Virus record (IMG/VR): IMGVR_UViG_3300003320_000853
Reading direction: 5' to 3' (one strand)
From: a virus
Lineage: Duplodnaviria > Caudoviricetes
Length of the DNA: 64,000 bases
Shown here: piece after piece, positions 1 through 64,000 of the stretch
Numbering within the stretch: position 1 is the first letter of the stretch
Layout of the letters: each line of letters opens with the position of its first letter
Program-made: the position numbers and the translations under genes
Notes under the pieces: model-generated
Told to the model about the DNA's origin: nothing
Seen by the model: the letters and a program-made list of their open reading frames with translations, nothing else
Databases searched by the model: none

Positions 1-1
1 C

Positions 2-1549
2 GAGGAGGCGAAGCTCCTTGGCACCTACCTCGACAAGCTCTGCAACAACTTCGACTCCCACGTCAAGACGCTCTCCGAGATGCGCTTCAACTTCAAGCAA
101 ACGGGGGCCGAGACGGGGAGGTTCTCAGCCCCGGCGCAGAAGGACAAGGTGTCCCACGGGTTCGCTGGGCTCCCGATCCACGGGGTGCCCAACTCGACGG
201 CTTTCCGAGCTCTCTTCGAGGCTCGGGAGGGGTACGCGATGGTCAAGTGCGACTATGCGGGGCAGGAGCTTCGTGTCGTCGCCAACGTCTCCGGAGAACC
301 TGTCTGGATCAAGGAGTTCCTGGAGGGCACCGGCGATCTTCACAGCATCACGGCCCGGGCCTTCTTCAACAAGCCCGAGGTGACCAAGGAGGAGCGCGGC
401 AAGGGCAAGATCGCCAACTTCGCCCTCATCTACGGCGGCGGCGCCGCCGCGATCATGCGAGCTACGGGATGCGACAAGGTCGAGGGCCAGCGGCGCAAGC
501 AAGCGTTCGACAAGGCGGTGCCGGTCTTCGCCAACTGGCTCAAGAGTCAGCACGCTCGGGTCAAGAAGGAGAAGGGTGTCTGGACGCCCTTCGGCCGATG
601 GATCTCGATTCCGGATGCCACCGTGAAGGAAGGGGATGTCCTCAACGGGCACACCCTCACGTGGCAGGAGGCCAAGAAGATCCAGGCTGCATGCGAACGA
701 AACGCCGTCAACGCCCCCATCCAGGGTGCCGGCGCGGACATCATGAAGATCAGCATGGTCCTGCTCCACAAGGAGTTTCACCGGCGCGGCTGGCTTCGGG
801 ATGGCGGGGACGACTCGGTGCGGATGCTCCTCACCGTTCACGACGAGCTCGTCTTCGAGATCCGCTACGATCGTGTCGCCGAAGCTCTCCCGATCATCGT
901 CGAGCAGATGGAGATGCCGTGGAAGATGGCCCGGCCTCCCTATTCGCCTCCGTGGCAGGTTCCGCTCATTGTCGAGCCCCTCATCGGGTTCAACTGGGGC
1001 GCCGGGTACAAGGTCGAGCGCTACAGCGAAAAGCACCCGATCAAGGACACACAGGTGGTCATGCACGGGTACGTCTACTCCCTCACGCGTGTCTGCGAGA
1101 AGGAGAACGAGATCCAGGAGAACGAGACCATCGTCAAGGCGAACGAGAAGGACGGAAAGAAGACGTGGACGGTGCGTCTGACGGATCCGCCTCCGTGGGT
1201 GCGCGACATCAAGGACGTCCCTCCGCCTCCCACGCCGCCCTCCACGGGCGCGGAGCCGCCTCCACCCGCCTCTCCCAGGCCGGCGCCCGCCCCGGTCTCC
1301 ACGACGCCGAAGAATGGGAAGATCGCCACCATTCGGCTCAAGGAGCTGACCCCGACGTCGATCCGACAGGTGCGAGGGGTGTGTGCTCAGCACATCGACA
1401 TCGACAAGGGCACCATCCTGCGTCTCATCGACCCCTACGGGGAGCTGCTCATTGATCCCAAGCTCGGGGTGATGGTCGATCCTGAGATGGTCGCGGCGAC
1501 GCTGCGAGAGCTGCATCTGTCGGACGGCCTCTACGTCCTCAACGCATAA
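2..1549 (+). CDS. polA: DNA polymerase family A, C-terminal part (5' truncated by window)
   Basis: Open frame from base 2; TGRFS, motif A DYAGQELRV, motif B RGKGKIANFALIYG, NAPIQGAGADIMK, motif C TVHDEL. Confidence 0.95.
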   Translation, partial: EEAKLLGTYLDKLCNNFDSHVKTLSEMRFNFKQTGAETGRFSAPAQKDKVSHGFAGLPIHGVPNSTAFRALFEAREGYAMVKCDYAGQELRVVANVSGEPVWIKEFLEGTGDLHSITARAFFNKPEVTKEERGKGKIANFALIYGGGAAAIMRATGCDKVEGQRRKQAFDKAVPVFANWLKSQHARVKKEKGVWTPFGRWISIPDATVKEGDVLNGHTLTWQEAKKIQAACERNAVNAPIQGAGADIMKISMVLLHKEFHRRGWLRDGGDDSVRMLLTVHDELVFEIRYDRVAEALPIIVEQMEMPWKMARPPYSPPWQVPLIVEPLIGFNWGAGYKVERYSEKHPIKDTQVVMHGYVYSLTRVCEKENEIQENETIVKANEKDGKKTWTVRLTDPPPWVRDIKDVPPPPTPPSTGAEPPPPASPRPAPAPVSTTPKNGKIATIRLKELTPTSIRQVRGVCAQHIDIDKGTILRLIDPYGELLIDPKLGVMVDPEMVAATLRELHLSDGLYVLNA

Positions 1550-1590
1550 TCCTGGCGTCTGCTCGACCGTTCGGGTAGGATCGGCCCCGG

Positions 1591-2178
1591 ATGGGTATGC
1601 CTCGACGCGATCTCTTCGGCGAATGCAACGTGGACGGAGCACCGATCGACGTGTTCTCCGCGGAGTGCTGCGTTCGTTGTATCAACCCGGAGTGCACCCG
1701 CTCGGCCCGTGGGGGGAAGTTCGAGCTTCGCGTCCAGACGTGGCAGGATCGTCTCTTCGACAACCCTGCCAGGATGCGCCCGGACGATCCCCGCTATCGC
1801 AGTATCGCCGGACAGAATTTCCTGGCGGTCGATGTAGGGCCTGTACCCAACGTGCGGGGGTCGAGTGGATGGATCGATCCCCTAGCCGTGAAGGAAGCGA
1901 AGCGGGCCGAGCTCGTGGCCATGGCCGAGAAGGCCGGACCGCTTCCCACGACGGCGCTCGCATCGGCAGAGGCCGTCGCGGAGCCGAAGCCCAAGCCGCC
2001 AAGTCCCAGGCACCTTCTCCTCGCCAACGCGCCGGATCAGTCTGGCAAGACGGTCGGGCCTGCTCCAGCTCCTCCGGCTCCGAAGCCCGATCCGTGGGTT
2101 CAGAAGTCTCCTCCAGCCTCTCCAGGGACGATCATTTCTCCTGGGGCGACTGTGAAATTCGGGGGCGGTGGTGTATAG
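1591..2178 (+). CDS. hypothetical protein, Cys-rich N-terminus and Pro-rich C-terminus
   Basis: 195-aa ORF fills the gap between genes; ECCVRCINPEC. Confidence 0.75.
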   Translation: MGMPRRDLFGECNVDGAPIDVFSAECCVRCINPECTRSARGGKFELRVQTWQDRLFDNPARMRPDDPRYRSIAGQNFLAVDVGPVPNVRGSSGWIDPLAVKEAKRAELVAMAEKAGPLPTTALASAEAVAEPKPKPPSPRHLLLANAPDQSGKTVGPAPAPPAPKPDPWVQKSPPASPGTIISPGATVKFGGGGV

Positions 2179-2218
2179 CAAGGGGGAACAGCCAGCCAAC
2201 GGGCAGGAGTAAGAACTC

Positions 2219-2398
2219 ATGATGCGGATCAAGGCGACCATCAAGAAGGATGGCCAGGTGGTGACCGAGGTCGTGGAGCGGAACGAGCACCTCTGCTCAC
2301 AGGTGTATCAGGTCACGAACGCGCTCGGCAGGCAGGTGTCCGACGAGAACATCGGCCCCGAGTGCGACACCCAGACCGAAGGCGTCAGCGGGTCCTAG
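2219..2398 (+). CDS. DUF2997-like small protein (not in ORF track)
   Basis: MMRIKATIKKDGQVVTEV...C...T.ALG pattern; AGGAG upstream; precedes DUF1257-like and AAA genes. Confidence 0.75.
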   Translation: MMRIKATIKKDGQVVTEVVERNEHLCSQVYQVTNALGRQVSDENIGPECDTQTEGVSGS

Positions 2399-2448
2399 CC
2401 TTCGGGCCGTCCCGCTCTAGTTCCAGTAGAGAAGAGAGGATCACGAAC

Positions 2449-2778
2449 ATGTCCCACAGGGTCACGACCGAGACCGAGATGACGGATCGGACTCTGGTGA
2501 AGTCCGCCTGCAAGCAGCAGGGCGTCAATTTCACCGAATCCGGCGACACCATGCACTTCACCGGCGGGCCGCTCAACGGCGCGACGCTGAACCTCAAGAC
2601 CGGCCAGATCACCGGCGACACCGACTACGGTCACAGCCGGGCGTCGCTCGGCGCCCTCAAGCAGGCGTACGGCGAGGCGAAGTACCTCTTCGAGTGCCAG
2701 AAGCAGGGCATCCAGGTCGAGTCGCGCACCGTCGACACCAAGACCGGCGACATCATCCTGATGCTGGCGATGGCCTGA
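2449..2778 (+). CDS. DUF1257-like protein
   Basis: MSHRVTTETEMTDRTLVKSAC...LKQAYG...QG; GAGGA SD; typical gene context. Confidence 0.75.
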   Translation: MSHRVTTETEMTDRTLVKSACKQQGVNFTESGDTMHFTGGPLNGATLNLKTGQITGDTDYGHSRASLGALKQAYGEAKYLFECQKQGIQVESRTVDTKTGDIILMLAMA

Positions 2779-2812
2779 TCCCCGGCCACGTCGGCGCGGG
2801 CCGACGCTCGGG

Positions 2813-2855
2813 TGCGAACGCCCGCCCTACGCAAGGGGGCGGGCGTTCGCATTTT
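2813..2855 (+). terminator. intrinsic terminator
   Basis: TGCGAACGCCCGCCC / GGGCGGGCGTTCGCA 15-bp stem followed by TTTT. Confidence 0.8.
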
Positions 2856-2873
2856 AGGGTTTGATTCGTAAAC

Positions 2874-2879
2874 GGTGTA
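2874..2879 (+). promoter_or_regulatory. GGTGTA promoter element (representative of 26 copies)
   Basis: 10 nt before ATG 2890; the same element lies 9-12 nt before many other starts on both strands. Confidence 0.75.
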
Positions 2880-2889
2880 GAGGGATCCC

Positions 2890-4506
2890 ATGTCGAGCGA
2901 GAGCGCAACGTCCAGCGATTTCATCTTCCACCTCCGGGCCTTGTCCCGCGTGATCTACGTAGTGACAGACGAGGAAGACCGCTTCATCGTCCGGCTGCGG
3001 GACATGCTCGCCAAGGCCAGGAACACGACTTCTGGCACGTACTATGTCGATCGGTGCTGGGTCTATACCAGCACGTTCGGGATGGTGCCGATCAAGTCGC
3101 TGATCCAGGACTGGACGACGAAGGCCCATGTGGTGGACACGGACACGCTCGGGTTCCACCAGGCCATGGAGAAGATTTACAAGGACGACCCCAAGGAGGA
3201 GCGCAATTTCTACGTCATCACGGACCCGGAGCGCTGGATCACCGATCCGCAGATGTGCCGGCGCGTCCTGAACGTGATCCACCAGGTGCACAACGACAAT
3301 CGGACCTTGAAGATCCTGATCTTCGTGTCGCACCGCAAGGTGATCCCCGACGTCCTGGCGAATTACATCGAAGTCGTGCACGACACGATGGACGCGGAGC
3401 ACACCATGGCGGTCGTCGAGGCGGCCTGCAAGCACCTCCCCGGCGTCGAGCCGCCCCCGAACGTGCTCAACCTCTTCAAGGGGCTGACTGGTTTCCAGGT
3501 CGACATGGCCATCGCGCAGTCGATCACGGCCACGAAGAAGGATCCGAGGGGGCCGAAGCGGATCGATCCGGCGATCATCGCCGACTACAAGCGCCGGCAG
3601 CTCAGGAAGACCAGCCTCGTGACCTATCTCGACCAGCTCCCGAGCTTCGATGAGGTCGGCGGCAACGACCGCTTCAAAGAGTGGGCGAAGGAAACCAAGT
3701 CCGCGTGGAGCGAGGAGGGTCAGCGCTTCGGTCTCAAGCCGCCGAAGGGTGTGCTCCTCGTCGGCATCTGGGGCTGCGCCAAGTCGCTCTCCTCGAAGGC
3801 CATGGCGCGGGAGTGGGGTCTGCCCGTCGTTGCTCTGGAGATGGGCAAGCTCCGCTCGGCGAACGTCGGCCAGTCGGAGCAGAACGTCTACCAGGCGATC
3901 CGCATCATCGAGGCGGCGGCCCCGTGTGTCGTGTGGGTCGACGAGGCCGAGAAGACGCTCTCGGGCGGCCAGTCGAGCGCTCAGAGCGATGCCGGTACGA
4001 CCAGCCGGACGATCGGCATCCTGTCGACGTGGCTCCAGGAGACGACGGCCCAGGTATGCCTCGCGCTCACCGCGAACGGCCTCAAGACGCTCCCCGTGGA
4101 GTTCGTGAACCGCATGGACGAGCGGTTCTTCTTCGACCTCCCGAACGACGACGAGCGGATCGAGATCCTCCGCATCCATCTCCGCAAGGCGGGGCAGAAG
4201 CCGGAGAACTATCAGCTCGCGGAGCTTGCCGAGAAGGCCCGGGGCATGGTCGGTCGCGAGATCGAGCAGGCCATCCAGGCCGCGATGCGGAAGAGCTTCG
4301 TGACCCGCCGTCCGCAGCTCGACGAGAAGGTTCTCCTCGACATCCTCGGAAGCAAGCCCCGTATCCTCAAGACCATGGTCGACGACGTTCGCGAGCTGGT
4401 CGAGTGGGTCGGCTTCGACCCCGACGCGAACGACGGGATCAAGGCCCGTCTCGCCTCGGCTCCCCGGGAAGGCAGCTCGTTCAAGATCGTTGGCGCGGAT
4501 GGCTGA
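2890..4506 (+). CDS. Ycf46-like AAA+ ATPase
   Basis: Walker A GIWGCAKS, Walker B VWVDEAEK, SRH TAN...RMDERFFFDLP; N-terminal inactive AAA-like domain. Confidence 0.88.
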   Translation: MSSESATSSDFIFHLRALSRVIYVVTDEEDRFIVRLRDMLAKARNTTSGTYYVDRCWVYTSTFGMVPIKSLIQDWTTKAHVVDTDTLGFHQAMEKIYKDDPKEERNFYVITDPERWITDPQMCRRVLNVIHQVHNDNRTLKILIFVSHRKVIPDVLANYIEVVHDTMDAEHTMAVVEAACKHLPGVEPPPNVLNLFKGLTGFQVDMAIAQSITATKKDPRGPKRIDPAIIADYKRRQLRKTSLVTYLDQLPSFDEVGGNDRFKEWAKETKSAWSEEGQRFGLKPPKGVLLVGIWGCAKSLSSKAMAREWGLPVVALEMGKLRSANVGQSEQNVYQAIRIIEAAAPCVVWVDEAEKTLSGGQSSAQSDAGTTSRTIGILSTWLQETTAQVCLALTANGLKTLPVEFVNRMDERFFFDLPNDDERIEILRIHLRKAGQKPENYQLAELAEKARGMVGREIEQAIQAAMRKSFVTRRPQLDEKVLLDILGSKPRILKTMVDDVRELVEWVGFDPDANDGIKARLASAPREGSSFKIVGADG

Positions 4507-5695
4507 CACCGATCTGGTTCCCCTCGCTCCCGCGATTCAGACTCCTGCGGATCCCGTGGCGGGAGTTCTCATCTGCGCTCGCCACGAGATCCAGAGGAAC
4601 CCCGCGCTCCGCCAGCTCTTCCAGCGGGCGGAGCGCGAGGGGTGGGACGCGGAGTATGCGGCGCGTGTCATCGCCAACGGTCTCGAAGACAAGATCCATG
4701 TAGACTTCTCGGATCTTCGCGAGGCCGCCCGTTACCTCTTCGACGAATACCGGCAGCTCGGCCCAGGAATGCTCGTTCTCCTGCCCACGGGGCGAGCGCT
4801 CTACAAGGTGACCGAGGACGACCTCTGGCAGCCCCCGGAGGTCGTCCGGGAGGACGGACGGACGATCGTTCCCTCGCCTCGCCTCCGGCCAGAGCTCCAC
4901 GGCTTCCTCGTCCAGTGGATCTTCGAGGAGGCCCGAGACGCGCAAGTCCTCGCCGAGACGCAGGCCTCCCTCCCCACGACGAACTTCCTCGCCGAGACCG
5001 GAGACCCAAGGCTTCAGCTCGTCACGCGAGCCGGTCGGAAGACCATCGTCGAGGAGATCCGGGATCGACTGCCGAGTCTCCTCACTGGAGGCTGGATCGG
5101 CACCGAGGGCTTGTTCCTGGGCCACTTCCACGTGCGCCGCGACGATCCCGCCGAAGATCCCGTCGTCACCTCGAACACGGATCTTCGTCCCCTCATCCAG
5201 AGCGTGGCGATGGCGAGGATCCGCGTCGGACTTCAGGACGTGAAGTCGTTCAACCTCCAGTTCGACCACAAGCGCATGATCCTGCATCAGATCGTGTCGC
5301 AGTGGATCGCCGAGATCGCCCGATCGCTCACCCTGGCCGCCCATCAACGTGGGGGCCGGCACATCCTCTTCCGAGACTTCACGCCGACAGACATCCACTA
5401 TGGGGCCTGCATTGTCAGTCCCGAGGAGTATCGTGCGATCCGGGATACTTCCCTTCGGCGGAATATGCACCTGTTCCTCCCCGTCCCCGGAGCGCGAAGC
5501 ACATCCCTCTCGGGATTGGTGGGGATCCTCGCCATGTGCCCGGACGGGTACGAACTTCGGGCACGAGAAGTCCACGATCGGTGGGAGATCCTCGCGAAGT
5601 GCGAATATACCCTCTGGCTCAACTGGAACTACATCGACCCGTTCGTTCTGGAGGAGCTTCCCATCGTCCCCCCACACACGGAGGTCGTGCGATGA
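4499..5695 (+). CDS. hypothetical protein (possible degenerate capsid-fold paralog)
   Basis: About 400-aa ORF overlapping the AAA stop; the fold suggestion is tentative. Confidence 0.7.
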   Translation: MADTDLVPLAPAIQTPADPVAGVLICARHEIQRNPALRQLFQRAEREGWDAEYAARVIANGLEDKIHVDFSDLREAARYLFDEYRQLGPGMLVLLPTGRALYKVTEDDLWQPPEVVREDGRTIVPSPRLRPELHGFLVQWIFEEARDAQVLAETQASLPTTNFLAETGDPRLQLVTRAGRKTIVEEIRDRLPSLLTGGWIGTEGLFLGHFHVRRDDPAEDPVVTSNTDLRPLIQSVAMARIRVGLQDVKSFNLQFDHKRMILHQIVSQWIAEIARSLTLAAHQRGGRHILFRDFTPTDIHYGACIVSPEEYRAIRDTSLRRNMHLFLPVPGARSTSLSGLVGILAMCPDGYELRAREVHDRWEILAKCEYTLWLNWNYIDPFVLEELPIVPPHTEVVR

Positions 5696-5937
5696 GAAAA
5701 GGCCAGTTCTACGTCTTCAACGTGTTCGCCGTGGAAGAGGTCGATCTTCCTGAGCACTTCCTCGTCATCGAGCCGGGGCTGAATACCTTCTCGGCTGTCG
5801 TGGAAGACCTCGACGCCTTCACCCGCATGCTCACCGAGGCCAAGGTCACCGTGCGGAAGGTACATACAATCGGGGAAATCGACCCCGCGGCCGACGGTCT
5901 CTCGACCTTCCAACTCCCGGGAACGGAGGGCACGTGA
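5692..5937 (+). CDS. hypothetical protein
   Basis: ATGA overlap with the upstream stop; MRKGQFYVFNV. Confidence 0.7.
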   Translation: MRKGQFYVFNVFAVEEVDLPEHFLVIEPGLNTFSAVVEDLDAFTRMLTEAKVTVRKVHTIGEIDPAADGLSTFQLPGTEGT

Positions 5938-6260
5938 TCGGCAAGCCTTCGATCGACAACTTGGTCGGCAAGTTCCTCTTCCCCATCATCAAGACCAAAC
6001 CTGTCCCTGACCCTTACAAGGGCGAGCGTTGCGTGTACGAGCCTGGCATCTGCATGCGCCAGGGCTGCGGCGAGCCTCGTTGGAACGAGCCGCCGATGGA
6101 TTCGGTGCTCTGTCGGGATCATACGCAGGAAGTTCTTCGTGGAGAGGCCAAGGCACCCCCGCTCCGTCCCGTTCTTGACTACGTGAGCACCGCCCGCAGG
6201 TCTTGGCTCGTCGAGCAATTCCCGGATCTTCCGGTGAAGGACGACCCCGAAGCTTCGTGA
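5934..6260 (+). CDS. hypothetical protein with Cys/His cluster
   Basis: GTGA overlap; C..C...C..H. Confidence 0.7.
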   Translation: MIGKPSIDNLVGKFLFPIIKTKPVPDPYKGERCVYEPGICMRQGCGEPRWNEPPMDSVLCRDHTQEVLRGEAKAPPLRPVLDYVSTARRSWLVEQFPDLPVKDDPEAS

Positions 6261-6280
6261 TCCCGGTGTAGCCGCGGGGG

Positions 6281-6745
6281 ATGATCTACATCTCCTCGTC
6301 CTGGAAGAACCGCGCCCGCGTCCGAGACTTCGCCGAGAAGCTTCGAGCGCTCGGGATCGACGTCTACGACTTCACGGATCCCTCGTGCCGAGATACGCCG
6401 GAGATCCCGCCCGAGACCTTCCCGGAGGAGTTCGACCCCGAGAAGCACGACTACGAGACCTACCTCCGGGCCGCCCCCGAGTGGAAGAGCGCGGTCTTCT
6501 GCAACCGGCGAGCGTTGGAGCGATGCTCCGGCGTCGTCCTGCTCCTCCCGTGCGGTCTTGACGCTCATTCGGACTGGGCTTTCGCACATGGGCGAGGGAA
6601 GCCTTCCTGCATCGTCGGCGCGCCGAAAGCGGGGGATCGGATCCCGACCCATCTCTGGGCCGATGCGTTCGCGAAGACTGATGCGGAGGGCATTGCCTGG
6701 TGCAAGCGCCTCTATACTCGTCTACGCGACGCCCGCCTGGTGTAG
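6281..6745 (+). CDS. nucleoside 2-deoxyribosyltransferase-like protein
   Basis: IYISSSW, VYDF, VLLLPCG..AH.D.AFA.G.GKP pattern. Confidence 0.7.
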   Translation: MIYISSSWKNRARVRDFAEKLRALGIDVYDFTDPSCRDTPEIPPETFPEEFDPEKHDYETYLRAAPEWKSAVFCNRRALERCSGVVLLLPCGLDAHSDWAFAHGRGKPSCIVGAPKAGDRIPTHLWADAFAKTDAEGIAWCKRLYTRLRDARLV

Positions 6746-6755
6746 GGCGCCGGGC

Positions 6756-7241
6756 ATGAGCCGGATCTGCAATCGGCCGGGATGTGGGAAGACCCTCCCT
6801 GCCGATCGCAAGAATCCCCGTTGTCGAGACTGCCAACGGGAGGCAATGGCGAAAGTTCGCGCCAAGGATCCGGAGACTTTCGATCGCCTCAAGTACGAGC
6901 GGCGTCAGAACTGGTACCAATTGAACCCCGAGCGAGGTCGGGCGATTGCCAAGAAGACGCGGGACAAGCTGCGCCAAGAATTTCTGAACGCCTACGGAAA
7001 TCGGTGTACATGCTGCGGGGAAGCGGAGCCCGCTTTCTTGACCGTTGAGCATCTTGCAAGGGATGGCCATCAGCACCGATCAAGGGTGGGAGGGGATTCA
7101 ACCTCTGTCCTCCGAGATTTGAAGCGTCGCGATTGGCCGCCAAATTACACGATACTTTGCTTCAACTGTAACCACGCGAAGTGGATCTTGGGGGCATGCC
7201 CCCACCAGAGGGTACATGCGAAGATTTCTACTGGACATTGA
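6756..7241 (+). CDS. HNH endonuclease
   Basis: YGNRCTCCGE..LTVEH...LCFNCN; GGTGTA 11 nt upstream; visibly lower GC. Confidence 0.8.
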   Translation: MSRICNRPGCGKTLPADRKNPRCRDCQREAMAKVRAKDPETFDRLKYERRQNWYQLNPERGRAIAKKTRDKLRQEFLNAYGNRCTCCGEAEPAFLTVEHLARDGHQHRSRVGGDSTSVLRDLKRRDWPPNYTILCFNCNHAKWILGACPHQRVHAKISTGH

Positions 7242-7947
7242 TGGGGTCGTAGCTGACTTCCTCGCCTCGGCGTTCGACATCCTCCACAAGATCACCGGGC
7301 GTCGCTACGTCGCGACCGATCTCCACGACTGGGACATCTTCGAGACGGTGCCCCGAGAGCACGAGGACGCCTTCTACGACGCGTGGGGGGAGCCTGGCAC
7401 ATGCTTCTCCATCCCTGTGATCCCTGGCTCCCACGAGGGCGTCCAGGGACTCCAGGAGCGCGGAGACCTCTACGTCGTCACGTCGCCCATGGCGAGCGTC
7501 AAGACCTGGACCAACGAGCGGGATAGATGGCTCCAGAAGCACTTCGGCATCCCCCACAAGCGCGTCGTTCACACGGCGTCGAAGTTCCTCGTCTCCGGCG
7601 ACGTACTCATCGAGGACAAGCCATCGAACCTCATCAAGTGGTTGGAGCACCACCCCGAGGGCATCGGCATCCTGTGGTCGCAACCGTACAACGAGCGGGT
7701 CAACCTCGGCTCCAGGGTTCATCGTGTCCGGAGCTGGGAGGACGTCTTCGCTGTCCTCGACGCTGCGCCGAAGGAAGATCCCTTCGCGGACTACTTCGAG
7801 ACGGAGCAGAAAGTCGCGGGGGCCGACATCGTCGAGCTCTCCGCCGAAGAGGCCCGGCGGCAAGGGATCCCTGGCCCCGACGTGCTCAAGCATCCGGAGG
7901 GTCATGAGGGTCCTTGCCTCTGCCACGAGTGCATCACCGGAGACTGA
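7216..7947 (+). CDS. 5'(3')-deoxyribonucleotidase (HAD family)
   Basis: LLDIDGVVADF, VTSP, WL..HF, DVLIED.P.N. Confidence 0.88.
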   Translation: MRRFLLDIDGVVADFLASAFDILHKITGRRYVATDLHDWDIFETVPREHEDAFYDAWGEPGTCFSIPVIPGSHEGVQGLQERGDLYVVTSPMASVKTWTNERDRWLQKHFGIPHKRVVHTASKFLVSGDVLIEDKPSNLIKWLEHHPEGIGILWSQPYNERVNLGSRVHRVRSWEDVFAVLDAAPKEDPFADYFETEQKVAGADIVELSAEEARRQGIPGPDVLKHPEGHEGPCLCHECITGD

Positions 7948-7949
7948 CC

Positions 7950-8261
7950 ATGAGCAACGAATGTGAATCTCCGTCGAGCCCCTTCTTCTTCATTCCCGAG
8001 CCATTCAGAGCTGTGTTCAAGCTGATCCAGCCTGGGGATCTGTACGTTCTCACCGAGACCCGGTGGGGGGAATGCGTCGGAATGCGCCACATCAAGGGCG
8101 ATGACTCCGCTCGGGATCTTTTCAACGCGCAGAACAGCCACAATGCCGCCCAACATCTTCGGGGGCGTACGATCTCGGGGCGTGCGCTCCGAAGTTTGAT
8201 CATCGAGCTGGCTCGCGCCGATGGTCGTTACATTCCCCACGCACCTCTGGATGCGGAATGA
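7950..8261 (+). CDS. hypothetical protein
   Basis: ORF tiles between neighbours; GGAG SD. Confidence 0.6.
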   Translation: MSNECESPSSPFFFIPEPFRAVFKLIQPGDLYVLTETRWGECVGMRHIKGDDSARDLFNAQNSHNAAQHLRGRTISGRALRSLIIELARADGRYIPHAPLDAE

Positions 8262-8599
8262 ACCCCTGGTCGTGGATCTACGGGGTCATCGGCGCGGGCC
8301 TCGGAGTTTTCGGGGACTTCATCATCCTCTCATCCTACAAGGACAAGGCCCACGCCACAGTCAAGCTGACGCTCGGGGTTGTCGCCTGGATGTTTTGTGC
8401 GCCGGCATGGTACTTCCTCATCCGAGAGACGCACGGGAAGTACGCGCCGGGGGCCGTCGCCTGGACAACGTCGGGTGCTCTCATGGGCATTGCCCTGGCC
8501 CTCGCTCTTCGTGAGAAGTTGACCTTCTGGCAGTGGGTCGGGTTCGTCATCACTGGTCTCGGGGCCGTGATCCACGCCATAGCAACCCCGAAGGACTGA
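8258..8599 (+). CDS. small four-helix membrane protein (SMR/DMT-like)
   Basis: 113 aa, four hydrophobic segments, REKLT..QW.G motif. Confidence 0.7.
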   Translation: MNPWSWIYGVIGAGLGVFGDFIILSSYKDKAHATVKLTLGVVAWMFCAPAWYFLIRETHGKYAPGAVAWTTSGALMGIALALALREKLTFWQWVGFVITGLGAVIHAIATPKD

Positions 8600-8603
8600 T
8601 GTC

Positions 8604-8903
8604 ATGAAAATTGGGTTCGTCGTCCGCGAGTACATCGGCCGCCCGGTCTACAAGGATCTCGACGCTGAGGGCAATCCTATCCCCCTCATCCGGAGGGAGG
8701 ATCTCCAGGAAGGGGACATCGTGTACGCCTGGGGTGGGCAAATGCAGTTTCGGATCGCTCGCGGAGAACATGGCCATCTTCAAGGTGGGGATGGGAGCCG
8801 CACGATCTTCCTCAACTTCGCTGAGGATGACCGGAAGTGTTGGATCGCCGTGGGCGTCGCCAACCTGAAAGCCCTCAAGAAGCTGGACATCTACAAGGAA
8901 TAG
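8604..8903 (+). CDS. hypothetical protein
   Basis: ORF tiles between neighbours. Confidence 0.65.
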   Translation: MKIGFVVREYIGRPVYKDLDAEGNPIPLIRREDLQEGDIVYAWGGQMQFRIARGEHGHLQGGDGSRTIFLNFAEDDRKCWIAVGVANLKALKKLDIYKE

Positions 8904-8909
8904 GATTGC

Positions 8910-10169
8910 ATGTACGCATACAACGAACTCGTCAGCCATGTGTTGGAGCACGGCGTCCGGAAGGAGAATCGGACGGGCATCGACACCCTGTCGACCTTCA
9001 ACTACAACTACGAGCTGGCCTGGGATCCCGCGGTCTACCCTCATCGTCCCGCGAGTGGGGAGCGCTGCCATCTCATCGATCGCCTTTACGGCGTGGAACC
9101 CCCCGATGTTGCCGCGCAGAAGACCGGCATCCCTTTCCCGCTCCTGACCACCAAAGCGGTGAGCTGGAAAAATATCGTTACGGAAATGTTGTGGTTTCTC
9201 TCGGGGCAGACGAACCTCGACATCCTCCGACGCCACGGGTGCAAGTTCTGGGACGACTGGGCCGACGAGAGGGGCGAGGTGCCGAGCGCCTACGGCAACT
9301 TCTGGCGACACTTCCCGGTTCACACGCCCAAGCCGCTGTGTTCCGGTTGCGGCCAAGTCGTGTACGGCCCCCATGGGTGTCCGGGGCCCGATTCGAGCCG
9401 GCCTCCGGCCAATCCTCCACCGGAGCCCGCCTTCAACGACCAGATCGCGTGGGTGCTCGCCGAGCTGCGGCGAAACCCCATGAGCCGGCGCATGGTCGTT
9501 TCGGCGTGGGCCCCGGGGAACGCGCAGACGAGCAAGCTCCCGCCCTGCCACGCGATGTTCGTGCTCAACGTACAGAACATCTCGCCCACTGCGCAGGAGG
9601 TTCACTATGGCCACAATTTCGGTTCGACGCCCGTTTGTGGCAATCGCGATAGTCGCGTCATCCTTCCCCATGGGACGGGCATGCAGCCTGGGATGGTTTG
9701 GTGTCCCGACTGTCAGAGCACCATGCAACAGGTGGGCGGGATTCCATTGAAGAATCCCGCCTCTGATCCGGATCCTCGACGACTCTGCCTTCACCTGACG
9801 CAGCGATCGTGCGACGTCGCCCTGGGGGTGCCCTACAACATCGCGTCCTACGCTCTGCTCCTCTGCCTCTTCTCACACCTGAGCGGAATCAAGCCGGGCA
9901 TCTTCGCCCACACGCTGATCGATGCCCACATCTACACGGCGAAGCCGGACGGCTCGAAGGCTGAGTTCGACCACGTGCCGGGTCTCAGGGAACAGATCGG
10001 GCGCTCGCCGCGTCCTCTCCCCCGCCTCATCATCGATCCGAGCATCCGCGAGCTGTCCGACATCGAGGCCCTCATGGCTCCCGGGGTCACCACGGACGAG
10101 ATCCTCCAGAAGTTCCGCCTGGAGGGGTACGATCCGCACCCGGCGATCCCCTTCCGCGTTGCGGTCTAG
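8910..10169 (+). CDS. thyA: thymidylate synthase with three insertions
   Basis: NRTG, FPLLTTK, EMLWFL, SRRMVVSAW, LPPCH, QRSCDVALGVPYNIASY, DAHIY, YDPHPAI. Confidence 0.95.
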   Translation: MYAYNELVSHVLEHGVRKENRTGIDTLSTFNYNYELAWDPAVYPHRPASGERCHLIDRLYGVEPPDVAAQKTGIPFPLLTTKAVSWKNIVTEMLWFLSGQTNLDILRRHGCKFWDDWADERGEVPSAYGNFWRHFPVHTPKPLCSGCGQVVYGPHGCPGPDSSRPPANPPPEPAFNDQIAWVLAELRRNPMSRRMVVSAWAPGNAQTSKLPPCHAMFVLNVQNISPTAQEVHYGHNFGSTPVCGNRDSRVILPHGTGMQPGMVWCPDCQSTMQQVGGIPLKNPASDPDPRRLCLHLTQRSCDVALGVPYNIASYALLLCLFSHLSGIKPGIFAHTLIDAHIYTAKPDGSKAEFDHVPGLREQIGRSPRPLPRLIIDPSIRELSDIEALMAPGVTTDEILQKFRLEGYDPHPAIPFRVAV

Positions 10170-10207
10170 GGGTTGATCGGCGATCCCCCGGCGGTGTATG
10201 TTGGTAC

Positions 10208-10624
10208 ATGCACAAGCCGATCATTCTCCGCGCCCTTCGCGCGGCACAGACCCCCACTCGGTTCGAGCATCTGACCCCGGCTCTTCGGGGCGCCATCTGC
10301 GGCGCCCTCTCGGAGTTCGAGACGATCCTGAGCGTCCGGCTGGAGAAGAGCCTCCCCACGGAATCGGTGATGGATGACCTCGGCGGCGTCCTCGCCGTCA
10401 TCTTCGTGATCGAGACCCTGGGGGAGCCCGGAGACAACCGGCCGATGATCGACAGCATCCAGCGCCAGGTGGACCGGGCCAAGGCGAGCCTGACGACGGC
10501 GCTCAAGCCGCCGGCCGAGAAGCGGGCCAAGCCCCTGGCCCGTCAGGAGCAGCCCAACATCGGCGGAGCTGGGTCTTCGGCCGTCAGTACCCCGTCCAAC
10601 ATTGGCGGCGCCGCCGGCCATTAG
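10208..10624 (+). CDS. hypothetical protein
   Basis: Preceded by TTGATC-N16-TGTA promoter. Confidence 0.65.
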   Translation: MHKPIILRALRAAQTPTRFEHLTPALRGAICGALSEFETILSVRLEKSLPTESVMDDLGGVLAVIFVIETLGEPGDNRPMIDSIQRQVDRAKASLTTALKPPAEKRAKPLARQEQPNIGGAGSSAVSTPSNIGGAAGH

Positions 10625-10646
10625 TTTCTGGTGTAAGGTCTCCTTC

Positions 10647-11105
10647 ATGGAGACCACCAACCGTCGTTGGAGGAAGGTAACCCCTGACGACAACATGTTC
10701 GACGTCTTGACGTGCGACACATGCGGTGCGCGGGCCTTTTTCCTCCAGGAGCAGGGCTCGGGAAACACGCGGCGTGTGATCGAGCGCCGGTGCACTTACC
10801 ACACGAATCTGGAGGCCATGTGCGACATGGCACAGGATGCTTTCGAGCGCCTCACCCCAGAGGAGCAGCGGCAGCATCGGCGGGAGCAGACGATCAGCTT
10901 CGTCGTGGGGAACCTTCACCTGGACGGCATCCCGGTCACCGCGGAGCAGGTTGCTCGGGCCATCGACCTCAAGGAGTTCCAGCGCTGCATCCGCGAGACG
11001 CGGGCTGCCTTCGCCAAGCTGTCCCCCACCGATCAGATGCTCTACAAGGCCCATCAGGCGGACTGGTACGACGACGGCGGGCTGAACCTCCCGGATCTGG
11101 CATGA
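10647..11105 (+). CDS. hypothetical protein with CxxC
   Basis: GGTGTA 11 nt before ATG 10647. Confidence 0.65.
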   Translation: METTNRRWRKVTPDDNMFDVLTCDTCGARAFFLQEQGSGNTRRVIERRCTYHTNLEAMCDMAQDAFERLTPEEQRQHRREQTISFVVGNLHLDGIPVTAEQVARAIDLKEFQRCIRETRAAFAKLSPTDQMLYKAHQADWYDDGGLNLPDLA

Positions 11106-11380
11106 GCGACTGGAAAGAGCGTGCCAGGGATCGGAAGGAGGCGCGGCAGTCGAAGGGGCCCGACGAATCCCCGCCCATCCCGGCGAAGAAGGACAAGAAG
11201 CGCTGGTGCGGCGGGCACGTGGGCCGGGAGCACGAGAAGGTCTGCATGCCCTACGACAACACCCAGGGCATCTTCAAGAACTGGCGTGTCCTCGCCTGCA
11301 AGAACTGCGGCAAGCGCTTCGAGTTCTACTACCCCTTCGGGCACTGGAAGAAGTCGAAGCCGACGTGGGTGACCTCATGA
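11102..11380 (+). CDS. hypothetical basic Cys-containing protein
   Basis: ATGA overlap; KRWCGG..GREH, CKNCG. Confidence 0.7.
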   Translation: MSDWKERARDRKEARQSKGPDESPPIPAKKDKKRWCGGHVGREHEKVCMPYDNTQGIFKNWRVLACKNCGKRFEFYYPFGHWKKSKPTWVTS

Positions 11381-11886
11381 ACGTAGGCATCATCGCGGCC
11401 ATGACCCCGGACGGCATCATCGGGGTCGACGGCACCCTCCCCTGGCACTACAAGGCCGACCTCCAGCGATTCAAGCGCCAGACGATGGGTAGCTCCATCG
11501 TCTTCGGGGCGCGCACCTACGAGACCCTTCCTGGCCGACTCACGGGCCGGGTCGTCGTCGCGGTGAGTCGAGAGAGGCACCGGACGTGGGATCACAATAA
11601 TTGGCCCGACGGGGTCTATGGGAGTCTCGGCGCTGCGATCCACTTCGGAAAAGTGAGGACGGGCACTGTGTGGATCGGCGGTGGAGGGGAAATCTACCGC
11701 CTCGCGCTCGAACAGGGACTCGTGGAATTCATCGATCTCACGATCGTCCCCCCCGTTGAGGTTTCTCCGACCTTCAAGGTCACGAGGTTCCCTGTGGATC
11801 TTCTTGTTGGGTGGTCTCTGATCGAAGAGGCCCCGAACCCTGATGATCCTCGACTCCTCCAACGACGATACGAGCGTCTCGCATAG
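11377..11886 (+). CDS. folA: dihydrofolate reductase
   Basis: IIG..GTLPWHYKADL.RFK..T, GARTYE, IGGGEIY. Confidence 0.9.
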   Translation: MNVGIIAAMTPDGIIGVDGTLPWHYKADLQRFKRQTMGSSIVFGARTYETLPGRLTGRVVVAVSRERHRTWDHNNWPDGVYGSLGAAIHFGKVRTGTVWIGGGGEIYRLALEQGLVEFIDLTIVPPVEVSPTFKVTRFPVDLLVGWSLIEEAPNPDDPRLLQRRYERLA

Positions 11887-13105
11887 GGTCTTCCGTCGCT
11901 TTCTTGCGGACATGATCGCGGACGTGCCCGTCCAGCTCGACAAATTCCGAAAGGAAATCGTCGAGCCCGCTCTCGCCAGAGAGAAACACGTCGAGGATGT
12001 GATGGTTCTGCTCCGAGCTTTCCTCAAGGCGCGTGAGGAAAGCAACGATGCCGAGAGCCAGCGTCTCTCCCAGGATCTCCGGCAAGAAGATCGGTTCATC
12101 ACCGAGGTGAAGCTTCATTTCAGCTCGGACTACTGGTATCGCAAGGGCAAGGTGATCGCCGCCCCGCTCTTCTGGGCGATCATTCAGCAATACGCGATGC
12201 CCCCGCGGGTGCGGACGGTTATCGAGGGCGCCTCTCGATTCTGGTCGAAGACCCGGATCATGGTGCGTCTCAAGGCCAAGCCTTACAGTGATGCCGGCCA
12301 CCTGGAGTATTGTGAGGCATACCTCAAGCTCTGCGGTGAACTGCGGAAGCAACTTGACGCGGGCCAGATGTCCGTCGACAAGGGACAGCTCCATTCATCT
12401 CCGGATGCGACGACGAAGCTCAAGGCTGGGAGTTTCACCCTCATCAACACGGGCGGCTTCGATGACGACTTGATGAAGGGCGTCGTCGAGACCGTGGAGA
12501 AGGCTGAGCACGCGATGCGAGGCATCGGTCTCGGCAAGGTATGCTACGGGGACATCATGGTCACGAAGACCATCAAGTCGAAGACCACCGTGGCGGCCTT
12601 CTATGTCCTCGTCAACGATGAGATGTTCGTTCGAGCGAACGTCAAGCCCCACTGGGACACGGTACAGGTGGTCTGCCATGAGCTCGCGCATCGCTACCAG
12701 AACAAATTCCTCAAGGGTAAGCAGCGCGAGATCGACGATATTTACCGGCAGATCAGCAGAGCGAGCCGGATCACCGAAGACTTCCCCATCGAGATGTATC
12801 CGATGGCTGGTGACACGATCGTCGATCCGAAGTATGGTGAGCTCCAGGTCGTCAAACCTGACTATTCCAAGCAGAGCGTCAAGCTGATCTCGGATCAGAT
12901 GCCGGGTGTCTCCCTGTCGCTCCCTCTGGCCGCTTGGCTCAAGGCCAAGCACATTCAATGGCCCCCTCACGACGACACCAAGCTTCAATGGGTGACGGGC
13001 TATGCCAAGAAGGATCCCGACGAGAACTTCGCAGAGATGGTGTCCTTTCATGCGCTCGGAAAGCTCCCGCCTCCGCTGATCTCTTTGCTCGAACCCCTGC
13101 TATGA
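11843..13105 (+). CDS. zincin-like metallopeptidase (HExxH) carrying RVxxRF signal
   Basis: VCHELAHRY and GYAKKDPDENFAE; N-terminal SHRVFRRFLA; start uncertain. Confidence 0.75.
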   Translation: MILDSSNDDTSVSHRVFRRFLADMIADVPVQLDKFRKEIVEPALAREKHVEDVMVLLRAFLKAREESNDAESQRLSQDLRQEDRFITEVKLHFSSDYWYRKGKVIAAPLFWAIIQQYAMPPRVRTVIEGASRFWSKTRIMVRLKAKPYSDAGHLEYCEAYLKLCGELRKQLDAGQMSVDKGQLHSSPDATTKLKAGSFTLINTGGFDDDLMKGVVETVEKAEHAMRGIGLGKVCYGDIMVTKTIKSKTTVAAFYVLVNDEMFVRANVKPHWDTVQVVCHELAHRYQNKFLKGKQREIDDIYRQISRASRITEDFPIEMYPMAGDTIVDPKYGELQVVKPDYSKQSVKLISDQMPGVSLSLPLAAWLKAKHIQWPPHDDTKLQWVTGYAKKDPDENFAEMVSFHALGKLPPPLISLLEPLL

Positions 13106-13512
13106 TGCCCACATCCGACGCGAACGATGCCCTCCCGCTCAACACCTACTTCGCCGTCCAGCTCTTTCCTGGGGAGTTGGACAGTACGGCGATTGAGCCA
13201 GTCTTTCGGGTCTCAGCCGAGCACCGGAAATTCTTCCGGCGGCTCGAAATCCTCGACACCTTCTCCATGGGGTCGAACACTTTCCTTCGTTGCCGCGTAG
13301 ACCAGCCGGAGATGGCCGCCGTCCTCAACGAGGTCTTGCAGACCGGGCGCGGCGTTCTCTTTCGCTTGGGGGTGTCCTACATCGCCATGCTCCCTGGGGG
13401 CCGCACGGGCACAGTGGACCCTATGAAGATGCACTCCGCTTTCCAGGGGGGCCATCGCCGTCTCTACAAGGGGACGAAGATCAAGGGGTGGGAGCGGCAA
13501 TTCGCCGCGTAG
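13102..13512 (+). CDS. hypothetical protein
   Basis: ATGA overlap with the upstream stop. Confidence 0.65.
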   Translation: MMPTSDANDALPLNTYFAVQLFPGELDSTAIEPVFRVSAEHRKFFRRLEILDTFSMGSNTFLRCRVDQPEMAAVLNEVLQTGRGVLFRLGVSYIAMLPGGRTGTVDPMKMHSAFQGGHRRLYKGTKIKGWERQFAA

Positions 13513-13538
13513 GGATCCTTCTATGGCTTCGTGAAGAC

Positions 13539-14315
13539 GTGGATCTTCGCGTCGCCGCCGTCCAGTTCGCCCCCACCTTCGGAGACTTGCACGGGAACCT
13601 CCGGAGGATCGCCCATCTCGTGCTTGCCGCAACCGAGAACGGGGCCAGGCTCGTCGTCCTACCCGAGCTTGCAACGACAGGCTACGGGTTCATGGACGAA
13701 GAGGAGGCGGCTCCCTTCGCCGAGGTCATCTCCCCCGAGAGCCTGACGATGAAGGCGATGATGGCGCTCGCCAAGAGCCGCAACGCCCATCTCGTGTGGG
13801 GGATGGTCGAGCGCGACAAGGGGACCGGCGACCTCTACAACACACAGGTGATCGTCGACCCCACGGGATTCTTCGAGAGCTACCGCAAGGTCAACCTATG
13901 GGGGAACGACAAGCTGTGGGCACAGCCCGGGCGGGGGAGTCCTCCGGTCATCCGGGCGCGGTTCGAGATCGGCATCGGCGAACCCACCCTGACGAAGAAG
14001 GTCGGGCTTCTAATCTGCCGGGACGTCCGGAACAAGGACGGCAAGGATGGAGAGCTGTACGAGAAGGGCGACGCCGACATCGTGGCCTTCTCGGCCAACT
14101 GGGGTGACGGTGGCTTCCCGGCGACCGCCTGGTGGGAGTTCGCGGAGGACAACAAGGTGTGGCTCATCGTGGCCAACCGCTACGGCAAGGAAGTCCCCAA
14201 CGACTTCGGCGAGGGCGGGATCTGCGTCATCTCCCCCGAGGGGAAGGTGCACTGCAAGGGCCTCAAGGGGCACTGGTTTCAGGACTACATCGTGTACTGC
14301 GACATCCCGGAGTGA
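13539..14315 (+). CDS. carbon-nitrogen hydrolase (nitrilase superfamily)
   Basis: VAAVQF; triad LPELATTGY / YRK / ICRD; ANRYG. Confidence 0.9.
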   Translation: MDLRVAAVQFAPTFGDLHGNLRRIAHLVLAATENGARLVVLPELATTGYGFMDEEEAAPFAEVISPESLTMKAMMALAKSRNAHLVWGMVERDKGTGDLYNTQVIVDPTGFFESYRKVNLWGNDKLWAQPGRGSPPVIRARFEIGIGEPTLTKKVGLLICRDVRNKDGKDGELYEKGDADIVAFSANWGDGGFPATAWWEFAEDNKVWLIVANRYGKEVPNDFGEGGICVISPEGKVHCKGLKGHWFQDYIVYCDIPE

Positions 14316-14317
14316 TC

Positions 14318-14956
14318 ATGCTCCCGGCGCTACCTGTGATCGATCTGCTCTCTGTTCAACCCGATGCGGACGGTTTGGACATCTGGGCCGAAGATTTCGA
14401 TCGGAATTCTGTTCCGGCAGGGATCGGCGTCTACTGCTTCTACGACCCTACCACAGGAATGCCCCACTACATCGGGTCAGGTTGCGCGATCCACGCGAAT
14501 GGGGTGGGGGTATGGCGTCGGATCCTCGACTATCGGAAAGGCCCCAAGCAGTTCGTAGCCGCGCACAACAGGCGGATCGGCGAGGCTGTTCGCACCCTGG
14601 GTCTCCGACTCAAGGTGTGGTTGGTGGCCAGCAACGGGGACGCCAGGAAGTACGAGATGGATGCCATCGCCAAGTACCGGCCGTCCCTCAATAAGGTTGG
14701 CGCAGATGACCCGACACAAACGCTCGAAGCGGAGCGAGCCCAGGCACAAGCCTGTCACGACCGATCTCGGGCCAAATGGCTTGGAGTCTACGATCCCAAC
14801 GCTGTGAAACCTTGTAGCCGGTGCAAGACACCCAAGAAGTGTTCGGAATACCGTCGTTGTGATGGTTTCCCATTCGGCGTTCACAGGGCCTGCAAAACTT
14901 GTGAGAAGCTATCGAGGGCACAGATCAAGCAGCACAGCGTGGAGGGCGCGGAATGA
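14318..14956 (+). CDS. GIY-YIG endonuclease with C-terminal Zn finger
   Basis: GVYCFY...HYIGSG, E....KY.PSLN, CSRC..CKTC. Confidence 0.75.
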   Translation: MLPALPVIDLLSVQPDADGLDIWAEDFDRNSVPAGIGVYCFYDPTTGMPHYIGSGCAIHANGVGVWRRILDYRKGPKQFVAAHNRRIGEAVRTLGLRLKVWLVASNGDARKYEMDAIAKYRPSLNKVGADDPTQTLEAERAQAQACHDRSRAKWLGVYDPNAVKPCSRCKTPKKCSEYRRCDGFPFGVHRACKTCEKLSRAQIKQHSVEGAE

Positions 14957-15990
14957 ATCTCGTCGCTCGTGTCGTGGCTCGCTTCCTCCAGGCCGAGGAC
15001 GGTGAGGAGAAGAAACCCGGTAAGGGAGGCGTCCCCGCACGTTGGCAGGAGTTCCTCGACAAGGTTCATCACGGGGGCAAGGAAAGGGTCAAGAATCCCA
15101 ACCCGAAGACCCAGAGCCGCCACAAGGAAGTCGCTTACAGTACCGCCCTCAAATACCCGAAGTTCTTCTTGGAGGCGATGAAGGAGTACAACGAGTGGGC
15201 CAAGAAGAACCCCAAGGACAAGGGTGAGGGCGGCGCCAAGGGGAAGGCTCCCGAGGAGAAGCCGAAGTCTAGGACGCCGCTTCCGGAGGCCATCAAGGAT
15301 GCGGTCACGCGCGTCTTCGGGGACAACCCTCCGAGCGTGGAAGACTTCGAGGAGATGTTCTCGGTCGGGAAGGACCACAAGACCAAGATCACGAAGATCC
15401 GTCACGTCAAGGGAGCGGTGACCAACGATTTCGACTTCGAGGGGGATCCCGCCGAGCATGTCGTTCGGGGATCGGTCGAGGTCAACTACGAGATCCATGA
15501 CAAGGACGGGAAGGTCATCGGCCACGGAGCCCAGAACTTCAATACTGTCGACGGGGAGAAAGTCGTTTTCAACCAAGAGGTGAAGCTCGACGAGAAGTCC
15601 CAGGGACAAGGTCTCGGGAAGACCATGTTGAAGAACAACTTCACGGCGTTCAAGAAGATGGGCGTCAAGAAGTCCATGCTGAACGCCGACTGGAAGGGGC
15701 GCTACGTTTGGCCGCGCATGGGGTATGACTCGGACCCCGATACCGTGAATGCGATGAAGGACGACCTCCGGAAGCATCTTCGCACCGAGGTTGGGATCTC
15801 GAAGGCGGCAGCGGACAAGATCCTCGATGCCTGCAAGACGCTCCACGACATTTCTTCGGTTCGCGTCGACGGAGAACACGCGGGGAAGGATTTCCTCTTG
15901 AGCAAGAGGGCGAGAGTGTTCAGCGCCAGCATCTCGTTGGACGATGACGACCCGGGCTTCAAAATTTTGAAGGAATACGTGGGACTATGA
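14953..15990 (+). CDS. GNAT-domain protein carrying RVxARF signal
   Basis: MNLVARVVARFLQA; acetyl-CoA loop QGQGLGK; GRYVWPRMGY. Confidence 0.75.
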   Translation: MNLVARVVARFLQAEDGEEKKPGKGGVPARWQEFLDKVHHGGKERVKNPNPKTQSRHKEVAYSTALKYPKFFLEAMKEYNEWAKKNPKDKGEGGAKGKAPEEKPKSRTPLPEAIKDAVTRVFGDNPPSVEDFEEMFSVGKDHKTKITKIRHVKGAVTNDFDFEGDPAEHVVRGSVEVNYEIHDKDGKVIGHGAQNFNTVDGEKVVFNQEVKLDEKSQGQGLGKTMLKNNFTAFKKMGVKKSMLNADWKGRYVWPRMGYDSDPDTVNAMKDDLRKHLRTEVGISKAAADKILDACKTLHDISSVRVDGEHAGKDFLLSKRARVFSASISLDDDDPGFKILKEYVGL

Positions 15991-16181
15991 AGGCGGATGG
16001 TGATCTCACGTCTGACTTGGAAGGCGAAGTCGACAAGGGCGACTTCCTTGAATTCGACAAGGAGGGGAACCCCAAGAAGGCCAGCCTCGCAGCCCGCGTA
16101 CTCGCTCGTTTCCAACAAGCTTCAACAGGAGATGCCCATGACCATCGCCGCCACGTGCTTCCTCCTCGCTCCGACCGATAA
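15987..16181 (+). CDS. small acidic protein with RVLARF motif
   Basis: ATGA overlap; SLAARVLARFQQAS. Confidence 0.55.
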   Translation: MKADGDLTSDLEGEVDKGDFLEFDKEGNPKKASLAARVLARFQQASTGDAHDHRRHVLPPRSDR

Positions 16182-16695
16182 GGCTCGGCTCAAGCTTCGC
16201 CGGTACAAGAGCGGCTCCGGGACGTGTGAGGGCGCCGATGCCTATCACAATGCGTCGACCCCATTTGCCGTCGTCCCGGCGAACCTCGACAAGCAAGGGT
16301 ACCTCCAGCCTTGCGACCAGCTCGCGCCCTCTCACGACGACCCCCGCTGGCCTACGAAGTGCGAGGGGTGCGCCTACGAATTCCAGGAGGAGGACAAGTG
16401 GCAGCTCTTCCAGGAGATGCTCTACGTGCGCCCGGACACGGGCGAAGTCTTCACCCTTCGGGAGGCGCCGGTCGGGGCCATGTGGGACGCCTTCTGGCTC
16501 CCCTGGAAGGGGTCGGACGGACGCTCCCTCGTGGTGATGACCCCCGCTGGCGAATGGTCGATCGACGGCCCCTCCGAAAGCGGGGGCTACTGGACGCGGA
16601 CGGGCGAGCCCCCCAGGATCTCGGTGCAGCCGTCGATCCACTTTCCGGGGAAGTACCACGGGTGGCTCACGAACGGCGTGCTCACGCCGTGTTGA
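16138..16695 (+). CDS. DUF6527-like protein
   Basis: WTRTGEPPRISVQPSI..YHGWLTNG; AGGAG SD. Confidence 0.7.
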   Translation: MTIAATCFLLAPTDKARLKLRRYKSGSGTCEGADAYHNASTPFAVVPANLDKQGYLQPCDQLAPSHDDPRWPTKCEGCAYEFQEEDKWQLFQEMLYVRPDTGEVFTLREAPVGAMWDAFWLPWKGSDGRSLVVMTPAGEWSIDGPSESGGYWTRTGEPPRISVQPSIHFPGKYHGWLTNGVLTPC

Positions 16696-16725
16696 TTGTG
16701 TACGGCTTCGGCTTGTAGCAGGGGC

Positions 16726-17121
16726 ATGAGGCTCAAGTTCGTTTGGTTGGTTCGGAATCCAGACCCTCTCGTTCTTGCCGACGACCCTGTTTTCCTCGCC
16801 GACGAGGATCCGGAAGCGCGGAGGATCAACGAGTTCTGCTCCGAGGTTGGGGTCGAGAACGAGGCACTGTTCCGGGTCTATCTCGGGACATCGGATGCGA
16901 AAGATCCGTACCGCTGGGAGAACGAGAAGACAACCCTCTACACGGAAGAGGAGGAGGCCAAGGTAGACGCTCGCAAGCGGCTTGCGGCGCTCAGGCGGAA
17001 GTACACCGGGGCCAAGTGCCCCACGTGCAAGGGTCGTGGAATCGTGGGGGATATCCCTCACGGTGCCTGGGAGGTCTGTTCCGCCTGTCGCGGGGGTGGT
17101 CACGTTCCGCGGACGGTGTAG
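16726..17121 (+). CDS. hypothetical protein with DnaJ-type CxxCxGxG Zn finger
   Basis: CPTCKGRG...CSACRGGG; TTGATT-N16-TGTA promoter. Confidence 0.7.
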   Translation: MRLKFVWLVRNPDPLVLADDPVFLADEDPEARRINEFCSEVGVENEALFRVYLGTSDAKDPYRWENEKTTLYTEEEEAKVDARKRLAALRRKYTGAKCPTCKGRGIVGDIPHGAWEVCSACRGGGHVPRTV

Positions 17122-17129
17122 GATCGGAC

Positions 17130-18392
17130 ATGGCCGAGAAGCCCATCCCGAGGTGCGGGTTCTGTAAGAAACCGCGCAACGAAGTCAAGAACCTGGCAGG
17201 GGCCGGAGACGATGGCCCCCTCATCTGCGACAAGTGCGCTCGGCAGTTCACCCAGACGTTCGTCGAAGCCGAGCTGAAGAGGACCGAAGAGAAGCGCTTC
17301 GTTCTCCGCAAGCCGCGGGAGATCCGGGCCTTCCTCGACGACTACGTGATCGGGCAGGAGCGCGCCAAGCTCGATGTGAGCGTGGCGATCTACGAGCACT
17401 ACAAGCGCCGGAAGGCCGCCAAGGCCGGGGATGACCTCGGGGTCGAGATCCAGAAGAGCAACATGCTCGTCCTCGGACCAAGCGGCACGGGCAAGACGGA
17501 AATCTTCCGCACCGTGGCCCGCATGCTCGGGGTGCCTTTCTTCGTCGCCGACGCGACGAAGCTCACCCAGGCAGGGTACGTCGGGGACGACGTCGAGTCC
17601 ATCCTCCAGGGGCTCATCGCCGACGCAAACGGGGACATCGAGCGGGCGCAGTGGGGGATCATCCTCATCGACGAGATCGACAAGCTCGCCCGGAAGAGCG
17701 GGCGGGGCGCGACCGGCTACCGTGACGTGACCGGGGAGGGTGTTCAGCAGGCGCTGCTCAAGCTCCTCGAAGGCTCGCGCGTGAATGTCCCCCGGGGGAT
17801 GGGCAAGTCCATCATCGCCAACATGGAGTTCGACACGATCGACACGTCGAACATCCTCTTCATCGGAGCGGGCAGCTTCGCCGGGATCGAAGAGGCCATC
17901 AGCCGGCGCCTGAACAAAGATTCGGGCCTCGGGTTCGGCGCCGCCGACCGGAAGAAGGTCTCGAAGACGGACGCTTATCTCGCGGTCGAGGAAGACGACA
18001 TCCTCGACTTCGGGATGATCCCCGAGCTGATGGGCCGCATGCCGGTCATCACGACCACGATCGACCTCACCGAGGACGAGCTGATCGAGATCCTGACCAA
18101 GCCGAAGAACGCGATCATCAAGCAGTTCGTCGCGTCCTTCCGGATGGACAATATCGACCTCCAGTTCGACGAAGCTGCCCTCCGGGCCATCGCTCGCGAC
18201 GCGAAGAAGCGTCCCACCGGAGCCAGGGCGCTCCGGGCCATCGTCAAGCGGACCATCCGCCAGTTCAGCTACGACGCCCCGAGCGACCCGACCATCGGCT
18301 CGATCCGGGTCACAGAGGAGACCGTCACGAACGGCGCCGCGCCGGTCATTCTCCGCCGGGAGGCACCGGAGAAGCAGGAGGCGACCGGATGA
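17130..18392 (+). CDS. clpX: ATP-dependent Clp protease ATP-binding subunit ClpX
   Basis: C4 Zn domain, YVIGQ, GPSGTGKT, AGYVG, IDEIDK, GEGVQQALLK, LGF loop, TGARALR. Confidence 0.95.
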   Translation: MAEKPIPRCGFCKKPRNEVKNLAGAGDDGPLICDKCARQFTQTFVEAELKRTEEKRFVLRKPREIRAFLDDYVIGQERAKLDVSVAIYEHYKRRKAAKAGDDLGVEIQKSNMLVLGPSGTGKTEIFRTVARMLGVPFFVADATKLTQAGYVGDDVESILQGLIADANGDIERAQWGIILIDEIDKLARKSGRGATGYRDVTGEGVQQALLKLLEGSRVNVPRGMGKSIIANMEFDTIDTSNILFIGAGSFAGIEEAISRRLNKDSGLGFGAADRKKVSKTDAYLAVEEDDILDFGMIPELMGRMPVITTTIDLTEDELIEILTKPKNAIIKQFVASFRMDNIDLQFDEAALRAIARDAKKRPTGARALRAIVKRTIRQFSYDAPSDPTIGSIRVTEETVTNGAAPVILRREAPEKQEATG

Positions 18393-18766
18393 ACCTCGAC
18401 GAGGCCGCCAAGCAGGTTCGGGCTGGCAAGCGGGTCGCTCGCAAGGGCAAATCTCACAACGTCCTCTATGTCAGCGGACATTCGGTCACGATCTCCGATG
18501 AGGTGTGGTGCTCCTTCCGTCCCCTCACCGACGAGGAGCGGTCGGCCACCGACTGGCTGGCCGAGCACATCACCTGGGCGGTCAAACACCGCGTCAGAGG
18601 GATCTACATTCAGGAAGTCGATGACTGGCGCCTCGGGGGAACGCGCACACGTCGTGAGGCCATGCGTTTCCTGACGCTCGAAGCAGCCCGGGAGGAGCGG
18701 AACGGATGGGTCAGCCGTAAGAACCGCAAAAACTACGCCATCGTGAAGATCACGACGCGGGCATGA
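18389..18766 (+). CDS. hypothetical protein (DUF2829-like N-terminus)
   Basis: AGKRVARKG...ATDW; ATGA overlap. Confidence 0.65.
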   Translation: MNLDEAAKQVRAGKRVARKGKSHNVLYVSGHSVTISDEVWCSFRPLTDEERSATDWLAEHITWAVKHRVRGIYIQEVDDWRLGGTRTRREAMRFLTLEAAREERNGWVSRKNRKNYAIVKITTRA

Positions 18767-19098
18767 CGGATCTCGCCGACACCGCAGCCCGAGCTCGGGA
18801 GGTCAGCCGCCAGCTCAACGAGGCCATGCGTGAGCTGAACGAGAGCCTGGTGAATGCGGAGAGCGCCATGGCCAAGAGGCTCGGCCGGCAGGTGGTCGCC
18901 AACGTTCCGTTGACCCCCGGGACGTACCTGGTCTTCGCCGACGGGAAGCTCTTCTACGCGAACCAGGAGCATCGCGTCTCGATCCTTCACGTTTCCAAGA
19001 GATACCGGATGCTCGCCTGCTCCCGTCTGTATGCCCTCTGGCTTGCAGCCGGCGGCGAGCCCCTTCGAGGTTTCCATGGGCATTCCCCGCAAAGGTAG
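18763..19098 (+). CDS. hypothetical protein
   Basis: ATGA overlap. Confidence 0.65.
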   Translation: MTDLADTAARAREVSRQLNEAMRELNESLVNAESAMAKRLGRQVVANVPLTPGTYLVFADGKLFYANQEHRVSILHVSKRYRMLACSRLYALWLAAGGEPLRGFHGHSPQR

Positions 19099-19399
19099 TC
19101 GTTGGGTCTACGTCCAGGGGAAGAGATACCTCTTCCTCGTGAAGGAAGGGCACATCCCCGACCATCACGACCAGCCAGCGAACACGGTGGTCATCCAGGA
19201 GGACGACGAGAAGCCGGGCCGCGTTCTCCGGGGATGGTTCTTCCACGGGATCGAGATCACGCCGGCTCTCGTGCGGAAGCTCATCATCGAGGGCCACCAG
19301 ATCGGGTGGAACCCCTCCGATCGGGGCAGCGCCTTCGATCTTCCGCCGGATCGTGCCTCGGGCCGGTTCAACGAAGGCGACGTCTCGTCCTACCGCTGA
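19076..19399 (+). CDS. hypothetical protein
   Basis: MGIPRKGSR...ITPALVR..I...GW.P. Confidence 0.7.
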   Translation: MGIPRKGSRWVYVQGKRYLFLVKEGHIPDHHDQPANTVVIQEDDEKPGRVLRGWFFHGIEITPALVRKLIIEGHQIGWNPSDRGSAFDLPPDRASGRFNEGDVSSYR

Positions 19400-19431
19400 T
19401 CCATACAATCCTCTTGTGTGGGGACTCGAAC

Positions 19432-20010
19432 GTGAGTCCCAGCTCCTACAGGGTTGCCGCCCGTTTCATCGCCGAGCAGACCAAATCGGCCCCCAAGAAG
19501 GTCGACGACCTCTTCAAGGAAGTCAAGGACGGCAACCCGTCGTACTCCGACGAACAGGCGTGGGCCACAGCCTGGTCGATCTACTGCAAGCACGTCGACC
19601 CGGGCGGGTCCCACTGCAAGAAGTCTCCGGGGGAGTACCTCAAGGAGGCGTCCGCTCCTGTGGGATCCTGGGGCTCATACATCGAGAAGTGGTGCGAGGA
19701 TGTGCTCACGGCTCTTCAACGGAAGCTGACGCCGATCATGCGGGGGTGGAAGCCTACGGACATTCGTCGGAGCGGCTCAAGGCAGATCCTCGACTTCATC
19801 CGAGGGGATCGAGGGGATGGGACCCGGGAAGATGCCGGCGTCTCCCTTCAATGGGACGGATCCGGCATCGAGATCCGTGTGGATCTGGTCTCTCCGAAAT
19901 ATCACAACGTTGTGGTTCTATTGCAACAACGCGTTGCGTTCGATGAGACAGCCTTTGACGTATTGAAAAACGTCGAGCAAACATTCAAGTCGGAGATTTT
20001 TGCTCGATGA
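19432..20010 (+). CDS. RVxARF-signal protein
   Basis: GTG start, MSPSSYRVAARFIAE; NPSYSDEQAWATAWSIYCK. Confidence 0.7.
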   Translation: MSPSSYRVAARFIAEQTKSAPKKVDDLFKEVKDGNPSYSDEQAWATAWSIYCKHVDPGGSHCKKSPGEYLKEASAPVGSWGSYIEKWCEDVLTALQRKLTPIMRGWKPTDIRRSGSRQILDFIRGDRGDGTREDAGVSLQWDGSGIEIRVDLVSPKYHNVVVLLQQRVAFDETAFDVLKNVEQTFKSEIFAR

Positions 20011-20294
20011 GCACCCTCGAACAGCGGGTCGTTTCGCGCTTCATTGAAGCCGTCTCCAAGGACGATGCCGAGGAGATGGCTGAGTTCAAGAGGATGATCC
20101 ACGAGATGACCGAGGAGATGCTCGGCTTCGCGGAGGAGATGGATCGCTTCAAAGGCAAGATGGGTCGCTGGCGGGACAAGCTGCCGAAGAACGCCTTGTG
20201 GGAGGACGTACCGAACGACCTCGACGGCGCCATCAGCAGCATGGACAAGTCGGTGAGCAAGCTCCGTGGGTACGCTCACAAGTTGGGGACGTGA
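20007..20294 (+). CDS. RVxARF-signal helical protein
   Basis: MSTLEQRVVSRFIEA; ATGA overlap. Confidence 0.75.
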   Translation: MSTLEQRVVSRFIEAVSKDDAEEMAEFKRMIHEMTEEMLGFAEEMDRFKGKMGRWRDKLPKNALWEDVPNDLDGAISSMDKSVSKLRGYAHKLGT

Positions 20295-20299
20295 GGTCT

Positions 20300-21502
20300 A
20301 TGGACATCGCCAAGCGTGTTCTCGCCAGAGTCAAGGCCACCACCGACGCTACCGAGCGAACGCTCGAAGCTGCGGAGTTCATGAACGGTGATGGGGTTCA
20401 GCGGATCTCCATCGTCGAGAAGACCCATCCACGCGCAGGGGGAGATGTCTCCCACACGTACGTCCTTCGCACGTATGCCGACCATTTCGGGCTCAACGTG
20501 GCGTCGGAGACTTCGATCGGTAGCTGGCCGGCGGCAGCGTGGCTTGCGGATGCTCTGAGCCGGACGGCAGGCGCGATGCGGTCGGTCCGCCCGCTACCCG
20601 ATCCCGACTACTGGCCCGACATCTTCATCAAGAATGGGGAACAGCATCTCCGCCGGTGGGAGAAGGGTCAAGAGACGTCCTCCCAGTCGATCACGGCCCG
20701 CGTTCTCGCTCGTTACCGCCGATCGATGGAGCACCCGACCGAGAAGGACCGCAAGCAGTACCTTCACGATCACCCGCACGCCGATCCGGCGAACCACACG
20801 GTGGCGAAGCCTGGAGACCACGGTGGGGGGCACGGCGAGCATCACGAAAACAAGCCGAAGAAGTCCCTGAAAGAGCGTCTTCAGAGCATGGGCGAGAAGG
20901 CCAAGAGCTTCGTCAAGAACGCACCGGGCGACCTCAAGAAGTTCTTTGAGGACGAGGGTCATAGGCGCAAGGTGCTCCAGGGGGCTCACGAGAAGCTGGT
21001 GAAGGCCCCCGAGAAGCTCATCGCGAACGCCGTGCACACGGTGAAGCACGAGGTCAAGGAATTCAAGGAGGCCGGGGAGGGAGTCGCTGCCGTCATGAAG
21101 GGCGGCAAGATGAACGACCACCAGAAAAAGGCCCTCAAGACCGTGGGCTTCCATCTGGCTCTCACGGCAGTCGCCACAGTGCTGACGACCACGGGTGGTC
21201 CCCTGGCGGGTGCGGCCGTCTTCGGCAAGTCCATGGCGAAGCACGTCGCCATGAAGTCGGTGTCCAACGCGCTCGGACACCTCCACGTCCTCGAAGAAAT
21301 GGGGCATATCGGCCATGGGATCCATGGCGTGATGGAGCATCTCATGGACAAGCTCGCCACCGACGAGAAGGCGAACCCCGAGGATGTGATGGCTCAGTTC
21401 TTCGTCGCAGCGGCGGCGAAAGAGCTGGCGAACGTGGATGACGACACGATCGCCGACGCGATCGAGGGGATGGACAAGGCTGACGAGGCGCCGTCGGAGT
21501 AG
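20300..21502 (+). CDS. two-module RVxARF-signal protein, His-rich, with hydrophobic segment
   Basis: MDIAKRVLARVKA and internal ITARVLARYRRS; GAGG SD. Confidence 0.75.
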   Translation: MDIAKRVLARVKATTDATERTLEAAEFMNGDGVQRISIVEKTHPRAGGDVSHTYVLRTYADHFGLNVASETSIGSWPAAAWLADALSRTAGAMRSVRPLPDPDYWPDIFIKNGEQHLRRWEKGQETSSQSITARVLARYRRSMEHPTEKDRKQYLHDHPHADPANHTVAKPGDHGGGHGEHHENKPKKSLKERLQSMGEKAKSFVKNAPGDLKKFFEDEGHRRKVLQGAHEKLVKAPEKLIANAVHTVKHEVKEFKEAGEGVAAVMKGGKMNDHQKKALKTVGFHLALTAVATVLTTTGGPLAGAAVFGKSMAKHVAMKSVSNALGHLHVLEEMGHIGHGIHGVMEHLMDKLATDEKANPEDVMAQFFVAAAAKELANVDDDTIADAIEGMDKADEAPSE

Positions 21503-21529
21503 ATCCTGGGAGACGGTGTAGAGAGGGGC

Positions 21530-22048
21530 ATGAAGCTCAAGATCGCGCTTTCTGTCCTCTTCGCTGGCATCTTCCTCGCGTTCTGCATCACGGACATCTT
21601 CAAGAGCTACGACTTCGAGATCGGGTGCGAGGGCCATCTCAAGCGGGCAGCAGACGCCAACACGGTCGAGCTCGCGCTCTCCGAGCTGGACGTCGCCATC
21701 TCCTACGCGGAGCAGAAGGGTCTCACCTCGGGGTCGACGTCGATCTTTCTCCAGACGCCGGCCAACGATCTCGGGTTCTGGTACCAGAACCTGGTGGCCT
21801 CCCGCAACGAGCTGCGCAAGCTCGGGCCGGATGCCCCCATGCTCGTCCGCACCAACATGCTCATGAAGCTCCGGGAAACTCTCCTGGACAAGACGCAGAG
21901 CGGCGAGAAGGTCACGGCGCCGGGGGACATCTCCGTCTTCCCACACCAGCGGCTCTTCACGGCGTGGGGTGCTGGGTCGGCCCTCATCCTCTTCATCTCC
22001 CTCGTGCTCGTCTTCACGCCAGCCTTTAGCTTCTGGAGTCGCCGGTAG
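21530..22048 (+). CDS. membrane protein (2 TM)
   Basis: Hydrophobic N- and C-terminal segments; GGTGTA 9 nt upstream. Confidence 0.75.
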   Translation: MKLKIALSVLFAGIFLAFCITDIFKSYDFEIGCEGHLKRAADANTVELALSELDVAISYAEQKGLTSGSTSIFLQTPANDLGFWYQNLVASRNELRKLGPDAPMLVRTNMLMKLRETLLDKTQSGEKVTAPGDISVFPHQRLFTAWGAGSALILFISLVLVFTPAFSFWSRR

Positions 22049-22083
22049 TTGACCCCCGTTCGCCTGAGCTTGTAGAGACGACC

Positions 22084-22950
22084 ATGAATCTTCGGAGCGG
22101 TCTCGCCGAATCCCTGCCCTACAGCCTTTCCCGCTGGACGGACGTGCCTGCGGCGAAGTGGCCCTGGTTCCTCGACCGGATGAAGGCCGGCTACATGGAA
22201 GGGTTCGACCCCCGGACAGCCATCCCGGCCTACTGGTCGCTCAAGCCCGAGGACACGCTCGGGCTCATCTTCTGGACGAAGAACCCCGAGAACCTCATCG
22301 AATACGCGGATCTGCTTCGGCCGTACAACCTTCGTGTCCACGTGACGATCACGGGATGGAAGGAAGAGGAGCCTGGCGTTCCTCGCTGGGTCGACACGGC
22401 GACCATGGCGCGCCGGCTGGGCGTCCTGTTCGGATGGGATCGGATCACGTGGCGGTTCAGTCCGGTACCCATCGGCCTCGACCGGCACGACCTTCTGACC
22501 CGCTTCGACCACATCGCCTGGTTCATGAGTCCGTTCCAGTCCGTGCCTGGCGGCGGGATCAAGAACGTCTTCCTCTCGTTCCTCCAGCCGAACGACCGTA
22601 TCGGGGAGGATCGCGGCCTCGCCGAGCGCGTCTCTCTCATGCGGGAGATGGCTACGATCGCGGCGCGGTGGGGGATGAACGTCCGCCTCTGCAACGAGGA
22701 TCGCACCCTCCTCGGGGTGGATGGTCTCCCGGCCAACCTCTCCCCCGGGGTGTGCGCTCCGCCGGAGGACTTCTCCCTCCCCGGCATCGCCAAGCCCCCT
22801 TCCGAGGGGTGCGGATGCACCCTTGCCGTCGAGGCCTTCACCATCAACGAATCGTGCGCCTACGGCTGTCGCTACTGCTATGCGGCCGACGAGACCCTCT
22901 CCGGCCGGAAGCGCAACACTACCAAGGGCCATCTGCCCGTCGTCCGCTGA
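22084..22950 (+). CDS. DUF1848 family protein (radical-SAM-like)
   Basis: SRWTDVPA, IFWTKNP, WRFSP, C-terminal CAYGCRYCYA. Confidence 0.85.
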   Translation: MNLRSGLAESLPYSLSRWTDVPAAKWPWFLDRMKAGYMEGFDPRTAIPAYWSLKPEDTLGLIFWTKNPENLIEYADLLRPYNLRVHVTITGWKEEEPGVPRWVDTATMARRLGVLFGWDRITWRFSPVPIGLDRHDLLTRFDHIAWFMSPFQSVPGGGIKNVFLSFLQPNDRIGEDRGLAERVSLMREMATIAARWGMNVRLCNEDRTLLGVDGLPANLSPGVCAPPEDFSLPGIAKPPSEGCGCTLAVEAFTINESCAYGCRYCYAADETLSGRKRNTTKGHLPVVR

Positions 22951-22995
22951 TCCAGCCTGGACATCCAGGGCATCCCCGAGATACACTTCGGGGCC

Positions 22996-23268
22996 ATGCC
23001 GAATCCGCTTACCGCCATCCCTGAAGAGGACTCGACCGACTTCACCACGGACGAGGCGAGCGGAGCGATTCCCACATCCGGACCCGCTGCGGTAGCGGCT
23101 GCCTTGCGGGGCCAACCTTGCCTCTCCTGCGGTGCACGCCTGATGGCGAAGAGCTACGCCCTTCGCCGGCTCGCCGGTCATCTCTACTGGAGAGTGACGA
23201 CGGCCTGTCCATTTGGGCATCCGCGCACCTTGGTCTTTCAGACGGACTGGCTTCGCGGAGGATCATGA
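22996..23268 (+). CDS. hypothetical Zn-finger protein
   Basis: CLSCG...CPFGH. Confidence 0.6.
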   Translation: MPNPLTAIPEEDSTDFTTDEASGAIPTSGPAAVAAALRGQPCLSCGARLMAKSYALRRLAGHLYWRVTTACPFGHPRTLVFQTDWLRGGS

Positions 23269-23651
23269 GCAGCGAACATCATGGGCACGACCCGAGCAAG
23301 CCTTGCCGATGCGATCGGTGCCGCCCGTGCACGAAGTGTGATCGGGACACGAACAACAACGTGTGGCTCGAACGCGGGACGCCGGGTGCCATCGGCATCT
23401 GCCTCCTCGACACGATGACGGAAGATCAGGTGATCTATGTGCTCGAACACGATCCGCGGGCACAGAAGGATCTGCTCCGTGTGACGAGCGACCCGCACCT
23501 CTTGCACCTGGCGCATACCATCACCCGGCTCCCGGTGGTGGAGGAGATGGACGCGATCCAGAAGGACATGAACCGGGAGGGGCCCGCAACGAACGTCCTC
23601 CACTCGACCTTCCACGGGGTGCCCCCGTTCGTGTCTCCCTTGTCCAGGTGA
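23265..23651 (+). CDS. hypothetical protein
   Basis: ATGA overlap, GGAGG SD, Cys-rich N-terminus. Confidence 0.6.
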   Translation: MSSEHHGHDPSKPCRCDRCRPCTKCDRDTNNNVWLERGTPGAIGICLLDTMTEDQVIYVLEHDPRAQKDLLRVTSDPHLLHLAHTITRLPVVEEMDAIQKDMNREGPATNVLHSTFHGVPPFVSPLSR

Positions 23652-23661
23652 GCTGTGCAAC

Positions 23662-23904
23662 ATGAAGACCCGTCTCCTGAACCCGCCGCCGTCATCCCCC
23701 GCGCCCCGGAACCCGATCGAGTGGCGCAAGTTGATGCTCGCCTCGATCGAGATGGCCGAGAAGGTCGACTCCCGCCACGCCCCAGGACTCCGGCAAGCCT
23801 TGGCCTCGGGCCAGATCGAGTCCACGCTCCGGCGGATGGGCATCATCAGCGCGGCGGACATCGCGCGGGAATTCCCCGAGAAGACCTCGGGGACGCAGCG
23901 CTGA
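23662..23904 (+). CDS. hypothetical protein (may continue in -1 frame to 24188)
   Basis: GC3-rich codons; the downstream coding-like frame lacks an ATG/GTG start near 23900. Confidence 0.6.
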   Translation: MKTRLLNPPPSSPAPRNPIEWRKLMLASIEMAEKVDSRHAPGLRQALASGQIESTLRRMGIISAADIAREFPEKTSGTQR

Positions 23905-24188
23905 TCTCGTTCGAGTCGGGAGACCCGCACGTCATCTACGAGGCCGTCCAGGAGCTCGCGGCAGCCTATCGGGAGATGCACGCCGAGGCGGCCCGGCTTC
24001 GGTTCAAGGTGAATTTCGGGACGGCCGTCTGCGAAAGCTGCGATGGACTCAAGGCGGGCCCGGGGATCGTGGCGACATGCTTCCAGATTCGCCGGTGCAA
24101 CTACGAGAACGTTCGGGAGGGGGGTCCGTCCGACCCGCACCGACGCATCATCCAGTCCCTCGACCTCACCCCCAAAATTCGTCCTTGA
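23901..24188 (+). CDS. hypothetical Cys-cluster protein (CTG start or frameshift product)
   Basis: Coding-like codon usage; CESC...C..C. Confidence 0.5.
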   Translation: MISFESGDPHVIYEAVQELAAAYREMHAEAARLRFKVNFGTAVCESCDGLKAGPGIVATCFQIRRCNYENVREGGPSDPHRRIIQSLDLTPKIRP

Positions 24189-24276
24189 CATACCCATAAG
24201 ATGGAGGTTTTCTCCGGGGAACTCTTTCCTCCGTTTGTCTAGGACGGACGGGGATGTGCATCTGGAGAAGACAGAC

Positions 24277-25056
24277 ATGGACAGTCTCAAGCACGCCCGC
24301 GAGGAGCTGGCGGCCGATCTCAAGGCGAAGCAGGAAGCGGTCGCCAAGGCCCAGGACAAGCTCACCAAGTTCGACTCCATCTTCGGCGACGAGGTTCCGG
24401 TGCGGAAGAAGCCCGGGCCGAAGCCCAAGGCTGCGACCTCCGAGGCGGCGCCGCCCGAGAAGCCCCGTGGCAAGCCCGGGCCGAAGCCGAAGCCCAAGAC
24501 CGAGCCGGAGGCTCCGGCGAAGCCGAGGGGCAAGCCCGGTCCCAAGCCCAAGGCGAAGGTCGAGTCGGAGGCGAAGACCGAGACGGGCAAGACGGCGGGC
24601 AAGAGCCGAGCTGCCGAGGGTCGTCGGGCGGTGGCGCGTGGGGAGCGTCCCCCGATCAAGCAGGCCATGGCACATGTCATGGGCGGGGATACCTGCAACC
24701 CGGCCATGGTTCTGGAGCGCCTCGTGGCCAAGGGGTGGACTCCTTCGGCGGGCGACCCGAAGACCTACGTCGGGTACATGCTTTCGTCCACGAAGGAGAT
24801 GTTCGTCCGCGTGCCCGCCAAGGGGCGGGGCTTCTACCGGGTCAAGGACGGTGTGAGCACGGATCTGCCGGGCTCGAAGGCCGAGGTGACCGAGGTGGTG
24901 AAGACCGAGGCGGCTCCCGCTCCGGCGAAGGTCGAGACGACTGAGGAGAAGCCCGCCCACAAGCCCAAGGCTGTCGTCAACGGTGCCGCCAAGCCGAGCA
25001 CGGATGACATCCTGGCGGAGGCCGGCTTCGACCTCTCGGGCCCCTTCGGTTCCTGA
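24277..25056 (+). CDS. histone-like Lys/Pro-repeat DNA-binding protein with winged-helix-like domain
   Basis: Three KPGPKPK repeats; F.RV..GRGFYR wing; GGAG SD. Confidence 0.7.
   Translation: MDSLKHAREELAADLKAKQEAVAKAQDKLTKFDSIFGDEVPVRKKPGPKPKAATSEAAPPEKPRGKPGPKPKPKTEPEAPAKPRGKPGPKPKAKVESEAKTETGKTAGKSRAAEGRRAVARGERPPIKQAMAHVMGGDTCNPAMVLERLVAKGWTPSAGDPKTYVGYMLSSTKEMFVRVPAKGRGFYRVKDGVSTDLPGSKAEVTEVVKTEAAPAPAKVETTEEKPAHKPKAVVNGAAKPSTDDILAEAGFDLSGPFGS
24407..24555 (+). repeat. coding repeat KPGPKPK x3
   Basis: AAGCCCGGNCCSAAGCCSAAG repeated three times. Confidence 0.7.
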
Positions 25057-25086
25057 TCGCGTCGGGCGTCGGTGTCTCTTGATCCG

Positions 25087-25467
25087 ATGCGCCTCCTCCC
25101 CTCCGTCCTGAAAGCGAGATCCATTGCCAAGAGGCTGATCCGCTCCAAGGCCCGTAAGTCAGTTTACATTCCCAAGGGTCGTCAGGAAGAGCTGGGGGGC
25201 CCGTACACGCGGCTCCTCGGCCTCGAAAACGACTACGAGCAGAGAGCCCTGGAGGAATGGCAGGACCATCTCCAGGGCTGGGATCTCTCCCGGCCCCCCG
25301 AACGGAAGCAGCTCGTCGAGATCATCCTGTCCGCGGCCGAGGACGCTCTCTCGGATGCTCGCCGGTCTCTCGAAAGTGACGACCCGGAGACCACGCAGCT
25401 CCTCGACGAGTTCAAGGCACGGTTCGACGCCGATCTTCTTCTTCGGCCCCCTGTAGGAGAAGCATGA
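25087..25467 (+). CDS. hypothetical protein
   Basis: ORF tiles between neighbours; start uncertain. Confidence 0.65.
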   Translation: MRLLPSVLKARSIAKRLIRSKARKSVYIPKGRQEELGGPYTRLLGLENDYEQRALEEWQDHLQGWDLSRPPERKQLVEIILSAAEDALSDARRSLESDDPETTQLLDEFKARFDADLLLRPPVGEA

Positions 25468-25967
25468 AGCTCGGTGACCTGGTTCAATACAAGGGCACAC
25501 ATTGGATCGTCCGCCGCCACGACCCGAAGCGGACGCGCATGGCAACCCTTGTCGCGGCTTCGGGTCAGTCGGAGGAGGTCGCCCACGACTCTGACGCGAA
25601 GGGTCAGGTGGTCGTCATCGCGAACCCGTCCACTGAGTGGCCTTTCATCGTGCTCAAGGAGCGCCCGAAGTTCGGCAAGCTCGTCGAGATCATCCGCTTC
25701 CGGGGGATGACCGTCACGGCGCATCTCCAGCTCAACGTCGACTGGGTGCCGAGCGATCCGCTCCGGAGCGGGGGTGCCGTGTTTTTCTCGCCTACGCTCG
25801 GACTTCTCGTGGGCGAGACGCTCTCCGCGCTCCATGAGCACGGGCGGGCGTCTTTCACTGTTCCCGCGAACTTCACTACGGTGCGGGCACGGGTCGAGAA
25901 GGCAACTCCGAAGCCGAGGGAGCCGAAGTCGGCCTACGACCATCTCCTCGACGAGGACGAGCTGTGA
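25464..25967 (+). CDS. hypothetical protein with acidic C-terminal tag
   Basis: Ends KSAYDHLLDEDEL; AGGAG SD. Confidence 0.75.
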   Translation: MKLGDLVQYKGTHWIVRRHDPKRTRMATLVAASGQSEEVAHDSDAKGQVVVIANPSTEWPFIVLKERPKFGKLVEIIRFRGMTVTAHLQLNVDWVPSDPLRSGGAVFFSPTLGLLVGETLSALHEHGRASFTVPANFTTVRARVEKATPKPREPKSAYDHLLDEDEL

Positions 25968-26578
25968 AGCGGCAGCTCCCCGTCATCCTCGAACGCGATC
26001 TCAACAAGGTGCGGACAGAGCGGTACCTGCGTTCTGAGAATTTCGTGAATGGTGTGCGGGATTCGGCGGAGATTTCATGCTCCGTCGGATGCTCGGCGTG
26101 CTGCTCGCACCCTGTGATGATCGGCCTCCTCGAAGGCTTCCTGGTCTACCGTTGGCTCTCCTTGCATGGGATGTGGACGACCGATCTGCAAGCTCGTCTC
26201 CAGAAGCACGCGAACGAGACGTGGACGCTCGCCCATGAGGTCTGGTGGCTCAGCAACATCCCCTGCCCGCTCCTCGTGAACGATCGTTGCTCTGTCCATG
26301 AGGGTAGGCCTTTCGTCTGTCGGGTGACGCTCTCCACGGGCGACCCCGTTTTCTGTCATCCCCATCGCCTTGGGTTGGAGACGGGCATTGTCTCTCGTGC
26401 CGATGTGGTCGGGGAATTCCAGCGTCTGGAGGAGCAGAAGCTCCGGGCTCATGGTCTCGTGACCCTCCAGTTCCCGATCAGCAAGGCTCTGCTCCTCGCC
26501 GAGGCCATCCTTACCGGAACGCTCGCGATCGAAGCCGTGGCGGCCTTACTCGTGAAGGATTTCAGGGCTGAAGCATGA
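25964..26578 (+). CDS. YkgJ-like CxxxCxxCC cysteine-cluster protein
   Basis: CSVGCSACC, CPLL, CSVHEGRPFVCR. Confidence 0.85.
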   Translation: MKRQLPVILERDLNKVRTERYLRSENFVNGVRDSAEISCSVGCSACCSHPVMIGLLEGFLVYRWLSLHGMWTTDLQARLQKHANETWTLAHEVWWLSNIPCPLLVNDRCSVHEGRPFVCRVTLSTGDPVFCHPHRLGLETGIVSRADVVGEFQRLEEQKLRAHGLVTLQFPISKALLLAEAILTGTLAIEAVAALLVKDFRAEA

Positions 26579-26850
26579 AGTGCTGCGTCTGTTCCGCCGA
26601 CCGGGAGTGCGTCGTCCTCACACTCACCGACGACGAGAAGGCTGCCATCCGAGCCATGGGGCAGACGCCACAGGAGACCCTCGCCTACTGCCGGCCGTGC
26701 TTCCGTCTCCTGTCGAACCCCGAGCAGGGAGCGCAACTCATCCGGGGTACCTTCCAGGTCGGTCTCCAGAACGCGGGTATCGCGAACGCCGAGAAGCTGG
26801 CTCGCAGGTACTACGACTTCCTCCTCTCGAAGGCCAAGCGCCGCAACTAA
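26575..26850 (+). CDS. hypothetical Zn-finger protein
   Basis: CCVC...YCRPC. Confidence 0.7.
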   Translation: MKCCVCSADRECVVLTLTDDEKAAIRAMGQTPQETLAYCRPCFRLLSNPEQGAQLIRGTFQVGLQNAGIANAEKLARRYYDFLLSKAKRRN

Positions 26851-26863
26851 CCCGGAGACGAGC

Positions 26864-27430
26864 ATGAACGAGCAGCAAAGGCAGACCATCAAGGAGCTTC
26901 TCCAGAAGGCTGGGATCGATCCCGAGGGTCAGGACGTGGAGACTGCCTTCGCACAGATGGTGAAGGCGAGGATCCCGGGGATGTCCTCCCAGGCGCAGCA
27001 CACCGCCTTCATGTCGGGTTTCGACGCCTACTGTTTCACAATGCAGGCCATCTGCTCGGGCAACGCGGAGAACGAAGCGCTCGGGCGAAAGACGCTCTAC
27101 CAGGCGTTCGATGTTGCGAAGAAAGCCACCGAAGTCACCGAGAAGCTCCGGGAAGTGCCCGAAGCCGCGACGAGTGAGGCTTCGGAGGTGTTCAAGCGGC
27201 CCCCACCGGAGTTCGCCGAAGCTCAAGAGCAACAAGCACTTCTGGCCGAGCTGAACGCCATCTCAGACATCGCCGGACTCACCGAGTGGTACGTGGAGAC
27301 AAGGGCGCGGAGGGATCTGGTGCGAACGCAGAGCCTCCGCAACAAGCTCTACGACGCCATCCGTGAGCGACGCAACAATTTGACCGAGCGTTTGAGGATC
27401 TCGGTCGTGGAAGGACAGACAGAGGAATGA
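26864..27430 (+). CDS. hypothetical protein
   Basis: GGAG SD; helical composition. Confidence 0.7.
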   Translation: MNEQQRQTIKELLQKAGIDPEGQDVETAFAQMVKARIPGMSSQAQHTAFMSGFDAYCFTMQAICSGNAENEALGRKTLYQAFDVAKKATEVTEKLREVPEAATSEASEVFKRPPPEFAEAQEQQALLAELNAISDIAGLTEWYVETRARRDLVRTQSLRNKLYDAIRERRNNLTERLRISVVEGQTEE

Positions 27431-27822
27431 AGGTATTGGTTACTGGCGGTCGCGACTACATGAACCGCGACCGGATCCGTCAGGTGTTCGAGAAGCTCGC
27501 GGCGAAGTATAAGCGAGTCATCGTCGTCCACGGGGATTGCCCCACGGGTGCGGACCACATCGCGGACGAGCTGGCCAAGGAGTTCGGCTTCGAGGTGCGG
27601 CCCTATCCCGCCGACTGGGACCGAGCGGAGGCTGAGGGGCACCGGAATTCAGCCGGGCCGAAGCGCAACTCCACGATGATTCGGGAGGAGCATCCAGACA
27701 AGGATGGCACCCCCATCGATCTCTGCCTGGCCTTCACCACGGACCTCAAGCGCAGCCGCGGGACCAAGGATTGCTTCCAGAAGGCTGGCGCCGCGGGCAT
27801 CAAGGGTCTCGTCTTCGGCTAG
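27427..27822 (+). CDS. SLOG/YspA-like (DUF2493) protein
   Basis: VLVTGGRDY, VHGDCPTGAD, ADW...AGPKRN, SRGT. Confidence 0.88.
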   Translation: MKVLVTGGRDYMNRDRIRQVFEKLAAKYKRVIVVHGDCPTGADHIADELAKEFGFEVRPYPADWDRAEAEGHRNSAGPKRNSTMIREEHPDKDGTPIDLCLAFTTDLKRSRGTKDCFQKAGAAGIKGLVFG

Positions 27823-28005
27823 TTCAAGACCCTGCCCCATCTCCATGCGGGGTGCGGCCCGCGAAAGGCCCCCCAGAGGAACGTGCAGAGAAATCGAGGA
27901 TCCCCAGCTTCCCGTTGCTCTTGAATGTAGCGAAGGGCCGATGGCGAGATCCTGGGTCGAGGGTACATACGTGGAGGGTGCACCTGTTTGGTGTACCGTA
28001 CGGGC

Positions 28006-28215
28006 ATGGCCCGTACCATTCCCATCCCGACCCGCGAGGACGAGCGGATCTCCGCCTTCATGACGAAGCATGAGGCGGCCCACAAGGGCGTCGACGTGGG
28101 CGACATTGGGGGCCGGTACACCTACGAGATTACCCCGACGAGTCTCGGCACAAAGATCGTCATCCGGTGCGCGTGCGGCGACCATGCGGACGTGACAGCC
28201 TATGACGAGTGGTGA
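28006..28215 (+). CDS. small phage protein
   Basis: IGGRYTY..TPTSLG..C.CG..DVT.Y..W; GGTGTA 10 nt upstream. Confidence 0.75.
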   Translation: MARTIPIPTREDERISAFMTKHEAAHKGVDVGDIGGRYTYEITPTSLGTKIVIRCACGDHADVTAYDEW

Positions 28216-28216
28216 A

Positions 28217-28663
28217 ATGAACTACCGCATCGTCAACAACCTCTTCACGCCGATCGAACGGGTGCTGCTCCTCGGGATGGGGGATCTGACACCGGGATGG
28301 GTCCCAGGGAGGCAAGGCACGGGGTACGAGCGGGCTCCCGTCCAGTTCGACGAGCTGGAAGCTCGGTGCCTCAAAGAGCTGGGCGTCCCTCCCGAGACCG
28401 GGCACGACGCCTACCTCATCCGGTATCGGGAAGGTGCGTTCATCCCTCCCCACAAGGACGACGCGCCCTTCGGAACCGAGCACCGGAGGATCAACATCTT
28501 GCTCTCCCACGCCGAGGAGGGCGGCGTGCTCCGCTTCGATGGGGAAGTCATCGAGCTCGATGAGCTGGACGCGATCGTGTTCCGGCCCGACCTTGTCCTC
28601 CACGAAGTCTCGCCGGTCACGAAGGGCCAGCGTGTGCTCTGGACGGTGGGGGTGCTGGTGTAG
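28217..28663 (+). CDS. 2OG-Fe(II) oxygenase
   Basis: YLIRY, HKD, GG, HEVSPVTKGQR. Confidence 0.85.
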   Translation: MNYRIVNNLFTPIERVLLLGMGDLTPGWVPGRQGTGYERAPVQFDELEARCLKELGVPPETGHDAYLIRYREGAFIPPHKDDAPFGTEHRRINILLSHAEEGGVLRFDGEVIELDELDAIVFRPDLVLHEVSPVTKGQRVLWTVGVLV

Positions 28664-28672
28664 CCGGGGCGC

Positions 28673-29653
28673 ATGCCCAAGATCGAAAGTCTCAAGTCCG
28701 TCAAGACCATCGTCTGCCATGCGAATTGTTCGGATGGTCTCGCATCCGCGATGATCCTCCACAACGTGCTGCCGGACGCCAAGATCGTCTTCCTCCAGTA
28801 CAACACGCCCGAGCTGGCCGCCTTCGAGGCGACCGAGGGACAGCTCTGGTGTGATTTCTGCCCGCCGGCCGATCGTTTCCAGGAGTTCGTCGCGGCTGGT
28901 GCCATCGTGCTCGACCACCACAAGACTGCCAAGATCACCGTCGCGGAGTTCGGTGAGAACGGCGTATTCGCCGACGAGAAAGACGAGCCTGGGGTCTCCG
29001 GCGCGCTCCTCGCCTACCGTCACGTGTGGGTACCTCTAGCGGCGGAGTGGCACGCGGGGGTCGGTAGCGGGAAAGAGTACGCCCGCATCGTCGAACGCCT
29101 CGCCACCCTGGCGGGGATCCGCGACACTTGGCAACGCCAGAGCCCCGACTGGATGGCGGCAATGGCTCAGGCCGAGGCGCTCCAATTCTGGCCGAAGGAA
29201 GAGTGGCTCGACGAGGACGTGTGGGACTGGGGGGAGAAGGCCAAGATCGGCATGACCTTGCTCGCGAAGCACGCGGAGAAGGTCGACAAGGCCGTCAAGG
29301 GTAGCTTCCGTTTCACCTCGTCCAAGGGCAATCGCGTCCTCATGTTCCAGGGGGTGTCGACGACCAGCGACGCCGCCGAGAAGATCGGGGATGGGGCCGA
29401 TATCATCGTCGGCTTCCGGTACGAGACCGATGCCGAAGGGCACAAGATCGTTTTCTCGCTTCGGAGCCACACGGGCTTCGATTGCTCGAAGCTCGCGAAG
29501 GAACACCCGGGCGGCGGTGGGCACACGGCCGCCGCCGGGTTCGCCTATCGGTTTCGGGCCACTCACGACCCCTACCTTCTTTTCGAGGGGATGCTCGACG
29601 CCCATGAGCGGGGACTGTCTTGGCCCCAGGAGATGCCCCTGTGCCCTCGATGA
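28673..29653 (+). CDS. DHH/DHHA1 phosphoesterase
   Basis: HANCSDG, LDHH, SLRS, GGGH..AAG. Confidence 0.9.
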   Translation: MPKIESLKSVKTIVCHANCSDGLASAMILHNVLPDAKIVFLQYNTPELAAFEATEGQLWCDFCPPADRFQEFVAAGAIVLDHHKTAKITVAEFGENGVFADEKDEPGVSGALLAYRHVWVPLAAEWHAGVGSGKEYARIVERLATLAGIRDTWQRQSPDWMAAMAQAEALQFWPKEEWLDEDVWDWGEKAKIGMTLLAKHAEKVDKAVKGSFRFTSSKGNRVLMFQGVSTTSDAAEKIGDGADIIVGFRYETDAEGHKIVFSLRSHTGFDCSKLAKEHPGGGGHTAAAGFAYRFRATHDPYLLFEGMLDAHERGLSWPQEMPLCPR

Positions 29654-30114
29654 GGAGCCATGAGAGGGGTCAGAGGAAGCAACTCCGAGCTCTGGCCCAA
29701 CAGGTGAGCCGGAAGCTCGCCGACATCAACCAGCGGGTCAACATGCAAGCCTTCGGCTTCTCCCTCGCCCTGGTCTCGTCCCTTCTCGTGTCGGGCGTCT
29801 CGCGCTTCTCCACGCAGGGCGGTCGGCTCGACCGAGCTATCAAGCTCGCCGTCGAGCGAGGCGCCTTCACCCCGTGGAAGAACTCCCTCGCCTTCGTCGA
29901 CACCATGGTGGGTCTCCGCTGCGTCCAGTTGCAGGAGACCCTCTTGATCGCTCAGATGGCGGGGATCCTCTGGTTCGTGGGGCCGTCCTTCAACGAGGCC
30001 GAGATCGTCATCTCGGTCGAGACCGCAAGGACGATGCTCCGGAGCAACAAGCTCGACGAAGAGACGGCCCGGAGTTGGGGGGCCGCCTTGGTCGCGGCCC
30101 TCGCCGAGGTCTAG
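29650..30114 (+). CDS. hypothetical protein
   Basis: ATGA overlap. Confidence 0.6.
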   Translation: MRSHERGQRKQLRALAQQVSRKLADINQRVNMQAFGFSLALVSSLLVSGVSRFSTQGGRLDRAIKLAVERGAFTPWKNSLAFVDTMVGLRCVQLQETLLIAQMAGILWFVGPSFNEAEIVISVETARTMLRSNKLDEETARSWGAALVAALAEV

Positions 30115-30428
30115 CCGTTGTAGCTCTCGAAGCCGCGGGGGTCGGGCGGCGTCGTGTTCGGGATCTTGGTCCTGGCGAACTCGATCGCGCTGGATGCCGC
30201 ATTCGCGGCGGTTTCTCCCGCCGCGAAGACGCCGAGCAGGGCGTTGATGCGGGGGGCGTTCTTCTGAACGACCGCGATGGCCGCCATGACGTCGCCGATC
30301 TCCGCGCCGGTGAGGATCATCTGGAGGACGTGTCCGGCCCACTTGGCCTCGACGAGAGCCTTGCGGGTGTTGTTCAGCCCGTCGTGGGCGGCCATCAGCT
30401 TCTCGTGAGTCTCGTCTGCAATGAACAT
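30111..30428 (-). CDS. hypothetical protein
   Basis: GGTGTA 11 nt upstream on - strand; GGAG SD. Confidence 0.7.
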   Translation of the reverse strand: MFIADETHEKLMAAHDGLNNTRKALVEAKWAGHVLQMILTGAEIGDVMAAIAVVQKNAPRINALLGVFAAGETAANAASSAIEFARTKIPNTTPPDPRGFESYNG

Positions 30429-30529
30429 AGGGGTCTCCTTACACCAAGGCGCCCGTCACGGGCACGTCTTTCCTACAACGCTCTGGCGGCGCCGATCAAC
30501 ATTCTGTCTTTAGCCCGGCCTCCCGTAGG

Positions 30530-30805
30530 ATGGACATCGCTCGCCGGGTCGTTCTTCGAGTTCTTGGGCATCAGGTCGGGACGTTTACTCTCCCGAAAGA
30601 TCATCTCTTCGGGATGCGAGTACCCGATGGGGGGTCGAGCTGCGCCAAGTGCCTCTTCGTGAGCGACGACGGGAAGCACTGTGGTAACCCCTACTTCCAG
30701 GACTGGCGAAAATCTCTGAAGGAGAAGGATCCGAGCCTGCTCCCCCACCCGGCCGACAGCTATTGCTGCGACGTCTTTCAGGCGCAGGGGTCCGATGACA
30801 CCTAA
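30530..30805 (+). CDS. small Cys-rich protein with RVxxRV signal
   Basis: MDIARRVVLRV; CAKC..C..YCC. Confidence 0.7.
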   Translation: MDIARRVVLRVLGHQVGTFTLPKDHLFGMRVPDGGSSCAKCLFVSDDGKHCGNPYFQDWRKSLKEKDPSLLPHPADSYCCDVFQAQGSDDT

Positions 30806-32603
30806 GACCGCCAGCACGGTGCGCGTCCTCGTCCTCGTCGAGGACACCCGGAAGGCTCGGGCTCGCTGGCCGGCTCTCGATGAGCTTGTGGTTGCCGAGT
30901 TTATGGGAACCATCCCGCTCTACCGCATCTTCGACGAGAACGAGCTGCAACACATCCTTCGCTCGGGGAAGATCACGGGTGGGAACTACTCCGTTCCCGC
31001 CGAGCGCTCTTTCGGTGCTTCCTGGGGGTCGAACGTCACACAGGTGATCGAGTGGGGGAACCGACTCCGAGGGAAGAGACTCGGCTCGAACCTATACCTG
31101 GCCAAGATCGACGGCTACGGACACCGATTCTTGCACCTGAGCCCTGAGATCAAGTTCGACATCGACAATCCGGAACCGCAGAAGTCTATCGTGGATTCAT
31201 CCCGATTCAACGTAGGGCTCGGTTGCTCCGTTGCGGATGTCGGCACGAACGAAGCGGAGTTCTACGTCATCACGGAAGACCACCGGATGCACAGCCTCGA
31301 CGATCAGGAGCTCCGGGCCCTGAAGAAGGGATCTTCTGCGCAGCGGGTGGCGGCTCGATTCCTTCAAGCTCGGGATCAATATTTCGAGCTTGGGGACATT
31401 GTAACCTACGGGAAATACAAGAACCACCGTGGGAAGATCGTCAACTTCGGAAAGGACAAGTGGGGCAACCCCACGGTCGAGGTCGAGCCCATCCCCAAGG
31501 GTCGGAAGCAAAACAAGGTCTTCGGCCTGTTCAAGATTTGGAGGGCGGACGTGAAGGAGAAGGCGCTCGCGGAGCAGGCAGCGAAGGAAGGTCTGACGGC
31601 TCGGGTCATCGCTCGCTTCGAGCAGGCCAAGGGGACGCCGCGGGGCTGGGAGCACCGGAAGGAGAAGGACGACTTCACGGAGCAGAACATCCCTCCCGAG
31701 TACCTGGTTCTCTGGCGGAAGCTCAAGAACCGCTTCAAGGGCACCCCTCATGAGCGTGCCGAGCAATTCATGGAGTACGTGGAGGAGCATCCTGGGGAGA
31801 ACACAGAGGCCCTCCAAGAGAACGCCGACAAGGAAGTCGCCAAGATGACCCGGGAGTGGGCACAGAAGCACCGGGAACAGGTGAAGCTGGAGAAGGAGTG
31901 CGACAAGACCCAGACCAAGTACGAGGACGCTTGGTACAAGGAACAGGAGCGGGCCACCAAGGAAAAGAACAACCTCAAGCAGTTGCAGGAGAAGGCAGAA
32001 GGCGCTTGCAAGGCATGCCCCACCTGTGACGAGAGCGAGGGCCCGAGAGATTACCCCGACAGCGGCGGGCACGACGACAACATCCCGTTCGCAGCCTCCC
32101 GGGTTGCTGCAAGATTCGCGGCCCTCGAAGGTCTCCCCCGGGATCCTTCCCCGATCAGGGGGCTCGCGCCCGAGGACACGGACAACTACTGGGGCTGGCA
32201 GTACACCAGAGGTTTCCTCGACGCGGGACCGCTCCCGCACCTGGCGTCCCGCGTACGCTCCCGATTCCGGCGCGACAACGCCAGACGGACCGCGGCCATT
32301 GCAGGAGCGCTTCCGTTGCCTCCAGAGCTCCAGGGCCATCCGGCTCTCACGCAAGGGCTCACGACGATCGAGAATGCGAATGGCTTTCTCGGGACAATCG
32401 AGGATGAGGCCGGCACGTGGATCGCGTGGGTTGAGCCGAGCGGTGAAGCCGTGCTCTACACGAATCGGGAGCCTGACGGAGGAACCATCGGCGACGGCTA
32501 CGCCTTCCGACGGGATGACCTCGTCACGGCGCCGACGCTCACGGTGCCCAACCCTCTTCTCCGGCACGCACCTAGACAAGAACAAGGCCCTACCAACGGG
32601 TAG
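30795..32603 (+). CDS. polyprotein-like protein with four internal RVxxRF motifs
   Basis: QRVAARFLQA, ARVIARFEQA, SRVAARFAA and SRVRSRFRR separate five modules. Confidence 0.8.
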   Translation: MTPKTASTVRVLVLVEDTRKARARWPALDELVVAEFMGTIPLYRIFDENELQHILRSGKITGGNYSVPAERSFGASWGSNVTQVIEWGNRLRGKRLGSNLYLAKIDGYGHRFLHLSPEIKFDIDNPEPQKSIVDSSRFNVGLGCSVADVGTNEAEFYVITEDHRMHSLDDQELRALKKGSSAQRVAARFLQARDQYFELGDIVTYGKYKNHRGKIVNFGKDKWGNPTVEVEPIPKGRKQNKVFGLFKIWRADVKEKALAEQAAKEGLTARVIARFEQAKGTPRGWEHRKEKDDFTEQNIPPEYLVLWRKLKNRFKGTPHERAEQFMEYVEEHPGENTEALQENADKEVAKMTREWAQKHREQVKLEKECDKTQTKYEDAWYKEQERATKEKNNLKQLQEKAEGACKACPTCDESEGPRDYPDSGGHDDNIPFAASRVAARFAALEGLPRDPSPIRGLAPEDTDNYWGWQYTRGFLDAGPLPHLASRVRSRFRRDNARRTAAIAGALPLPPELQGHPALTQGLTTIENANGFLGTIEDEAGTWIAWVEPSGEAVLYTNREPDGGTIGDGYAFRRDDLVTAPTLTVPNPLLRHAPRQEQGPTNG

Positions 32604-32626
32604 TGTTCTTGTAGGGCGCACTTTGC

Positions 32627-33322
32627 ATGATCTGCAAAGTGTCGGAGTGTGGGCAGGGAGTGTGCGCGCAAGGTCTGTGTCGAAAGCACTACCGCAAGGC
32701 CCGCCTCGAAGGGACGATCGAGATCAAGTCCAAGCATGGGGGATGCAAGGCTCCTGAATGCCCGAAGCCCCACTACGCCAAGGGGTTCTGTGACGAGCAC
32801 TACTGGCTCCAAAAGAACAGCGGAGGCCTTGTCCGGACGCGAGCCCGTTCCGGATCGGTCAAACGAGCGAACGGGTACCGCTTCGTCGGCGTAGACGGGA
32901 AGATGGTACCCGAGCACCGACACCTGATGGAGATCCATCTCAGGAGGCCCCTCCAGAAAAACGAGGTGATCTCACACAAGAACGGGGATCCCTCGGACAA
33001 CCGCCTTGACAATCTGGAACTGTACGTTCCCGGAACTGGAGGGTATGTCGCCTGGAACGGGTACCGCATCCTCCACAAGGGCGGGTACGATATCCCCGAG
33101 CATCGGTACATCATGGAGCAGATCCTCGGGCGCCAGCTCCGAGCGGGAGAGAACGTCCATCACAAGAACGGGGATCGCCTGGACAACCGGCCGGAGAATT
33201 TGGAGCTGTGGTCGTGCCATCAGCCGAGCGGCCAACGGGTTGTCGACAAGGTTCAGTGGGCCCGCGAGATCCTTCGCCAGTACGAGACCGATCTGGAGAT
33301 CCTCATGCAGCTCGATCGGTAA
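32627..33322 (+). CDS. HNH endonuclease with tandem HNH domains
   Basis: EHR...HKNGD..DNR..NLEL twice; GLC..HY repeats. Confidence 0.9.
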   Translation: MICKVSECGQGVCAQGLCRKHYRKARLEGTIEIKSKHGGCKAPECPKPHYAKGFCDEHYWLQKNSGGLVRTRARSGSVKRANGYRFVGVDGKMVPEHRHLMEIHLRRPLQKNEVISHKNGDPSDNRLDNLELYVPGTGGYVAWNGYRILHKGGYDIPEHRYIMEQILGRQLRAGENVHHKNGDRLDNRPENLELWSCHQPSGQRVVDKVQWAREILRQYETDLEILMQLDR

Positions 33323-33346
33323 CCCTCTTCTAGGAGGCCGGAAGTG

Positions 33347-34432
33347 ATGAGCACGACCCAGGCTCTTCGCGTGCTGGCGAAGTATAAAGCCAAAAAGAAG
33401 GTCAAGAACAAGGACGGGGAGGAAACGACCGTCTACGAGTACAGCGACAAGCAGATCGCGAACCGGAACCGCGAGAAGGCGAAGCGCATCGAGAAGCTCC
33501 GCCACAAGATCGACGACGTTCGAGCCAAGGTCAAGAAGGACATGAAGTCCGCTGACCCCGAAAAGATGCTCACGGCGCTCGCGGTCGGGCTCATGGACCA
33601 CACGTTCGAACGGGTCGGGAACGAAGAGTCTGCCGACGAGGGCCATTTCGGGGTCACTGGATGGCAGCGGAAGCACGTCTCGTTCGGCAAGGATGTGACC
33701 ATCAAGTACGTCGGCAAGAGCGGCGTCAAGCACGAGAAGAAGGTCACCGACCCGGCCCTCAAGAAGGCGCTCCGGGACGCCTATGAAGCCAGCGACGACG
33801 AGGACGCGAGCCTCTTCGAGTACGAGGGGGGAAAGGTTACGGCCGAGAAAGTCAACGCCTACCTCAAGGAGTTCGACGTCACGGCGAAGGACATCCGCGG
33901 GATGCACGCCAACGTCGAGATGCAGGAGCGTCTCAAGGAAGTCCGGAAGAAGGGCGGCAAGCTCCCCGAGGACAAGAAGAAGCGAGAGAAGCAGCTCAAG
34001 GACGAGTTCAAGGAAGCGCTCGAAGGAGCCGCCGAGGCTGTGGGGCACGAACCCTCGACGCTCAAGAGCCAGTACCTCGTCCCCGGCCTGGAGGAGTCGT
34101 ACCTCAAGGATGGGACGGTCGTCGACAAGCTCTCCCATCGCGTCCTGGCGCGTTTCCTGGCGGCGACGCAGATTGCCTATGGGCCAGCGGGCGCATGCCT
34201 CACCTTCCAGGCAGACTTCCCCCTGACCACCCCGTGCGAGAAGTGTGGGGCAGATGCGTCCCTTCACGTCACGCTGTCCGAAGATGGCCCGACTCTGGAG
34301 ACGTACAGGCCAGAGTACGATGCAGCCGTTGCTCGGGGTTGGGTCGATCCCGTGGGCCACGACCTTGCGGCGTTCGCGACCTACATTTGCCCGGAATGTT
34401 ACGCGGCGACGACACTCTGGAATCAGGCGTGA
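33347..34432 (+). CDS. DNA topoisomerase IB catalytic domain fused via RVLARF to Zn-finger module
   Basis: ERVGNE, YVGKSGV, TAKDIR, VGH, catalytic Tyr in SQYL; C-terminal CEKC..CPEC. Confidence 0.88.
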   Translation: MSTTQALRVLAKYKAKKKVKNKDGEETTVYEYSDKQIANRNREKAKRIEKLRHKIDDVRAKVKKDMKSADPEKMLTALAVGLMDHTFERVGNEESADEGHFGVTGWQRKHVSFGKDVTIKYVGKSGVKHEKKVTDPALKKALRDAYEASDDEDASLFEYEGGKVTAEKVNAYLKEFDVTAKDIRGMHANVEMQERLKEVRKKGGKLPEDKKKREKQLKDEFKEALEGAAEAVGHEPSTLKSQYLVPGLEESYLKDGTVVDKLSHRVLARFLAATQIAYGPAGACLTFQADFPLTTPCEKCGADASLHVTLSEDGPTLETYRPEYDAAVARGWVDPVGHDLAAFATYICPECYAATTLWNQA

Positions 34433-34491
34433 CGGTGTAGACTTCCGCCCGTCAATCGCGACGGATCCTCTTTTCACCGCTCACGAGTAAA

Positions 34492-35553
34492 ATGCACTAC
34501 CTGAATCCGAATCGAAAGTCTGCGCACGTCGTCATCTTCTACCGGAACTTCCTGTCGATGCCTGGGGGCTACTGCCACGTCGGGCTCGGGAACAACGGGC
34601 TCCAAACGGCCAAGGTGCTGCGCAAGAACGGCATCCGCGCCGACCTCTACGGCGTCCGGGAGGCGTCCGACATCCGCCAGATCCTGGCAGGGATCGGCCC
34701 GGCAACGCATGTCGTCATCGAGGCGTTCTGGGTGTCACTTTCCGATCTCCAGTCGCTCATGGCCGAGTTCCCCAACTCGCATTTCATCGTCCGGAGCCAC
34801 AGTCAGATCAGCTTCCTCCAGGTCGAGGCGGGCGCGATCAAGAACCTCCGGGATCTCGTGACGCACCAGGAGGGGGTGCTCAACCTCACGGTAGCGGCCA
34901 ACAACCAGAAGATGTGCGACTTCGTCGAGAAGACGTACCTCGGGCGGTGCCTCTACCTGCCCAACCTCTACGATGTCGAGCGGGTTCACCGGCGCATGCC
35001 CATGGTGCCCCACACGCACCGAACGCTGCGGATCGGATCCTTCGGAGCTCTCCGGCTCCTCAAGAACCACACGGCGGCAGCGGCGGCGGCCCTGCTCATC
35101 GCCGAGCGGAAGCGCTGCGATCTGGAGTTCTGGATCAGCGTCAACCGCAGGGAGAACAACGGGGCGGAGGGCATCCTCCACTCGCTCCGGAACATGTTCC
35201 AGGGGCTCCCCTGGGCGAAGCTCCACGAGCACCCATGGGAGATGTGGCCGGACTTCCGGCGCAGCATCGCCCACATGGATCTCGCCATGCAGGTCTCCTT
35301 TACGGAGACGTTCAACATCACGGCTGCCGATGCGGTCACCGAGGGAGTGCCTTGCGTGACGGGCCCGGCGATCGAATGGGTGCCTCGCGACTGGCAGGCG
35401 GACGTCGACACGGCGGCCGACATCGCCCGGGTGGGCATGGCTCTCCTCGGCGACCCGCAAGCGGCCGAGGACGGGCTGGAAGCTCTCACGAACTACGTCC
35501 GCATGGGGACGGAGCGCTGGCTCCACTACCTCGATCAGAACCCCACCAACTAG
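34492..35553 (+). CDS. glycosyltransferase-like protein (GT-B)
   Basis: LLKNH and SFTETFNITAADAV.EGVP resemble the GT4 signature. Confidence 0.7.
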   Translation: MHYLNPNRKSAHVVIFYRNFLSMPGGYCHVGLGNNGLQTAKVLRKNGIRADLYGVREASDIRQILAGIGPATHVVIEAFWVSLSDLQSLMAEFPNSHFIVRSHSQISFLQVEAGAIKNLRDLVTHQEGVLNLTVAANNQKMCDFVEKTYLGRCLYLPNLYDVERVHRRMPMVPHTHRTLRIGSFGALRLLKNHTAAAAAALLIAERKRCDLEFWISVNRRENNGAEGILHSLRNMFQGLPWAKLHEHPWEMWPDFRRSIAHMDLAMQVSFTETFNITAADAVTEGVPCVTGPAIEWVPRDWQADVDTAADIARVGMALLGDPQAAEDGLEALTNYVRMGTERWLHYLDQNPTN

Positions 35554-35554
35554 A

Positions 35555-35845
35555 TCACTCGGGGTAGACGGGGATCCGGTGCGTGAAATTCTTGGGGCGC
35601 TTCCGGATCGCCTCGCCACTTCTCTCCAGCCATTCGGCCAACCGATCCAGGGCCTCGTCCGTTGACGCACAGGCGGGCCCCTGGATCGCCATGCCAGCTT
35701 CGGCCTGACCCGCGGGCGTGATGTTGAGGGTGAGATCGAGACTGAGCGTCGTACCCGTAGATCCCGGCGTCGTGTGCTCTACCTCGTAGGTGGCGATCAG
35801 GTGATCTTGGGAGTCTCTCTTGACACTTTTGAGCTTCAGGGCCAT
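35555..35845 (-). CDS. hypothetical protein
   Basis: GGTGTA 9 nt upstream on - strand. Confidence 0.7.
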   Translation of the reverse strand: MALKLKSVKRDSQDHLIATYEVEHTTPGSTGTTLSLDLTLNITPAGQAEAGMAIQGPACASTDEALDRLAEWLERSGEAIRKRPKNFTHRIPVYPE

Positions 35846-35862
35846 GGGGCCCCTTACACCGC

Positions 35863-36750
35863 CTAGAACTCCTGGTCGAGCTGCCCCAGGAGGTCGAAGG
35901 GGTCGGCTGCACGCGCGACTCCCTTGCCGAGAACGAGCACCTCGTTCACCGGGCCGCGGGCATCGCCCTTCGAGTTGATGCTCCGCCGAGCTTGGATGAT
36001 CTTGATCTCGAATCCCGCGTAGAGCTCGCGGATCTCGGAGGCGTCCGAATTCGATAGCATCACGGAGACCCCACGGTTGGACAGATCGCGGAAGACTTCC
36101 GCCAGCGCCTTCTGGTCGTCCATCGTGAAGTCGTCGGTCGTGTAGGACGTGAAGTCGCTCGTCTTCGAGACCGGGATGTATGGGGGATCGAAGTACACGA
36201 AATCATTGCGGAGAGCCGCCTCCTTGACCCAGGCGTAGCTCTCGTGCCTCACGTAGGTGCTCTGGAGAAGCTCTGAGCACGCGCGGATGTTCTCGGGGTC
36301 GTAGAAGTTGACGTTGATGTTCTTGCCCCACGGGGCGTTGAACTCGCCCTTCTTGTTCATCCTGTGGAGCCCGTTGAAGGCCGTCTTGTTGAGGAAGAGA
36401 AAGCGGGCTGCGCGCTCGATCTCGTTCGGAGGCTTGCCCGAACGGACGGCCTTGAAGACGGCTAGTGGATCGGCGTGCGATCGGTAAAGGTCGGCCATGC
36501 GATCCACGGCCTGCATGAACTCGACCGATCGACCCTGCACGATCGCATAGAGGTTGGTGAGCTCTTCGTTGAGGTCGCTGATGAAGGCCCGATTGAAGCG
36601 GCCCTCGGACGCGAGCCGCCAGAAGAGCGCGCCACCCCCAAGGAAGGGCTCGAAATAGGTCTCGATATTTTTGGGGATGTAGGGGAGGAGGTCGGGGAGC
36701 AGTTCGCGCTTACCGCCGACCCATTTGATGAAAGGTTTGGCGTCGGGCAT
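35863..36750 (-). CDS. dam: DNA adenine methyltransferase (D12/Dam class)
   Basis: KWVGGK, EPFLGGG, FNGL.R.N..G.FN.P.G, DPPY, MLSNS. Confidence 0.93.
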   Translation of the reverse strand: MPDAKPFIKWVGGKRELLPDLLPYIPKNIETYFEPFLGGGALFWRLASEGRFNRAFISDLNEELTNLYAIVQGRSVEFMQAVDRMADLYRSHADPLAVFKAVRSGKPPNEIERAARFLFLNKTAFNGLHRMNKKGEFNAPWGKNINVNFYDPENIRACSELLQSTYVRHESYAWVKEAALRNDFVYFDPPYIPVSKTSDFTSYTTDDFTMDDQKALAEVFRDLSNRGVSVMLSNSDASEIRELYAGFEIKIIQARRSINSKGDARGPVNEVLVLGKGVARAADPFDLLGQLDQEF

Positions 36751-36767
36751 CTCACGCCCTACACCAC

Positions 36768-36932
36768 CTATCTCTGGTAGTCAGACGCGCTGGACGTCTT
36801 GCGGAAGGTGAGCACGAAGCACCCATCGGTTTCCCTGAATGTGCTCCGAGACACATTGACGTCCCAGCCGCCCTGCGTGCGGTACATGTCGGCCAGGTGG
36901 TTCACCACGCGGGACGAGAACTTGCCGTCCAT
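36768..36932 (-). CDS. small hypothetical protein (not in ORF track)
   Basis: MDGKFSSRVVNHLADMYR...; GGAGG upstream. Confidence 0.5.
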   Translation of the reverse strand: MDGKFSSRVVNHLADMYRTQGGWDVNVSRSTFRETDGCFVLTFRKTSSASDYQR

Positions 36933-36940
36933 GGTGATAT

Positions 36941-37126
36941 TCAGCGCCCCTCCGTCCAGGTTTCCACGATCGTGTACGTGTACGTCGCCATCACCCCCGA
37001 GTTGATCCGCCGCTCGATCGCAGCAATGGCCTCCTCCCGGGTGTCCATCCGGTCGTCGGTGAGGTCGAAGCTACCGTTGTACTCGACCCTGGCGACCACA
37101 AACTTGTGCTCGATCTTTCTGGGCAT
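36941..37126 (-). CDS. small hypothetical protein
   Basis: AGGAG SD. Confidence 0.6.
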   Translation of the reverse strand: MPRKIEHKFVVARVEYNGSFDLTDDRMDTREEAIAAIERRINSGVMATYTYTIVETWTEGR

Positions 37127-37133
37127 GGCGCTC

Positions 37134-37994
37134 CTACATGCCCGCCTTCGGGTTGATCAACCCGAGGAGCGTCATCTCCAGGAGAACTTTGTCGTTGACA
37201 GCCTTGTAGTTGATCCTACGGGTCGCGAGCGGATCAACCGCTTCCTCGAAGGGAGTCTCCACGGGTCGCCCTGAGATGCGGCTCGCCTCTTGGCAGAAGC
37301 GCTGGAAGGCCCGGTCGTGCCAGGGAGGCACCCAGGCTCCGCTGCGGCAGATGAAGATGCGATCGACGGTGCCGGAGACATCGCCCACCATGGGGTCGGG
37401 CCAGACGACGGGCTCAACCCGGGCGGACACGTTGAAGTCTTCCCGGCCGTCGTCGGTCGCCATGTCAGGGAACCGCTTTTCCATGATGTTCCAGTCCCGC
37501 ATCCCCTTCCATGCGGGGAAGACCACGAGGCTCGCGAGCTCGGGGTAGCGGAGCAGGGTCATCATCTGCCAGTTGTCGCACCCGGGATCTTCGTGGGCAA
37601 TCGAGGCTTCGAGCCCGGGGACGCTGTACAAGAGGTCGTGGTGCGCGTCGAAGTGAACAAGCTGGATCGTCTCCGGTCGCGGTCCCGTGCTGGCGTCGAA
37701 GGCGAAGTACGCCCACTTGTGGCTGTCCGCCACCACGAGGCTCCGCACCTGGTCGAAGCGGTAACTGAGGTTCTCCAGGGTCTTCCAGAAGGCTTTCGGC
37801 TTCGGGTTCGACCGGACGAGAGCCATCGACAGACGAAGGTCGACGCTGCCACCGCGAAGCTGGTGCTCCGCCAATCGCGCCGTCCAGGCGAACTCGATCC
37901 CCGTCTTCGTCTCCGAGTGGTTCCAGCCCCACCTGGAATCCTCGAAGACGAAGTAGTCGAAGTCGATGCTCAACCAGATGTGAGACCGACTCAC
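37134..37994 (-). CDS. UPF0489/arginase-fold-like metallo-protein
   Basis: SIDFDYF, DSH, FDAHHD, CDNW, CRSGAWVPP. Confidence 0.7.
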   Translation of the reverse strand: MSRSHIWLSIDFDYFVFEDSRWGWNHSETKTGIEFAWTARLAEHQLRGGSVDLRLSMALVRSNPKPKAFWKTLENLSYRFDQVRSLVVADSHKWAYFAFDASTGPRPETIQLVHFDAHHDLLYSVPGLEASIAHEDPGCDNWQMMTLLRYPELASLVVFPAWKGMRDWNIMEKRFPDMATDDGREDFNVSARVEPVVWPDPMVGDVSGTVDRIFICRSGAWVPPWHDRAFQRFCQEASRISGRPVETPFEEAVDPLATRRINYKAVNDKVLLEMTLLGLINPKAGM

Positions 37995-38260
37995 AGACCC
38001 TCGAATGGGTCGTCCCCCAGAAGGGCCTGCGCGACGGGGTTGGGTTTCGGAGGGACGTAGATGTCTACGATTGCGTTGTATCCGAAGGGCTCCTTGACGA
38101 GGAGCCCCGCCTTGCACAGTGCCTTGAAGGCTTCGGCCGGCAACCGGATCGACCCGTTCCCCAACCTGATGAGGGCACGTCCATCCTGGTGGACGTAAAC
38201 GACCTGGATTGGATCCGCCTTCCGGAAGAATTCCTCGAATGAGCCGTCGTCCTTGCTCAC
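37991..38260 (-). CDS. small protein with acidic C-terminal tag
   Basis: Ends PVAQALLGDDPFEGL. Confidence 0.7.
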   Translation of the reverse strand: MSKDDGSFEEFFRKADPIQVVYVHQDGRALIRLGNGSIRLPAEAFKALCKAGLLVKEPFGYNAIVDIYVPPKPNPVAQALLGDDPFEGL

Positions 38261-38264
38261 GACC

Positions 38265-39002
38265 CTACCTCCGGGCCGAATAGCCGATGGTGGCCACGGT
38301 GAACACGATGACGTCGTAGGCGAAGTGCACGGTGATCGCCGCCCACAGGCCGTGGGTGAACATCAGCCAGAAGAAGAACATCCCGGCGAACCAGGAATTG
38401 ATGATCCCGAAGAGCCCCTGGTACTTGTGGCCGTCCCGGAAGAATGAATTGGCCGAGATCACGGCGGCTCCCACGGCCCACCCGCCCGGGTGGAAGAGGA
38501 TGCCGTGCATCCTCTGGAGGGTCGTCCAGTCGGCGAACGCACAGAGAACGTTGACGTAGATCCAGCGGATGATGTTGATGTCTGCGAAGCCGAGGAAGAC
38601 CCAGTTCGATACCTTCACGCCGACGATTGCACCGAGGAAGATGAGCCAGCGGAAGCAGACCTCCTCCATGAAGCCGGCCCACGCGGCGAGGAACATCCGG
38701 CCGACCCACAGGGCCCCGGGGTTCGGAGCATCGAAGCGAAACGCCCGCCCGAGGACGCGTTCGAAGGGATTCCGCTTCGCCGACTGGACGAACTCCAGGA
38801 ACGTCTGGACGACGAAGCCCCAGATGAAGAGCGGGACGCCGAGGGCCAGCCATTCGGTGACGTCGCCCTTGCTCGTCCAGAGGTAGAAGGTTGGGATCGG
38901 GATGACGCCAGGCCACAGCCCGTTGACGATCCAGATGACGATCGCAGAGAGGATGGCGCTCGCGATGTAGCTCCGCTTGTTGTCTTTCAGGCTCGCGTTC
39001 AC
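38265..39002 (-). CDS. CAAX/CPBP intramembrane metalloprotease
   Basis: EEVCFR, F...H, H..YD; multiple TM segments. Confidence 0.85.
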   Translation of the reverse strand: MNASLKDNKRSYIASAILSAIVIWIVNGLWPGVIPIPTFYLWTSKGDVTEWLALGVPLFIWGFVVQTFLEFVQSAKRNPFERVLGRAFRFDAPNPGALWVGRMFLAAWAGFMEEVCFRWLIFLGAIVGVKVSNWVFLGFADINIIRWIYVNVLCAFADWTTLQRMHGILFHPGGWAVGAAVISANSFFRDGHKYQGLFGIINSWFAGMFFFWLMFTHGLWAAITVHFAYDVIVFTVATIGYSARR

Positions 39003-39023
39003 AGGTGACCCTTACACCAAGGG

Positions 39024-39323
39024 TCACCCCAGATCGTCGTTGAGGAGCACTTCCCACGCCGTAGGACGGTGCTTGGGTACGAATGCTCCTGGCGGGTAAT
39101 ATTTCACGAGACCGCTGCAACGGGTGCAATAGTTGATCGTCCCGCCCTTCTTGAAGCGTCCCGAGTCTTCCGGGATCATGTGGGTCTTGCGATCCCTCGG
39201 GTGATGCGGACACCCCTTCTGGGAAGCTTCAAAGAGATCCCGGAGCAACGCCTTCTCTTTCTCGTCACCCTTCCGGATGGACCGGACGAATTTGCGGAGC
39301 AGGGTGTTATTCTCGTATCCCAT
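39024..39323 (-). CDS. small Zn-finger protein with acidic C-terminal tag
   Basis: CPH..CTRC; ends PTAWEVLLNDDLG; GGAGG SD. Confidence 0.7.
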   Translation of the reverse strand: MGYENNTLLRKFVRSIRKGDEKEKALLRDLFEASQKGCPHHPRDRKTHMIPEDSGRFKKGGTINYCTRCSGLVKYYPPGAFVPKHRPTAWEVLLNDDLG

Positions 39324-40027
39324 CAGTCCTCCTCCTGGATGGGTACTTCCCATGCGGTACAGGGTTCGTCCACGGGGGCAACGACCTCAGCCACGGGAGC
39401 AAAGCTCCGCCGGTGGATCGGACAGGGGCCAAGCCGTTGGAGAGCTTCCCGATGGATGTTGCCCTTGCCTGCGTACCCCTTGTTCGAGACGAAATTGTAC
39501 CCGGGGTAGAGCTTGTCCGCTTCGATCATCATCCGGTCACGAAGGGTCTTGCCGATGAGGCTCGCCGCTGAGACCGCCGGGACATGCCCGTCCGCCCGCG
39601 GTTCGGAATAGATCCCGTTGCCGAGCGGAAGCGCACCATCGGCGATGCAGAAGGCGTCTGGGACTTCGCGCCGGAGCGCTTCGTGGAGATGCTGGTGAGC
39701 ACGGATGAGGGTGGCGTAGATCCCCTGATCATCGAGCTTGTCATGCGGCGTCTCGTGTATGAGGAAGCGCACCAGCGGGTCGGCGCGGATCGCATCGGAG
39801 AGGCGTTCGCGTTCAGCCTCTTTCTTGACCTTCTTCGAATCGGTCACCCCGGGCGGAGGTGCCCAGTTCCCCGGCACGAGGACGCCCACGACGACGAGGG
39901 GCCCAGCCCACGCGCCGTAGCCTACCTCGTCGGTGCCAATGACCCACGGAGCTTCGCGGGCGGCGCGAAGCACGTCCTCGGGGAAGTCCTCGTAGGTCGG
40001 GGCAGAGCGGAGACGGGCGAGAGGCAT
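39323..40027 (-). CDS. rnhB: ribonuclease HII
   Basis: GTDEVGYGAWAGP, DSKK, DG, VSAASLIGK..RD, HRRSF. Confidence 0.93.
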   Translation of the reverse strand: MPLARLRSAPTYEDFPEDVLRAAREAPWVIGTDEVGYGAWAGPLVVVGVLVPGNWAPPPGVTDSKKVKKEAERERLSDAIRADPLVRFLIHETPHDKLDDQGIYATLIRAHQHLHEALRREVPDAFCIADGALPLGNGIYSEPRADGHVPAVSAASLIGKTLRDRMMIEADKLYPGYNFVSNKGYAGKGNIHREALQRLGPCPIHRRSFAPVAEVVAPVDEPCTAWEVPIQEED

Positions 40028-40251
40028 CAGATCGTGATCAGGGTGTGAGGGCAGGAGATGCACGACCACGGATAGAGGTTCTTGTCGATCCCCTCTGCTT
40101 CGGTGACCTCGACGATCCAGAAGTCGATGAGGTGCTGTGATGCCTGGCCCCTGATGCGTCCCTTCCCCTTGACCCCCGTACCGAAGTCGAAATGCACCTC
40201 TTGCCCCTCGGTGTAGACGGGCTTCTCTTGACCGCGAATGTCGAGCGCCAT
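40027..40251 (-). CDS. small hypothetical protein
   Basis: GGTGTA 10 nt upstream on - strand. Confidence 0.7.
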   Translation of the reverse strand: MALDIRGQEKPVYTEGQEVHFDFGTGVKGKGRIRGQASQHLIDFWIVEVTEAEGIDKNLYPWSCISCPHTLITI

Positions 40252-40822
40252 GGCGAGATCCTACACCGATCGTTTCAAAGCGGCGCGGCGTCGTCGAGAG
40301 CTACGGGAGCGTGCAGTCGCCTACCTTGGGGGCCAATGCCAGGCGTGCGGCTATGCCAAGAGCGCGATGGCGTTCGACTTCCACCACCCCGACCCTTTGG
40401 CGAAGGACTTCACGATCTCCGAGAAGATGACCTCGTGGGATCGGATCCGACCAGAGCTGGACAAGTGCTACTTGGTTTGTGCGAATTGCCATAGGCTGAT
40501 CCATGCCGGTGAGTTGGCGGGGTTCCTGATCGACGAAAGCTACGACCGTGGGTGGGTTGATGAAGACCTTGACCCCACCGATCAGGTCGATCATACTGTT
40601 GCCGATGCCAACTTGCAAGTGTGGGGAGGTGAACGAAGGGAGGTTCTACCGGCGGCAGAACGGGAGCTTCCGGACGCCCTGCAAGGCGTGCATCAAGCTC
40701 CGACGCACGGCCTACGATCAGAAGAACTCCGTTCCCCTCAAGAATCACAGAACGCAGTACCTCCTCCGGAACCGCGAGCACACCAACGCCAGGAACCTTC
40801 GGAGGATGAATTTCCGTCGTGA
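40250..40822 (+). CDS. HNH endonuclease
   Basis: GGQCQACGY, FDFHH.DP..K, ELDKC.LVCANCHR..H; start may be 40238. Confidence 0.8.
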   Translation: MARSYTDRFKAARRRRELRERAVAYLGGQCQACGYAKSAMAFDFHHPDPLAKDFTISEKMTSWDRIRPELDKCYLVCANCHRLIHAGELAGFLIDESYDRGWVDEDLDPTDQVDHTVADANLQVWGGERREVLPAAERELPDALQGVHQAPTHGLRSEELRSPQESQNAVPPPEPRAHQRQEPSEDEFPS

Positions 40823-41549
40823 AGAACTAACCAAGATCACCGATGGGCTCAAGGCCTGCCCATGTAAGGATTGTGGGAAGATTTATCCTCCCTGCGTCAT
40901 GGATTTCGACCATGTTCGCGGGCAAAAACGAGCTGCGATTGCTGTTCTTGTTGCGCGCTGTGTCAGTCTTGAGACGCTCTTGGCTGAGATCCTCAAGTGC
41001 GACTTGAGGTGCGCGAACTGCCATAGAGTAAAGACCAACGCGGAGCGGCATTCGTGGCTCCAACCGCGTCAGAAGATGACCCCCTGGGTTCAGGCTCGCA
41101 GGACGGCTCTGAGAGCCGTCGCAGATGAGGCGAAGAGTGTCCCGTGTGGGGATTGTGGGAGCATCTTCCCAGTGTGCGTCATGGACTTCGATCACATCGA
41201 TCCCCGGACGAAGCGGTGCAACGTATCACGGATGATCCACAGTGAGATCAGCCTCCGAGAGCTTCGAGCTGAGATCGCGAAGTGCCGAATCATCTGCGCG
41301 AACTGCCATCGGATCCGGACACACGTGGAGGACGCCGATCTTGAGGTACCAACCTTCGGGGAGGACGACGCTCCGGAGATGATCGAGGACGAGCTTCAGA
41401 TCGGCGGCCGGAGCGTCGGGGGGAGCTTCGAGGGTGATGGGGGCGATGAGCTTGACCATGACCCCATCAGCTCTCGTCGTCCGGCTCTTCCGGAGGAGGA
41501 ACCTCCTCTTTCGGCTTCGGCTTCGGAGGTTGCGCCATGTGCATCTTGA
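40604..41549 (+). CDS. HNH endonuclease with tandem HNH domains (start approximate)
   Basis: PC.DCG...VMDFDH...KC...CANCHR twice; lower GC. Confidence 0.8.
41226..41459 (-). CDS. small hypothetical protein overlapped by HNH gene
   Basis: MVKLIAPITLEAP...; GC3-rich codons down to about 41320. Confidence 0.4.
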   Translation of the reverse strand: MVKLIAPITLEAPPDAPAADLKLVLDHLRSVVLPEGWYLKIGVLHVCPDPMAVRADDSALRDLSSKLSEADLTVDHP

Positions 41550-42054
41550 TCGCGACCCGCATCTCCTCCTCGTCGCCGGTGGCGCGGAAGTCCGAGAAGG
41601 CGTGGCAGAGCTTCTCCTGGAGCCGGTGCACGATCTCATCGGTGACGGCGACGGCGCGCCGGACGGCCGCGAAGTAGTTGTTCACGAATTCGGTGAACTC
41701 GACTTTCGATCCGCCGATTGCCTCCTGGACTTCGAACGGCATGGTCGAGGTCGCATCGACCGCGAAGTCCTTCCGGTACTTCGTTGTATGCTCGAACGCC
41801 TTGCCCACACACCCCACAGCACCGTGGACGTAGAGGATGCCCGGCTCGGCAAGCCAGGAGACCTTGAGGTTCACCGCGAGCGGAAGCGCCATGGAGACAC
41901 TTTCATCCGGCTGGCTCTTACGGGGTGTGGTGGCGTAGTAGAATACGCCTACTGGGAAGAGCCCGGACTGGAGGACGTGTCCCACGATGGGCATAGGCTG
42001 GGGGGACGAGTTGTCTGGAATCTGGAAGCCTTCGAACGTGGAAGCGAGCGACAT
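41467..42054 (-). CDS. hypothetical protein
   Basis: AGGAG SD; TGATG coupling to the upstream gene. Confidence 0.7.
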   Translation of the reverse strand: MSLASTFEGFQIPDNSSPQPMPIVGHVLQSGLFPVGVFYYATTPRKSQPDESVSMALPLAVNLKVSWLAEPGILYVHGAVGCVGKAFEHTTKYRKDFAVDATSTMPFEVQEAIGGSKVEFTEFVNNYFAAVRRAVAVTDEIVHRLQEKLCHAFSDFRATGDEEEMRVAIKMHMAQPPKPKPKEEVPPPEEPDDES

Positions 42055-42353
42055 CAGGACTCCTTGGCTGCAAGATAAAGGGCCGTAGCAAGCCGGTGCT
42101 TGCAGTGAGCGCCCCGCTGCGTCGAGTCGGGGCAGTTGCACGTGGAGGTCTTGGCCCCCTTGTTGACGCGAACGATGTAGCTCGCGCCCTCGGAGCCCTC
42201 GACGAAGAACACGTGCGGCATCCGGCCGGGGGTCACGTTGGCCACCAGCGCCGCCGCCCTGTGAAGGCGGTCGGTCAGATCGGGGTGCTTCGCCGCCCAA
42301 CGGGCAACGGTCGCGTTGACAGCGGCAGCGGTAGGAGCTTCGTGGGCGGGCAT
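42054..42353 (-). CDS. SWIM zinc-finger protein
   Basis: CNCPD...CKH; TTGATC-N16-TGTA promoter. Confidence 0.85.
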   Translation of the reverse strand: MPAHEAPTAAAVNATVARWAAKHPDLTDRLHRAAALVANVTPGRMPHVFFVEGSEGASYIVRVNKGAKTSTCNCPDSTQRGAHCKHRLATALYLAAKES

Positions 42354-42383
42354 GGCTCTTCTACAGCGGGACCCTTCCCCGGA

Positions 42384-42617
42384 TCAATCTCTTGCCTTCG
42401 TCACCAAGGTCTCGACGAGCTCGACCTTGCACCGGACGTTGTACAGCTTCTCACAGTGTGGGCATTCGTGCCCCATGATTTCGATGACCCCTCTCCGCGG
42501 TTCGTAGCACTCGATGTCGAAGTCATCGAAATGCGGGGAGAACATCTTGTGACAGTGAGGGCACTCGACCTTCTTGGGAAGGCCCAGCATCTGGACGAGA
42601 TTGACGTTCAGTCCCAT
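42384..42617 (-). CDS. small Zn-ribbon protein
   Basis: CPHC...CPHC. Confidence 0.7.
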   Translation of the reverse strand: MGLNVNLVQMLGLPKKVECPHCHKMFSPHFDDFDIECYEPRRGVIEIMGHECPHCEKLYNVRCKVELVETLVTKARD

Positions 42618-42629
42618 GGCATACCCTTC

Positions 42630-42803
42630 CTACTGGCGCCGCTCCTGCCAGCGACGGCAAGCGTCAGCAATCTCCTGGACGAGCTGCTCATCGTACTCGA
42701 AATCGGGGTCCGGTCCGTCAGGCAGACCATCCCGAAGGGTCTCTTCGAGGTCGCCGAACGTGTTGCCGATGACCTCCAGATCCTCTTCGAGGGGCAGCGC
42801 CAT
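42630..42803 (-). CDS. small acidic protein (not in ORF track)
   Basis: MALPLEEDLEVIGNTFGDLEETLRDG...; AGGAG SD. Confidence 0.6.
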   Translation of the reverse strand: MALPLEEDLEVIGNTFGDLEETLRDGLPDGPDPDFEYDEQLVQEIADACRRWQERRQ

Positions 42804-42812
42804 GTGGATCTC

Positions 42813-43994
42813 CTAGATGAGAACGCGGGTCGCGGGGATGTAGGGGGCGCCTTCTGGGCCCTTGATGTACGCCTCCCGATGGTACACCAGGACGGCGATC
42901 CATTCATCCGGCTCCCGGCGGATCCCCCGCTTCTGGAGGATCTCGAAATGCTCCTGAGCGATCGGCTGGATGTCGTAGATCACATACCCCCGCTTCCGGA
43001 GCTTGGCCCCGATCTCGCGATCGAGGGGGAGCTTGCCCTTCGCCACCCGGACGCAATCGTGACCCCGGACGTCGAAGCGGTGCGAGTATGTGAGGGAACG
43101 ACCCGGGCCGGCGAGCTTGCGAACGGCCTCCTCAGCGAAGGAGTCCTTGAGGGTGACGACGTAGTAGGGCATCGGAAGCGGGAGCATCCCGGCCGTTGAC
43201 CTCTTCATGATGGCCTTGCGGGACATCTTCACCCCGAGCCCGGGGTGTTCCAGCGTCAAGTGCTTCTTCTCGTTGATGGCCTCGACCATGAGGGGGATGA
43301 CCCACGGGTCAAGGTTGGCCGGCTGCAACCAATCGCACGGCCAGTCGTCGCGCCCGTATCCCGGAATGCTCCGATCGTTCGTATAGGTCACGACGAAGCC
43401 CACCCCGTTCACGGCGCGGCCCTCCATCTTCACCACGGCGTAGGCTTCCTTCACATCGCCCATGGTCCCGAGAACGAACCCATAGAGCTGAGCCGACCGG
43501 ACCCCCATGCCCCGGATCGTCTCGTCCGTGATCCGCATCGACGCCTGCAATGCGGAGAGAGCAAGGTGTTTGCCGAAGCCGATGAAGACCGCATCGAAGG
43601 GAATCTTCTCCGGGAAGGGGATCTTCTCGGCTGTGTCCCGGTAGACGCTGTAGAGATGGCGCGCTTCCTCTGTGGAGGTCGTGACCTCGTTCCAGCCGAA
43701 CCCGGCCAGCTCGCACGTGTGCACGTCGGCAAGGTGGTAGAACTTGGCGTATTGCATGGGGTCGAAGGCGAACACCCGAGCCTGGCTCAGAAGCGCCCAG
43801 ACCCGGCGGGCGTTCTCGGTCGCCTCCTTCCACGTGATCCCGTCGATCCCCACGGCGCGCTTGGATTGCGACCGGGCGGACTCGCACGCCTCGAAGTACG
43901 AAGCGACAGTCTCCTCGGCCAATCTCTTGCCGCTCGGGAGCTGCCGAAGGGCTTCCTCGACGGGGATCTCCTGGCGCACCAGAATGGGAGGCAT
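42813..43994 (-). CDS. hypothetical phage protein
   Basis: 393 aa; HRFDVRGH...YIKGPEGAP; GGTGTA 10 nt upstream. Confidence 0.8.
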   Translation of the reverse strand: MPPILVRQEIPVEEALRQLPSGKRLAEETVASYFEACESARSQSKRAVGIDGITWKEATENARRVWALLSQARVFAFDPMQYAKFYHLADVHTCELAGFGWNEVTTSTEEARHLYSVYRDTAEKIPFPEKIPFDAVFIGFGKHLALSALQASMRITDETIRGMGVRSAQLYGFVLGTMGDVKEAYAVVKMEGRAVNGVGFVVTYTNDRSIPGYGRDDWPCDWLQPANLDPWVIPLMVEAINEKKHLTLEHPGLGVKMSRKAIMKRSTAGMLPLPMPYYVVTLKDSFAEEAVRKLAGPGRSLTYSHRFDVRGHDCVRVAKGKLPLDREIGAKLRKRGYVIYDIQPIAQEHFEILQKRGIRREPDEWIAVLVYHREAYIKGPEGAPYIPATRVLI

Positions 43995-44051
43995 GTACTA
44001 CCTGTACACCATTCTGGGGGTTGTGGCCTAGGTGTTGGTGTAGATGGGAGC

Positions 44052-46361
44052 ATGGACGATTTCCAGATCATTGCGCTTCCGGGTTGGCCCCACAACGCGA
44101 GGCACGGGGTGGAGAGCATCCTCAAGGAGAGGGGTTTCGATCCTCCCGGCCCCGAGGCCAAGGTGCTCAAGTGCCAGGTCACGATCCCGGTGGTGGACAG
44201 GATCCCACAGGAAGACGAGGATCTGGACGGCGCGACGGCGTTCCTCGCGGCCAAGGCGTGGTCGTGGGGGCGCTACGTCTTCGTGAGCGGGGCGGGCGAT
44301 GTCGATCTCAACTTCTACAACTACGAGGCGCGCACAAGCCCGCCCATCGAAGAGAGCGACCCATTCATCCAGATCCGGGTGCTCGAAAAGCCCTACCACA
44401 AGAAGGTGCTGAAGACAGAGTATGAGGGGCACGGGGGTTGGCCCCATTACAACCGCAGGGAGCGGCAGGTCGAGGCGCTCGACACCTACAACGACCACTA
44501 CGACCACACGCTGGAACGCACCGTCCCCGGAGATGCGTGGAACTACATGAGGGTGCGGATCACGGTGGGGGGCGCCACCGTGGACACCGACCTCCGGTTC
44601 ACCCGGCCGAACTGCGGGCTGCTCGACATCAATGCGCTCACACAGACGGGCCTCCGGTTCCAGGCGTCCATCAACCTCTTCGGCCTGCCCCTCACGTGGG
44701 AGGAGGTCGCCGAAATCGACCAGTATGGCCGTGTCTTCTCCGAGGCTCACCAGTGGGAGGCCATCACCCGGTTGCTCAACGAGTTCACGATCGTCCAGGG
44801 GAAGGACGCCCTGTGGGATCGTTTTTTCCAGCGCCATAAGAAGCGCGCCGCGGACGACAAGGGCGTCAAGGGAGCGGAGGGCAAGAAGGGGATCAAGGAG
44901 AACCTCGCCCGGCTCGCGGCGGAGGAGCCCCTGCTCTTCGCGTTCTATGGCTGGCTCCACGAGGGCAAGACGAACGGCGGCACCAGCAACAACACGCTCC
45001 TCTCGGCCTTCCTTCTGTCCGCGGGCGCTGACTACGACGCCCTCAAGGGAGGGCTCCGCGATGCGATGGAGCAGGCGCCCGGCAAGAAGACCATCACCCG
45101 GAATGGCAAGGGCCACCGTGGCTTCTACTCGTGGAACTACGTCCGGGCGAAGTCTCCGAGGGATATCTGCCTCGACCTCCCCGGCGCGAAGCAGAAGAAC
45201 GAGGATCAGCGGGCGAAGCGGGAGTGGAACTTCCGCAAGGGGGCGCGGGAGCAGGCGATCGGGCTCGGGATCTCGCCGGACATCCATCCGCTGCTTCTCG
45301 CCGCCATCGAAGCGAACGAGATTTCACTCGGCATCTTCCACAAGCACGGCGACGAGATGGCCCTGGTCAACGTCGAGTTCGATCTCTGGGAGCGGGCGTT
45401 CGCTCAGCCGGGATGGAAGGAGGTGATCGTCGAGATCGCGCAGAACGCCTCCAAGCGGTCGACCTACGAGAAGGACATCACGCCGTACCTCGCGTTCCTC
45501 TTCCGGCTGCCGAAGTATCTCGACCGCCACACGGAGGCCGGGGGCACCCCGTGGAAGGCGATGCCGAAGTTCGTCAAGTCGGAGTGGGAGCTGGAGATGA
45601 ACGAGGCCGAGGGTGAGACGACGAAGCGCCGCTCGGCTCTCACCCCGGTCGCCGACAACAAGGCCCGCGTCGTCACCGTGCCCTACGTGGCCATGGCGAT
45701 CCACGGGATCCAGACGACCTACTGCTACTCGCTCGACTACCAGGTCTTCGAGGAGAATGACGTCGACCGCGAGAGCAAGACCATCATCTCGCGCGAGCTG
45801 GAGACCAAGCTCAACGGTCGCGACGACTACGGCCTGATGTACTACACGCTCACCGGCTCGGCGCGGAACACCGGGTACCCGGCCTTCCTCATCATCTTCG
45901 AGCGGATGAAGTCCCGCGGGAAGACTCGCGTCCACTTCCACCGGGTTCACCCGTGCCGCTCGAAGGAGGGCAGGCCCACGCCCGCATGCCGGCTCGTCGA
46001 GGAGTGCTACCGCTACATGGCGGGCAACGTGCGGGCCGAGGAAATCCACGCACAGCAGGGCGACCTCATCTTCATCAAGACCGACCAGAAGATCGACGTT
46101 CCCGATGACGCCAAGAACGTGAAGGAGTTCGAGAGCCACGCCTTCGTTCCCTTGGAGGAAGGGCAGCCGATCAAGCTCGTCGAGAACACCAACAAGTCGG
46201 TCAAGAACCGGCTCGGCTTCCTCGTTTCCGGTGGTGTCTTCTCCGTGCGCCACCCGGAGCACGAGAACATCAAGGCGCTCCCGGCGGGAATCTACGACGT
46301 GCGCCGGTGCAAGTCGTGGGAGGCCAATCCCAAGGCCGTCTGGGTGCTCACCATCGACTGA
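44052..46361 (+). CDS. large hypothetical protein with C-terminal QGD...HxEH module
   Basis: Start at ATG 44052, 9 nt after GGTGTA; QQGDLIF..SH..HPEH..LPAGIYDVRR. Confidence 0.8.
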   Translation: MDDFQIIALPGWPHNARHGVESILKERGFDPPGPEAKVLKCQVTIPVVDRIPQEDEDLDGATAFLAAKAWSWGRYVFVSGAGDVDLNFYNYEARTSPPIEESDPFIQIRVLEKPYHKKVLKTEYEGHGGWPHYNRRERQVEALDTYNDHYDHTLERTVPGDAWNYMRVRITVGGATVDTDLRFTRPNCGLLDINALTQTGLRFQASINLFGLPLTWEEVAEIDQYGRVFSEAHQWEAITRLLNEFTIVQGKDALWDRFFQRHKKRAADDKGVKGAEGKKGIKENLARLAAEEPLLFAFYGWLHEGKTNGGTSNNTLLSAFLLSAGADYDALKGGLRDAMEQAPGKKTITRNGKGHRGFYSWNYVRAKSPRDICLDLPGAKQKNEDQRAKREWNFRKGAREQAIGLGISPDIHPLLLAAIEANEISLGIFHKHGDEMALVNVEFDLWERAFAQPGWKEVIVEIAQNASKRSTYEKDITPYLAFLFRLPKYLDRHTEAGGTPWKAMPKFVKSEWELEMNEAEGETTKRRSALTPVADNKARVVTVPYVAMAIHGIQTTYCYSLDYQVFEENDVDRESKTIISRELETKLNGRDDYGLMYYTLTGSARNTGYPAFLIIFERMKSRGKTRVHFHRVHPCRSKEGRPTPACRLVEECYRYMAGNVRAEEIHAQQGDLIFIKTDQKIDVPDDAKNVKEFESHAFVPLEEGQPIKLVENTNKSVKNRLGFLVSGGVFSVRHPEHENIKALPAGIYDVRRCKSWEANPKAVWVLTID

Positions 46362-46367
46362 GGCCCT

Positions 46368-46799
46368 GTGACCCAGGCACAGATCATGGACAGGGGACGA
46401 TGCCCCGCTTGTGGCCGTAGGAACGAGCACATCACACCTTTCGTGCTCACCCTCGGGGGGTATACGGCACGTGCCCCTTGGTGCAATGAGCAAGCGCGCT
46501 GTCCGACCCTGTCCGTCGAGGAACGCAAGGATCCGGATCTGTGTGAATACCAGACGCGCCTCACGCCCAAGATGATCGAATCTCTTGACCCCGGGATTCG
46601 TGAGCGTGTTCTCCGGGCCCGTGAAAAGGGTTGGTCCACGCTGTTCTCCTGTGACGGGCATGGAAAGCACGACGCCTACATCACGTTTTGGGATGCCGCC
46701 CATCGTGACGAAGCGATGTCTTTCTTCGGAGGCACGGCCGAGGACAAGCAGAGCCGCTTGCTCGGCCCCCTTTACAACCTCCGCTTCCCGAGGGACTGA
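46368..46799 (+). CDS. hypothetical protein
   Basis: CPAC; LDPGI...TLFSCDGHG. Confidence 0.65.
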   Translation: MTQAQIMDRGRCPACGRRNEHITPFVLTLGGYTARAPWCNEQARCPTLSVEERKDPDLCEYQTRLTPKMIESLDPGIRERVLRAREKGWSTLFSCDGHGKHDAYITFWDAAHRDEAMSFFGGTAEDKQSRLLGPLYNLRFPRD

Positions 46800-46969
46800 T
46801 GAACCCGGACGACAAAGTCTTCGATCGGTGCTTCTTCTGTCGGGGGGAGGGCTACTTCCCGCAGAAGAAGCCTCACATCTGCCCGGGATGCCGCAGCAAC
46901 TACAAACTCATGGCGCTCCTGCCTCCACCGACGGTCTGGGAGCGCCTCTTGGAGGAGGACGGTTTATGA
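46799..46969 (+). CDS. small Zn-finger protein with acidic C-terminal tag (not in ORF track)
   Basis: CFFC..CPGC; ends [14 protein letters not shown]; TGATG coupling. Confidence 0.7.
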   Translation: MNPDDKVFDRCFFCRGEGYFPQKKPHICPGCRSNYKLMALLPPPTVWERLLEEDGL

Positions 46970-47178
46970 TCATCTTCGGCTGGGTCGTCCTCGGGCTCAG
47001 CGTTGCGGGTCTCATCTTCATGCTCGTCATCGCATACTACGACGATAGACGCATGCGGAGGGAGATCGTCGCTCGCATCCGGGCCAGGGGCCCTCTCACT
47101 TCTTGGTCGGAAGCAGAAACTCCGTCCCAATCTCCGGCTCGAAGCGCGCCCCCGGACGCTCCCGGGGGAGATCCTTGA
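46966..47178 (+). CDS. small single-TM protein
   Basis: [24 protein letters not shown]; ATGA overlap. Confidence 0.6.
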
Positions 47179-47713
47179 AGCGGTACTTCCCCGGATACCT
47201 GGGTTCGGGACACGAACCCCCACAGCGGCGACACTTCCCTCCCGCCCCGGGCTCCGTAATCTGGCAAGAGCACGCCGAGAAAGGCCTCTTTGCACGGAAA
47301 CGGAGCATGTGTGCGGTCACATCCTCCACATGATGGAGGAGGTAGACAAGACGGCCATCCGAAGAGAAGACGGGGGTGTTCACCGGCTTCCAGTATCGCT
47401 CGACGAATGCACCCCCATCTTCCTCGGGGAGCTGAATGTCATACCTCTGCGTCGGCATGACATCCGGCCGTGCCCGGATGAGCGCTCGCTCCAAAGAGAG
47501 CCCCAGGTTATCAACCCCGGTCGCGCTAGGATCCTCTGGGGGATCAGGGAACGCGTCGAACAGTTGACGCCCGATCAGTTCCTCCCGCTTCCTCATCGTA
47601 GCGCGGAGGTACGCCTCGCTAACCGCAACGATCCATAGGTCGGGCGTGAGCACCAAAAAGGCGCCCGGAGCCCCCTCGAACATCGCCCGGAAGTCGGGAG
47701 GGAGATCGTCCAT
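47096..47713 (-). CDS. stand-alone PAS domain protein with Cys-rich tail
   Basis: FRAMFE.APG..LVL.PD, LFDAFPD, QRYDI, RYW.PVNTPV, HHVEDVT. Confidence 0.85.
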
Positions 47714-47758
47714 AGGGTCCTCCCATGCCCATTTGGGGGTCGATAGAAGGATCCTCGT

Positions 47759-47794
47759 CCCCCTGAACACAAGACCCGATCCCCTGAACGCAAG
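47759..47794. repeat. direct repeat CCCCTGAAC(A/G)CAAG in divergent intergenic region
   Basis: Two copies 21 nt apart, immediately upstream of GGTGTA at 47800. Confidence 0.55.
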
Positions 47795-47814
47795 GGTTCG
47801 GTGTAAATAAGCCC

Positions 47815-48231
47815 ATGCGGAAAGTCAAGAAGGTGTTCGTACCGGGTGTCGTAATCCTCAACGAGAAGCACGACAGGTTTTACTTTCACGCGCCCGACGA
47901 GGAGACGCTTCACAGTGTGGCGCTCAGGATCCTCAAGGGGCGTGCCAGGCACAGCTACTGGTACGTCAAACCCGAAGAACCCCAGAAGCCAGATTACACG
48001 GATCCGAAGGAGATCGCCGGGCTTCGCGGGAATCTCCGGAAGACCGCGGAGGAGCAGCTCGCCAGGTATAAGGCGGAGCTGGCGTTTTTCGAGACCTCCA
48101 CGCTCAGGTTCGGGGACATCCAGAAGGCCATCACGACGAAGGATGGGGCTCTCGCCTGGAAGATCCTCCAGGAACGTTCGGGCTACGAATACGAGGAGAT
48201 CGTTTTCGAGCCCTACGCGACAAAGTATTAA
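47815..48231 (+). CDS. hypothetical phage protein
   Basis: Ends ERSGYEYEE; GGTGTA 9 nt upstream. Confidence 0.75.
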
Positions 48232-48315
48232 CACCCAGATCGGGTGGAGGAGCGTCCCCGCGCACACGGTTGACGTTTCCTCCGATACGGCCGCCATGTC
48301 GAAGGAGACCACGAC

Positions 48316-48921
48316 ATGGCGGCGCACCCACTCCCTCCCCGGCCGTGCGCTCAGTGCGGCAAAGACATCCCCACCTTCATCCTCGTCGACGGCCACAAGC
48401 GGTACCACCGCGGCCGGAAGTATTGCTTCGACTGCAATCCGTTCGATAGCTACCGGGGGCGAACGATCTCAGGGGCGCTCCAACGCGACGCTCCGATCCG
48501 GACGTGCCGGCGATGCAAAGCCGATCTGTCGGCTGACGACTTCCACACGAACAATCGGAACCGAGGCTACAAAAACTCCTACTGCAAGGACTGCCAAACG
48601 GCTCGGATCCGTAGGGGGCGTCAGCAGTTCAAGGATGAGTGCATCGCCTACAAAGGGGGTCGATGTGAAAGTTGCGGCTATGACCGATGCCGCGACGCTC
48701 TCGACTTCCATCACCGCGATCCATCGGCGAAGGAGTTCAAGCTATCCAAACATCCACGCAAGGTGCTCGACCAGACACTCAAGGACGAGTTGGACAAGTG
48801 CTCCCTGCTCTGTTCCAACTGCCATCGCGAAGAACACGCGGATCCGAATGCGTTCCGCAACGGGGCAACCCCCAGGCGGTGTAAGGAAGAGGCATGCCCC
48901 GCGCCCGCACCTCTTCCGTGA
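48316..48921 (+). CDS. HNH endonuclease
   Basis: KGGRCESCGY, LDFHH.DP..K, ELDKC.LLCSNCHREEH. Confidence 0.85.
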   Translation: MAAHPLPPRPCAQCGKDIPTFILVDGHKRYHRGRKYCFDCNPFDSYRGRTISGALQRDAPIRTCRRCKADLSADDFHTNNRNRGYKNSYCKDCQTARIRRGRQQFKDECIAYKGGRCESCGYDRCRDALDFHHRDPSAKEFKLSKHPRKVLDQTLKDELDKCSLLCSNCHREEHADPNAFRNGATPRRCKEEACPAPAPLP

Positions 48922-50012
48922 CCCCCACGACGACTTCCACGGCTCCCGTAAGGGAGCTTCTTTTGACATTTGACACAACAGGATCGATGTATCCCTGCCT
49001 CACCCAGGTGAGGCGCAACGTCGACGCTCTGATCCGCCGGCAGTTCGCCGAGATCCCCGGCATCCGGATTGGCGTCATCGCACACGGGGACTACTGCGAC
49101 GGGCCCCGGATGATCTCGAAGCACGACCTCTCGACCGACATGCGGAGCCTCTGCCGCTTCGTCGAGCGCGTCGAATCGACCGGCGGCGGCGACGCCCCCG
49201 AAGCGTACGAGGCCGTGCTCCACGAAGCTCGCGGCTTCAACTGGACGAGCGGGGAGAGCAAGGCGCTCGTCATGATCGGCGACGAGGTTCCCCACGAGGC
49301 GAGCGAGGCCCAGAACCGTCATCGCCTCGACTGGCAGAACGAAGCGAGGGCTCTCAACGACCTCGCCATCCGGATCTACGGCGTGCAGTGCCTCAACCGG
49401 CGGCACGCAACGCGGTTCTACCAGACGATCGCCCGGCTCTCCGGCGGCTTCCATCTCCAGCTCGACCAGTTCGCCAACGTCAACGAGATGCTCCTCGCGG
49501 TCTCGTTTCAGCAGGCGGGTCCTTCAGCCTTGGAGGGCTACGAGCGCGAGATCCAGACGTCGGGCCGGATGAACCGCAACCTCGACGACATCTTCGCCCG
49601 GCTCCGTGGGCGGGCCGTGTCAGCGTCGATGGGTGCGGCCGACCTCCGCGCCGTTCCCCCGGGCCGCTTCCAGGTGCTGGCCGTCGACACCGACATGCCG
49701 ATCAAGACGTTCTGCGAGAGCCAGGGCGTCACGTTCGGACGCGGACGGGGCTTCTACGAGTTGACGAAGCCCGAGCTGGTGCAGGGGACGAAGGAGGTCG
49801 TGCTCATGGATCGCCGGACGGGCGATCTCTACACGGGCTCCCGGGCCCGCGAGATGCTCGACCTCCCGCTCCACGATGAGGACGTGCGTCTCCGTCCCGT
49901 CCACCTGACGGAGTATCACGTGTTCATCCAGAGCACGTCGAACAACCGCAAGCTCGTCGGCGGGACGCGGATCCTCTACGAGGTGCCCGACTGGGACGTG
50001 TCTGCGTCGTAG
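48894..50012 (+). CDS. vWA domain protein
   Basis: MIDAS DTTGSM, GDY, GGGDAPEAYE, IGDE.PH; C-terminal YELTK..FIQSTSNNRKL. Confidence 0.88.
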   Translation: MPRARTSSVTPTTTSTAPVRELLLTFDTTGSMYPCLTQVRRNVDALIRRQFAEIPGIRIGVIAHGDYCDGPRMISKHDLSTDMRSLCRFVERVESTGGGDAPEAYEAVLHEARGFNWTSGESKALVMIGDEVPHEASEAQNRHRLDWQNEARALNDLAIRIYGVQCLNRRHATRFYQTIARLSGGFHLQLDQFANVNEMLLAVSFQQAGPSALEGYEREIQTSGRMNRNLDDIFARLRGRAVSASMGAADLRAVPPGRFQVLAVDTDMPIKTFCESQGVTFGRGRGFYELTKPELVQGTKEVVLMDRRTGDLYTGSRAREMLDLPLHDEDVRLRPVHLTEYHVFIQSTSNNRKLVGGTRILYEVPDWDVSAS

Positions 50013-50021
50013 GAGAATGTC

Positions 50022-50432
50022 ATGCCCAAGGGTGTACCTGGAACCTGCTTCTACTGCAACCACCCATCGAAGCAGAACATCGTCTGGCTCAAGGACAGGG
50101 ACGGCAACCCGTCCAGACAGGTGGTTCCTTTCTGTGGAGACAGCGGACACATCAGGTTCATTGCGGGCTTTTGGCCCCCTTTCACGGGCCTTCGTGAGGG
50201 CGTCGACTACAGGTTCGAGGTGGCCGACCCGGAGTACCCCATCGTCAAGGGCGATGGGGAGCACGTGTTCTTCTCGTTCAAGAACAACGTTGACGGATCG
50301 GTCTCCATCTTCACACTCCCCAAGATCGTCGCCAGGAAGTTCGCCGACCGGGTGCGGGAGGCATCTCACGTGCCCGAGCCCGGCTGCACGGATTCGACCG
50401 ATCACTTCCGCGGTCACTGTGGGTGCAAATAG
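50022..50432 (+). CDS. hypothetical protein
   Basis: AGGAG SD; Cys at both termini. Confidence 0.65.
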   Translation: MPKGVPGTCFYCNHPSKQNIVWLKDRDGNPSRQVVPFCGDSGHIRFIAGFWPPFTGLREGVDYRFEVADPEYPIVKGDGEHVFFSFKNNVDGSVSIFTLPKIVARKFADRVREASHVPEPGCTDSTDHFRGHCGCK

Positions 50433-50434
50433 CC

Positions 50435-50902
50435 ATGGGAATCCCCAAGCTCACGAAGGCCGAGCTGACGCGCCGGAGCCGGATCATCCGGCCCATCTTC
50501 CGTACCGACGAGGGGATCTTCTACCAGAAGGTCGACAACCTGGACACGAGCCTCGTCTGGGATCCGAAGCCCGAGGCTCCAGCGGTCGGGCTGTACACGG
50601 TCACGGTCGTACGAACGCTGCACACGTTCAATTACTACGGGATGTTCAAGCCTTCGGCTGCCGAGGTGCTCTGCCAGATCCCCGAGGGTTGGCTCGACCA
50701 TGTCGTGGCGTACGAGCTTTGTGGTCCGAAAACCGCTGACGACCTCAATCGTGAGCGGGAGGCGGTGAACGCAGGCTTCCACGTTTCGGAGACCATCCTC
50801 TATGGCGTGAACAAGGAAGCCGTACGCAAGGAAGACCTCCAGCCGAAGACCCCGCTCGCGAAGGCACTCCTTGGGGATGACGATCCCTTCGAGAACTCCT
50901 GA
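50435..50902 (+). CDS. hypothetical protein with acidic C-terminal tag
   Basis: TLH..YYGMFKPS.AEV..QIP; ends PLAKALLGDDDPFENS. Confidence 0.75.
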   Translation: MGIPKLTKAELTRRSRIIRPIFRTDEGIFYQKVDNLDTSLVWDPKPEAPAVGLYTVTVVRTLHTFNYYGMFKPSAAEVLCQIPEGWLDHVVAYELCGPKTADDLNREREAVNAGFHVSETILYGVNKEAVRKEDLQPKTPLAKALLGDDDPFENS

Positions 50903-50930
50903 GCAAGGGTTCCCGGTGTAATACCCCCGG

Positions 50931-52580
50931 ATGAGACGCGCCCTCTTCGTAGGATCTCTTCTCACCATCATCGTTCTGGCCTTCTCGATCCCGAGGGTCA
51001 TCCGCTGGCGCATCCGTGCGGTCCTGGCTGAGCGGTACCCGGATGTCCACGTCGAGTGGGTCGACCTTTGGTGGGACTCCGTACTTCTCCGCGAGGTGAC
51101 CTTCGATCGCGGGTGGGCCAAGGGACGGCTCGATCTCGTGAGGGTGCCGTGGAACGAGAAGCTCACCACCATCACGGGAGGCGAGATCGCCGTCGACCTC
51201 GACAAGCGGCCCAAGCAGTTGACGGGAAGCACGAAGAGGATCGTGGCGGAGCATCTCTCGGGGATGGTGTCCCGCGAGTGCGTCACGGCGAGCTTCAACG
51301 ACCTCCGGTACGCCGACGGATCGATCGAAGCGCCGGAAGTCCTCGTCAGGCATCCGAAGCTCGGGACGGTCGTCGTGAAGGGCGTGTCCTACGCCTCCGA
51401 CATTATCACGGCCGAGGGAGTATTTCTGACGCTCCCGCCATTCGGCTCACATGATCTCGGCGATGTTGCGCTGCGGCGGGCAACGATTCTCACCACGGCT
51501 AGGGAGGTGAAGGCCGATGAGGCAACCCTTCCGAAACTCGGTGTGAACGCCAAAAACATCATCGTCGGACAGGATGGGAGCACCTACAAGATCCACGTCG
51601 AGGGGCTCCGGGTGAACGACCCCCGGTTGGCATCCGTGCCGATGACGTTCACCTACCTCGACCTCGAAGCCAACCTCGAAGCCAAGACCGTCGACCTTCT
51701 GAGGGGTGGGGAGAAGATCGCGACGCTCGCCGATCTGAACAACCACTTCCTCGTCGGCGACGCCTCGTGCGCAACGTGGCTCGACCTCCTTCCAACCGAA
51801 GTGCGGGTCCCAGCCCTCCAGGAGATGATGCCCGGCTTCACGGGGAAGCTGTCCTTCGAGCTGGACGTCAAGCCGAAGGTGTCTCTCTTCTTCCTGCATA
51901 CGTGCAAGACCACGTGCGACTTCCCCGCCTTCAAGGCGCTCCGTAAGGAGTTCTCCTACCCGATCGTCAAGAGCGATGGGACTCCGGGGATGTTGAAGAC
52001 GGGCCCCGCGGATCGCCTGACCTGGACTCCTCTCGCGGGCGTGAGCCGGCACATGGTCACGGCGCTCACGACACTCGAAGATCCTGGTTTCTTCAACCAT
52101 CGGGGGATCTCCCGCGAGGCCATCGAGAACTCGATCCGGGACGACCTCTCAGCCGGCAAGTTCCTCCGCGGGGGCTCGACGCTCACGATGCAGCTCGCGA
52201 AGAACCTCTGGCTCAGCCACGAGAAGACTTTGGGGCGGAAGGTACAGGAGGCCTTCTTGACGATGGCCTTGGAGGGCTGTCTCTCGAAGGAAGAGATCCT
52301 CGGGCTTTACGTCAACGTCGTCGAGTTCGGACGCGGTCTCTACGGCATTGGCCCGGCGGCGCGGCACTACTTCAAGGTTCCACCCTCGGACCTCACCCCC
52401 GAGGAAGCGTTCTATCTCGTGTCCATCCTGCCCCATCCGCGGACAGCGCCGCCTCCCAACGAGGCCACGATGACGAGGATCAAGGGCATGATGTCGCGGT
52501 TCGCGGCGGAGGGCCGCATCCCGGATCTCCTGGGGTCGGACGGGTCCGAGGATGTCGCGGGATGGGAGCCCGCTCCGTGA
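50931..52580 (+). CDS. peptidoglycan transglycosylase (GT51) with N-terminal anchor
   Basis: EDPGFFNHRG, GGSTLTMQLAKNL, RKVQE, KEEIL.LY.N. Confidence 0.9.
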   Translation: MRRALFVGSLLTIIVLAFSIPRVIRWRIRAVLAERYPDVHVEWVDLWWDSVLLREVTFDRGWAKGRLDLVRVPWNEKLTTITGGEIAVDLDKRPKQLTGSTKRIVAEHLSGMVSRECVTASFNDLRYADGSIEAPEVLVRHPKLGTVVVKGVSYASDIITAEGVFLTLPPFGSHDLGDVALRRATILTTAREVKADEATLPKLGVNAKNIIVGQDGSTYKIHVEGLRVNDPRLASVPMTFTYLDLEANLEAKTVDLLRGGEKIATLADLNNHFLVGDASCATWLDLLPTEVRVPALQEMMPGFTGKLSFELDVKPKVSLFFLHTCKTTCDFPAFKALRKEFSYPIVKSDGTPGMLKTGPADRLTWTPLAGVSRHMVTALTTLEDPGFFNHRGISREAIENSIRDDLSAGKFLRGGSTLTMQLAKNLWLSHEKTLGRKVQEAFLTMALEGCLSKEEILGLYVNVVEFGRGLYGIGPAARHYFKVPPSDLTPEEAFYLVSILPHPRTAPPPNEATMTRIKGMMSRFAAEGRIPDLLGSDGSEDVAGWEPAP

Positions 52581-52616
52581 GATTGATCGCGTTCTCCTCG
52601 TTGCTGTAGAGGACCC

Positions 52617-53435
52617 ATGAACGCGATCACACGTGTCTGCAAATGGGCCCTGGGCGAAGCCTGGGAGAAGATCAACGTCCGGGCGAAGTGGGAGGAGATC
52701 AAGGCGGAGGGTTTGAAGCATGGCACCCGCTTCGTGATCTTCGCCGTGGCGTGGGAGTGCATCGAGGACATCGTGCTCCCGCTCCTCGCCTGGTACTTCG
52801 GCATGCCAGCGCTCATTCCGTTCTTCCTGGTGATGCACTTCGAGCCGATCACCTGGCCAACGGCCTTGTGGGCGTTCCGCATGTACGATAGGTCGCAGGG
52901 GCGCATCCCGTGGGAACCGGATCGCACGGCGCAGTCGAGCAATCTTCGCTCCGCGGGCAAGACCCTGGTCTATCAGCTCGCCGCGACCGGCTGGTACGCG
53001 ACGATCCTCATGGGTCTCGGCTACTCCTCGAAGATCCTGCTCGTCTACGCTGCGCTCATGGCGGCGTTCGGGTTCATCCACGAACGGATCTGGCACGACT
53101 CGAACTATGGCATCGGTGACAACGGCGCCGGAGACGTCGACCACGTGTTCCTGAAGCGCGTCACGGCGAAGACCGTGACCTACAGCATCGTCTCGACGAC
53201 CATCCTCGCGTCCCTCTTCCGGGTGTCCTTCAATGGCGTCCCCTGGCTGACGCTCCTGGCCTGTCAGGCGGTCGGGATGGGGATCTACTTCGTCTTCGAG
53301 GCCGTCTGGTCGCGCTCCAAGTGGGGCGTCACCCCGGTCATGCGGGTGAGCCCGGTGCCGACCCTCGTGGGTGCGATCAAGGCTGCCGAGGTCACCATCA
53401 TCGAAGGCGACAACCGGGGTACCATCAACCTGTAG
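52617..53435 (+). CDS. polytopic membrane protein (DUF2061-like repeats)
   Basis: KTLVY..HERIW and KTVTY..FEAVW repeats. Confidence 0.7.
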   Translation: MNAITRVCKWALGEAWEKINVRAKWEEIKAEGLKHGTRFVIFAVAWECIEDIVLPLLAWYFGMPALIPFFLVMHFEPITWPTALWAFRMYDRSQGRIPWEPDRTAQSSNLRSAGKTLVYQLAATGWYATILMGLGYSSKILLVYAALMAAFGFIHERIWHDSNYGIGDNGAGDVDHVFLKRVTAKTVTYSIVSTTILASLFRVSFNGVPWLTLLACQAVGMGIYFVFEAVWSRSKWGVTPVMRVSPVPTLVGAIKAAEVTIIEGDNRGTINL

Positions 53436-53439
53436 GAGA

Positions 53440-53838
53440 ATGGCCTTGAGCATCAACACGATGGAGGACTACCCTGAGTCACTGCCGCGCCCGTGGGAGT
53501 CGCTCGGGGCCTTCATCGAGCGTACGCTCATCCGGGGAAGCCGGTATCAGCCCCCGATTTTCGTGGGGAGTCAGCCCGCGAAGCGGATCGGCTGGCTCGA
53601 CTCGTGCAGGATGCCGTCTCGGGTCCATGCAACGCAGGACGATGGGGAGACCACGATCTGTCAGCACCATCCCAGGGCGTGCCACGAGGGAGGGCGGTGG
53701 AAGATCGTGGAGAGCGTTCCCTTGAAGCGAAACGGGCGGAGCGCCTTCTGTAAGACGTGCTTCACCCACACCACCAAATCGATCCCGTGGGTTGACCCAT
53801 TGATCTTCGGCGACCCACCACCTGTAGGAGAGCCATGA
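53440..53838 (+). CDS. hypothetical protein
   Basis: H...TIC...CKTC; start uncertain. Confidence 0.55.
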   Translation: MALSINTMEDYPESLPRPWESLGAFIERTLIRGSRYQPPIFVGSQPAKRIGWLDSCRMPSRVHATQDDGETTICQHHPRACHEGGRWKIVESVPLKRNGRSAFCKTCFTHTTKSIPWVDPLIFGDPPPVGEP

Positions 53839-54050
53839 GCGACGAGAAGAAGCTGAAAGCTGGGGACACGGTCAGGCTGAAGTGCGGCATCGGCCCGATC
53901 ATGATGTTGGAGACGGGAGAGTTCGGGTCGATGCACACGTGCATCTGGTTCGACAAGAACAACCAGCTCCAGTCCCACAACTTCCCCGCCGACTTCCTGA
54001 AGCCCGTCGAGCTCGACGGCCGCACCGGGGATCGTGAAATGGACTGTTGA
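53835..54050 (+). CDS. YodC/DUF2158-like protein
   Basis: GDTVRLK.G.GP.M...C.WF. Confidence 0.75.
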   Translation: MSDEKKLKAGDTVRLKCGIGPIMMLETGEFGSMHTCIWFDKNNQLQSHNFPADFLKPVELDGRTGDREMDC

Positions 54051-54080
54051 TCGACGCCGGCTCCACGCTGTAGTGGGGCC

Positions 54081-54392
54081 ATGAACTCCAAGACGCCGCG
54101 GGCCGGAAGGTTCACCAAGGTTCTCCCCGCCGGTTTCTATTACGCCCACGTGCGCGAAGGTTACACAGTGGGCGTAGACGGTGCGAAGATCAAGCCCAAG
54201 ACCGGCAAGAGCCTGATCGGTCGACACTCAGGCAAGTCCAAAATTTTCGGCAGGAACGACGCTATCTACTGGGCGTGCCGCGAGGCCCAGCGGGACGGAC
54301 ACAACGTCTCGGTCTACGAGTCAGACGGCGAAGCTCCGCCGGTCGAAATCGCCGTTTCGATTGCGGAATTGGCGAAAGTCAACCCGGTCTAG
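54081..54392 (+). CDS. hypothetical protein
   Basis: TTGATC-N16-TGTA promoter. Confidence 0.65.
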   Translation: MNSKTPRAGRFTKVLPAGFYYAHVREGYTVGVDGAKIKPKTGKSLIGRHSGKSKIFGRNDAIYWACREAQRDGHNVSVYESDGEAPPVEIAVSIAELAKVNPV

Positions 54393-54421
54393 GGACCCCT
54401 TCCGGTGTAGATCATGCTCCT

Positions 54422-56944
54422 ATGCCCAATACCAATTCCGCATCCTACCAGATCGCCAACGGGCTCTTCCTCGTCCTCTCGACCCTGACGGGCGAGACGG
54501 CGAAGCCCGCGGCTCCCTCGGGGGCGAACCATTTCGTGGTCATCGACCGCTCGGGCAGCATGTACGGGGTCATGCCCCGCATGCGCGAGCAGTTCAAGTC
54601 GAAGATCCTCGGCCTCATGAAGGACGGGGACACCCTCACCCTCCTCGTGTTCTCCAGCCGGGATCAGTTCACGACCGTCCTGGAGGGCGTCTCCGTCGCG
54701 ACGCTCAAGGATCTCCGCGACGTCCACAATCGGATCGATCGCGAGCTTCGCGCGACGAACTTGACCGGCTTCAAGGATCCCCTCGACGAGGTCAGCCGGC
54801 TCGTCGGCCGCGTGAAGTCGAAGAACCCCGGCCCGTGCGATCTCTGGTTCCTCTCGGACGGCTACGACAACCAGTGGAGCCGCCCGCAGATCCTCAAGGC
54901 GATGGCGGACGCCTCGAAGGAAATGGCCGCTGTCACCGTGGTCGAGTTCGGGGACTACGCCGACCGCGCTCTCCTCGCCGAGATGGCCACCGTGGCGGGC
55001 GGCAAGCACATCTACGCCGAGGACTTCGACGCCTACGAGCCCGTTTTCGAGACGGCCATGGCGAGCACGGGCAGCGGCGCCCCCAAGGTCGAGGTGCCCG
55101 TCGAGGGCGACCCCATCGGCGGCTTCGCGTTCGCGCTCTCCGGGAGCGACCTCCTGAGCTCCTCGGTCGTCAACGGTCACGTCGCGGTGCCCGCCGACCT
55201 CAAGACGTTCGCGTACCTCTCCCCGTCCCCCGTGGGCATCGACGAGAGGTCGGGCCTTCCGGATCGCTTGAATCCGAAGGATCCCAGCACCATGCAGTTC
55301 CTCGCACACGCGTACGCGGCCCTGAGCCTCTTCTCCGTCCGCATGCGGAGCGATCTCGTCTTCCCGATCCTCAAGGCGCTCGGCGACGTGAAGTTCGTGA
55401 AGGACTTCTCCGTGTGCTTCGGGAAGCAGCGCTACTCGGTCTTCATGGACTCGACGCGGGCGGCGGCCTTCGGTACCGGCCGGTTCGCCCAGGGCTACGA
55501 CCCCAGCGCCGTCCCCCCGGACGACTGCTTCACCATCTGGACGCTGCTCTCGATCCTGACCGAGGAGAAGGGCGCGAAGCTCCTCATCGACCGCTTCGCG
55601 GACGGCTACAAGAAGGTCGGCCGCGCCACCGTGAACGCCTCCGAGAAGCTCACCAAAGAGGAGGCCGAGAAGGTCGCGGCCCTCCAGGTGCAGATCGACG
55701 AGATCACCACCAAGACCGCGGGCGCCAAGGGGACGAAGCTCCTCAAGTCGGCCGCCGAGGAGAAGGCCAAGCTCCAGGCCGAGATCGACGCCATCCTGGC
55801 GAGCAAGAAGGACCCCCCGAAGTTCGAGGCGGATCCCTGCCCCGAGGGCATCGACATCACGGGCCTCGTCTTCAACGAGGAGCAGCCGAACATTTCCATC
55901 CAGACCAAGCGCACGGGCAAGGTCAACATCGAGGAGGCGGTGGACGCGGCCATCGCGGACCCGGCGAACGCGGCCATCGTCCCGAGCCTCAAGAAGCTGC
56001 CCCGTGTGATCGACAGCTTCCAGTTCAGGAACTACGCGATCGTCAAGGACGGCCTGGTCAACGTGGACGAGCTGCCGGTCACGATGCCCCGTGCCATGTG
56101 GGACAAGCTTCTCGCGGCGGGTCTCTCGATGGACGCCATCACCGAGATCGGCAACCTCCACGCGAACGGCGACGTCACTGTGAGCTTCAAGCTCCGCCAG
56201 ATCCCGGTGATGAACCGGGCGATGGTCAAGGCGGCCAGCGGTCGGCAGCTCTTCGAGCTGGAGTACAACCTCTGCCGCGCCAAGGCGGCCCAGAAGGTCT
56301 ACAACAGCCTCAAGAAGGAGGCAGCGGGCGAGAGGGTCTCCGCGGGCTTCGAGGCGGCCTACGGCGCCGAGGCGGCCAAGTGGCTCAAGGAAGGCCCGCT
56401 CGGGCTCACCGACTACAGCGGCTACGGCCCCAAGCGTGTCCAGGCGGATCCCGTGGACTTCTATATGGGCAAGTTCTTGAACGTGCTCATCTACGAGGAG
56501 GGGGCACTGGCGGCCATCGCCGCTGGCAAGACGGCTCAGGGCAAGCTCGACTCGCTTCCGACCGTCAAAGAGGCCGAGGAGGCCCGCACCAAGGGCGGCA
56601 AGCTCAAGGGCGGCAAGGCGCTCATGGCCGACGTGCTGGCCGAGGTCGAGACCCAGAAGAAGGCGCTCGACAACGACACGGCGTTCACCGCGTGGCTCGT
56701 CGAGAAGCAGGAGGAGACCGTCAAGGAGACGCGCCGGCTCATCCTGGAGAAGGCCCGCTTGGCCTTCGTCCTCCTCGTCGGCCAGGTGTGGTTCACCGAG
56801 CCGGAGTTCGCCGTGCCCGTCGAGATCACCCTCAAGGGCAAGAAGGATGACAAGAAGCTCCTCGGCTCGACGCACACCTTCACCCACGCCGGCCAGAAGT
56901 TCGATTTCATCGCCGGCCAGGAAGAGCGCAAGGTTCTGATCTAG
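54422..56944 (+). CDS. large vWA domain protein
   Basis: MIDAS DRSGSM, T, FLSDGY; strong GC3 bias. Confidence 0.88.
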   Translation: MPNTNSASYQIANGLFLVLSTLTGETAKPAAPSGANHFVVIDRSGSMYGVMPRMREQFKSKILGLMKDGDTLTLLVFSSRDQFTTVLEGVSVATLKDLRDVHNRIDRELRATNLTGFKDPLDEVSRLVGRVKSKNPGPCDLWFLSDGYDNQWSRPQILKAMADASKEMAAVTVVEFGDYADRALLAEMATVAGGKHIYAEDFDAYEPVFETAMASTGSGAPKVEVPVEGDPIGGFAFALSGSDLLSSSVVNGHVAVPADLKTFAYLSPSPVGIDERSGLPDRLNPKDPSTMQFLAHAYAALSLFSVRMRSDLVFPILKALGDVKFVKDFSVCFGKQRYSVFMDSTRAAAFGTGRFAQGYDPSAVPPDDCFTIWTLLSILTEEKGAKLLIDRFADGYKKVGRATVNASEKLTKEEAEKVAALQVQIDEITTKTAGAKGTKLLKSAAEEKAKLQAEIDAILASKKDPPKFEADPCPEGIDITGLVFNEEQPNISIQTKRTGKVNIEEAVDAAIADPANAAIVPSLKKLPRVIDSFQFRNYAIVKDGLVNVDELPVTMPRAMWDKLLAAGLSMDAITEIGNLHANGDVTVSFKLRQIPVMNRAMVKAASGRQLFELEYNLCRAKAAQKVYNSLKKEAAGERVSAGFEAAYGAEAAKWLKEGPLGLTDYSGYGPKRVQADPVDFYMGKFLNVLIYEEGALAAIAAGKTAQGKLDSLPTVKEAEEARTKGGKLKGGKALMADVLAEVETQKKALDNDTAFTAWLVEKQEETVKETRRLILEKARLAFVLLVGQVWFTEPEFAVPVEITLKGKKDDKKLLGSTHTFTHAGQKFDFIAGQEERKVLI

Positions 56945-57006
56945 ACAGAACGGTCACACACAAGCCTTGTAAAATCCGCTTTCCCCGGATCTACATGGTG
57001 TACGCT

Positions 57007-57030
57007 GGGGCAGCCCAAGGAGGCTGCCCC
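57007..57030 (+). promoter_or_regulatory. hairpin overlapping ribosome-binding site
   Basis: GGGGCAGCC-CAAGGA-GGCTGCCCC ends directly before ATG 57031. Confidence 0.65.
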
Positions 57031-57903
57031 ATGCGTTTGATCAAGTTGTTCCCGTTGCTCGTCCTGCTCGCGACTCTTCTCGGTTGCTCGTCCAGCCCGC
57101 CCCCCGACTCGTTCACGATCACGGCGAGCCCCGCGACCGTGTCGTCCGGCGCCGAGATTCTCTACCTGTGCGAGTCTTTCGACGCTCCATCAACTCCCTC
57201 GATGGTGACGAAGATCCTGCCCAAGTACGGACAGGGTACTCACCACCTCGATGTCTTTCAGGCGTTGGCTCCCGAGCCGAAGGGCGTTTGGATGTGCCCC
57301 GAGGTTTGGAAGAGCACGTGGCTCCCGGTGTCCATCTTCGGTACGACGCCCGACGCGATCGACGTGCCGGCCGGCTATGCGATCCAGATCCCGGCTGGCG
57401 CCCAGCTCGTGATGCAGCGGCACTTGCTGAACGCGACCAGCATGCCCCTGGACACGACGGCGAGCGTCACCTTCAGCTTGACCCACGACGAGAGCGCCCA
57501 GAAGGCGGGCGGGTTCGGGTTCGAGTCGACGATGATCTCGATTCCCCCCGGCTCGGCGAACTTCCCGGTCACGACCTCGTGCGTGGTTCCGTCGGATAGG
57601 CACATCTGGGATGCCTTCTTCCACATGCACCAGCTCGGCAGCCACGCCGAGCTCTCGCTCAATGGCGAGCGGATCATCTCCCAGGTCGACACGTGGAGCT
57701 TCACCAATCAGCCGCACTTCGCGGTCGATTTCGACTTGAAGAAGGGCGATGTGGTCACCCTCACTTGCTACTACAACAACGACACCGCGGACACGGTCGT
57801 CTACGGGCCCTCGACCACGAACGAGATGTGTGCGTGGGAGGGTCTCGGCTTCCCGTGGGTCGAGTACGACGGCTGCATCGACGGCCAGCCGGTCACGCTC
57901 TGA
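57031..57903 (+). CDS. copper type II ascorbate-dependent monooxygenase-like lipoprotein
   Basis: Lipobox LLGC; THHL, HLLN, HMHQLG, NEMC copper-ligand pattern. Confidence 0.85.
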   Translation: MRLIKLFPLLVLLATLLGCSSSPPPDSFTITASPATVSSGAEILYLCESFDAPSTPSMVTKILPKYGQGTHHLDVFQALAPEPKGVWMCPEVWKSTWLPVSIFGTTPDAIDVPAGYAIQIPAGAQLVMQRHLLNATSMPLDTTASVTFSLTHDESAQKAGGFGFESTMISIPPGSANFPVTTSCVVPSDRHIWDAFFHMHQLGSHAELSLNGERIISQVDTWSFTNQPHFAVDFDLKKGDVVTLTCYYNNDTADTVVYGPSTTNEMCAWEGLGFPWVEYDGCIDGQPVTL

Positions 57904-57932
57904 CGGTCTGCGCCCCGGTGTAGCACCGGAGC

Positions 57933-58496
57933 ATGATCGACCTCCGTCAGTTCCTCATCCATAACATCGTCCAGGGGGTCTTCTATGACCCTGTTGCCCC
58001 TGGAGTGGCCAACCTCCTCTCCGACGTCGCAATCTTCGACGTGAGCGGGCTTGCCCCCGTCTTCGTTCTCGGCGCGTTGGGTGAGAGCATCACCCGGCAA
58101 ACAGGCCCTCGCGTCATCGCTCCCTATGTCGAATTCTCGGGAAGCTACGGGGAGGTCGAGCTTGCGATCCAGGAACGGATCCGCTCGCTTCTGGAAGCCC
58201 GAGGCCGAGAAGCTCACGCGGATGAGCCTACCGCGGTACAAGCGACTCGTTTGCAGGAGACGCTTCTGCATGGGCTACCTTCCAGCCAGCCGCTCAAGCA
58301 CATCATCGTCCCCAACGAGGAGATGAAGGCCAGGATCCTCCCCCATGTCACCGTGCCGGTCGGCGTTTTCGGAGGCATGAGCTTCGTCCTGGGGATCTCG
58401 GAGCCGAAATTCGTGGGTCACCTCGTGACTCACACGAAGCACGGGCTGGCGATGTTGGTACACGGCGGCGTGGTCGCCGCTCTGCTCGCCCCCTGA
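57933..58496 (+). CDS. hypothetical protein
   Basis: GGTGTA 10 nt upstream. Confidence 0.7.
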   Translation: MIDLRQFLIHNIVQGVFYDPVAPGVANLLSDVAIFDVSGLAPVFVLGALGESITRQTGPRVIAPYVEFSGSYGEVELAIQERIRSLLEARGREAHADEPTAVQATRLQETLLHGLPSSQPLKHIIVPNEEMKARILPHVTVPVGVFGGMSFVLGISEPKFVGHLVTHTKHGLAMLVHGGVVAALLAP

Positions 58497-58524
58497 AGTC
58501 TACGCTCCGGTGTAGCTCCGGGGC

Positions 58525-59811
58525 ATGGCTCATCGAAAAGCCTCGACACGACGTATTGAGGTTTACGGCATCTCCGGCAGCAAGGGGCATGGCAAGGACA
58601 CCTTCGCCAACCTCATCCTCCGGGTACATCCTGGGTTCAGAATTCTGCATTTTGCGGACTCTCTGAAGCGGATGTCCACTCGGATCTTCGGGCTGACGAA
58701 CGCGCAGATGAACGACCCAAATCTCAAAGAAGCGCCCCTCGGACGACCCCTCGACATGGACCCCTATGTCCCTGCTATGTGCAAGGAGACTGGGCTCCTG
58801 ATCCAGCCTGCGGGGAAGGTAGCCCATAGCCCGCGGGAGGTCATGCAATTCTTTGGAACGGAGTATGTGCGTCGAGCACAGGATGACTACTGGGTCCAGA
58901 GGTTGCTCGCCGAGGTAGGAACCTCGCACCGCATTCTTATCCCCGATGCGAGGTTCCTGAACGAGACGGAGGCTCTTCGATCAATCGGAGGGATCATCAT
59001 CAAGATCGAGAGGATCGACGCTCCACCCCCCAAAGACGGACACGCCTCGGAAACCGAGATGGCCAAGATCGTTCCCGACCTCCTCGTTGGAGCCAAGACG
59101 GGGGACCTGTCCCTTCCGATGAGGGTCGCGACCCTCATCGCGGTGAACCGTTTCGAGGCGGCTTCCAGCTACGACTACCGAAAGGCTCAAGCGGCGATCC
59201 AATCCTACACATCAGGGCGGGGAGCGGAGGCGAGCGCACTGTTGCTTGGACACAAGCATTCCTACGCGCTTTACAACATCCTGGACTACTATGGGATCCT
59301 CCGTCGGAGGCAGGCTGCGAACCGCATCCAACACGAGACGGTCGACGGTGTCGTGGGGAAGCGCTGCATCAAGTGCGTGTGGAGACCCCTTACCGAGTTC
59401 AACGCGAGCACCAAGGCGTGGGACGGAAAGCACAGTCTATGCCGGGATTGTGCGTCCAAGGACAACCAGGCGCGATACCAAAAGCATGGGAAGACGGACA
59501 CCCTGTTGAGAATCTTCATGGCCTCGAAGAAACAGGCTGCGTACCGTGGCATCTCCTTCAATCTGGACTATGCCGACGTCCAAATGCTATGGGATGACCA
59601 GAGGGGCCGCTGCAAGTACAGCGGGTTGGAGATGACTCCCGAACCCAAGTCTCCCAACAAGATCACGATCGATCGGATCGACTCCTCGAAGGGCTATGAG
59701 AAGGGGAACGTCGTCCTTTGTAGCTACCGCGTCAACCTGATGAAGCGCGAGATGTCCCTGAAGGAGTTCCGTGAGATGATTCAGGTACTCCATGCACATC
59801 TGATGGTGTAG
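58525..59811 (+). CDS. deoxynucleoside monophosphate kinase fused to HNH-type endonuclease
   Basis: GSKGHGKDT, FAD.LK, PREVMQ..GTE, DARF.NE, HASE; then CKYSG, IDRIDSSKGY..GNV..C...N.MK. Confidence 0.85.
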   Translation: MAHRKASTRRIEVYGISGSKGHGKDTFANLILRVHPGFRILHFADSLKRMSTRIFGLTNAQMNDPNLKEAPLGRPLDMDPYVPAMCKETGLLIQPAGKVAHSPREVMQFFGTEYVRRAQDDYWVQRLLAEVGTSHRILIPDARFLNETEALRSIGGIIIKIERIDAPPPKDGHASETEMAKIVPDLLVGAKTGDLSLPMRVATLIAVNRFEAASSYDYRKAQAAIQSYTSGRGAEASALLLGHKHSYALYNILDYYGILRRRQAANRIQHETVDGVVGKRCIKCVWRPLTEFNASTKAWDGKHSLCRDCASKDNQARYQKHGKTDTLLRIFMASKKQAAYRGISFNLDYADVQMLWDDQRGRCKYSGLEMTPEPKSPNKITIDRIDSSKGYEKGNVVLCSYRVNLMKREMSLKEFREMIQVLHAHLMV

Positions 59812-59820
59812 GGTCACGCC

Positions 59821-60195
59821 ATGGGACATCTGGTTCTTGGCGTTTTCTATGGGTGTGTGGTTCCTGACGATCTCACGCTTCGCAAAAGGGTCGGGGAGCC
59901 GGGGGAGGACGAGCTCCTCGACAAATGGGACGCCACGAAGGTGAACCGCAAGCTCGGGCTGGACACGACCGGCCTTGGGGACAAGCACCTCATCGGCTTC
60001 TGGCTCGGCGTGGGTGGAGACGATCGTCGGGCACCGGACATCTCGGAGAAGTGCCTGGTCTTCACCGTCATCGAGAAGTCGAAGGAGGCGAAGCGGGCCA
60101 TCGAGTCCTGGAAGGCGTTCGCCACCTTCTCGAAGAACAACGGGGTCCACCTCCCCACGCCGACGTTCTGGATCGCGCCCCTGGAGATCGCCTGA
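59821..60195 (+). CDS. hypothetical protein
   Basis: GGTGTA 10 nt upstream. Confidence 0.7.
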   Translation: MGHLVLGVFYGCVVPDDLTLRKRVGEPGEDELLDKWDATKVNRKLGLDTTGLGDKHLIGFWLGVGGDDRRAPDISEKCLVFTVIEKSKEAKRAIESWKAFATFSKNNGVHLPTPTFWIAPLEIA

Positions 60196-60362
60196 TGCTC
60201 ACCGAAGAACAGAGAGCGAAGAGTCGAGCCGAGAGCGACCGGCTCTGGAAGCAGGCGGGTCGAGAAGTTCTGATCGAGACGCTGGCGAGGGAGATCCCGC
60301 TCCTCCTCTGGCGTATCGCCATCGCTGCCACGATCTTCAGGGTGTGGTGGCCGAGGCACTGA
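60195..60362 (+). CDS. small membrane protein
   Basis: TGATG coupling; hydrophobic C-terminus. Confidence 0.55.
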   Translation: MLTEEQRAKSRAESDRLWKQAGREVLIETLAREIPLLLWRIAIAATIFRVWWPRH

Positions 60363-60553
60363 AGTACCGGGCGACGCAGGAGTTCTACTACTCCTTGATG
60401 CTCGGGGACATCACCGTCCACAAGGGCGAGATCGTGTCGGACTGGACGGTCAAAGAGTACCATCTGGAGGAGGCTATCGAGAATGGGTGGCTCGTCCCAG
60501 CCGATCCTCCAACTTGGCACCAACGGCTCGACGAGGACCCTTTCGGAGCGTGA
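60347..60553 (+). CDS. small protein with acidic C-terminal tag
   Basis: Ends PPTWHQRLDEDPFGA; start uncertain. Confidence 0.6.
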   Translation: MAEALKYRATQEFYYSLMLGDITVHKGEIVSDWTVKEYHLEEAIENGWLVPADPPTWHQRLDEDPFGA

Positions 60554-60555
60554 TC

Positions 60556-60861
60556 ATGGGCTGGGCAACCAAGTACATCGAAGCCTTGAAAAAAGGCGAG
60601 ACCGTCAAGTTCCGGCCCTCGGGCGGATCGATGACCGGGCGCATCGAGAACCGCCAGCTCGTCACCGTGGCACCTCTCGCCGAGGGCGACGAGCTGGCGA
60701 AGGGGGACGTCGTGCTCTGTAAGGTCGCCGGACACGAGTATCTCCACCTCATCAAGGCCATCGGCGACGGGCAGTACCTCATCGGCAACAACCGCGGCGG
60801 CACCAACGGGTGGACGCACCGCAAGAACATCTTCGGCAAGTGCATTCAGGTAGAGCCCTGA
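60556..60861 (+). CDS. S24/S26 peptidase-like protein
   Basis: GGSM...GDVVL...YLH.I...GN.N. Confidence 0.7.
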   Translation: MGWATKYIEALKKGETVKFRPSGGSMTGRIENRQLVTVAPLAEGDELAKGDVVLCKVAGHEYLHLIKAIGDGQYLIGNNRGGTNGWTHRKNIFGKCIQVEP

Positions 60862-60956
60862 ACTACGGGCACTGGTCGGACGCGCTCATGGGGGATGGCG
60901 GTGTATAGCTTGCCCATGGGCCCCGGCTGCCCCACGATGGGCGGCTGAGGTGAAGC

Positions 60957-61481
60957 ATGCACACGTCGCTGGAATGGTGGCAGGCAGTGAAGGGGGACGA
61001 CAAGCTGCTCAACGACTGGCTCATCCGGCAGTACCGGGGTGAGGTAACGGCCGCGAAGCGCATCGAGCTCTTCCGGGATAGATACGTCCTGGATATTGAA
61101 ACGAGGCGCATCCTGACGCTCATCGCGGCACAGGAAGCGAAGCACGCCGCGTGGGTGCTCGATCTTCTCCGGGCACGGGACATCACGCCGAGCATCAAGG
61201 GGGCGGAGGATCGCTACTGGAAGGAGACGCTGCCGGCCATCGAGGACTTCGAGACCGGAGCAGCCGTGGGGGCTCACGCCGAGGAGATGCGCCTCGCCCG
61301 GATCCGGGTCATCTGCGAGGACGACACGGCTCCGGAGGACATCCGGGACGTCTTCCAGAAGATCCTCCCGGAGGAGGAGTTCCACGCACGCACCTTCCGC
61401 AAGCTCGCGGGCAACGAGGCGTACTCCCGGACGATGGGCGCTCACGAGAAGGGCATGGCTCTTCTCGGCCTCACCGCCTGA
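60957..61481 (+). CDS. ferritin-like diiron protein
   Basis: E...EAKH and E...EEFH di-metal pattern. Confidence 0.8.
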   Translation: MHTSLEWWQAVKGDDKLLNDWLIRQYRGEVTAAKRIELFRDRYVLDIETRRILTLIAAQEAKHAAWVLDLLRARDITPSIKGAEDRYWKETLPAIEDFETGAAVGAHAEEMRLARIRVICEDDTAPEDIRDVFQKILPEEEFHARTFRKLAGNEAYSRTMGAHEKGMALLGLTA

Positions 61482-61504
61482 TCTTGGGGGTGTATCTTCC
61501 CCTG

Positions 61505-62023
61505 GTGGAAGACCCCATCGACGAGCTGTGGGACGAGCTGCATCCACCTCGGCCCCACGAAATTCGTCCCCTCCCTGAAGGCACCCACGTTGACCCCATC
61601 CGGGAGATCGACGGCCTGTTTTTGCGCTCCGAAATCCACCTTGTGCTCGCCTGGACGTGGGCCGACCTCGGGAAGGCGCTCGATCGGCTTCGTGCCATGA
61701 CACCCCCACGGGTCACCGTCGACAAGCTCACGAGTCACCTTCCCATCCTGCTCCTCGGGAACGAGCACTGGACGGTCATCCAGGAAGGACTTGAAAAGCT
61801 CCCCGGCCGCAACCGCCAAGCGTTCATCGGCACGATGAACACGTTCGTCATCGACTGCTTCGGCTTCTCGTCCCTGGAGGACGTCCAGGAGAGGATCTTG
61901 TTCGCAGACGGCTCGGCCAGGTTCAGCCGGATGGGCCGAGGCAGCGCAGACGAGTTCTTCGAGGCATACAAGACGGGGATCCAGCACACGTCCGAGATCC
62001 TTCGCACCATGGGGATTTGGTGA
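61505..62023 (+). CDS. hypothetical protein
   Basis: GTG start 10 nt after GGTGTA. Confidence 0.65.
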   Translation: MEDPIDELWDELHPPRPHEIRPLPEGTHVDPIREIDGLFLRSEIHLVLAWTWADLGKALDRLRAMTPPRVTVDKLTSHLPILLLGNEHWTVIQEGLEKLPGRNRQAFIGTMNTFVIDCFGFSSLEDVQERILFADGSARFSRMGRGSADEFFEAYKTGIQHTSEILRTMGIW

Positions 62024-62066
62024 GGTCCGCGTTGATTGTCCCTGGTCTCGGGCTGTAGAGAGAAGC

Positions 62067-62237
62067 ATGAGCACCGGCTTCGACTTCAACGAGCTCTTCT
62101 ATGCGCGGCCCGAGAACGTGGTCAGGCTCGCCCGCTCGCTCGGCATCCAGGTAGACGGCCGGAAGCACGCCGACGTTTGCCGGGACGTCGTGCGCTGGTA
62201 CAAGCGGAACCCGCAGCCGAAGCCGAAAAACCGCTGA
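62067..62237 (+). CDS. small hypothetical protein (not in ORF track)
   Basis: MSTGFDFNELFYARPENVVRLA...; TTGATT-N16-TGTA promoter. Confidence 0.65.
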   Translation: MSTGFDFNELFYARPENVVRLARSLGIQVDGRKHADVCRDVVRWYKRNPQPKPKNR

Positions 62238-62281
62238 GTTTTCGGCAATCTACGAGGATTCGACGTACGCGCCTTGCTTTC

Positions 62282-62319
62282 GTGTCCGGATGACACCATC
62301 TTTGGTGTACAGAAGACAC
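62282..62319. promoter_or_regulatory. tandem NrtR-type operators
   Basis: GTGTC-CGGAT-GACAC and GTGTA-CAGAA-GACAC, both with a GT-N7-AC core; the second overlaps GGTGTA. Confidence 0.65.
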
Positions 62320-62320
62320 G

Positions 62321-63049
62321 ATGTCACACAGTTACAAATGGCCTCGACCGTCCCTGACGGTCGACTGTGTTCTCTTCGGCGTCGATCCGCTGGCGAACGG
62401 CGCCTTCAGCCTTCAGGTGCTCCTCATCCGGCGGAAGGGCGAACCTTTCAAGGGCCGGTGGGCGTTGCCTGGCGGGTTCGTCAACGTCACGGACGAGGGC
62501 GGCCAGGGGGAGTCTCTGGAGGACGCGGCTCGCCGGGAGCTGAGGGAGGAGACGGGGGCGGACGTCGACTACCTCGAACAGCTCTACACGTTCGGGAAGC
62601 CGGGGCGTGATCCACGAGGCCGGGTCATCTCGGTGGCCTTCATGGCGCTCACGCGGTCGAAGGCGCACGAGGTCCAGGGGGCCGACGATGCGGCCGAGGC
62701 GCAGTGGGTCTCGATCGATGCCGTGGCCCTCTCGTGCAACCTGGCCTTCGATCACGACGAGATCCTCACGAAGGCGATCGATCGGCTGCGGGCCAAGGTC
62801 CGCTACGAGCCGATCGGCTTCAACCTCCTGCCGCCGAAGTTCAGCCTCACGCAGCTCCAGAGGCTCTACGAGGCGATCCTCGGGAGGGATCTCGACAAGC
62901 GCAACTTCCGCAAGCGGATCCTCGCCATGGGGATCCTCGTGGAGAGCGGCAAGCAGACGAAGACTCCGCACCGGGCTGCTCTCCTCTATCGGTTCGACAA
63001 GACGGCCTACGACAAGGCCGTCAAGAAGGGCTTCAACTTCGAGATTTGA
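62321..63049 (+). CDS. nrtR: NrtR family Nudix-wHTH regulator
   Basis: ALPGGF..ESLEDAARRELREETG, RDPR, LAFDH, LDKRNFRK. Confidence 0.92.
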   Translation: MSHSYKWPRPSLTVDCVLFGVDPLANGAFSLQVLLIRRKGEPFKGRWALPGGFVNVTDEGGQGESLEDAARRELREETGADVDYLEQLYTFGKPGRDPRGRVISVAFMALTRSKAHEVQGADDAAEAQWVSIDAVALSCNLAFDHDEILTKAIDRLRAKVRYEPIGFNLLPPKFSLTQLQRLYEAILGRDLDKRNFRKRILAMGILVESGKQTKTPHRAALLYRFDKTAYDKAVKKGFNFEI

Positions 63050-63062
63050 CAGGGAAACACAC

Positions 63063-63398
63063 ATGACCCCCAAAGGAATTCGGTGGCTCCAGACGGTAGG
63101 ACGGATCGCGCGTGATCCGCGTCTCGAAAGACTCCCCGCTAGTTTGCGTGCAGACTACCTGCTCACGCTCAAGTCTTTCGAGATGCTGATCAGGGGTCTG
63201 GACGCAAATAACACGTGGTCGCCGGGCTGCATGACGGACTTGGCGCTCTTTGCCTTCGAGCTGAACTACGTGGACTTCGTGGGGGAAAGGCAGCTCTCCA
63301 AGGGAAGCTGTGACTTCATGCGCAAGATTTGCACGGAGATGCGGCAGAGACTCGCAAACCGTGTACAAGGTGTTGGAGTAAGCCGTCTTCACTCCTAA
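63063..63398 (+). CDS. hypothetical protein
   Basis: ORF between nrtR and nadV; lower GC3. Confidence 0.5.
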   Translation: MTPKGIRWLQTVGRIARDPRLERLPASLRADYLLTLKSFEMLIRGLDANNTWSPGCMTDLALFAFELNYVDFVGERQLSKGSCDFMRKICTEMRQRLANRVQGVGVSRLHS

Positions 63399-63422
63399 CT
63401 TCCGCAAACACAAGGAAATGAC

Positions 63423-64000
63423 ATGAATACGAACCTCATCCTCGACATGGACAGCTACAAGGCCAGCCACTCGGTCCAGTATCCGCCGGGCACGACCGGC
63501 ATGTTCTCGTACCTGGAGAGCCGCGGGGGCCGCTACGACCGCACCGTCTTCTTTGGCCTCCAGTACCTCCTCCAGGAGTACCTCTCGAAGCCCGTTACCA
63601 GCGCGGACGTCGAGGAGGCCAGCGCCTTCCTCGGTCCCCACGGGGAGCCATTCCCCCGCGGGGGTTGGGATCGCATCGTCGACAAGTTCGGCGGCTACCT
63701 CCCGATCCGCATCCGCGCCGTCGAGGAGGGCTCCGTCGTTCCGACCCACAACGCGCTCATGACGGTGGAGTCGACCGACCCCGAGACCTTCTGGGTCGCC
63801 TCGTGGCTCGAAGACCAGTTCGTGCGCCTCTGGTACCCGATCACGGTCGCGACGCAGAGCTACATGATCAAGCGGATCATCCTCGCGGCCCTCCAGAAGT
63901 CGGCGGACGATCCGGCGGCCGAGATCAACTTCAAGCTCCACGACTTCGGCAGCCGTGGCGTGTCGAGCCGCGAGACGGCCGGCATCGGCGGCATGGCCCA
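63423..64000 (+). CDS. nadV: nicotinamide phosphoribosyltransferase family protein (3' truncated; not in ORF track)
   Basis: DSYKASH..QYP, FFGLQY, LPIRIRAVEEGS, WYPITVAT.S, KLHDFGSRG. Confidence 0.93.
   Translation, partial: MNTNLILDMDSYKASHSVQYPPGTTGMFSYLESRGGRYDRTVFFGLQYLLQEYLSKPVTSADVEEASAFLGPHGEPFPRGGWDRIVDKFGGYLPIRIRAVEEGSVVPTHNALMTVESTDPETFWVASWLEDQFVRLWYPITVATQSYMIKRIILAALQKSADDPAAEINFKLHDFGSRGVSSRETAGIGGMA

Follow-up and report, generated by a model that had tools for sequence, protein, structure and literature searches.

A short, predicted helical peptide shared by nine otherwise unrelated phage proteins: a candidate address label for a single partner

Why should nine phage proteins with nothing else in common carry the same short peptide? 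The question is raised by a 64-kb stretch of phage DNA, called here the window, in which an R-V-x-[AS]-R-[FY]-like peptide occurs in 14 copies between positions 11885 and 34165. An earlier note had listed these copies; all of their coordinates were verified, and each lies in a coding frame of the + strand. The strict pattern RV.[AS]R[FY] is matched by 10 of the 14. Position 6 is Val instead of Phe/Tyr in the copies at 20315 and 30545, and position 5 is Lys in the copy at 33368. In the comparison with shuffled controls, residue shuffles of the window proteins contained the strict motif 0.08 times on average (maximum 2) versus the 10 observed, and the three minus-strand frames of the window contained none. 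A position matrix gave the 14 copies scores of 25.9-34.9 bits and the runner-up site in the window 10.3 bits; built from the same copies, the scan is circular, and it shows no additional copies in the window. In an all-vs-all BLASTP, the nine carriers align in the tag alone, as expected of the portable peptide, acquired by unrelated proteins, that the note had proposed. The codons of R, V, A and R differ freely from copy to copy. A DNA-level repeat was therefore rejected as the origin of the motif, and this variation indicates selection on the peptide.

As read from the sequences, the tag is about 14 residues long, has the consensus h-A-x-R-V-A-A-R-[FY]-L-x-A and usually stands 4-10 residues past the initiator Met. 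R-V-[AVL] is invariant, and Leu occupies position -1 in 12 of 92 copies. The conserved positions R1, V2, R5, aromatic 6 and A9 have helical spacing on one face, and the Ala residues at -2, 3, 4 and 9 make up a face of small residues. The amphipathic helix of the earlier claim holds in part: the two copies that were modelled are both predicted helices, without confident packing against the neighbouring domain, and it is the spacing of conserved hydrophobic and basic residues that would make the helix amphipathic. The tag lies in a flexible context (low pLDDT and Gly/Lys/Glu linkers). A Tat or Sec signal was rejected, since charged linkers follow the tag and a hydrophobic core is absent. Nine otherwise unrelated accessory proteins share this one short helical peptide, which looks like an address label for a single partner.

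All carriers are encoded on the + strand. The first (11843..13105) is a 420-aa HExxH (HELAH) zinc-peptidase-like protein with the tag RVFRRFLAD at 11885-11911 (residue 15), and its orthologue in L002 keeps RVYRRFMAD at the N-terminus. The second (14953..15990; 345 aa, weak GNAT match) has RVVARFLQA at 14968-14994 (residue 6) and then a Glu/Lys/Gly linker; its orthologue L004:8703 has the N-terminus MIAARVVARY. RVLARFQQA at 16095-16121, correctly placed in the earlier list, does not belong to the 232-aa ORF 15997-16695. It is residue 37 of a 64-aa ORF (15987..16181), and the coding bias (frame and GC3) changes frame near 16100, which suggests a small gene or the frameshifted head of the DUF6527-like gene 15997-16695. 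The fourth carrier (19432..20010; 192 aa) has RVAARFIAE at 19450-19476 (residue 7), and the N-terminal position ascribed to this copy stands only with GTG 19432 as the translation start; a homologue in L034 begins MSVLSDRVLRRF and follows immediately after ClpX. Next come a 95-aa protein (20007..20294) with RVVSRFIEA at 20025-20051 (residue 7) and a 400-aa protein of two fused modules (20300..21502) with RVLARVKAT at 20315-20341 (residue 6) and RVLARYRRS at 20699-20725 (residue 134). A 91-aa protein (30530..30805) carries the weak variant RVVLRVLGH at 30545-30571 (residue 6). The eighth carrier (30795..32603; 602 aa) is a four-module chain with tags at 31344-31370, 31602-31628, 32100-32126 and 32250-32276. 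The last is a topoisomerase IB (33347..34432; 361 aa) with RVLAKYKAK at 33368-33394 (residue 8) and RVLARFLAA at 34139-34165 (residue 265), in the order first tag, catalytic core, second tag, Cys-rich C-terminal domain. Its second copy lies, as had been said, past the catalytic Tyr, about 15 residues after it (KSQY). By their domains (HExxH peptidase, ADP-ribosyltransferase-like fold, topoisomerase IB, J-domain), the tagged modules resemble enzymes of host takeover. Pfam and PHROGs searches with 20 further tagged proteins left nearly all of them orphan; in the genome G008 they revealed a DRAT-like ART.

Half of the copies in the window (7 of 14) stand 6-15 residues from the start codon. With most of the copies in relatives counted as well, the distance from the start is 4-15 residues, which puts the tag at the very N-terminus of proteins without other similarity; in relatives, an ATG lies at most 12 codons upstream in roughly one half to two thirds of the copies that were scored across whole genomes. 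In 150 metagenomic homologues we counted 103 copies versus 12 in shuffles, and 40% of the 103 lay within the first 20 residues versus 5% expected. Some copies are C-terminal or internal. The internal ones had been placed at apparent domain boundaries, and it turned out that stand-alone homologues in related phages begin exactly at those points. On this comparison of gene arrangements, the internal copies are module junctions of fusion origin: fusion of two tagged genes keeps the downstream tag at the junction. Residues 126-392 of the 400-aa carrier match stand-alone genes of L002, L004, L006 and L030, each of them tag-initial. Separate genes cover the region of the 602-aa carrier in G001 and G002, and the four modules of this carrier are found elsewhere alone or within proteins of up to 2570 aa. 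These are M1 (residues 4-180; an ADP-ribosyltransferase-like fold as a lead only), M2 (182-283; an SH3/Tudor/KOW-like barrel), M3 (258-445; C-terminal end DDNIPF) and M4 (482-590). Peptide patterns found no close IMG/VR relatives of the 602-aa protein, and its relatives were obtained by synteny and phmmer; a global MAFFT alignment of all module homologues was too poor for folding, and the modules were folded singly. The multi-domain homologues measure 1100-2570 aa, and one joins a PolyA_pol nucleotidyltransferase, a topoisomerase IB (Topoisom_I) and M1.

Such junctions, fused in one phage, split in another and always at the motif, bring to mind a polyprotein-processing site. A phage peptidase, for example one of the tagged HExxH enzymes, would cut at or next to the motif, and fused and split arrangements would yield identical products. 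The end ...IPF of M3 terminates the protein in P0003 and P0015, and in fusions AAS-RV... comes next, P0029 has tandem copies within a Gly/Pro linker, and zincin-like peptidases have been proposed as processors of polyvalent proteins (PMC5512222). We nevertheless consider processing improbable. Most copies are 4-10 residues from the initiator Met, where a cut would trim few residues; the conserved positions are spaced helically on one face, not as in an extended P4-P1' site; and in several giant homologues copies between domains are few or absent. Past the aromatic position the recurrent residues are limited to Leu/Ile at +1 and Ala at +3, and no Glu is fixed. Cleavage at the motif, also suggested in the earlier note, thus lacks a protease-site-like conserved residue and a T4-type [LI]-x-E after it.

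The tag is found throughout one clade of uncultured huge phages of 200-530 kb, whose ClpX proteins are 55-70% identical to the ClpX of the window. The complete 435-kb genome G008 encodes ClpX and about 16 N-terminal tags. Sixty-six other viral ClpX loci (1.18 Mb) gave no strict hits and 12 loose ones, the latter at about one tenth of the clade density. GenBank phages gave no match except LR745208 (485 kb), itself a metagenomic assembly. It is the only relative without ClpX, has no AAA_2 protein either, and carries fewer tags (about 8-10), about half of them without the aromatic residue; some well-formed N-terminal tags are retained, e.g. ADRVASRFLQAKG. A literature search found no description of such a tag. 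It is also conceivable, as a very improbable case, that the peptide has no function in trans and is a relic of a recombination-spread N-terminal cassette or an effect of the translation-initiation region. Copies do adjoin start codons and cluster in runs. However, the peptide is kept while synonymous codons vary freely, copies persist far from start codons, orthologues 40-70% identical retain the tag, and it is conserved across phages of 52 to 65% GC.

A partner might be sought inside the tagged set. The tag may dock on a hub such as a replication-factory scaffold or the abundant M2 barrel, or tags may self-associate via the small-residue face, so that separate modules assemble as a non-covalent 'polyvalent' complex. 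Copies at N-termini, C-termini and in linkers are what docking motifs look like. Many stand-alone proteins of about 100 aa have the layout tag-barrel-helix-tag, M2 is often tagged on both sides, and its identity across clusters (50-78%) is far above that of the other modules. Tags also persist in the ClpX-less LR745208. On the other side, the partner is hypothetical, Foldseek gave weak, generic matches for the barrel, and searches for the barrel missed it in G003, G004 (both fragments) and LR745208, where tags are present. We regard a hub of this kind as rather unlikely. A look through 50,697 GenBank phage records showed no cultured phage with the M2 barrel.

The phage's own ClpX (17130..18392, + strand; 420 aa), which carries no tag, is in our opinion the most likely reader, a choice that we make tentatively. 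It has a C4 zinc-binding N-domain, a GYVG pore loop and an LGF (IGF-type) ClpP-docking loop. It matches zf-C4_ClpX, the four Cys are invariant in five aligned clade sequences, and eight more ClpX genes of the clade show a zinc-finger segment at the N-terminus. A 128-aa 'N-terminal extension' of ClpX was rejected, since relatives and a GGTGTA element 9 nt before the ATG place the start at 17130. As the earlier note stated, this element is absent upstream of all carriers; it is present before 20 other genes including ClpX. Its presence before ClpX and absence before the tagged genes at 19432, 20007 and 20300 fit one transcription unit. Tagged genes flank the ClpX gene in every clade locus, which favours ClpX as the reader. 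In 7 of 13 loci the gene directly after ClpX is tag-initial, and at least four non-orthologous genes use that slot. The linkage is partly inherited synteny, so these loci are not independent. The tags of LR745208 imply that phage ClpX is not the sole reader, unless host ClpX substitutes.

The C-terminal ClpX-binding (XB/XBR) peptide of SspB, ...ALRVVK, docks on the zinc-binding N-domain of E. coli ClpX. It resembles the phage tag as a short tethered peptide with a basic-plus-aliphatic core, and here too there is a ClpX whose zinc-binding domain is intact, encoded amid the tagged genes. In contrast to the SspB peptide, which belongs to one adaptor, the phage tag is predicted to form a longer helix, has an aromatic residue as well as an invariant second Arg, is mostly N-terminal and is found on dozens of enzymes. 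Some tags have the sequence L-R-V-V or L-R-V-A, the core of the consensus L-[KR]-x-h for the zinc-binding domain (ZBD) of E. coli (PMC7226468), which a minority of tags matches. Co-folding of the ClpX zinc-binding domain (two copies and Zn) with the first 40 residues of the carrier at 14953 had a near-zero score and gave no answer. In G008 the tag consensus is shifted to RVA[RA][LA][FY]L, and two dialects are too few to compare with changes in the ZBD. An N-for-R variant (NVVSRY, NIIARF, NVVARF) was rejected as a clade-specific 'dialect', since it occurs in one orthologous gene only and the other tags of the same loci stay RV.

We infer that the tag is read in trans. It would head each independently folding accessory module, and one shared partner would read it. 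With ClpX as this partner, the zinc-binding N-domain might tether the tag, as with the SspB tail, or the tag might be an N-terminal degron. A free-N-terminus degron would have no need of the C-terminal and internal copies. The cohort of host-takeover enzymes would then be unfolded, remodelled or removed on schedule with host ClpP. ClpX as the reader with degradation as the outcome is speculative; a ClpP gene was not found in five related records, so degradation would rely on the host protease.

The earlier note had proposed that the motif loads its carriers into the prohead. In phage T4, a capsid-targeting sequence (CTS) is carried by the internal proteins IPI-III and by Alt, an ADP-ribosyltransferase, and has the cleavage consensus [LI]-x-E. 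By analogy, the helix would bind scaffold or inner capsid, and the tagged enzymes would enter the prohead as it is built and be injected along with the DNA; separately encoded modules would each need a tag, where a covalent polyvalent protein needs one. Both peptides are short, N-terminal, common to unrelated proteins and portable in principle, and ART-like modules are tagged here. The phage tag differs in its lack of [LI]-x-E and in its C-terminal and interdomain copies, and nothing was found to connect it with scaffold, portal or protease genes. The encapsulation peptides of bacterial microcompartments and the cargo-loading peptides of encapsulins likewise consist of a terminal amphipathic helix and a flexible linker before the enzyme. 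This architecture across unrelated cargo is shared as an analogy only; the tag sequence differs, and evidence of a shell or encapsulin gene is absent here. The carriers resemble, as had been noted, domains of the polyvalent proteins of phages and conjugative elements, for which packaging has been inferred (Iyer et al. 2017, PMC5512222). The repertoires overlap (zincin-like peptidase, ART; topoisomerase IB is tagged too), modules are freely shuffled, and several unrelated effector-type domains share one polypeptide, four in the 602-aa protein and more extended chains in homologues of up to 2570 aa. In contrast to polyvalent proteins, most of the modules here have a gene and a tag of their own; PMC5512222 does not describe such a tag, and its mentions of an 'N-terminal helix' concern domain folds. 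Against packaging, the neighbourhood of the carriers is one of replication and nucleotide-metabolism genes, with ClpX in their midst, and not a head module. No conserved residue like that of a maturation-protease site follows the tag, and no tagged protein matches a virion family in Pfam or PHROGs. PF03420 (T4 gp21-type prohead protease) was not found in five related records, a search in which control genomes gave no hit either. Capsid targeting seems unlikely, if less so than the hub, and the comparative evidence of tagged genes on either side of ClpX points to ClpX at least as strongly as to the capsid.

To our knowledge, few portable short targeting peptides are known in phages, the T4 CTS being one. 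Here dozens of unrelated proteins per genome bear one tag, throughout a clade of uncultured phages of 200-530 kb, and it marks the seams where accessory genes fuse and split. The same genome has a second, different tag, acidic and C-terminal; there may be several parallel address systems. Quite improbably, the tag could be a genome-wide address code, in which the N-terminal helix marks takeover enzymes as a non-covalent 'polyvalent protein' and a dedicated phage ClpX unfolds them to hand them on, e.g. for prohead threading or timed release; if true, the virus would encode a machine for protein sorting together with a signal peptide for it. Once the reader is identified, orphan proteins of huge phages could be annotated as one functional cohort, the possession of their own ClpX by these phages would be explained, and the tag would be a ready-made means of sending proteins to that machine or compartment.

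All 14 copies of the RVxARF-like peptide (hereafter, the tag) listed in an earlier note on this DNA translate to the peptides described there. Using the strict pattern RV.[AS]R[FY], we found 10 matches in the window, all of them in plus-strand frames from 14968 to 34139; the minus-strand frames have no match. When the residues of the window proteins were shuffled in 2000 rounds, the mean number of matches was 0.08 and the maximum was 2. With a matrix derived from the 14 copies themselves, the copies score at least 25.9 bits and the best other site in the window scores 10.3 bits. In an all-against-all BLASTP of the nine carrier proteins, only the tag region aligns. The conserved residues (Arg, Val, Ala and Arg) are encoded by different codons in different copies, which indicates that conservation acts on the peptide and not on the DNA. 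Thus, translation, shuffling, codons, matrix and BLASTP confirm the recurring motif. It is very improbable that such a peptide has no function in trans. The positions of two copies had to be revised. The copy at 16095, listed in the earlier note as internal, is present, but it lies in a 64-aa ORF (15987-16181) in a frame other than that of the 232-aa DUF6527-like ORF (15997-16695). The coding bias changes frame from the first ORF to the second near 16100. A frameshift, programmed or due to an assembly error, may link the tagged head to the DUF6527-like body (15987-16695). The copy at 19450 is N-terminal, as had been proposed, only if GTG at 19432 is the start.

A phmmer search with the 602-aa tagged protein (30795-32603) against 1.84 billion representatives gave 759 matches, which fall into four blocks. 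Among the best 150 homologues, we counted 103 tag copies versus 12 in shuffles; 40% of the 103 copies lie within the first 20 residues, when 5% is expected. The consensus from these 150 homologues is L(-3) A(-2) x R V A A R [FY] L x A. AlphaFold predicts a helix for both copies flanking the barrel module of the 602-aa protein and for both topoisomerase copies, with moderate to low confidence for the tag helices, confident adjacent domains and a shallow second alignment. Several carriers have a Gly/Lys/Glu-rich stretch after the tag. In these models, the tag and its linker have the predicted architecture of a tethered docking helix. A literature search found no description of the motif. The earlier note had proposed that the tag loads proteins into the prohead and marks a cleavage site. 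Nothing that could be tested supports this, and when the homologue copies were compared, no residue after the tag was conserved as a protease site would be. A role as a processing site is improbable, and capsid targeting by the tag is a possible but doubtful explanation.

It turned out that internal copies mark domain boundaries, as the earlier note had suggested. The blocks of the 602-aa protein (residues 4-180, 182-283, 258-445 and 482-590) have edges that coincide with tag positions, and split homologues start there. Each block is found alone, often headed by a tag, or within proteins of up to 2570 aa. One giant homologue, whose phage-like contig also carries inteins and homing endonucleases, joins a PolyA_pol nucleotidyltransferase, a topoisomerase IB and block 1. 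Two related phage genomes (G001 and G002) have the corresponding region as separate genes for the barrel, an HExxH peptidase, block 4 and the topoisomerase, each tagged. There, a single in-frame stop separates the barrel gene, which ends in a tag, from the peptidase gene, which is headed by a tag two codons later; it is TGA at 4038-4040 of locus L007 in G002, and lies at about 9846-9848 of locus L008, minus strand, in G001. In some of the small barrel proteins, both termini are tagged. Residues 126-392 of the 400-aa carrier (20300-21502) match stand-alone genes of four relatives, which carry the tag a few residues after Met. Since these homologues start with the tag, the copy at residue 134 is the kept head of a gene fused to an upstream tagged gene. 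The N- and C-terminal additions of topoisomerase IB orthologues differ between phages, with a tag-like helix at every seam, and the topoisomerase IB of LR745208, a 485-kb metagenomic phage, ends in a tag-like peptide. Judging by these sequences, internal copies arise by fusion of tagged modules.

The carriers in the window include an HExxH protein, a weak GNAT, topoisomerase IB (33347-34432), an SH3/Tudor/KOW-like barrel (a weak Foldseek match) and an ART-like block. This one block is structurally nearest to DarT, Tox-ART, RES and PARP-type folds, which we take as a lead only. The C-terminal tip of SSB is DDDIPF; the similar DDNIPF (32073-32090) is the end of block 3 in the 602-aa protein. In two stand-alone homologues of block 3 (P0003 and P0015), IPF or VPF is the true C-terminus. 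This end may mimic the SSB tail and compete for the host's SSB partners. In the complete 435-kb genome of a relative (G008), the carriers include a J-domain protein (L174:12160-13503, minus strand) and a DRAT-like ADP-ribosyltransferase (L183:17999-19225, minus strand), both N-terminally tagged, and a weak zinc peptidase. The remaining carriers are mostly orphans. The domain repertoire of the tagged modules overlaps that of polyvalent proteins (PMC5512222), for which no tag of such kind is described in that paper.

The window (63% GC) comes from a large phage and is a stretch devoted to replication and nucleotide metabolism, with genes for a family A polymerase, an AAA protein, NT5C, thymidylate synthase, CN-hydrolase, DUF1848 and DHH proteins, an HNH endonuclease, Dam methylase, a transglycosylase and dNMP kinase. 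The HNH gene, of the homing type (32627-33322), is located between the 602-aa protein and the tagged topoisomerase and has DNA similarity to actinobacteriophage HNH genes. A minus-strand gene at about 39062 ends in PTAWEVLLNDDLG, an acidic C-terminus; the 350 kb of G001 contain only one ending of this type. LR745208 is the sole GenBank phage with DNA similarity to the window. In the tag region, nearly all genes are on the plus strand. A GGTGTA element, followed 9-12 nt on by ATG or GTG, precedes 20 plus-strand genes, including ClpX (element at 17115-17120; 19 further sites, e.g. 2874, 6265, 10193, 21515, 28657, 48878 and 58509). It resembles a phage-specific promoter or a leaderless-start element delimiting transcription units. 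None of the tagged genes in the window has GGTGTA upstream; they show Shine-Dalgarno-like sites. An element before ClpX and none before the carriers fits co-transcription of the genes at 19432, 20007 and 20300 with ClpX.

The ClpX in mid-window (17130-18392; the ORF starts at 17130, not 16743) is complete and has its zinc finger (C4), pore loop (GYVG) and ClpP-docking loop (LGF). As a protein query, it retrieves IMG/VR contigs 83-529 kb long in which gene order is conserved. The ClpX genes of two related huge phages (L035 and L037, about 8560-10890) contain an intein within the Walker A motif (GPSG-C...HN-TGKT). ClpX is flanked by tagged genes at all loci of the clade. The next gene is tag-headed in 7 of 13 loci, and this slot holds at least four non-orthologous genes. 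The tag could be read by the phage ClpX as a tether or degron. Against this, a ClpP gene was not found in five related records, and LR745208 is a counter-example, since neither ClpX nor an AAA_2 protein was found in it, but it retains about 8-10 tags, which are rarer and about half of which have no aromatic residue. Another hub, or self-assembly through the tag, is an unlikely alternative explanation.

Scored with the tag profile, three partial relatives have 11, 11 and 7 copies. Fuller scans gave about 13 copies in G001 and 15 in G002, about 16 N-terminal tags of a slightly shifted dialect in G008, and about 10 tags in a 120-kb part of another relative (G007). In 1.18 Mb of unrelated viral contigs, covering 66 ClpX loci, no tag was found with the strict matrix, and the loose N-terminal pattern gave a tenth of the clade's tag density. 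The tag is a real, portable peptide-level element conserved across the clade. Among its possible roles, capsid targeting ranks above another hub or self-assembly, then a processing site and, last, no function in trans; ahead of them all, though still tentative, is a tether or degron that would be read by the phage ClpX.

Follow-up and report, generated by a model that had tools for sequence, protein, structure and literature searches.

Acidic tails in the window

Within the window, i.e. the whole stretch of 64,000 nucleotides analysed here, six proteins end in a similar acidic peptide, hereafter the tag (Table 1). A first-pass annotation had placed these tails at the extreme C-termini, and translation of the window reproduces all six quoted peptides exactly, letter for letter. 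The tag comprises a flexible linker rich in Pro, Lys and Ala, followed by an amphipathic helix of 7-8 residues that exposes one aromatic and two aliphatic residues (aromatic-x-x-Leu-Leu) on one face. An acidic pair caps the helix, usually with one more hydrophobic residue, and a variable number of residues (0 to 8) separates the core from the end of the protein. As modelled, the tag is a short helix after coil: in the AlphaFold2 model of p167, residues 148-156 form coil and residues 157-163 a helix, and the linker is variable, with indels, in the p167 alignment. The body of p167 shows only a Tudor/KOW-like barrel resemblance (Z <7, within noise). The Pro/Lys linker said to precede each tail is indeed found in the window carriers. 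Likewise, none of the tailed proteins possesses the RVxARF motif, and the independence of the tag from RVxARF agrees with the earlier proposal of a second address code. The tetrapeptide DDPF occurs in three window tails, i.e. in half of them, always with 2-4 further residues behind it.

The gene model of the last carrier had to be corrected to 60344-60553 (69 aa), not 59975-60553, as the upstream part of the latter ORF is a non-coding frame overlapping two real genes; the orthologues in the related phages G001 and G002 have 62 aa and end in PPTWQERLLADD[LI]. The carrier ending at 50902 (155 aa) probably starts at 50435, and its orthologues end in TPFGKALLDD[GE]IG. Weak Pfam matches of zinc-ribbon type were obtained for the 56-aa carrier. 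An apparent bias towards TGA stop codons, which might have been tied to the UGA-reading tRNA of the genome, was found in 7/7 cases in the window, but in only 42/76 across the clade versus a background of 64% (P = 0.11), and is attributed to chance.

Two enzymes, RNase HII and Dam, had been named as weaker matches, of which only the former holds up, as a partial one. The RNase HII tail was the best non-member in several leave-one-out scans, its likeness to the tag is restricted to the first half, and its orthologues end in SWEVDL in G001 and G002 and in nothing similar in G003. The tail of the Dam methylase represents a different motif, DPFxx[LM]xxLxxEF at the very end, which is kept in G001 and G002 and absent in G003.

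Table 1. Tags, related tails and candidate reader genes in the window (bit scores from the profile built on related phages only).
Feature	Position	Strand	Gene and context	Score or support
Tag PKSAYDHLLDEDEL	25923..25964	+	end of p167, gene 25464-25967	24.8 bits
Tag RPTAWEVLLNDDLG	39027..39068	-	end of 99-aa zinc-ribbon-like protein, gene 39024-39323	31.2 bits
Tag (14 protein letters, not shown)	46925..46966	+	56-aa CxxC...CxxC protein, gene 46799-46969	30.5 bits
Tag PPTWHQRLDEDPFGA	60506..60550	+	end of 69-aa protein, gene 60344-60553	16.3 bits
Subclass tag NPVAQALLGDDPFEGL	37994..38044	-	end of 89-aa protein, gene 37991-38260	8.9 bits
Subclass tag TPLAKALLGDDDPFENS	50849..50899	+	end of 155-aa protein, gene 50435-50902 (probable start)	
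Partial/degenerate tag PCTAWEVPIQEED	39326..39364	-	end of RNase HII, gene 39323-40027	Pfam RNase_HII, E = 5e-25
Dam methylase tail DPFDLLGQLDQEF	35866..35904	-	separate conserved C-terminal motif, non-member	Pfam MethyltransfD12
Phage ClpX	17130..18392	+	candidate reader, weakened	intact C4 zinc-binding N-domain, GYVG pore loop, LGF ClpP-docking loop
Cdc48/p97-like double-ring AAA+ and orphan partner	2890..5695	+	AAA+ gene 2890-4506, overlapping 398-aa partner gene 4499-5695; candidate reader module	

C-terminal enrichment, selection and lineage dialects

Acidic C-termini are common, which speaks for the explanation that no functional tag exists and that the tails reflect chance composition, descent of the carriers from a common ancestor or a DNA-level repeat that is translated. 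A crude and underpowered all-against-all comparison of the tails, only marginally above its controls, points in the same direction; profile tests took its place. In leave-one-out profiles the held-out tail was the best non-training match among 18,529 positions in five of six cases, including NPVAQALLGDDPFEGL, and the tenth in the sixth. A profile derived from related phages only assigns 16-31 bits to four window tails, with RPTAWEVLLNDDLG as the top-scoring match of the window, and 8.9 bits to a fifth; with this profile, 200 shuffles of the proteins gave a mean of 0.035 C-terminal matches and a maximum of 1. Among six-frame matches, 72% lie at most 8 residues from a stop, compared to 17% expected. 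Motif discovery on C-termini against controls, a check suggested by the first-pass annotation, likewise detected an enrichment: the top C-terminal pattern found de novo in G001 is aromatic-x-x-aliphatic-x-acid-acid (P ~4e-13), present in 4.2% of tails versus 0.44% of interior windows. Chance is rejected by the profile, shuffle, six-frame and de novo tests alike; moreover, the bodies of the carriers are unrelated, their tag codons vary synonymously, and the tag is kept across orthologues. An absence of any functional tag is almost certainly not the explanation, and protein-level selection on the tag is supported by these sequence comparisons.

The tails ending at 50902 and 37991 fall into a subclass, [LVF]-[AGS]-[KQR]-A-L-L-x-acid-acid, which has 10 six-frame matches in nine genomes, six of them C-terminal, in at least four families. 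In neither tail is the usual position of the aromatic residue occupied by one, and the two might make a different use of the putative reader.

Our comparison set consisted of eight related phage contigs of 250-407 kb, in which tags were counted at a threshold of 11 bits. A strict DNA pattern proved too narrow for the relatives. Seven of the eight contain the tag, with about 2-29 tails each, and only G009 has none; the contigs G007 and G009 each cover only about half of a genome, and sampling may account for part of their low counts. A pattern enriched among G009 tails, considered as a divergent dialect, was traced to five adjacent paralogues and is no portable tag. Each lineage possesses its own dialect: PTAWExLLxDD, xRFxRILxDD, xAYDKLMDEDLF or TAHRRLMGDDEY. 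The tag drifts in concert within a lineage, even inside single orthologous families, which is the behaviour expected if a docking peptide and its single reader evolve together. The exact motif was found once in 596 Gb of cellular genomes (185,579 species genomes), as an internal chance match, and in three viral contigs, all from the same clade; judged by these searches, the tag is confined to one clade of huge phages.

The core tagged family is p167, present in all nine genomes; in eight of the nine orthologues the tag is still recognisable, preceded by a variable linker of Ala, Pro and Lys. In p167, the 191-aa family, p69 and p155 the tag is kept despite a body identity of 27-51% and linker indels, i.e. 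it is retained while the Pro/Lys linkers diverge. Orthologues of two carriers were missed by single-protein searches of viral contigs and were recovered only from whole relatives. The tag has been gained or lost on orthologous RlaP, ArdC-like and glucosaminidase bodies; presence on some and absence on other orthologous enzymes is what the earlier note had proposed to look for. Tagged proteins account for about 5-8% of the proteome (roughly one gene in twelve to sixteen). Most are small orphan accessory proteins (79% have 200 aa or fewer), and the few with known domains comprise an ArdC-like anti-restriction protease, protein kinases, a nucleotidyltransferase and a peptidoglycan glucosaminidase. 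Through the tag, dozens of otherwise unannotated orphan proteins can be approached together.

A putative common reader and competing explanations

We consider it probable (about 0.7) that these tails constitute a genuine docking motif of the short linear type, specific to one huge-phage clade and tethering the carriers to one co-evolving reader. The tag is mostly C-terminal, and occasional copies at N-termini or in internal acidic/Pro linkers fit a docking peptide and not a carboxylate-anchored degron. Of the original suggestion of a portable docking peptide for one hub, the portability, the selection and the linker with its helix stand; a hub was not found. The peptide would tether each carrier to the common reader, whose binding site would be a hydrophobic groove with basic residues on its flanks. 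This site would co-evolve with the tag and give rise to the lineage dialects, and the carriers would be clients or adaptors of a single hub. The most likely mechanism would be a tethering of the SspB type: the body binds something, the terminal peptide docks on an unfoldase-associated receptor, and this receptor then handles the carrier or its bound partner. Such a receptor is probably not the zinc-binding domain of ClpX, which is conserved, but a phage protein that evolves fast. The core gene set of the clade includes two AAA+ unfoldases, which counts in favour of tethering.

Presence/absence screens and a relaxed-constraint test in the tag-less G009, which gave no outlier, singled out no gene as the reader. 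The best candidate of the phyletic screen, p398, stood out through a gene-calling artefact, since all genomes have it, and the remaining candidates lie in regions missing from partial contigs. A further candidate of 96 aa was rejected as well; it is an acidic coiled-coil protein encoded centrally in the genome (102-233 kb), and G007 has a weak homologue. The gene pair of the Cdc48-like ATPase and p398 is kept in all nine genomes; in the fold model the ATPase has a degenerate D1 and no N-domain, and a reader domain of MIT or coiled-coil type is absent from it, the protein being modelled as D1-D2 only. The protein atlas yielded no usable lead for p398.

A bolder version of the docking interpretation, which we regard as unlikely, holds that the tagged miniproteins form a virus-encoded adaptor library, in which each body would recognise its own target, of host or phage origin, and the tail would pass this target to a single phage machine that removes or relocates it, with a separate RVxARF code serving ClpX; the machine could be the Cdc48-like ATPase with its orphan partner module or another receptor. 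ClpX itself had been named among the possible hubs. The tail would then be a degron or tether binding the zinc-binding domain, the carrier or its bound target being unfolded, or degraded together with host ClpP. ClpX is a core gene with an intact C4 zinc finger and the GYVG and LGF loops, and peptides used for AAA+ tethering, the SspB XB tail among them, are likewise terminal and sit on a linker. However, ClpX with its zinc-binding domain and an invariant RVxARF persist in G009, in which the acidic tag has decayed, and this weakens ClpX as the reader. Furthermore, the tag drifts among lineages in which ClpX remains 51-69% identical, the 0 to 8 residues past its core are unlike carboxylate-anchored degrons, RVxARF is far closer than the acidic helix to the basic SspB consensus LRVVK, and no phage ClpP was found. 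We regard ClpX as a rather doubtful reader.

Another explanation, which appears quite doubtful to us, is a signal for loading into the virion: by attachment of the tail to the scaffold or to the inner procapsid face, the tagged proteins would be packaged and injected with the DNA. The few carriers with annotated domains (ArdC-like protein, kinases, nucleotidyltransferase, glucosaminidase) do resemble typical ejected cargo, and a C-terminal peptide on a linker is also the layout of encapsulin cargo. Yet most carriers are tiny orphans, the tag is unlike known cargo peptides, and the tagged genes map to the arms for accessory functions and replication, with none in the approximately 102-233 kb of G001 that flank the clamp gene. 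No close cultured relative with proteomics was found; phage G, a distant comparison, packages ClpX and ClpP (PMC12484599).

Mimicry of a host motif is very unlikely. It would imply that the tail binds a hub of the host (for example RNA polymerase, SSB partners or a protease) and that the dialects track the hosts, which probably differ, as the G+C content of the phages ranges from 0.53 to 0.68. The DDPF of half of the window tails recalls SSB tails, and the N-domain of p167 is weakly similar to RNA-polymerase-binding Tudor domains, at the noise-level Z given above; but the pockets that bind SSB tails need the motif at the extreme C-terminus, a position that DDPF never occupies, and the exact motif is missing from the species genomes except for the single chance match. 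A replisome hub, another of the possibilities raised initially, is more improbable still, be it the divergent beta-type sliding clamp that the phage itself encodes or a different replication hub. Short peptides at protein ends are recognised by clamps, phages across the clade encode a fast-evolving clamp (PHROG 947, 32-40% identity), and RNase HII has a partial tag. On the other hand, the clamp is present in the tag-poor G007 and G009, and among the carriers are kinases, a cell-wall hydrolase and dozens of orphan miniproteins. The sole DNA polymerase, of family A (no DnaE or PolB was found), is without the tag and has a different, N-terminal acidic motif: none of eight orthologues has a match of at least 11 bits, six have none of at least 3 bits, and the best scores, 8.5 bits in G007 and 7.0 bits in G006, are both internal.

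If the docking motif is what we take it to be, one reader, once found, would place all carriers in a pathway; the dialects are a built-in specificity control, and a compact orthogonal docking pair might be of use in synthetic biology.

Comparison with known terminal peptides

Terminal docking peptides are known from single adaptors, encapsulin cargo and clamp clients. In the literature searched we found no description of a portable label on such a share of a phage's genes, distributed over a clade with lineage dialects. Encapsulin cargo-loading peptides and T4 capsid-targeting sequences are likewise portable short terminal peptides on a linker, which direct unrelated cargo to one phage-capsid-related shell, but they belong to another sequence class. 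In such systems the cargo genes are linked to the shell gene and the peptide binds the interior of the shell; the tagged genes lie outside the central 102-233 kb of G001, the stretch around the clamp gene. Clamp-binding motifs (QL[SD]LF, PIP box, T4/RB69 gp45-binding peptides) are similar in being short hydrophobic and acidic terminal peptides by which many clients reach one hub, and this phage clade encodes a clamp of its own. In contrast to the beta-clamp motif QL[SD]LF/QxxLxxF, however, the profile of the tag is devoid of Gln, places an aromatic residue three positions ahead of Leu-Leu and includes an acidic cap; moreover, replicative polymerases carry the clamp motif, whereas the phage polymerase is untagged and the clients are mostly not DNA enzymes. 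The SSB tail (DDDIPF-COOH) combines an acidic run with Pro-Phe at the very end, whereas the DDPF tails continue for 2-4 residues, and an SSB of the PF00436 type was not found in these phages.

Acidic, Leu-rich terminal helices on flexible tails are also known from the ESCRT-III MIM helix, bound by the MIT domain of Vps4, and from Pup, bound by the coiled coil of Mpa. These are read by accessory domains of classic-clade AAA+ proteins, whereas the Cdc48-like ATPase of the phage has no MIT, coiled-coil or N-domain. Degrons of the ssrA type require a fixed register to the alpha-carboxylate with non-polar last residues, unlike the tag with its 0-8 variable trailing residues and its N-terminal or internal copies. 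SspB shares with the carriers a folded body, a flexible linker and a short terminal docking peptide, XB (compare the p167 alignment and AlphaFold2 model), and XB docks in E. coli on the zinc-binding N-domain of ClpX, an unfoldase that the phage encodes next door. ClpX persists where the phage tag is lost. XB is a basic extended peptide (LRVVK) and the tag an acidic amphipathic helix, P-T-A-W-E-x-L-L-x-D-D; and while XB is found on one adaptor family, the tag is spread over 5-8% of the phage proteome.

Acidic C-terminal tails in the window

The DNA of the window is 63% G+C with tightly packed genes, and no DNA-level match to it was found among phage records. A codon-bias gene call yielded 98 proteins, among which a family A DNA polymerase, thymidylate synthase, DHFR, a D12 Dam methylase, RNase HII, a topoisomerase IB core, NAMPT/NrtR, a transglycosylase and a Cdc48-like AAA+ protein were recognised. 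The topoisomerase core is of the eukaryotic type (PF01028, E = 2e-29) and is accompanied by NAMPT, NrtR, NUDIX and SLOG-family genes, so that the window contains an island of NAD and nucleotide metabolism.

The first-pass annotation had quoted short acidic tails from six small proteins, and at all six C-termini the sequence reads exactly so. The start of the last carrier had to be revised: its gene is 69 aa long (60344-60553) and its orthologues measure 62 aa, while the longer ORF that opens at 59975 is a shadow frame. The bodies of the carriers share no mutual similarity. Within the tags codons vary synonymously (Leu CTC/CTT/CTG/TTG, Asp GAC/GAT, Pro CCN), which shows that conservation acts at the protein level and excludes a DNA repeat. 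As had also been claimed, the carriers are devoid of RVxARF-like motifs, 13 of which are found on other window proteins. In an all-against-all comparison of tails, a crude and underpowered test, the flagged pairs ranked at the top. With leave-one-out profiles run over 18,529 positions, the held-out tail came first in five of six cases and tenth in the remaining one. A profile built from relatives with no window sequence at all scored four window tails at 16-31 bits and that of p89, the 89-aa carrier, at 8.9 bits. Shuffled controls (n = 200) gave a mean of 0.035 C-terminal matches of at least 8 bits, and never more than one.

Distribution and dialects among related phages

Relatives were found via ClpX and the Cdc48-like ATPase among IMG/VR contigs of 87-407 kb, and eight (G001-G003, G006-G010) were taken in full. 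In six frames of the window and three relatives, 74 of 103 profile matches end 0-8 residues before a stop, compared with a base rate of 17%. De novo motif discovery at C-termini, run prior-free on a reduced alphabet, bears out this terminal enrichment: the top pattern in G001 is aromatic-x-x-aliphatic-x-acid-acid (P ~4e-13). C-terminal copies number ~29 in G001, 26 in G002, 13 in G003, 11 in G006, 9 in G010, 7 in G008, ~2 in G007 and none in G009; because the profile was trained on G001-G003 and the window, it undercounts the tag in the other genomes. A few copies stand at the N-terminus, immediately behind the start Met, and some lie in acidic or Pro-rich internal linkers, including those of two orthologous protein kinases. 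Two of the window tails fall in the ALLxDD subclass, which occurs at the C-termini of at least four families. Across 596 Gb of cellular genomes the exact back-translated motif (19 fixed bases) had a single match, internal, in a Faecalibacterium MAG, against ~2 expected by chance; it was also matched in three viral contigs, every one from the clade or its samples. The tag is thus clade-specific and no copy of a common cellular motif.

Each lineage has its own version of the tag: PT[AV]W[ED]xLLxDD in the window, G001, G002 and G010, [ST]RF[DES]R[IV]LxDD in G003, [TD]A[FWY]DxL[LM]xEDLF in G006 and TA[HW]xRLMGDDEY in G008, the latter two ending at the stop codon. These dialects are visible even within single orthologous families. 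All nine genomes encode the carrier p167, at a body identity of 27-51%, and eight of the nine copies retain a recognisable tag after an indel-rich linker; the G003 copy ends in NRFTRLFNDDDD, and the G009 tail has decayed to STLFRLLKDPE. A 191-aa family behaves in the same way. RlaP bears the tag in G003 and a truncated form in G001, and the copies in G006 and G009 end directly past the fold; in an ArdC-like protein and a glucosaminidase the tag is confined to one lineage. On this comparison of orthologues the tag is modular.

In an AF2 model from the p167 alignment (mean pLDDT 85.6), the body is all-beta and is followed by a coil (148-156) and a helix (157-163) spanning AYDHLLD at lower confidence, the picture that would be expected of a helix forming upon binding. 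The N-terminal part of p167 is modelled as a Tudor/KOW/SH3-like barrel, nearest to RNA-polymerase-binding Tudor domains (CarD, PcrA/UvrD C-terminal domain) at Z 6.5-6.9, inside the noise of the tool.

The Dam methylase ends in DPFxx[LM]xxLxxEF, kept in G001 and G002 and missing in the shorter G003 orthologue, and may carry a separate docking motif. Five adjacent G009 genes (368-526 aa) have the C-terminal domain WLPWDG.T.P.G in common; they form a paralogue array and were rejected as carriers of a portable tag.

Candidate readers of the tag

Terminal enrichment, protein-level selection and modular gain and loss uphold the general proposal of a portable docking peptide, and we regard the tag as a well-supported case of a real, selected and portable, if putative, one; a literature search found no published description of such a tag. 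Features that bear on its reader are listed below, together with other observations.

Features considered in the search for a reader, and neighbouring observations (L, locus handle)
Feature	Location	Strand	Remark
Cdc48/p97-like double-ring AAA+ with overlapping, translationally coupled 398-aa orphan (p398)	window 2890-5695	+	
Full ClpX with C4 zinc finger	window 17130-18389	+	
RVxARF-like N-terminal motifs	window 11885-34156, e.g. 14968, 19450, 20025, 33368		
Sliding clamp	L031:4343-5602 (G003); G001 219634-220914	+ (G003)	
Family A polymerase, long	L012:7319-10180	-	window has only C-terminal half, 2-1549
266-aa orphan	window 24256-25056	+	
p167 barrel, residues 1-52	window 25464-25620	+	
Dam C-terminal peptide	window 35866-35904	-	
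G003 ClpX, 775 aa	L040:61-2388; G003 280061-282388	+	~350-residue insert
Five-gene paralogue array	G009 248500-255233 (L156)		

Screens of presence, absence and rate across the genomes picked out no reader; 62 proteins are common to all eight genomes taken in full. We rank first a rapidly evolving phage receptor linked to an unfoldase, followed by ClpX, loading into the virion, a host hub and, last, the sliding clamp. The Cdc48-like ATPase has a D1-D2 architecture in which D1 is degenerate and an N-domain is missing, as judged from model and alignment; it is paired with p398 in 9/9 genomes, adjoining the polymerase, and p398 is core and fast-evolving (26-34% identity). The clamp, a divergent beta-type protein (PHROG 947), is likewise core and fast-evolving at merely 32-40% identity, with Pfam beta N- and C-domain matches below threshold; it occurs in seven of eight relatives and is absent from the G010 contig. 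Pol A, the sole DNA polymerase of these phages, bears no tag; the acidic peptide at its N-terminus is distinct. In every lineage this polymerase (903-1043 aa) opens with such an acidic-hydrophobic peptide, e.g. MADEFDDDDIDFL and MSQIDDDLDFEALL, followed by a Pro/Ala linker; the peptide may be a motif for docking to the clamp or to a helicase. No canonical SSB (PF00436) was found in these phages. The 266-aa orphan has an SSB-like layout, in which a long linker of Ala, Pro and Lys joins the folded N-part to the conserved tail STDD[IV]Lx[DE]AGxxLxGPFG.

The phage ClpX is intact in its C4 ligands, GYVG and LGF, and its RKH loop is replaced; no ClpP was found in the three relatives searched, one of them complete. 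In G003 the Walker A loop of ClpX holds an insert that looks like an intein. ClpX is present in all genomes, the tag-less G009 included. RVxARF is almost invariant within the clade: seven of eight relatives carry 2-12 N-terminal copies, G007 has none, and the motif is retained in G009, which has lost the acidic tag, so that the two codes are decoupled. SspB tethers to ClpX by a basic peptide, LRVVK. Given this decoupling and the resemblance of RVxARF to the SspB peptide, ClpX is a better candidate reader of RVxARF than of the acidic tag.

Follow-up and report, generated by a model that had tools for sequence, protein, structure and literature searches.

Large chains of effector-type domains are known from phages and conjugative elements as polyvalent proteins (Iyer, Burroughs, Anand, de Souza and Aravind, 2017; PMC5512222). 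Their domains include ADP-ribosyltransferase (ART), GNAT, peptidase, nucleotide-signal and RNA-acting enzymes, and the proposal is that these proteins are packaged in the head, enter the host with the DNA and in some cases undergo proteolytic processing. [quoted passage not shown]

We analysed a window, a stretch of 64,000 nucleotides, from an uncultured huge phage with a genome of ~377 kb, and found in it a chain of five modules, encoded by an ORF of 602 aa at 30795..32603 (+). The modules evolve independently and are here joined in frame. The short helix repeated along the ORF, below called the tag, is portable, and across a huge-phage clade the modules exist as free proteins and have been recombined in many orders and with many enzymes.

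The five-module ORF and its tags

The ORF codes like a real gene, with GC of 0.63, 0.45 and 0.78 at codon positions 1, 2 and 3. Its exact architecture was seen in no other protein searched; the best hit in homology searches covered at most 44% of the 602-aa query. With the whole protein, Pfam yielded no family and PHROGs only matches at E 0.006 and 0.077; tblastn against GenBank phages gave no match, and exact peptide patterns confirmed none in IMG/VR. Foldseek searches of PDB and BFVD gave nothing at E<=0.001. A literature search for the tag strings found no papers.

Four R-V-x-x-R-F motifs had been predicted to punctuate the ORF, and all four were confirmed, at nt 31344, 31602, 32100 and 32250 (aa 184, 270, 436 and 486). 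When the protein's own residues are shuffled, 0.007 copies per protein are expected by chance, and more than one copy was seen in 0 of 200,000 shuffles. Arg and Val codons differ among these four copies and seven more copies in other ORFs of the window, so the motif is conserved at the protein level, not as a DNA repeat; a DNA-level repeat or recombination site is thereby ruled out as explanation of the tag. RVxxRF forms the core of a basic, amphipathic helix of 12 residues, with the consensus L-A-x-R-V-A-A-R-[FY]-L-x-A; its aromatic position is F, Y, H or W depending on the lineage. Its conserved positions (-3, 0, 1, 4, 5 and 8) have helical periodicity, and AF2 predicts the helices outside domains.

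Tag 1 (31335..31370 (+), aa 181-192, core RVAARF at 184-189) lies in a helix of aa 181-196 where pLDDT dips to 68-73. Tag 2 (31593..31628 (+), aa 267-278, core RVIARF at 270-275) was placed by motif scan, homologue alignment and AlphaFold. Tag 3 (32091..32126 (+), aa 433-444, core RVAARF at 436-441) comes directly after ...IPF-AAS, and tag 4 (32241..32276 (+), aa 483-494, core RVRSRF at 486-491) is an isolated helix of low confidence. That the motifs mark module boundaries, as originally proposed, is borne out in two ways: BLAST breakpoints against ~300 relatives cluster at aa 170-195, 250-290, 410-450 and 480-500, and in the AlphaFold models each of the four motifs falls in a connecting helix of low confidence that lies outside the folded parts. 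The modules are mutually unrelated; modules 2-5 are each preceded by a tag and module 1 is not. We considered and dropped the idea that the modules are translated independently: in the 20 codons before tag 3 and before tag 4 there is no in-frame ATG, GTG or TTG, and the sole internal start candidates are ATG 31287, with no clear SD, and GTG 31551, with GGAGG 7 nt upstream.

Modules, free forms and shuffled orders

Module 1 (30795..31334 (+), aa 1-180) is an alpha/beta domain predicted to have an ART-superfamily fold (AF2 model, pLDDT 91.5). In a VIA search of 48,161 chains the top matches over aa 2-185 were all ART-superfamily members, from several clades and at modest Z (4.5-6.6); these include Tpt1 (6.6 and 6.5), EcPltA (6.1), Scabin (5.9), LT (5.8) and DarT (5.2), and other matches were to CC0527, TreX and pertussis toxin. 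The Atlas structure search returned mainly DarT, DUF4433, DUF952, Tox-ART-HYD1 and RES clusters (TM 0.42-0.54), together with three unnamed clusters and one DUF2489 cluster. Because no single hit reaches Z 8, the ART call rests on the consistency of the hits. Pfam contained no ART family for the ORF or for any of the 44 members of the module 1 family, and the family profile gave nothing at E<=10 against PDB sequences. To judge by these searches, module 1 matches no known sequence family and would be a new ART-fold family.

The family conserves Y43, R44, D47, E50, E70, R71, S76, W77, R92, R95 and H114; R44 is present in 44/44 sequences and Y43 and S76 each in 40/44. Positions 153 and 155 are [DE] in 37/44 and 30/44 relatives respectively, mostly D, and read E-A-E in the 602-aa protein. 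The original prediction had quoted three strings, all present (L42-Y43-R44, A75-S76-W77-G78-S79 and N152-E-A-E-F-Y-V158), and had likened them to the R-S-ExE pattern of ART enzymes. The predicted fold and the nearly invariant Y-R and S uphold that likeness, whereas ExE holds family-wide only as [DE]-x-[DE], and no ART sequence family was matched. The candidate catalytic residues follow, along the secondary structure, the order of an ART triad (R-S-E or H-Y-E).

Module 2 (31371..31592 (+), aa 193-266) is predicted to be a small five-stranded beta barrel of the KOW/SH3/Tudor-like kind plus a helix, with strands at aa 202-244 (AF2, pLDDT 86-95). VIA matched it to SH3, Tudor, chromo and KOW domains (Spt5, NusG, RfaH) at Z 4.4-5.4 over 43-59 residues. 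These matches support the KOW/SH3 barrel that had been proposed from the string GDIVTYGKYKNHRGKIV, present at aa 201-217; the Pfam KOW match is sub-threshold (PF00467, E 0.19; best family member 0.014; all under the curated 22.3-bit cut-off). Module 2 is the most widespread of the five, with >120 stand-alone, tag-first homologues (83-130 aa) and occurrences at 39 IMG/VR loci, whose contigs measure 18-619 kb and in 30 cases exceed 100 kb.

Module 3 (31629..32090 (+), aa 279-432) is helical. Its AlphaFold model, with a 75-residue helix at aa 333-407, agrees with the coiled coil expected from the charged sequence, and a VIA search with the M3-M5 model gave generic coiled coils only; an OB-fold ssDNA-binding body was not found in the all-helical model. 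The long helix is followed by a disordered C-x2-C-P-T-C stretch and then by the acidic tail DDNIPF (nt 32073-32090, aa 427-432). The 13 free-standing homologues whose ends are natural all stop at PF or PFA, and in all 13 an acidic stretch ending D-D/E-x-I/V-P-F stands at the free C-terminus; this stretch is internal in the 602-aa ORF. Alignment A3 has no variation at the P of PF, and fusions too keep this P-F invariant, right before the tag. The ensuing joint, PFAAS plus tag, is common to the 602-aa ORF and ten M3-topoisomerase IB fusions.

Module 4 (32127..32240 (+), aa 445-482) is a short unit of low-confidence prediction that contains W-G-W-Q-Y...G-F-L-D; one clear homologue was found, in an M2-tag-M4 protein (P0063). 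Module 5 (32277..32603 (+), aa 495-602), a small beta-containing unit recognised from homologues and a low-confidence AlphaFold model, is rare: it was found in four proteins (P0010, P0056, P0267 and P0274) and at three loci (L022, L024 and L027), where it lies just upstream of topoisomerase IB. The models of both modules were too poor for structure search, and a region search for M4 or M5 as short free proteins gave nothing at E<=0.001.

Modules 1, 2 and 3 also occur as free proteins, with the start pattern M-x(3-8)-tag, which agrees with the suggestion that the ORF concatenates formerly separate small genes. We found the orders M2-M1, M5-M3, M3-M2, M2-M5 and M2-M4 in relatives, so that homologues are not always collinear full-length proteins. 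Fusions of these modules with topoisomerase IB, HD, NUDIX, GNAT and RNA-ligase domains occur as well, and the ORFs reach 3133 codons. The tag precedes 93/117 N-terminal and 39/59 internal M2 copies and 24/33 M3 copies, and 13/14 internal M1 copies elsewhere have none. Internal tags are retained in 10/10 aligned M3-topoisomerase IB fusions (53-66% identity to the query over M3) and decayed in several other proteins (e.g. P0019, P0020). Tagged partners are effector-like: ART fold, GNAT, NUDIX, HD, 2H/RNA ligase, topoisomerase IB, a poly(A)-polymerase-like nucleotidyltransferase and a metallopeptidase-like protein. The syntenic locus, flanked by the genes for DHH phosphoesterase and Dam, is a hot spot for module recombination, and its architectures turn over quickly. 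Since relatives have these modules either as individual tagged proteins or in different orders, we view this as a natural plug-and-play assembly system for cargo, and the cargo so assembled is probably virion-delivered.

Tagged genes and the role of the tag

We examined the other genes of the window for the tag. An HNH endonuclease gene (32627..33322 (+); Pfam HNH_3 1.2e-18, phrog_20891 1e-32) lies between the 602-aa ORF and a topoisomerase IB gene (33344..34432 (+); profile match and motif scan). The N-terminal region of the topoisomerase bears a variant of the tag (RVLAKY at 33368), and an internal tag (RVLARF at 34139) precedes a Cys4 module; many relatives have the topoisomerase fused behind module 3 or module 5. 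Another tagged gene (11843..13105 (+), tag at aa 15) encodes a putative zinc metallopeptidase with HELAH...ENFAE (weak Peptidase_Mx1 match, E 0.12), and a homologue of this protein lies in frame directly downstream of M2 in 467-codon tagged ORFs at two loci (L006 and L032). The protein at 14953..15990 (+) has an N-terminal tag and a weak GNAT-like match (motif scan and profile search). The signal-bearing small genes that the original prediction placed at 19432-21502 proved by motif scan to be three tagged genes (19432..21502 (+): 19432-20010, 20007-20294 and 20294-21502). Among the tagged genes stands one for a phage ClpX unfoldase (17130..18392 (+)) with a zinc finger and an AAA+ domain; ClpX itself is untagged, as are PolA, ThyA, DHH and Dam.

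The explanation that we favour, at a probability of about 0.5, is that the tag is of capsid-targeting type and marks injected effector cargo, possibly cut at the tags. The tagged cargo repertoire argues for packaging, as it mirrors T4 Alt and the CTS-bearing internal proteins (PMC9026906) and the injected polyvalent proteins (PMC5512222). In the whole 350-kb genome of one relative (G004), 18 genes match the tag pattern, where ~5 are expected by chance. Its 17.6-kb head module (TerL, portal, protease and MCP) has 4-5 of these genes, between portal and maturation protease and next to TerL, against ~0.32 expected, an enrichment with P ~3e-4 to 2e-5 that comes from this one relative and a crude gene caller. 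Against packaging count the position of many tagged genes, including the 602-aa ORF, far from head genes, and the missing tag of module 1 in this ORF and of 13/14 internal M1 copies elsewhere.

On this packaging reading the tag helix would be an address, recognised in the head during its assembly by one putative partner common to all tagged proteins. Its role would resemble that of the T4 capsid-targeting sequence: tagged proteins would be loaded into the capsid and enter the host along with the DNA as early effectors, and a chain of modules would be a compact way to load several cargos together. Less firmly, the head maturation protease or the tagged zinc peptidase may cleave the chain at the tags or beside them; this would regenerate free modules and give module 3 back its free ...IPF end. 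Cleavage is hinted at because 13/13 free M3 proteins end in PF or PFA and P-F is invariant before the tag in fusions. Against it count the form of the tag, a long helix and not a short extended protease site, and the tag alignment, in which no conserved cleavage-type residue (T4 or phiKZ x-E site) was found after the tag. Searches of five relatives for prohead proteases of T4 type (PF03420, for which control genomes were blank too) and of HK97 type (PF04586) gave no match; a PHROG head maturation protease was found in G004 (E 1.5e-8). More tentatively, one 12-residue helix might serve as a universal cargo connector, being at once head address, protease separation mark and in-frame splice joint, and ORFs of 600 to >3000 codons might be disposable cartridges of injected counter-defence enzymes; this wider scheme we consider possible but doubtful.

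The ClpX gene is a candidate for another reader of the tag. The tag would then be a docking or recognition peptide for the phage ClpX or another AAA+ machine, and tagged proteins would be its substrates or adaptor-delivered clients, meant for timed unfolding, degradation with host ClpP or translocation, with a multi-tag chain as a multivalent client. Among the signals that ClpX is known to recognise are short N-terminal peptides, and the SspB adaptor docks on the zinc-finger domain of ClpX via a short LRVVK peptide; the tag spacing, R-V-x-x-R-F, is however unlike LRVVK. ClpX of jumbo phages has been suggested to translocate unfolded proteins or to aid virion assembly (PMC7824862). The tagged-gene cluster surrounds the ClpX gene in the window, where it lies mid-run, and again in G004 (tagged genes at 67-76.6 kb, ClpX at 71.3-72.6 kb), and ClpX was found in 5/5 relatives searched, but co-occurrence inside a single clade does not discriminate between the readings. 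Phage ClpP is present in 1/5 relatives only, and a ClpX signal would leave the head-module enrichment of tagged genes unexplained; we hold this role to be unlikely.

The tag might also have neither a dedicated reader nor a part in processing. The ORF would then encode one multidomain protein whose tags are inherited N-terminal helices, now inert linkers, and tag similarity would mainly reflect in-frame microhomology for shuffling, as in the joints of polymorphic toxin cassettes. The PFAAS-plus-tag joint is alike before topoisomerase IB or M4, suggesting that the downstream module was exchanged at the tag, and the fast turnover of architectures, the HNH endonuclease genes that adjoin tagged modules (in the window and at loci L014 and L035) and the decay of several internal tags (P0019, P0020) all fit such a history. 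Yet, with the codon differences between tag copies, identity at the DNA level is too low and extends over too short a stretch for ordinary homologous recombination. Diverged fusions conserve their internal tags, and the persistence of a 12-residue pattern over phages of 44-68% GC, in hundreds of proteins that are unrelated, implies that selection maintains a function at the protein level; inert linkers are rather unlikely. We give still less credence to an address for some phage-made site other than the capsid, such as a replication compartment, a condensate or a membrane. Tagged proteins that act on nucleic acids, among them topoisomerase IB, RNA-repair-type domains and the KOW barrel, would suit such a destination, as would a basic amphipathic helix, but two invariant Arg at fixed spacing argue for protein recognition over lipid binding, the head module is enriched in tagged genes, and no compartment-forming gene was recognised, though without a dedicated search for one.

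If the tag is an address label as in the packaging reading, it would yield a simple sequence rule by which to list the proteins delivered by a large, uncultured clade of phages of 100-600 kb, and a ready-made handle for loading foreign proteins into huge-phage capsids, a use to which the T4 CTS has been put. The chain shows phage effector arsenals evolving via in-frame shuffling at a defined joint. The ORF also supplies what would be a new ART-fold family and a very common protein with a predicted KOW-like barrel. Module 3, a non-OB protein with what looks by sequence like an SSB-type tail, could recruit or jam host SSB-interacting enzymes.

Comparison with described systems

Two modules resemble described proteins in part. 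The predicted fold of module 1 is that of cholera-toxin-group (R-S-E) and Tpt1/DarT-type ART enzymes, and its phi-Y-R in the first core strand, G-A-S-W before a helix and acidic-x-acidic before a later strand come in the ART order of R, S-T-S and E-x-E; unlike the described ART families, it has no sequence-profile match to any of them, and its acidic pair is mostly D-x-D. Free module 3 ends in a disordered acidic [DE]-x-[IV]-P-F, like the bacterial SSB tip (D-D-D-I-P-F) and the acidic tail of T7 gp2.5. Its body, however, is predicted to be a helical coiled coil and not an OB fold, and in the 602-aa ORF DDNIPF is internal, followed by AAS and the tag, and would become a free end there only upon cleavage.

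Like the viral polyproteins of picornaviruses and potyviruses and retroviral Gag-Pol, and like DarA/DdrB of phage P1, the ORF combines several independently functional units of which free versions exist; in the case of the 602-aa chain the one pointer to processing is the conserved internal ...PF end of module 3. The tag resembles the T4 CTS in being a short portable N-terminal peptide common to unrelated, fast-evolving proteins. It differs in its unrelated sequence, an Arg-containing helix of 12 residues that also occurs internally, up to four per chain, and in lacking an [LI]-x-E-type site after it. Pfam finds none of the hallmark domains of polyvalent proteins (MuF, MPTase-PolyVal, DarB-type) in the 602-aa ORF, and the accessible portion of their description (PMC5512222) contains neither a delimiter of the tag type, forming the N-terminus of free forms, nor the word 'linker'. 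What the ORF shares with the polyvalent proteins is its construction as a large phage chain of diverse effector-type domains in highly variable order.

Motifs and modules of the ORF at 30795-32603

The window is densely coding and phage-like, with a predominant plus strand, 62% GC, and genes for PolA, thymidylate synthase, NT5C, dNMP kinase, AAA+ proteins, ClpX, DHH, Dam, HNH and topoisomerase IB. The ORF at 30795-32603 (+) has 602 open codons with a third-position GC of 0.78, typical of a real gene; in the protein database its exact product occurs on one contig only, of 376,986 bp. The original prediction placed R-V-x-x-R-F motifs in this ORF, and they are found as exact matches at aa 184, 270, 436 and 486. 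Shuffling the protein's own residues gives an expectation of 0.007 copies, and two copies arose in none of 200,000 shuffles; the motif-punctuated ORF is a real observation. The Arg and Val codons vary among the copies, so it is the peptide that is conserved, not the DNA. An in-frame GTG at 31551 (V253), 17 codons ahead of tag 2 and with GGAGG 7 nt upstream, could permit separate translation of modules 3-5; the GGAGG is simply the codons of the conserved W-R in IWRADV. A 91-aa Cys-rich gene at 30530-30805 overlaps the start of the ORF by 11 nt; a degenerate tag (MDIARRVVLRV) opens its product, and L014, an IMG/VR locus with module 2, encodes a homologue of 55% identity.

The AlphaFold model of aa 1-270 (100 aligned sequences, mean pLDDT 91.5) has a compact alpha/beta domain at aa 8-167, tag 1 inside a connecting helix (181-196) where pLDDT dips to 68-73, a beta barrel at aa 202-244, and, continuing into tag 2, a helix at 251-269. 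In the model of aa 261-602, module 3 forms confident helices to aa 407, one of them of 75 residues, followed by a disordered segment with C-x2-C-P-T-C and DDNIPF; tag 3 is a short helix predicted with low confidence, the confidence for module 4 is also low, tag 4 forms another, isolated helix and module 5 has a small three-stranded element. No tag lies within a folded domain, so on structural grounds the proposed division of the ORF into modules by the motifs stands. BLAST breakpoints agree independently: segment ends against about 300 relatives pile up sharply at aa 0-10, 170-195, 250-290, 410-450 and 480-500.

Searches of Pfam, PHROGs and PDB sequences gave no match for module 1. The best structural alignments of its model are to ADP-ribosyltransferase (ART) superfamily members from many clades: Tpt1 (Z 6.6, 6.5 and 6.4), EcPltA (6.1), CC0527 and TreX (both 6.0), Scabin (5.9) and LT (5.8); TreTu, pertussis toxin, DarT, Tne2 and pierisin were among the others. 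With Z values no more than modest, the fold call is based on the consistency of the matches; a structure search of the ESM Atlas found DarT, DUF4433, DUF952, Tox-ART-HYD1 and RES. The residues invariant in the family include Y43-R44, on a core strand, S76, part of G-A-S-W ahead of a helix, and R71, R92, R95 and H114. The R and S of the proposed R-S-ExE pattern are thus conserved; its last element, E153-x-E155, is [DE]-x-[DE] in the family, mostly D. This residue pattern is compatible with a putative R-S-E-type ART site.

A KOW/SH3 barrel had been proposed for module 2, and structure search with the predicted model bears this out, with SH3/Tudor/KOW-like barrels at Z 4.4-5.4; the sequence motif G-D-x-V-x-Y-G-K-Y-K-N-H-x-G is KOW-like, scoring under the Pfam threshold. 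Acidic tails are common at the ends of free module 2 copies, and many among P0083-P0147, homologous proteins consisting of free module 2, are strongly acidic there (...DDGDHDFDE, ...DEDDDDE, ...DDEEDDDDF); such a combination of small basic barrel and acidic tail recalls DNA-binding or internal head proteins. Module 3 is helical in the predicted model. Every one of the 13 free copies that have a natural end closes with [DE]-x-[IV]-P-F or P-F-A, an ending similar to the SSB C-terminal tip. Fusions retain this P-F, there followed by A-A-S and then the tag, and the P shows no variation in the alignment. Modules 4 and 5 are rare, with poor models.

Free modules, shuffled orders and the topoisomerase IB locus

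A search for proteins of similar length gave 55 matches, each with query coverage of at most 44% and carrying one or two modules in other contexts, on contigs up to 570 kb; the fusion partners were topoisomerase IB, HD, NUDIX, GNAT, and RNA-ligase or tRNA-ligase-type domains. Among shorter proteins there were 428 matches. Module 2 stands alone in more than 120 of the 174 mapped proteins, its free form being 83-130 aa long, and modules 1 and 3 also occur as free proteins; the typical start is M-x(3-8)-R-V-A-A-R-F/Y. The orders M2-M1, M5-M3, M3-M2, M2-M5 and M2-M4 were also seen. An exhaustive HMMER search of 1.8 billion representatives found 759 relatives, some of 1100-2570 aa, the largest combining topoisomerase IB with a poly(A)-polymerase-type head domain, 2'-5' RNA-ligase (2H), NUDIX and GNAT. 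Since modules occur free and in shuffled orders, the homologues are not always collinear and full length, and free tag-first modules support the view of the ORF as a fusion of formerly separate small genes; the original interpretation is largely right. The tag precedes module 2 in 93 of 117 N-terminal and 39 of 59 internal copies, module 3 in 24 of 33 copies, and module 1 in 26 of 36 N-terminal copies versus 1 of 14 internal ones, a pattern that fits the untagged module 1 heading this ORF.

In IMG/VR, module 2 was found in 39 loci; their contigs are 18-619 kb long, 30 exceeding 100 kb, with 44-68% GC. Seven loci keep the window's gene order, from DHH through variable tagged ORFs to topoisomerase IB and then Dam on the opposite strand, and the tagged ORFs differ every time in number, length and content. 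For the window's glycosyltransferase gene, between topoisomerase IB and Dam, a homologue was found in L003 only. Module 2 and topoisomerase IB share single open frames of 2026-3133 codons in five loci (L015, L018, L023, L029 and L035), and in L022 module 5 is joined directly ahead of tag and topoisomerase IB in one ORF; in the window an HNH endonuclease gene (32627-33322) lies between the two, which are separate genes. Two other huge phages have HNH homologues (33-43% identity) directly ahead of module 2, in L014 (9456-9965) and L035 (9526-9999), and mobile endonucleases may drive rearrangements at this locus.

The tag as a peptide

Window ORFs starting at 11843, 14953, 19432 and 20007 have the tag near the N-terminus. 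Variants begin the ORF at 20294, which also has an internal copy, and the topoisomerase IB gene (RVLAKY), in which an internal tag at 34139 separates the catalytic core from a Cys4 module. The region 15987-16695 is a probable frameshifted or mis-assembled gene: from the ATG at 15987 runs an acidic protein-like frame with a perfect tag, ASLAARVLARFQQAS, at 16095 and a stop at 16181, while the annotated-looking frame 15997-16695, with a DUF6527-like C-terminus, has R/S/T-rich first 30 codons of low GC3 (0.63) and takes on a coding appearance only at about 16087. A +1 shift at around 16100-16180 would bring both frames together.

The consensus drawn from 144 copies in relatives reads L(-3)-A(-2)-x-R-V-A-A-R-[Y/F]-L-x-A(+8), in which R0 and R4 (numbered from the first core Arg) are set by the search pattern; V is present in 90%, Y, F, H or W fills the aromatic position, and conservation recurs with the period of a helix. 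A literature search found no paper containing the tag strings. Hundreds of unrelated proteins carry the tag, in phages of widely differing GC content. It is selected as a peptide and has the shape of a docking helix; with its wide spread, this makes one common reader the simplest reading.

Tagged genes at the head module and possible readers

For an independent test of the capsid idea we fetched the whole 350,469-bp genome of a relative, G004 (ClpX 69% and topoisomerase IB 71% identical to the window's), and called 435 genes with a simple GC3-based caller. The tag pattern was present in 18 of these, against about 5 expected by chance, grouped at three places: at the topoisomerase locus, around ClpX, and in the head module. 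The last, at 190-206.5 kb, encodes TerL, portal, head maturation protease and major head protein (PHROGs), and has 4-5 tagged genes versus 0.32 expected (P ~3e-4 to 2e-5, in this one relative). Three of these lie between portal and protease, a stretch that usually codes for ejection proteins and minor components of the head. Inside the head module, an endonuclease VII gene (PF02945, 6e-15) at 196460-196900 (L058:6463-6900:-, L058 being our handle for this stretch) also lies between portal and maturation protease and adjoins tagged small genes. The window's PolA, ThyA, DHH, Dam and ClpX have no tag.

The main rival is that the tag is a docking peptide for ClpX as candidate reader. ClpX lies among tagged genes in both the window and G004 and is encoded in five of five relatives, but a phage ClpP is found in only one of them (G003:C1:274091-274564, a ClpP-family protease gene). 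In relatives G002 (C1:215750-218074) and G005 (C1:280070-282382) ClpX lies within open frames of 777-781 aa, its match to the window ClpX being split after residue ~120 by an insert of ~350 aa that may be an intein. Alternatively, tags could be mere linkers and recombination joints without any reader. Downstream modules have apparently been exchanged at the tag, because an identical PFAAS+tag joint precedes either topoisomerase IB or module 4; the codon diversity among tag copies and the conservation of internal tags in diverged fusions nevertheless weaken this explanation.

For processing of the chain there is an indirect hint, in that a P-F of C-terminal type is under selection at an internal joint; candidate proteases would be the head maturation protease and the window's tagged HExxH protein. 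This 420-aa product of 11843-13105, with HELAH and a C-terminal ENFAE motif, is by its sequence probably a zincin-type metallopeptidase, matching Peptidase_Mx1 weakly (E 0.12). Its domain follows module 2 and a second tag in one 467-codon ORF in L006 (10643-11365) and L032 (10616-11344), and in L014 (10580-11464) its place is just downstream of module 2.

A putative system like the T4 CTS with Alt and the internal proteins, and like the injected polyvalent proteins (Iyer et al.), fits three observations: tagged genes are enriched at the head module, tagged domains are effector-like, and the window's PolA, ThyA, DHH, Dam and ClpX are untagged. The ORF at 30795-32603 contributes the internal repeated use of the tag, the evidence of shuffling and the SSB-tail joint. 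The novelty against described systems lies in one conserved helical delimiter with two uses, as the N-terminal tag of free putative cargo and as the joint of multi-cargo chains.
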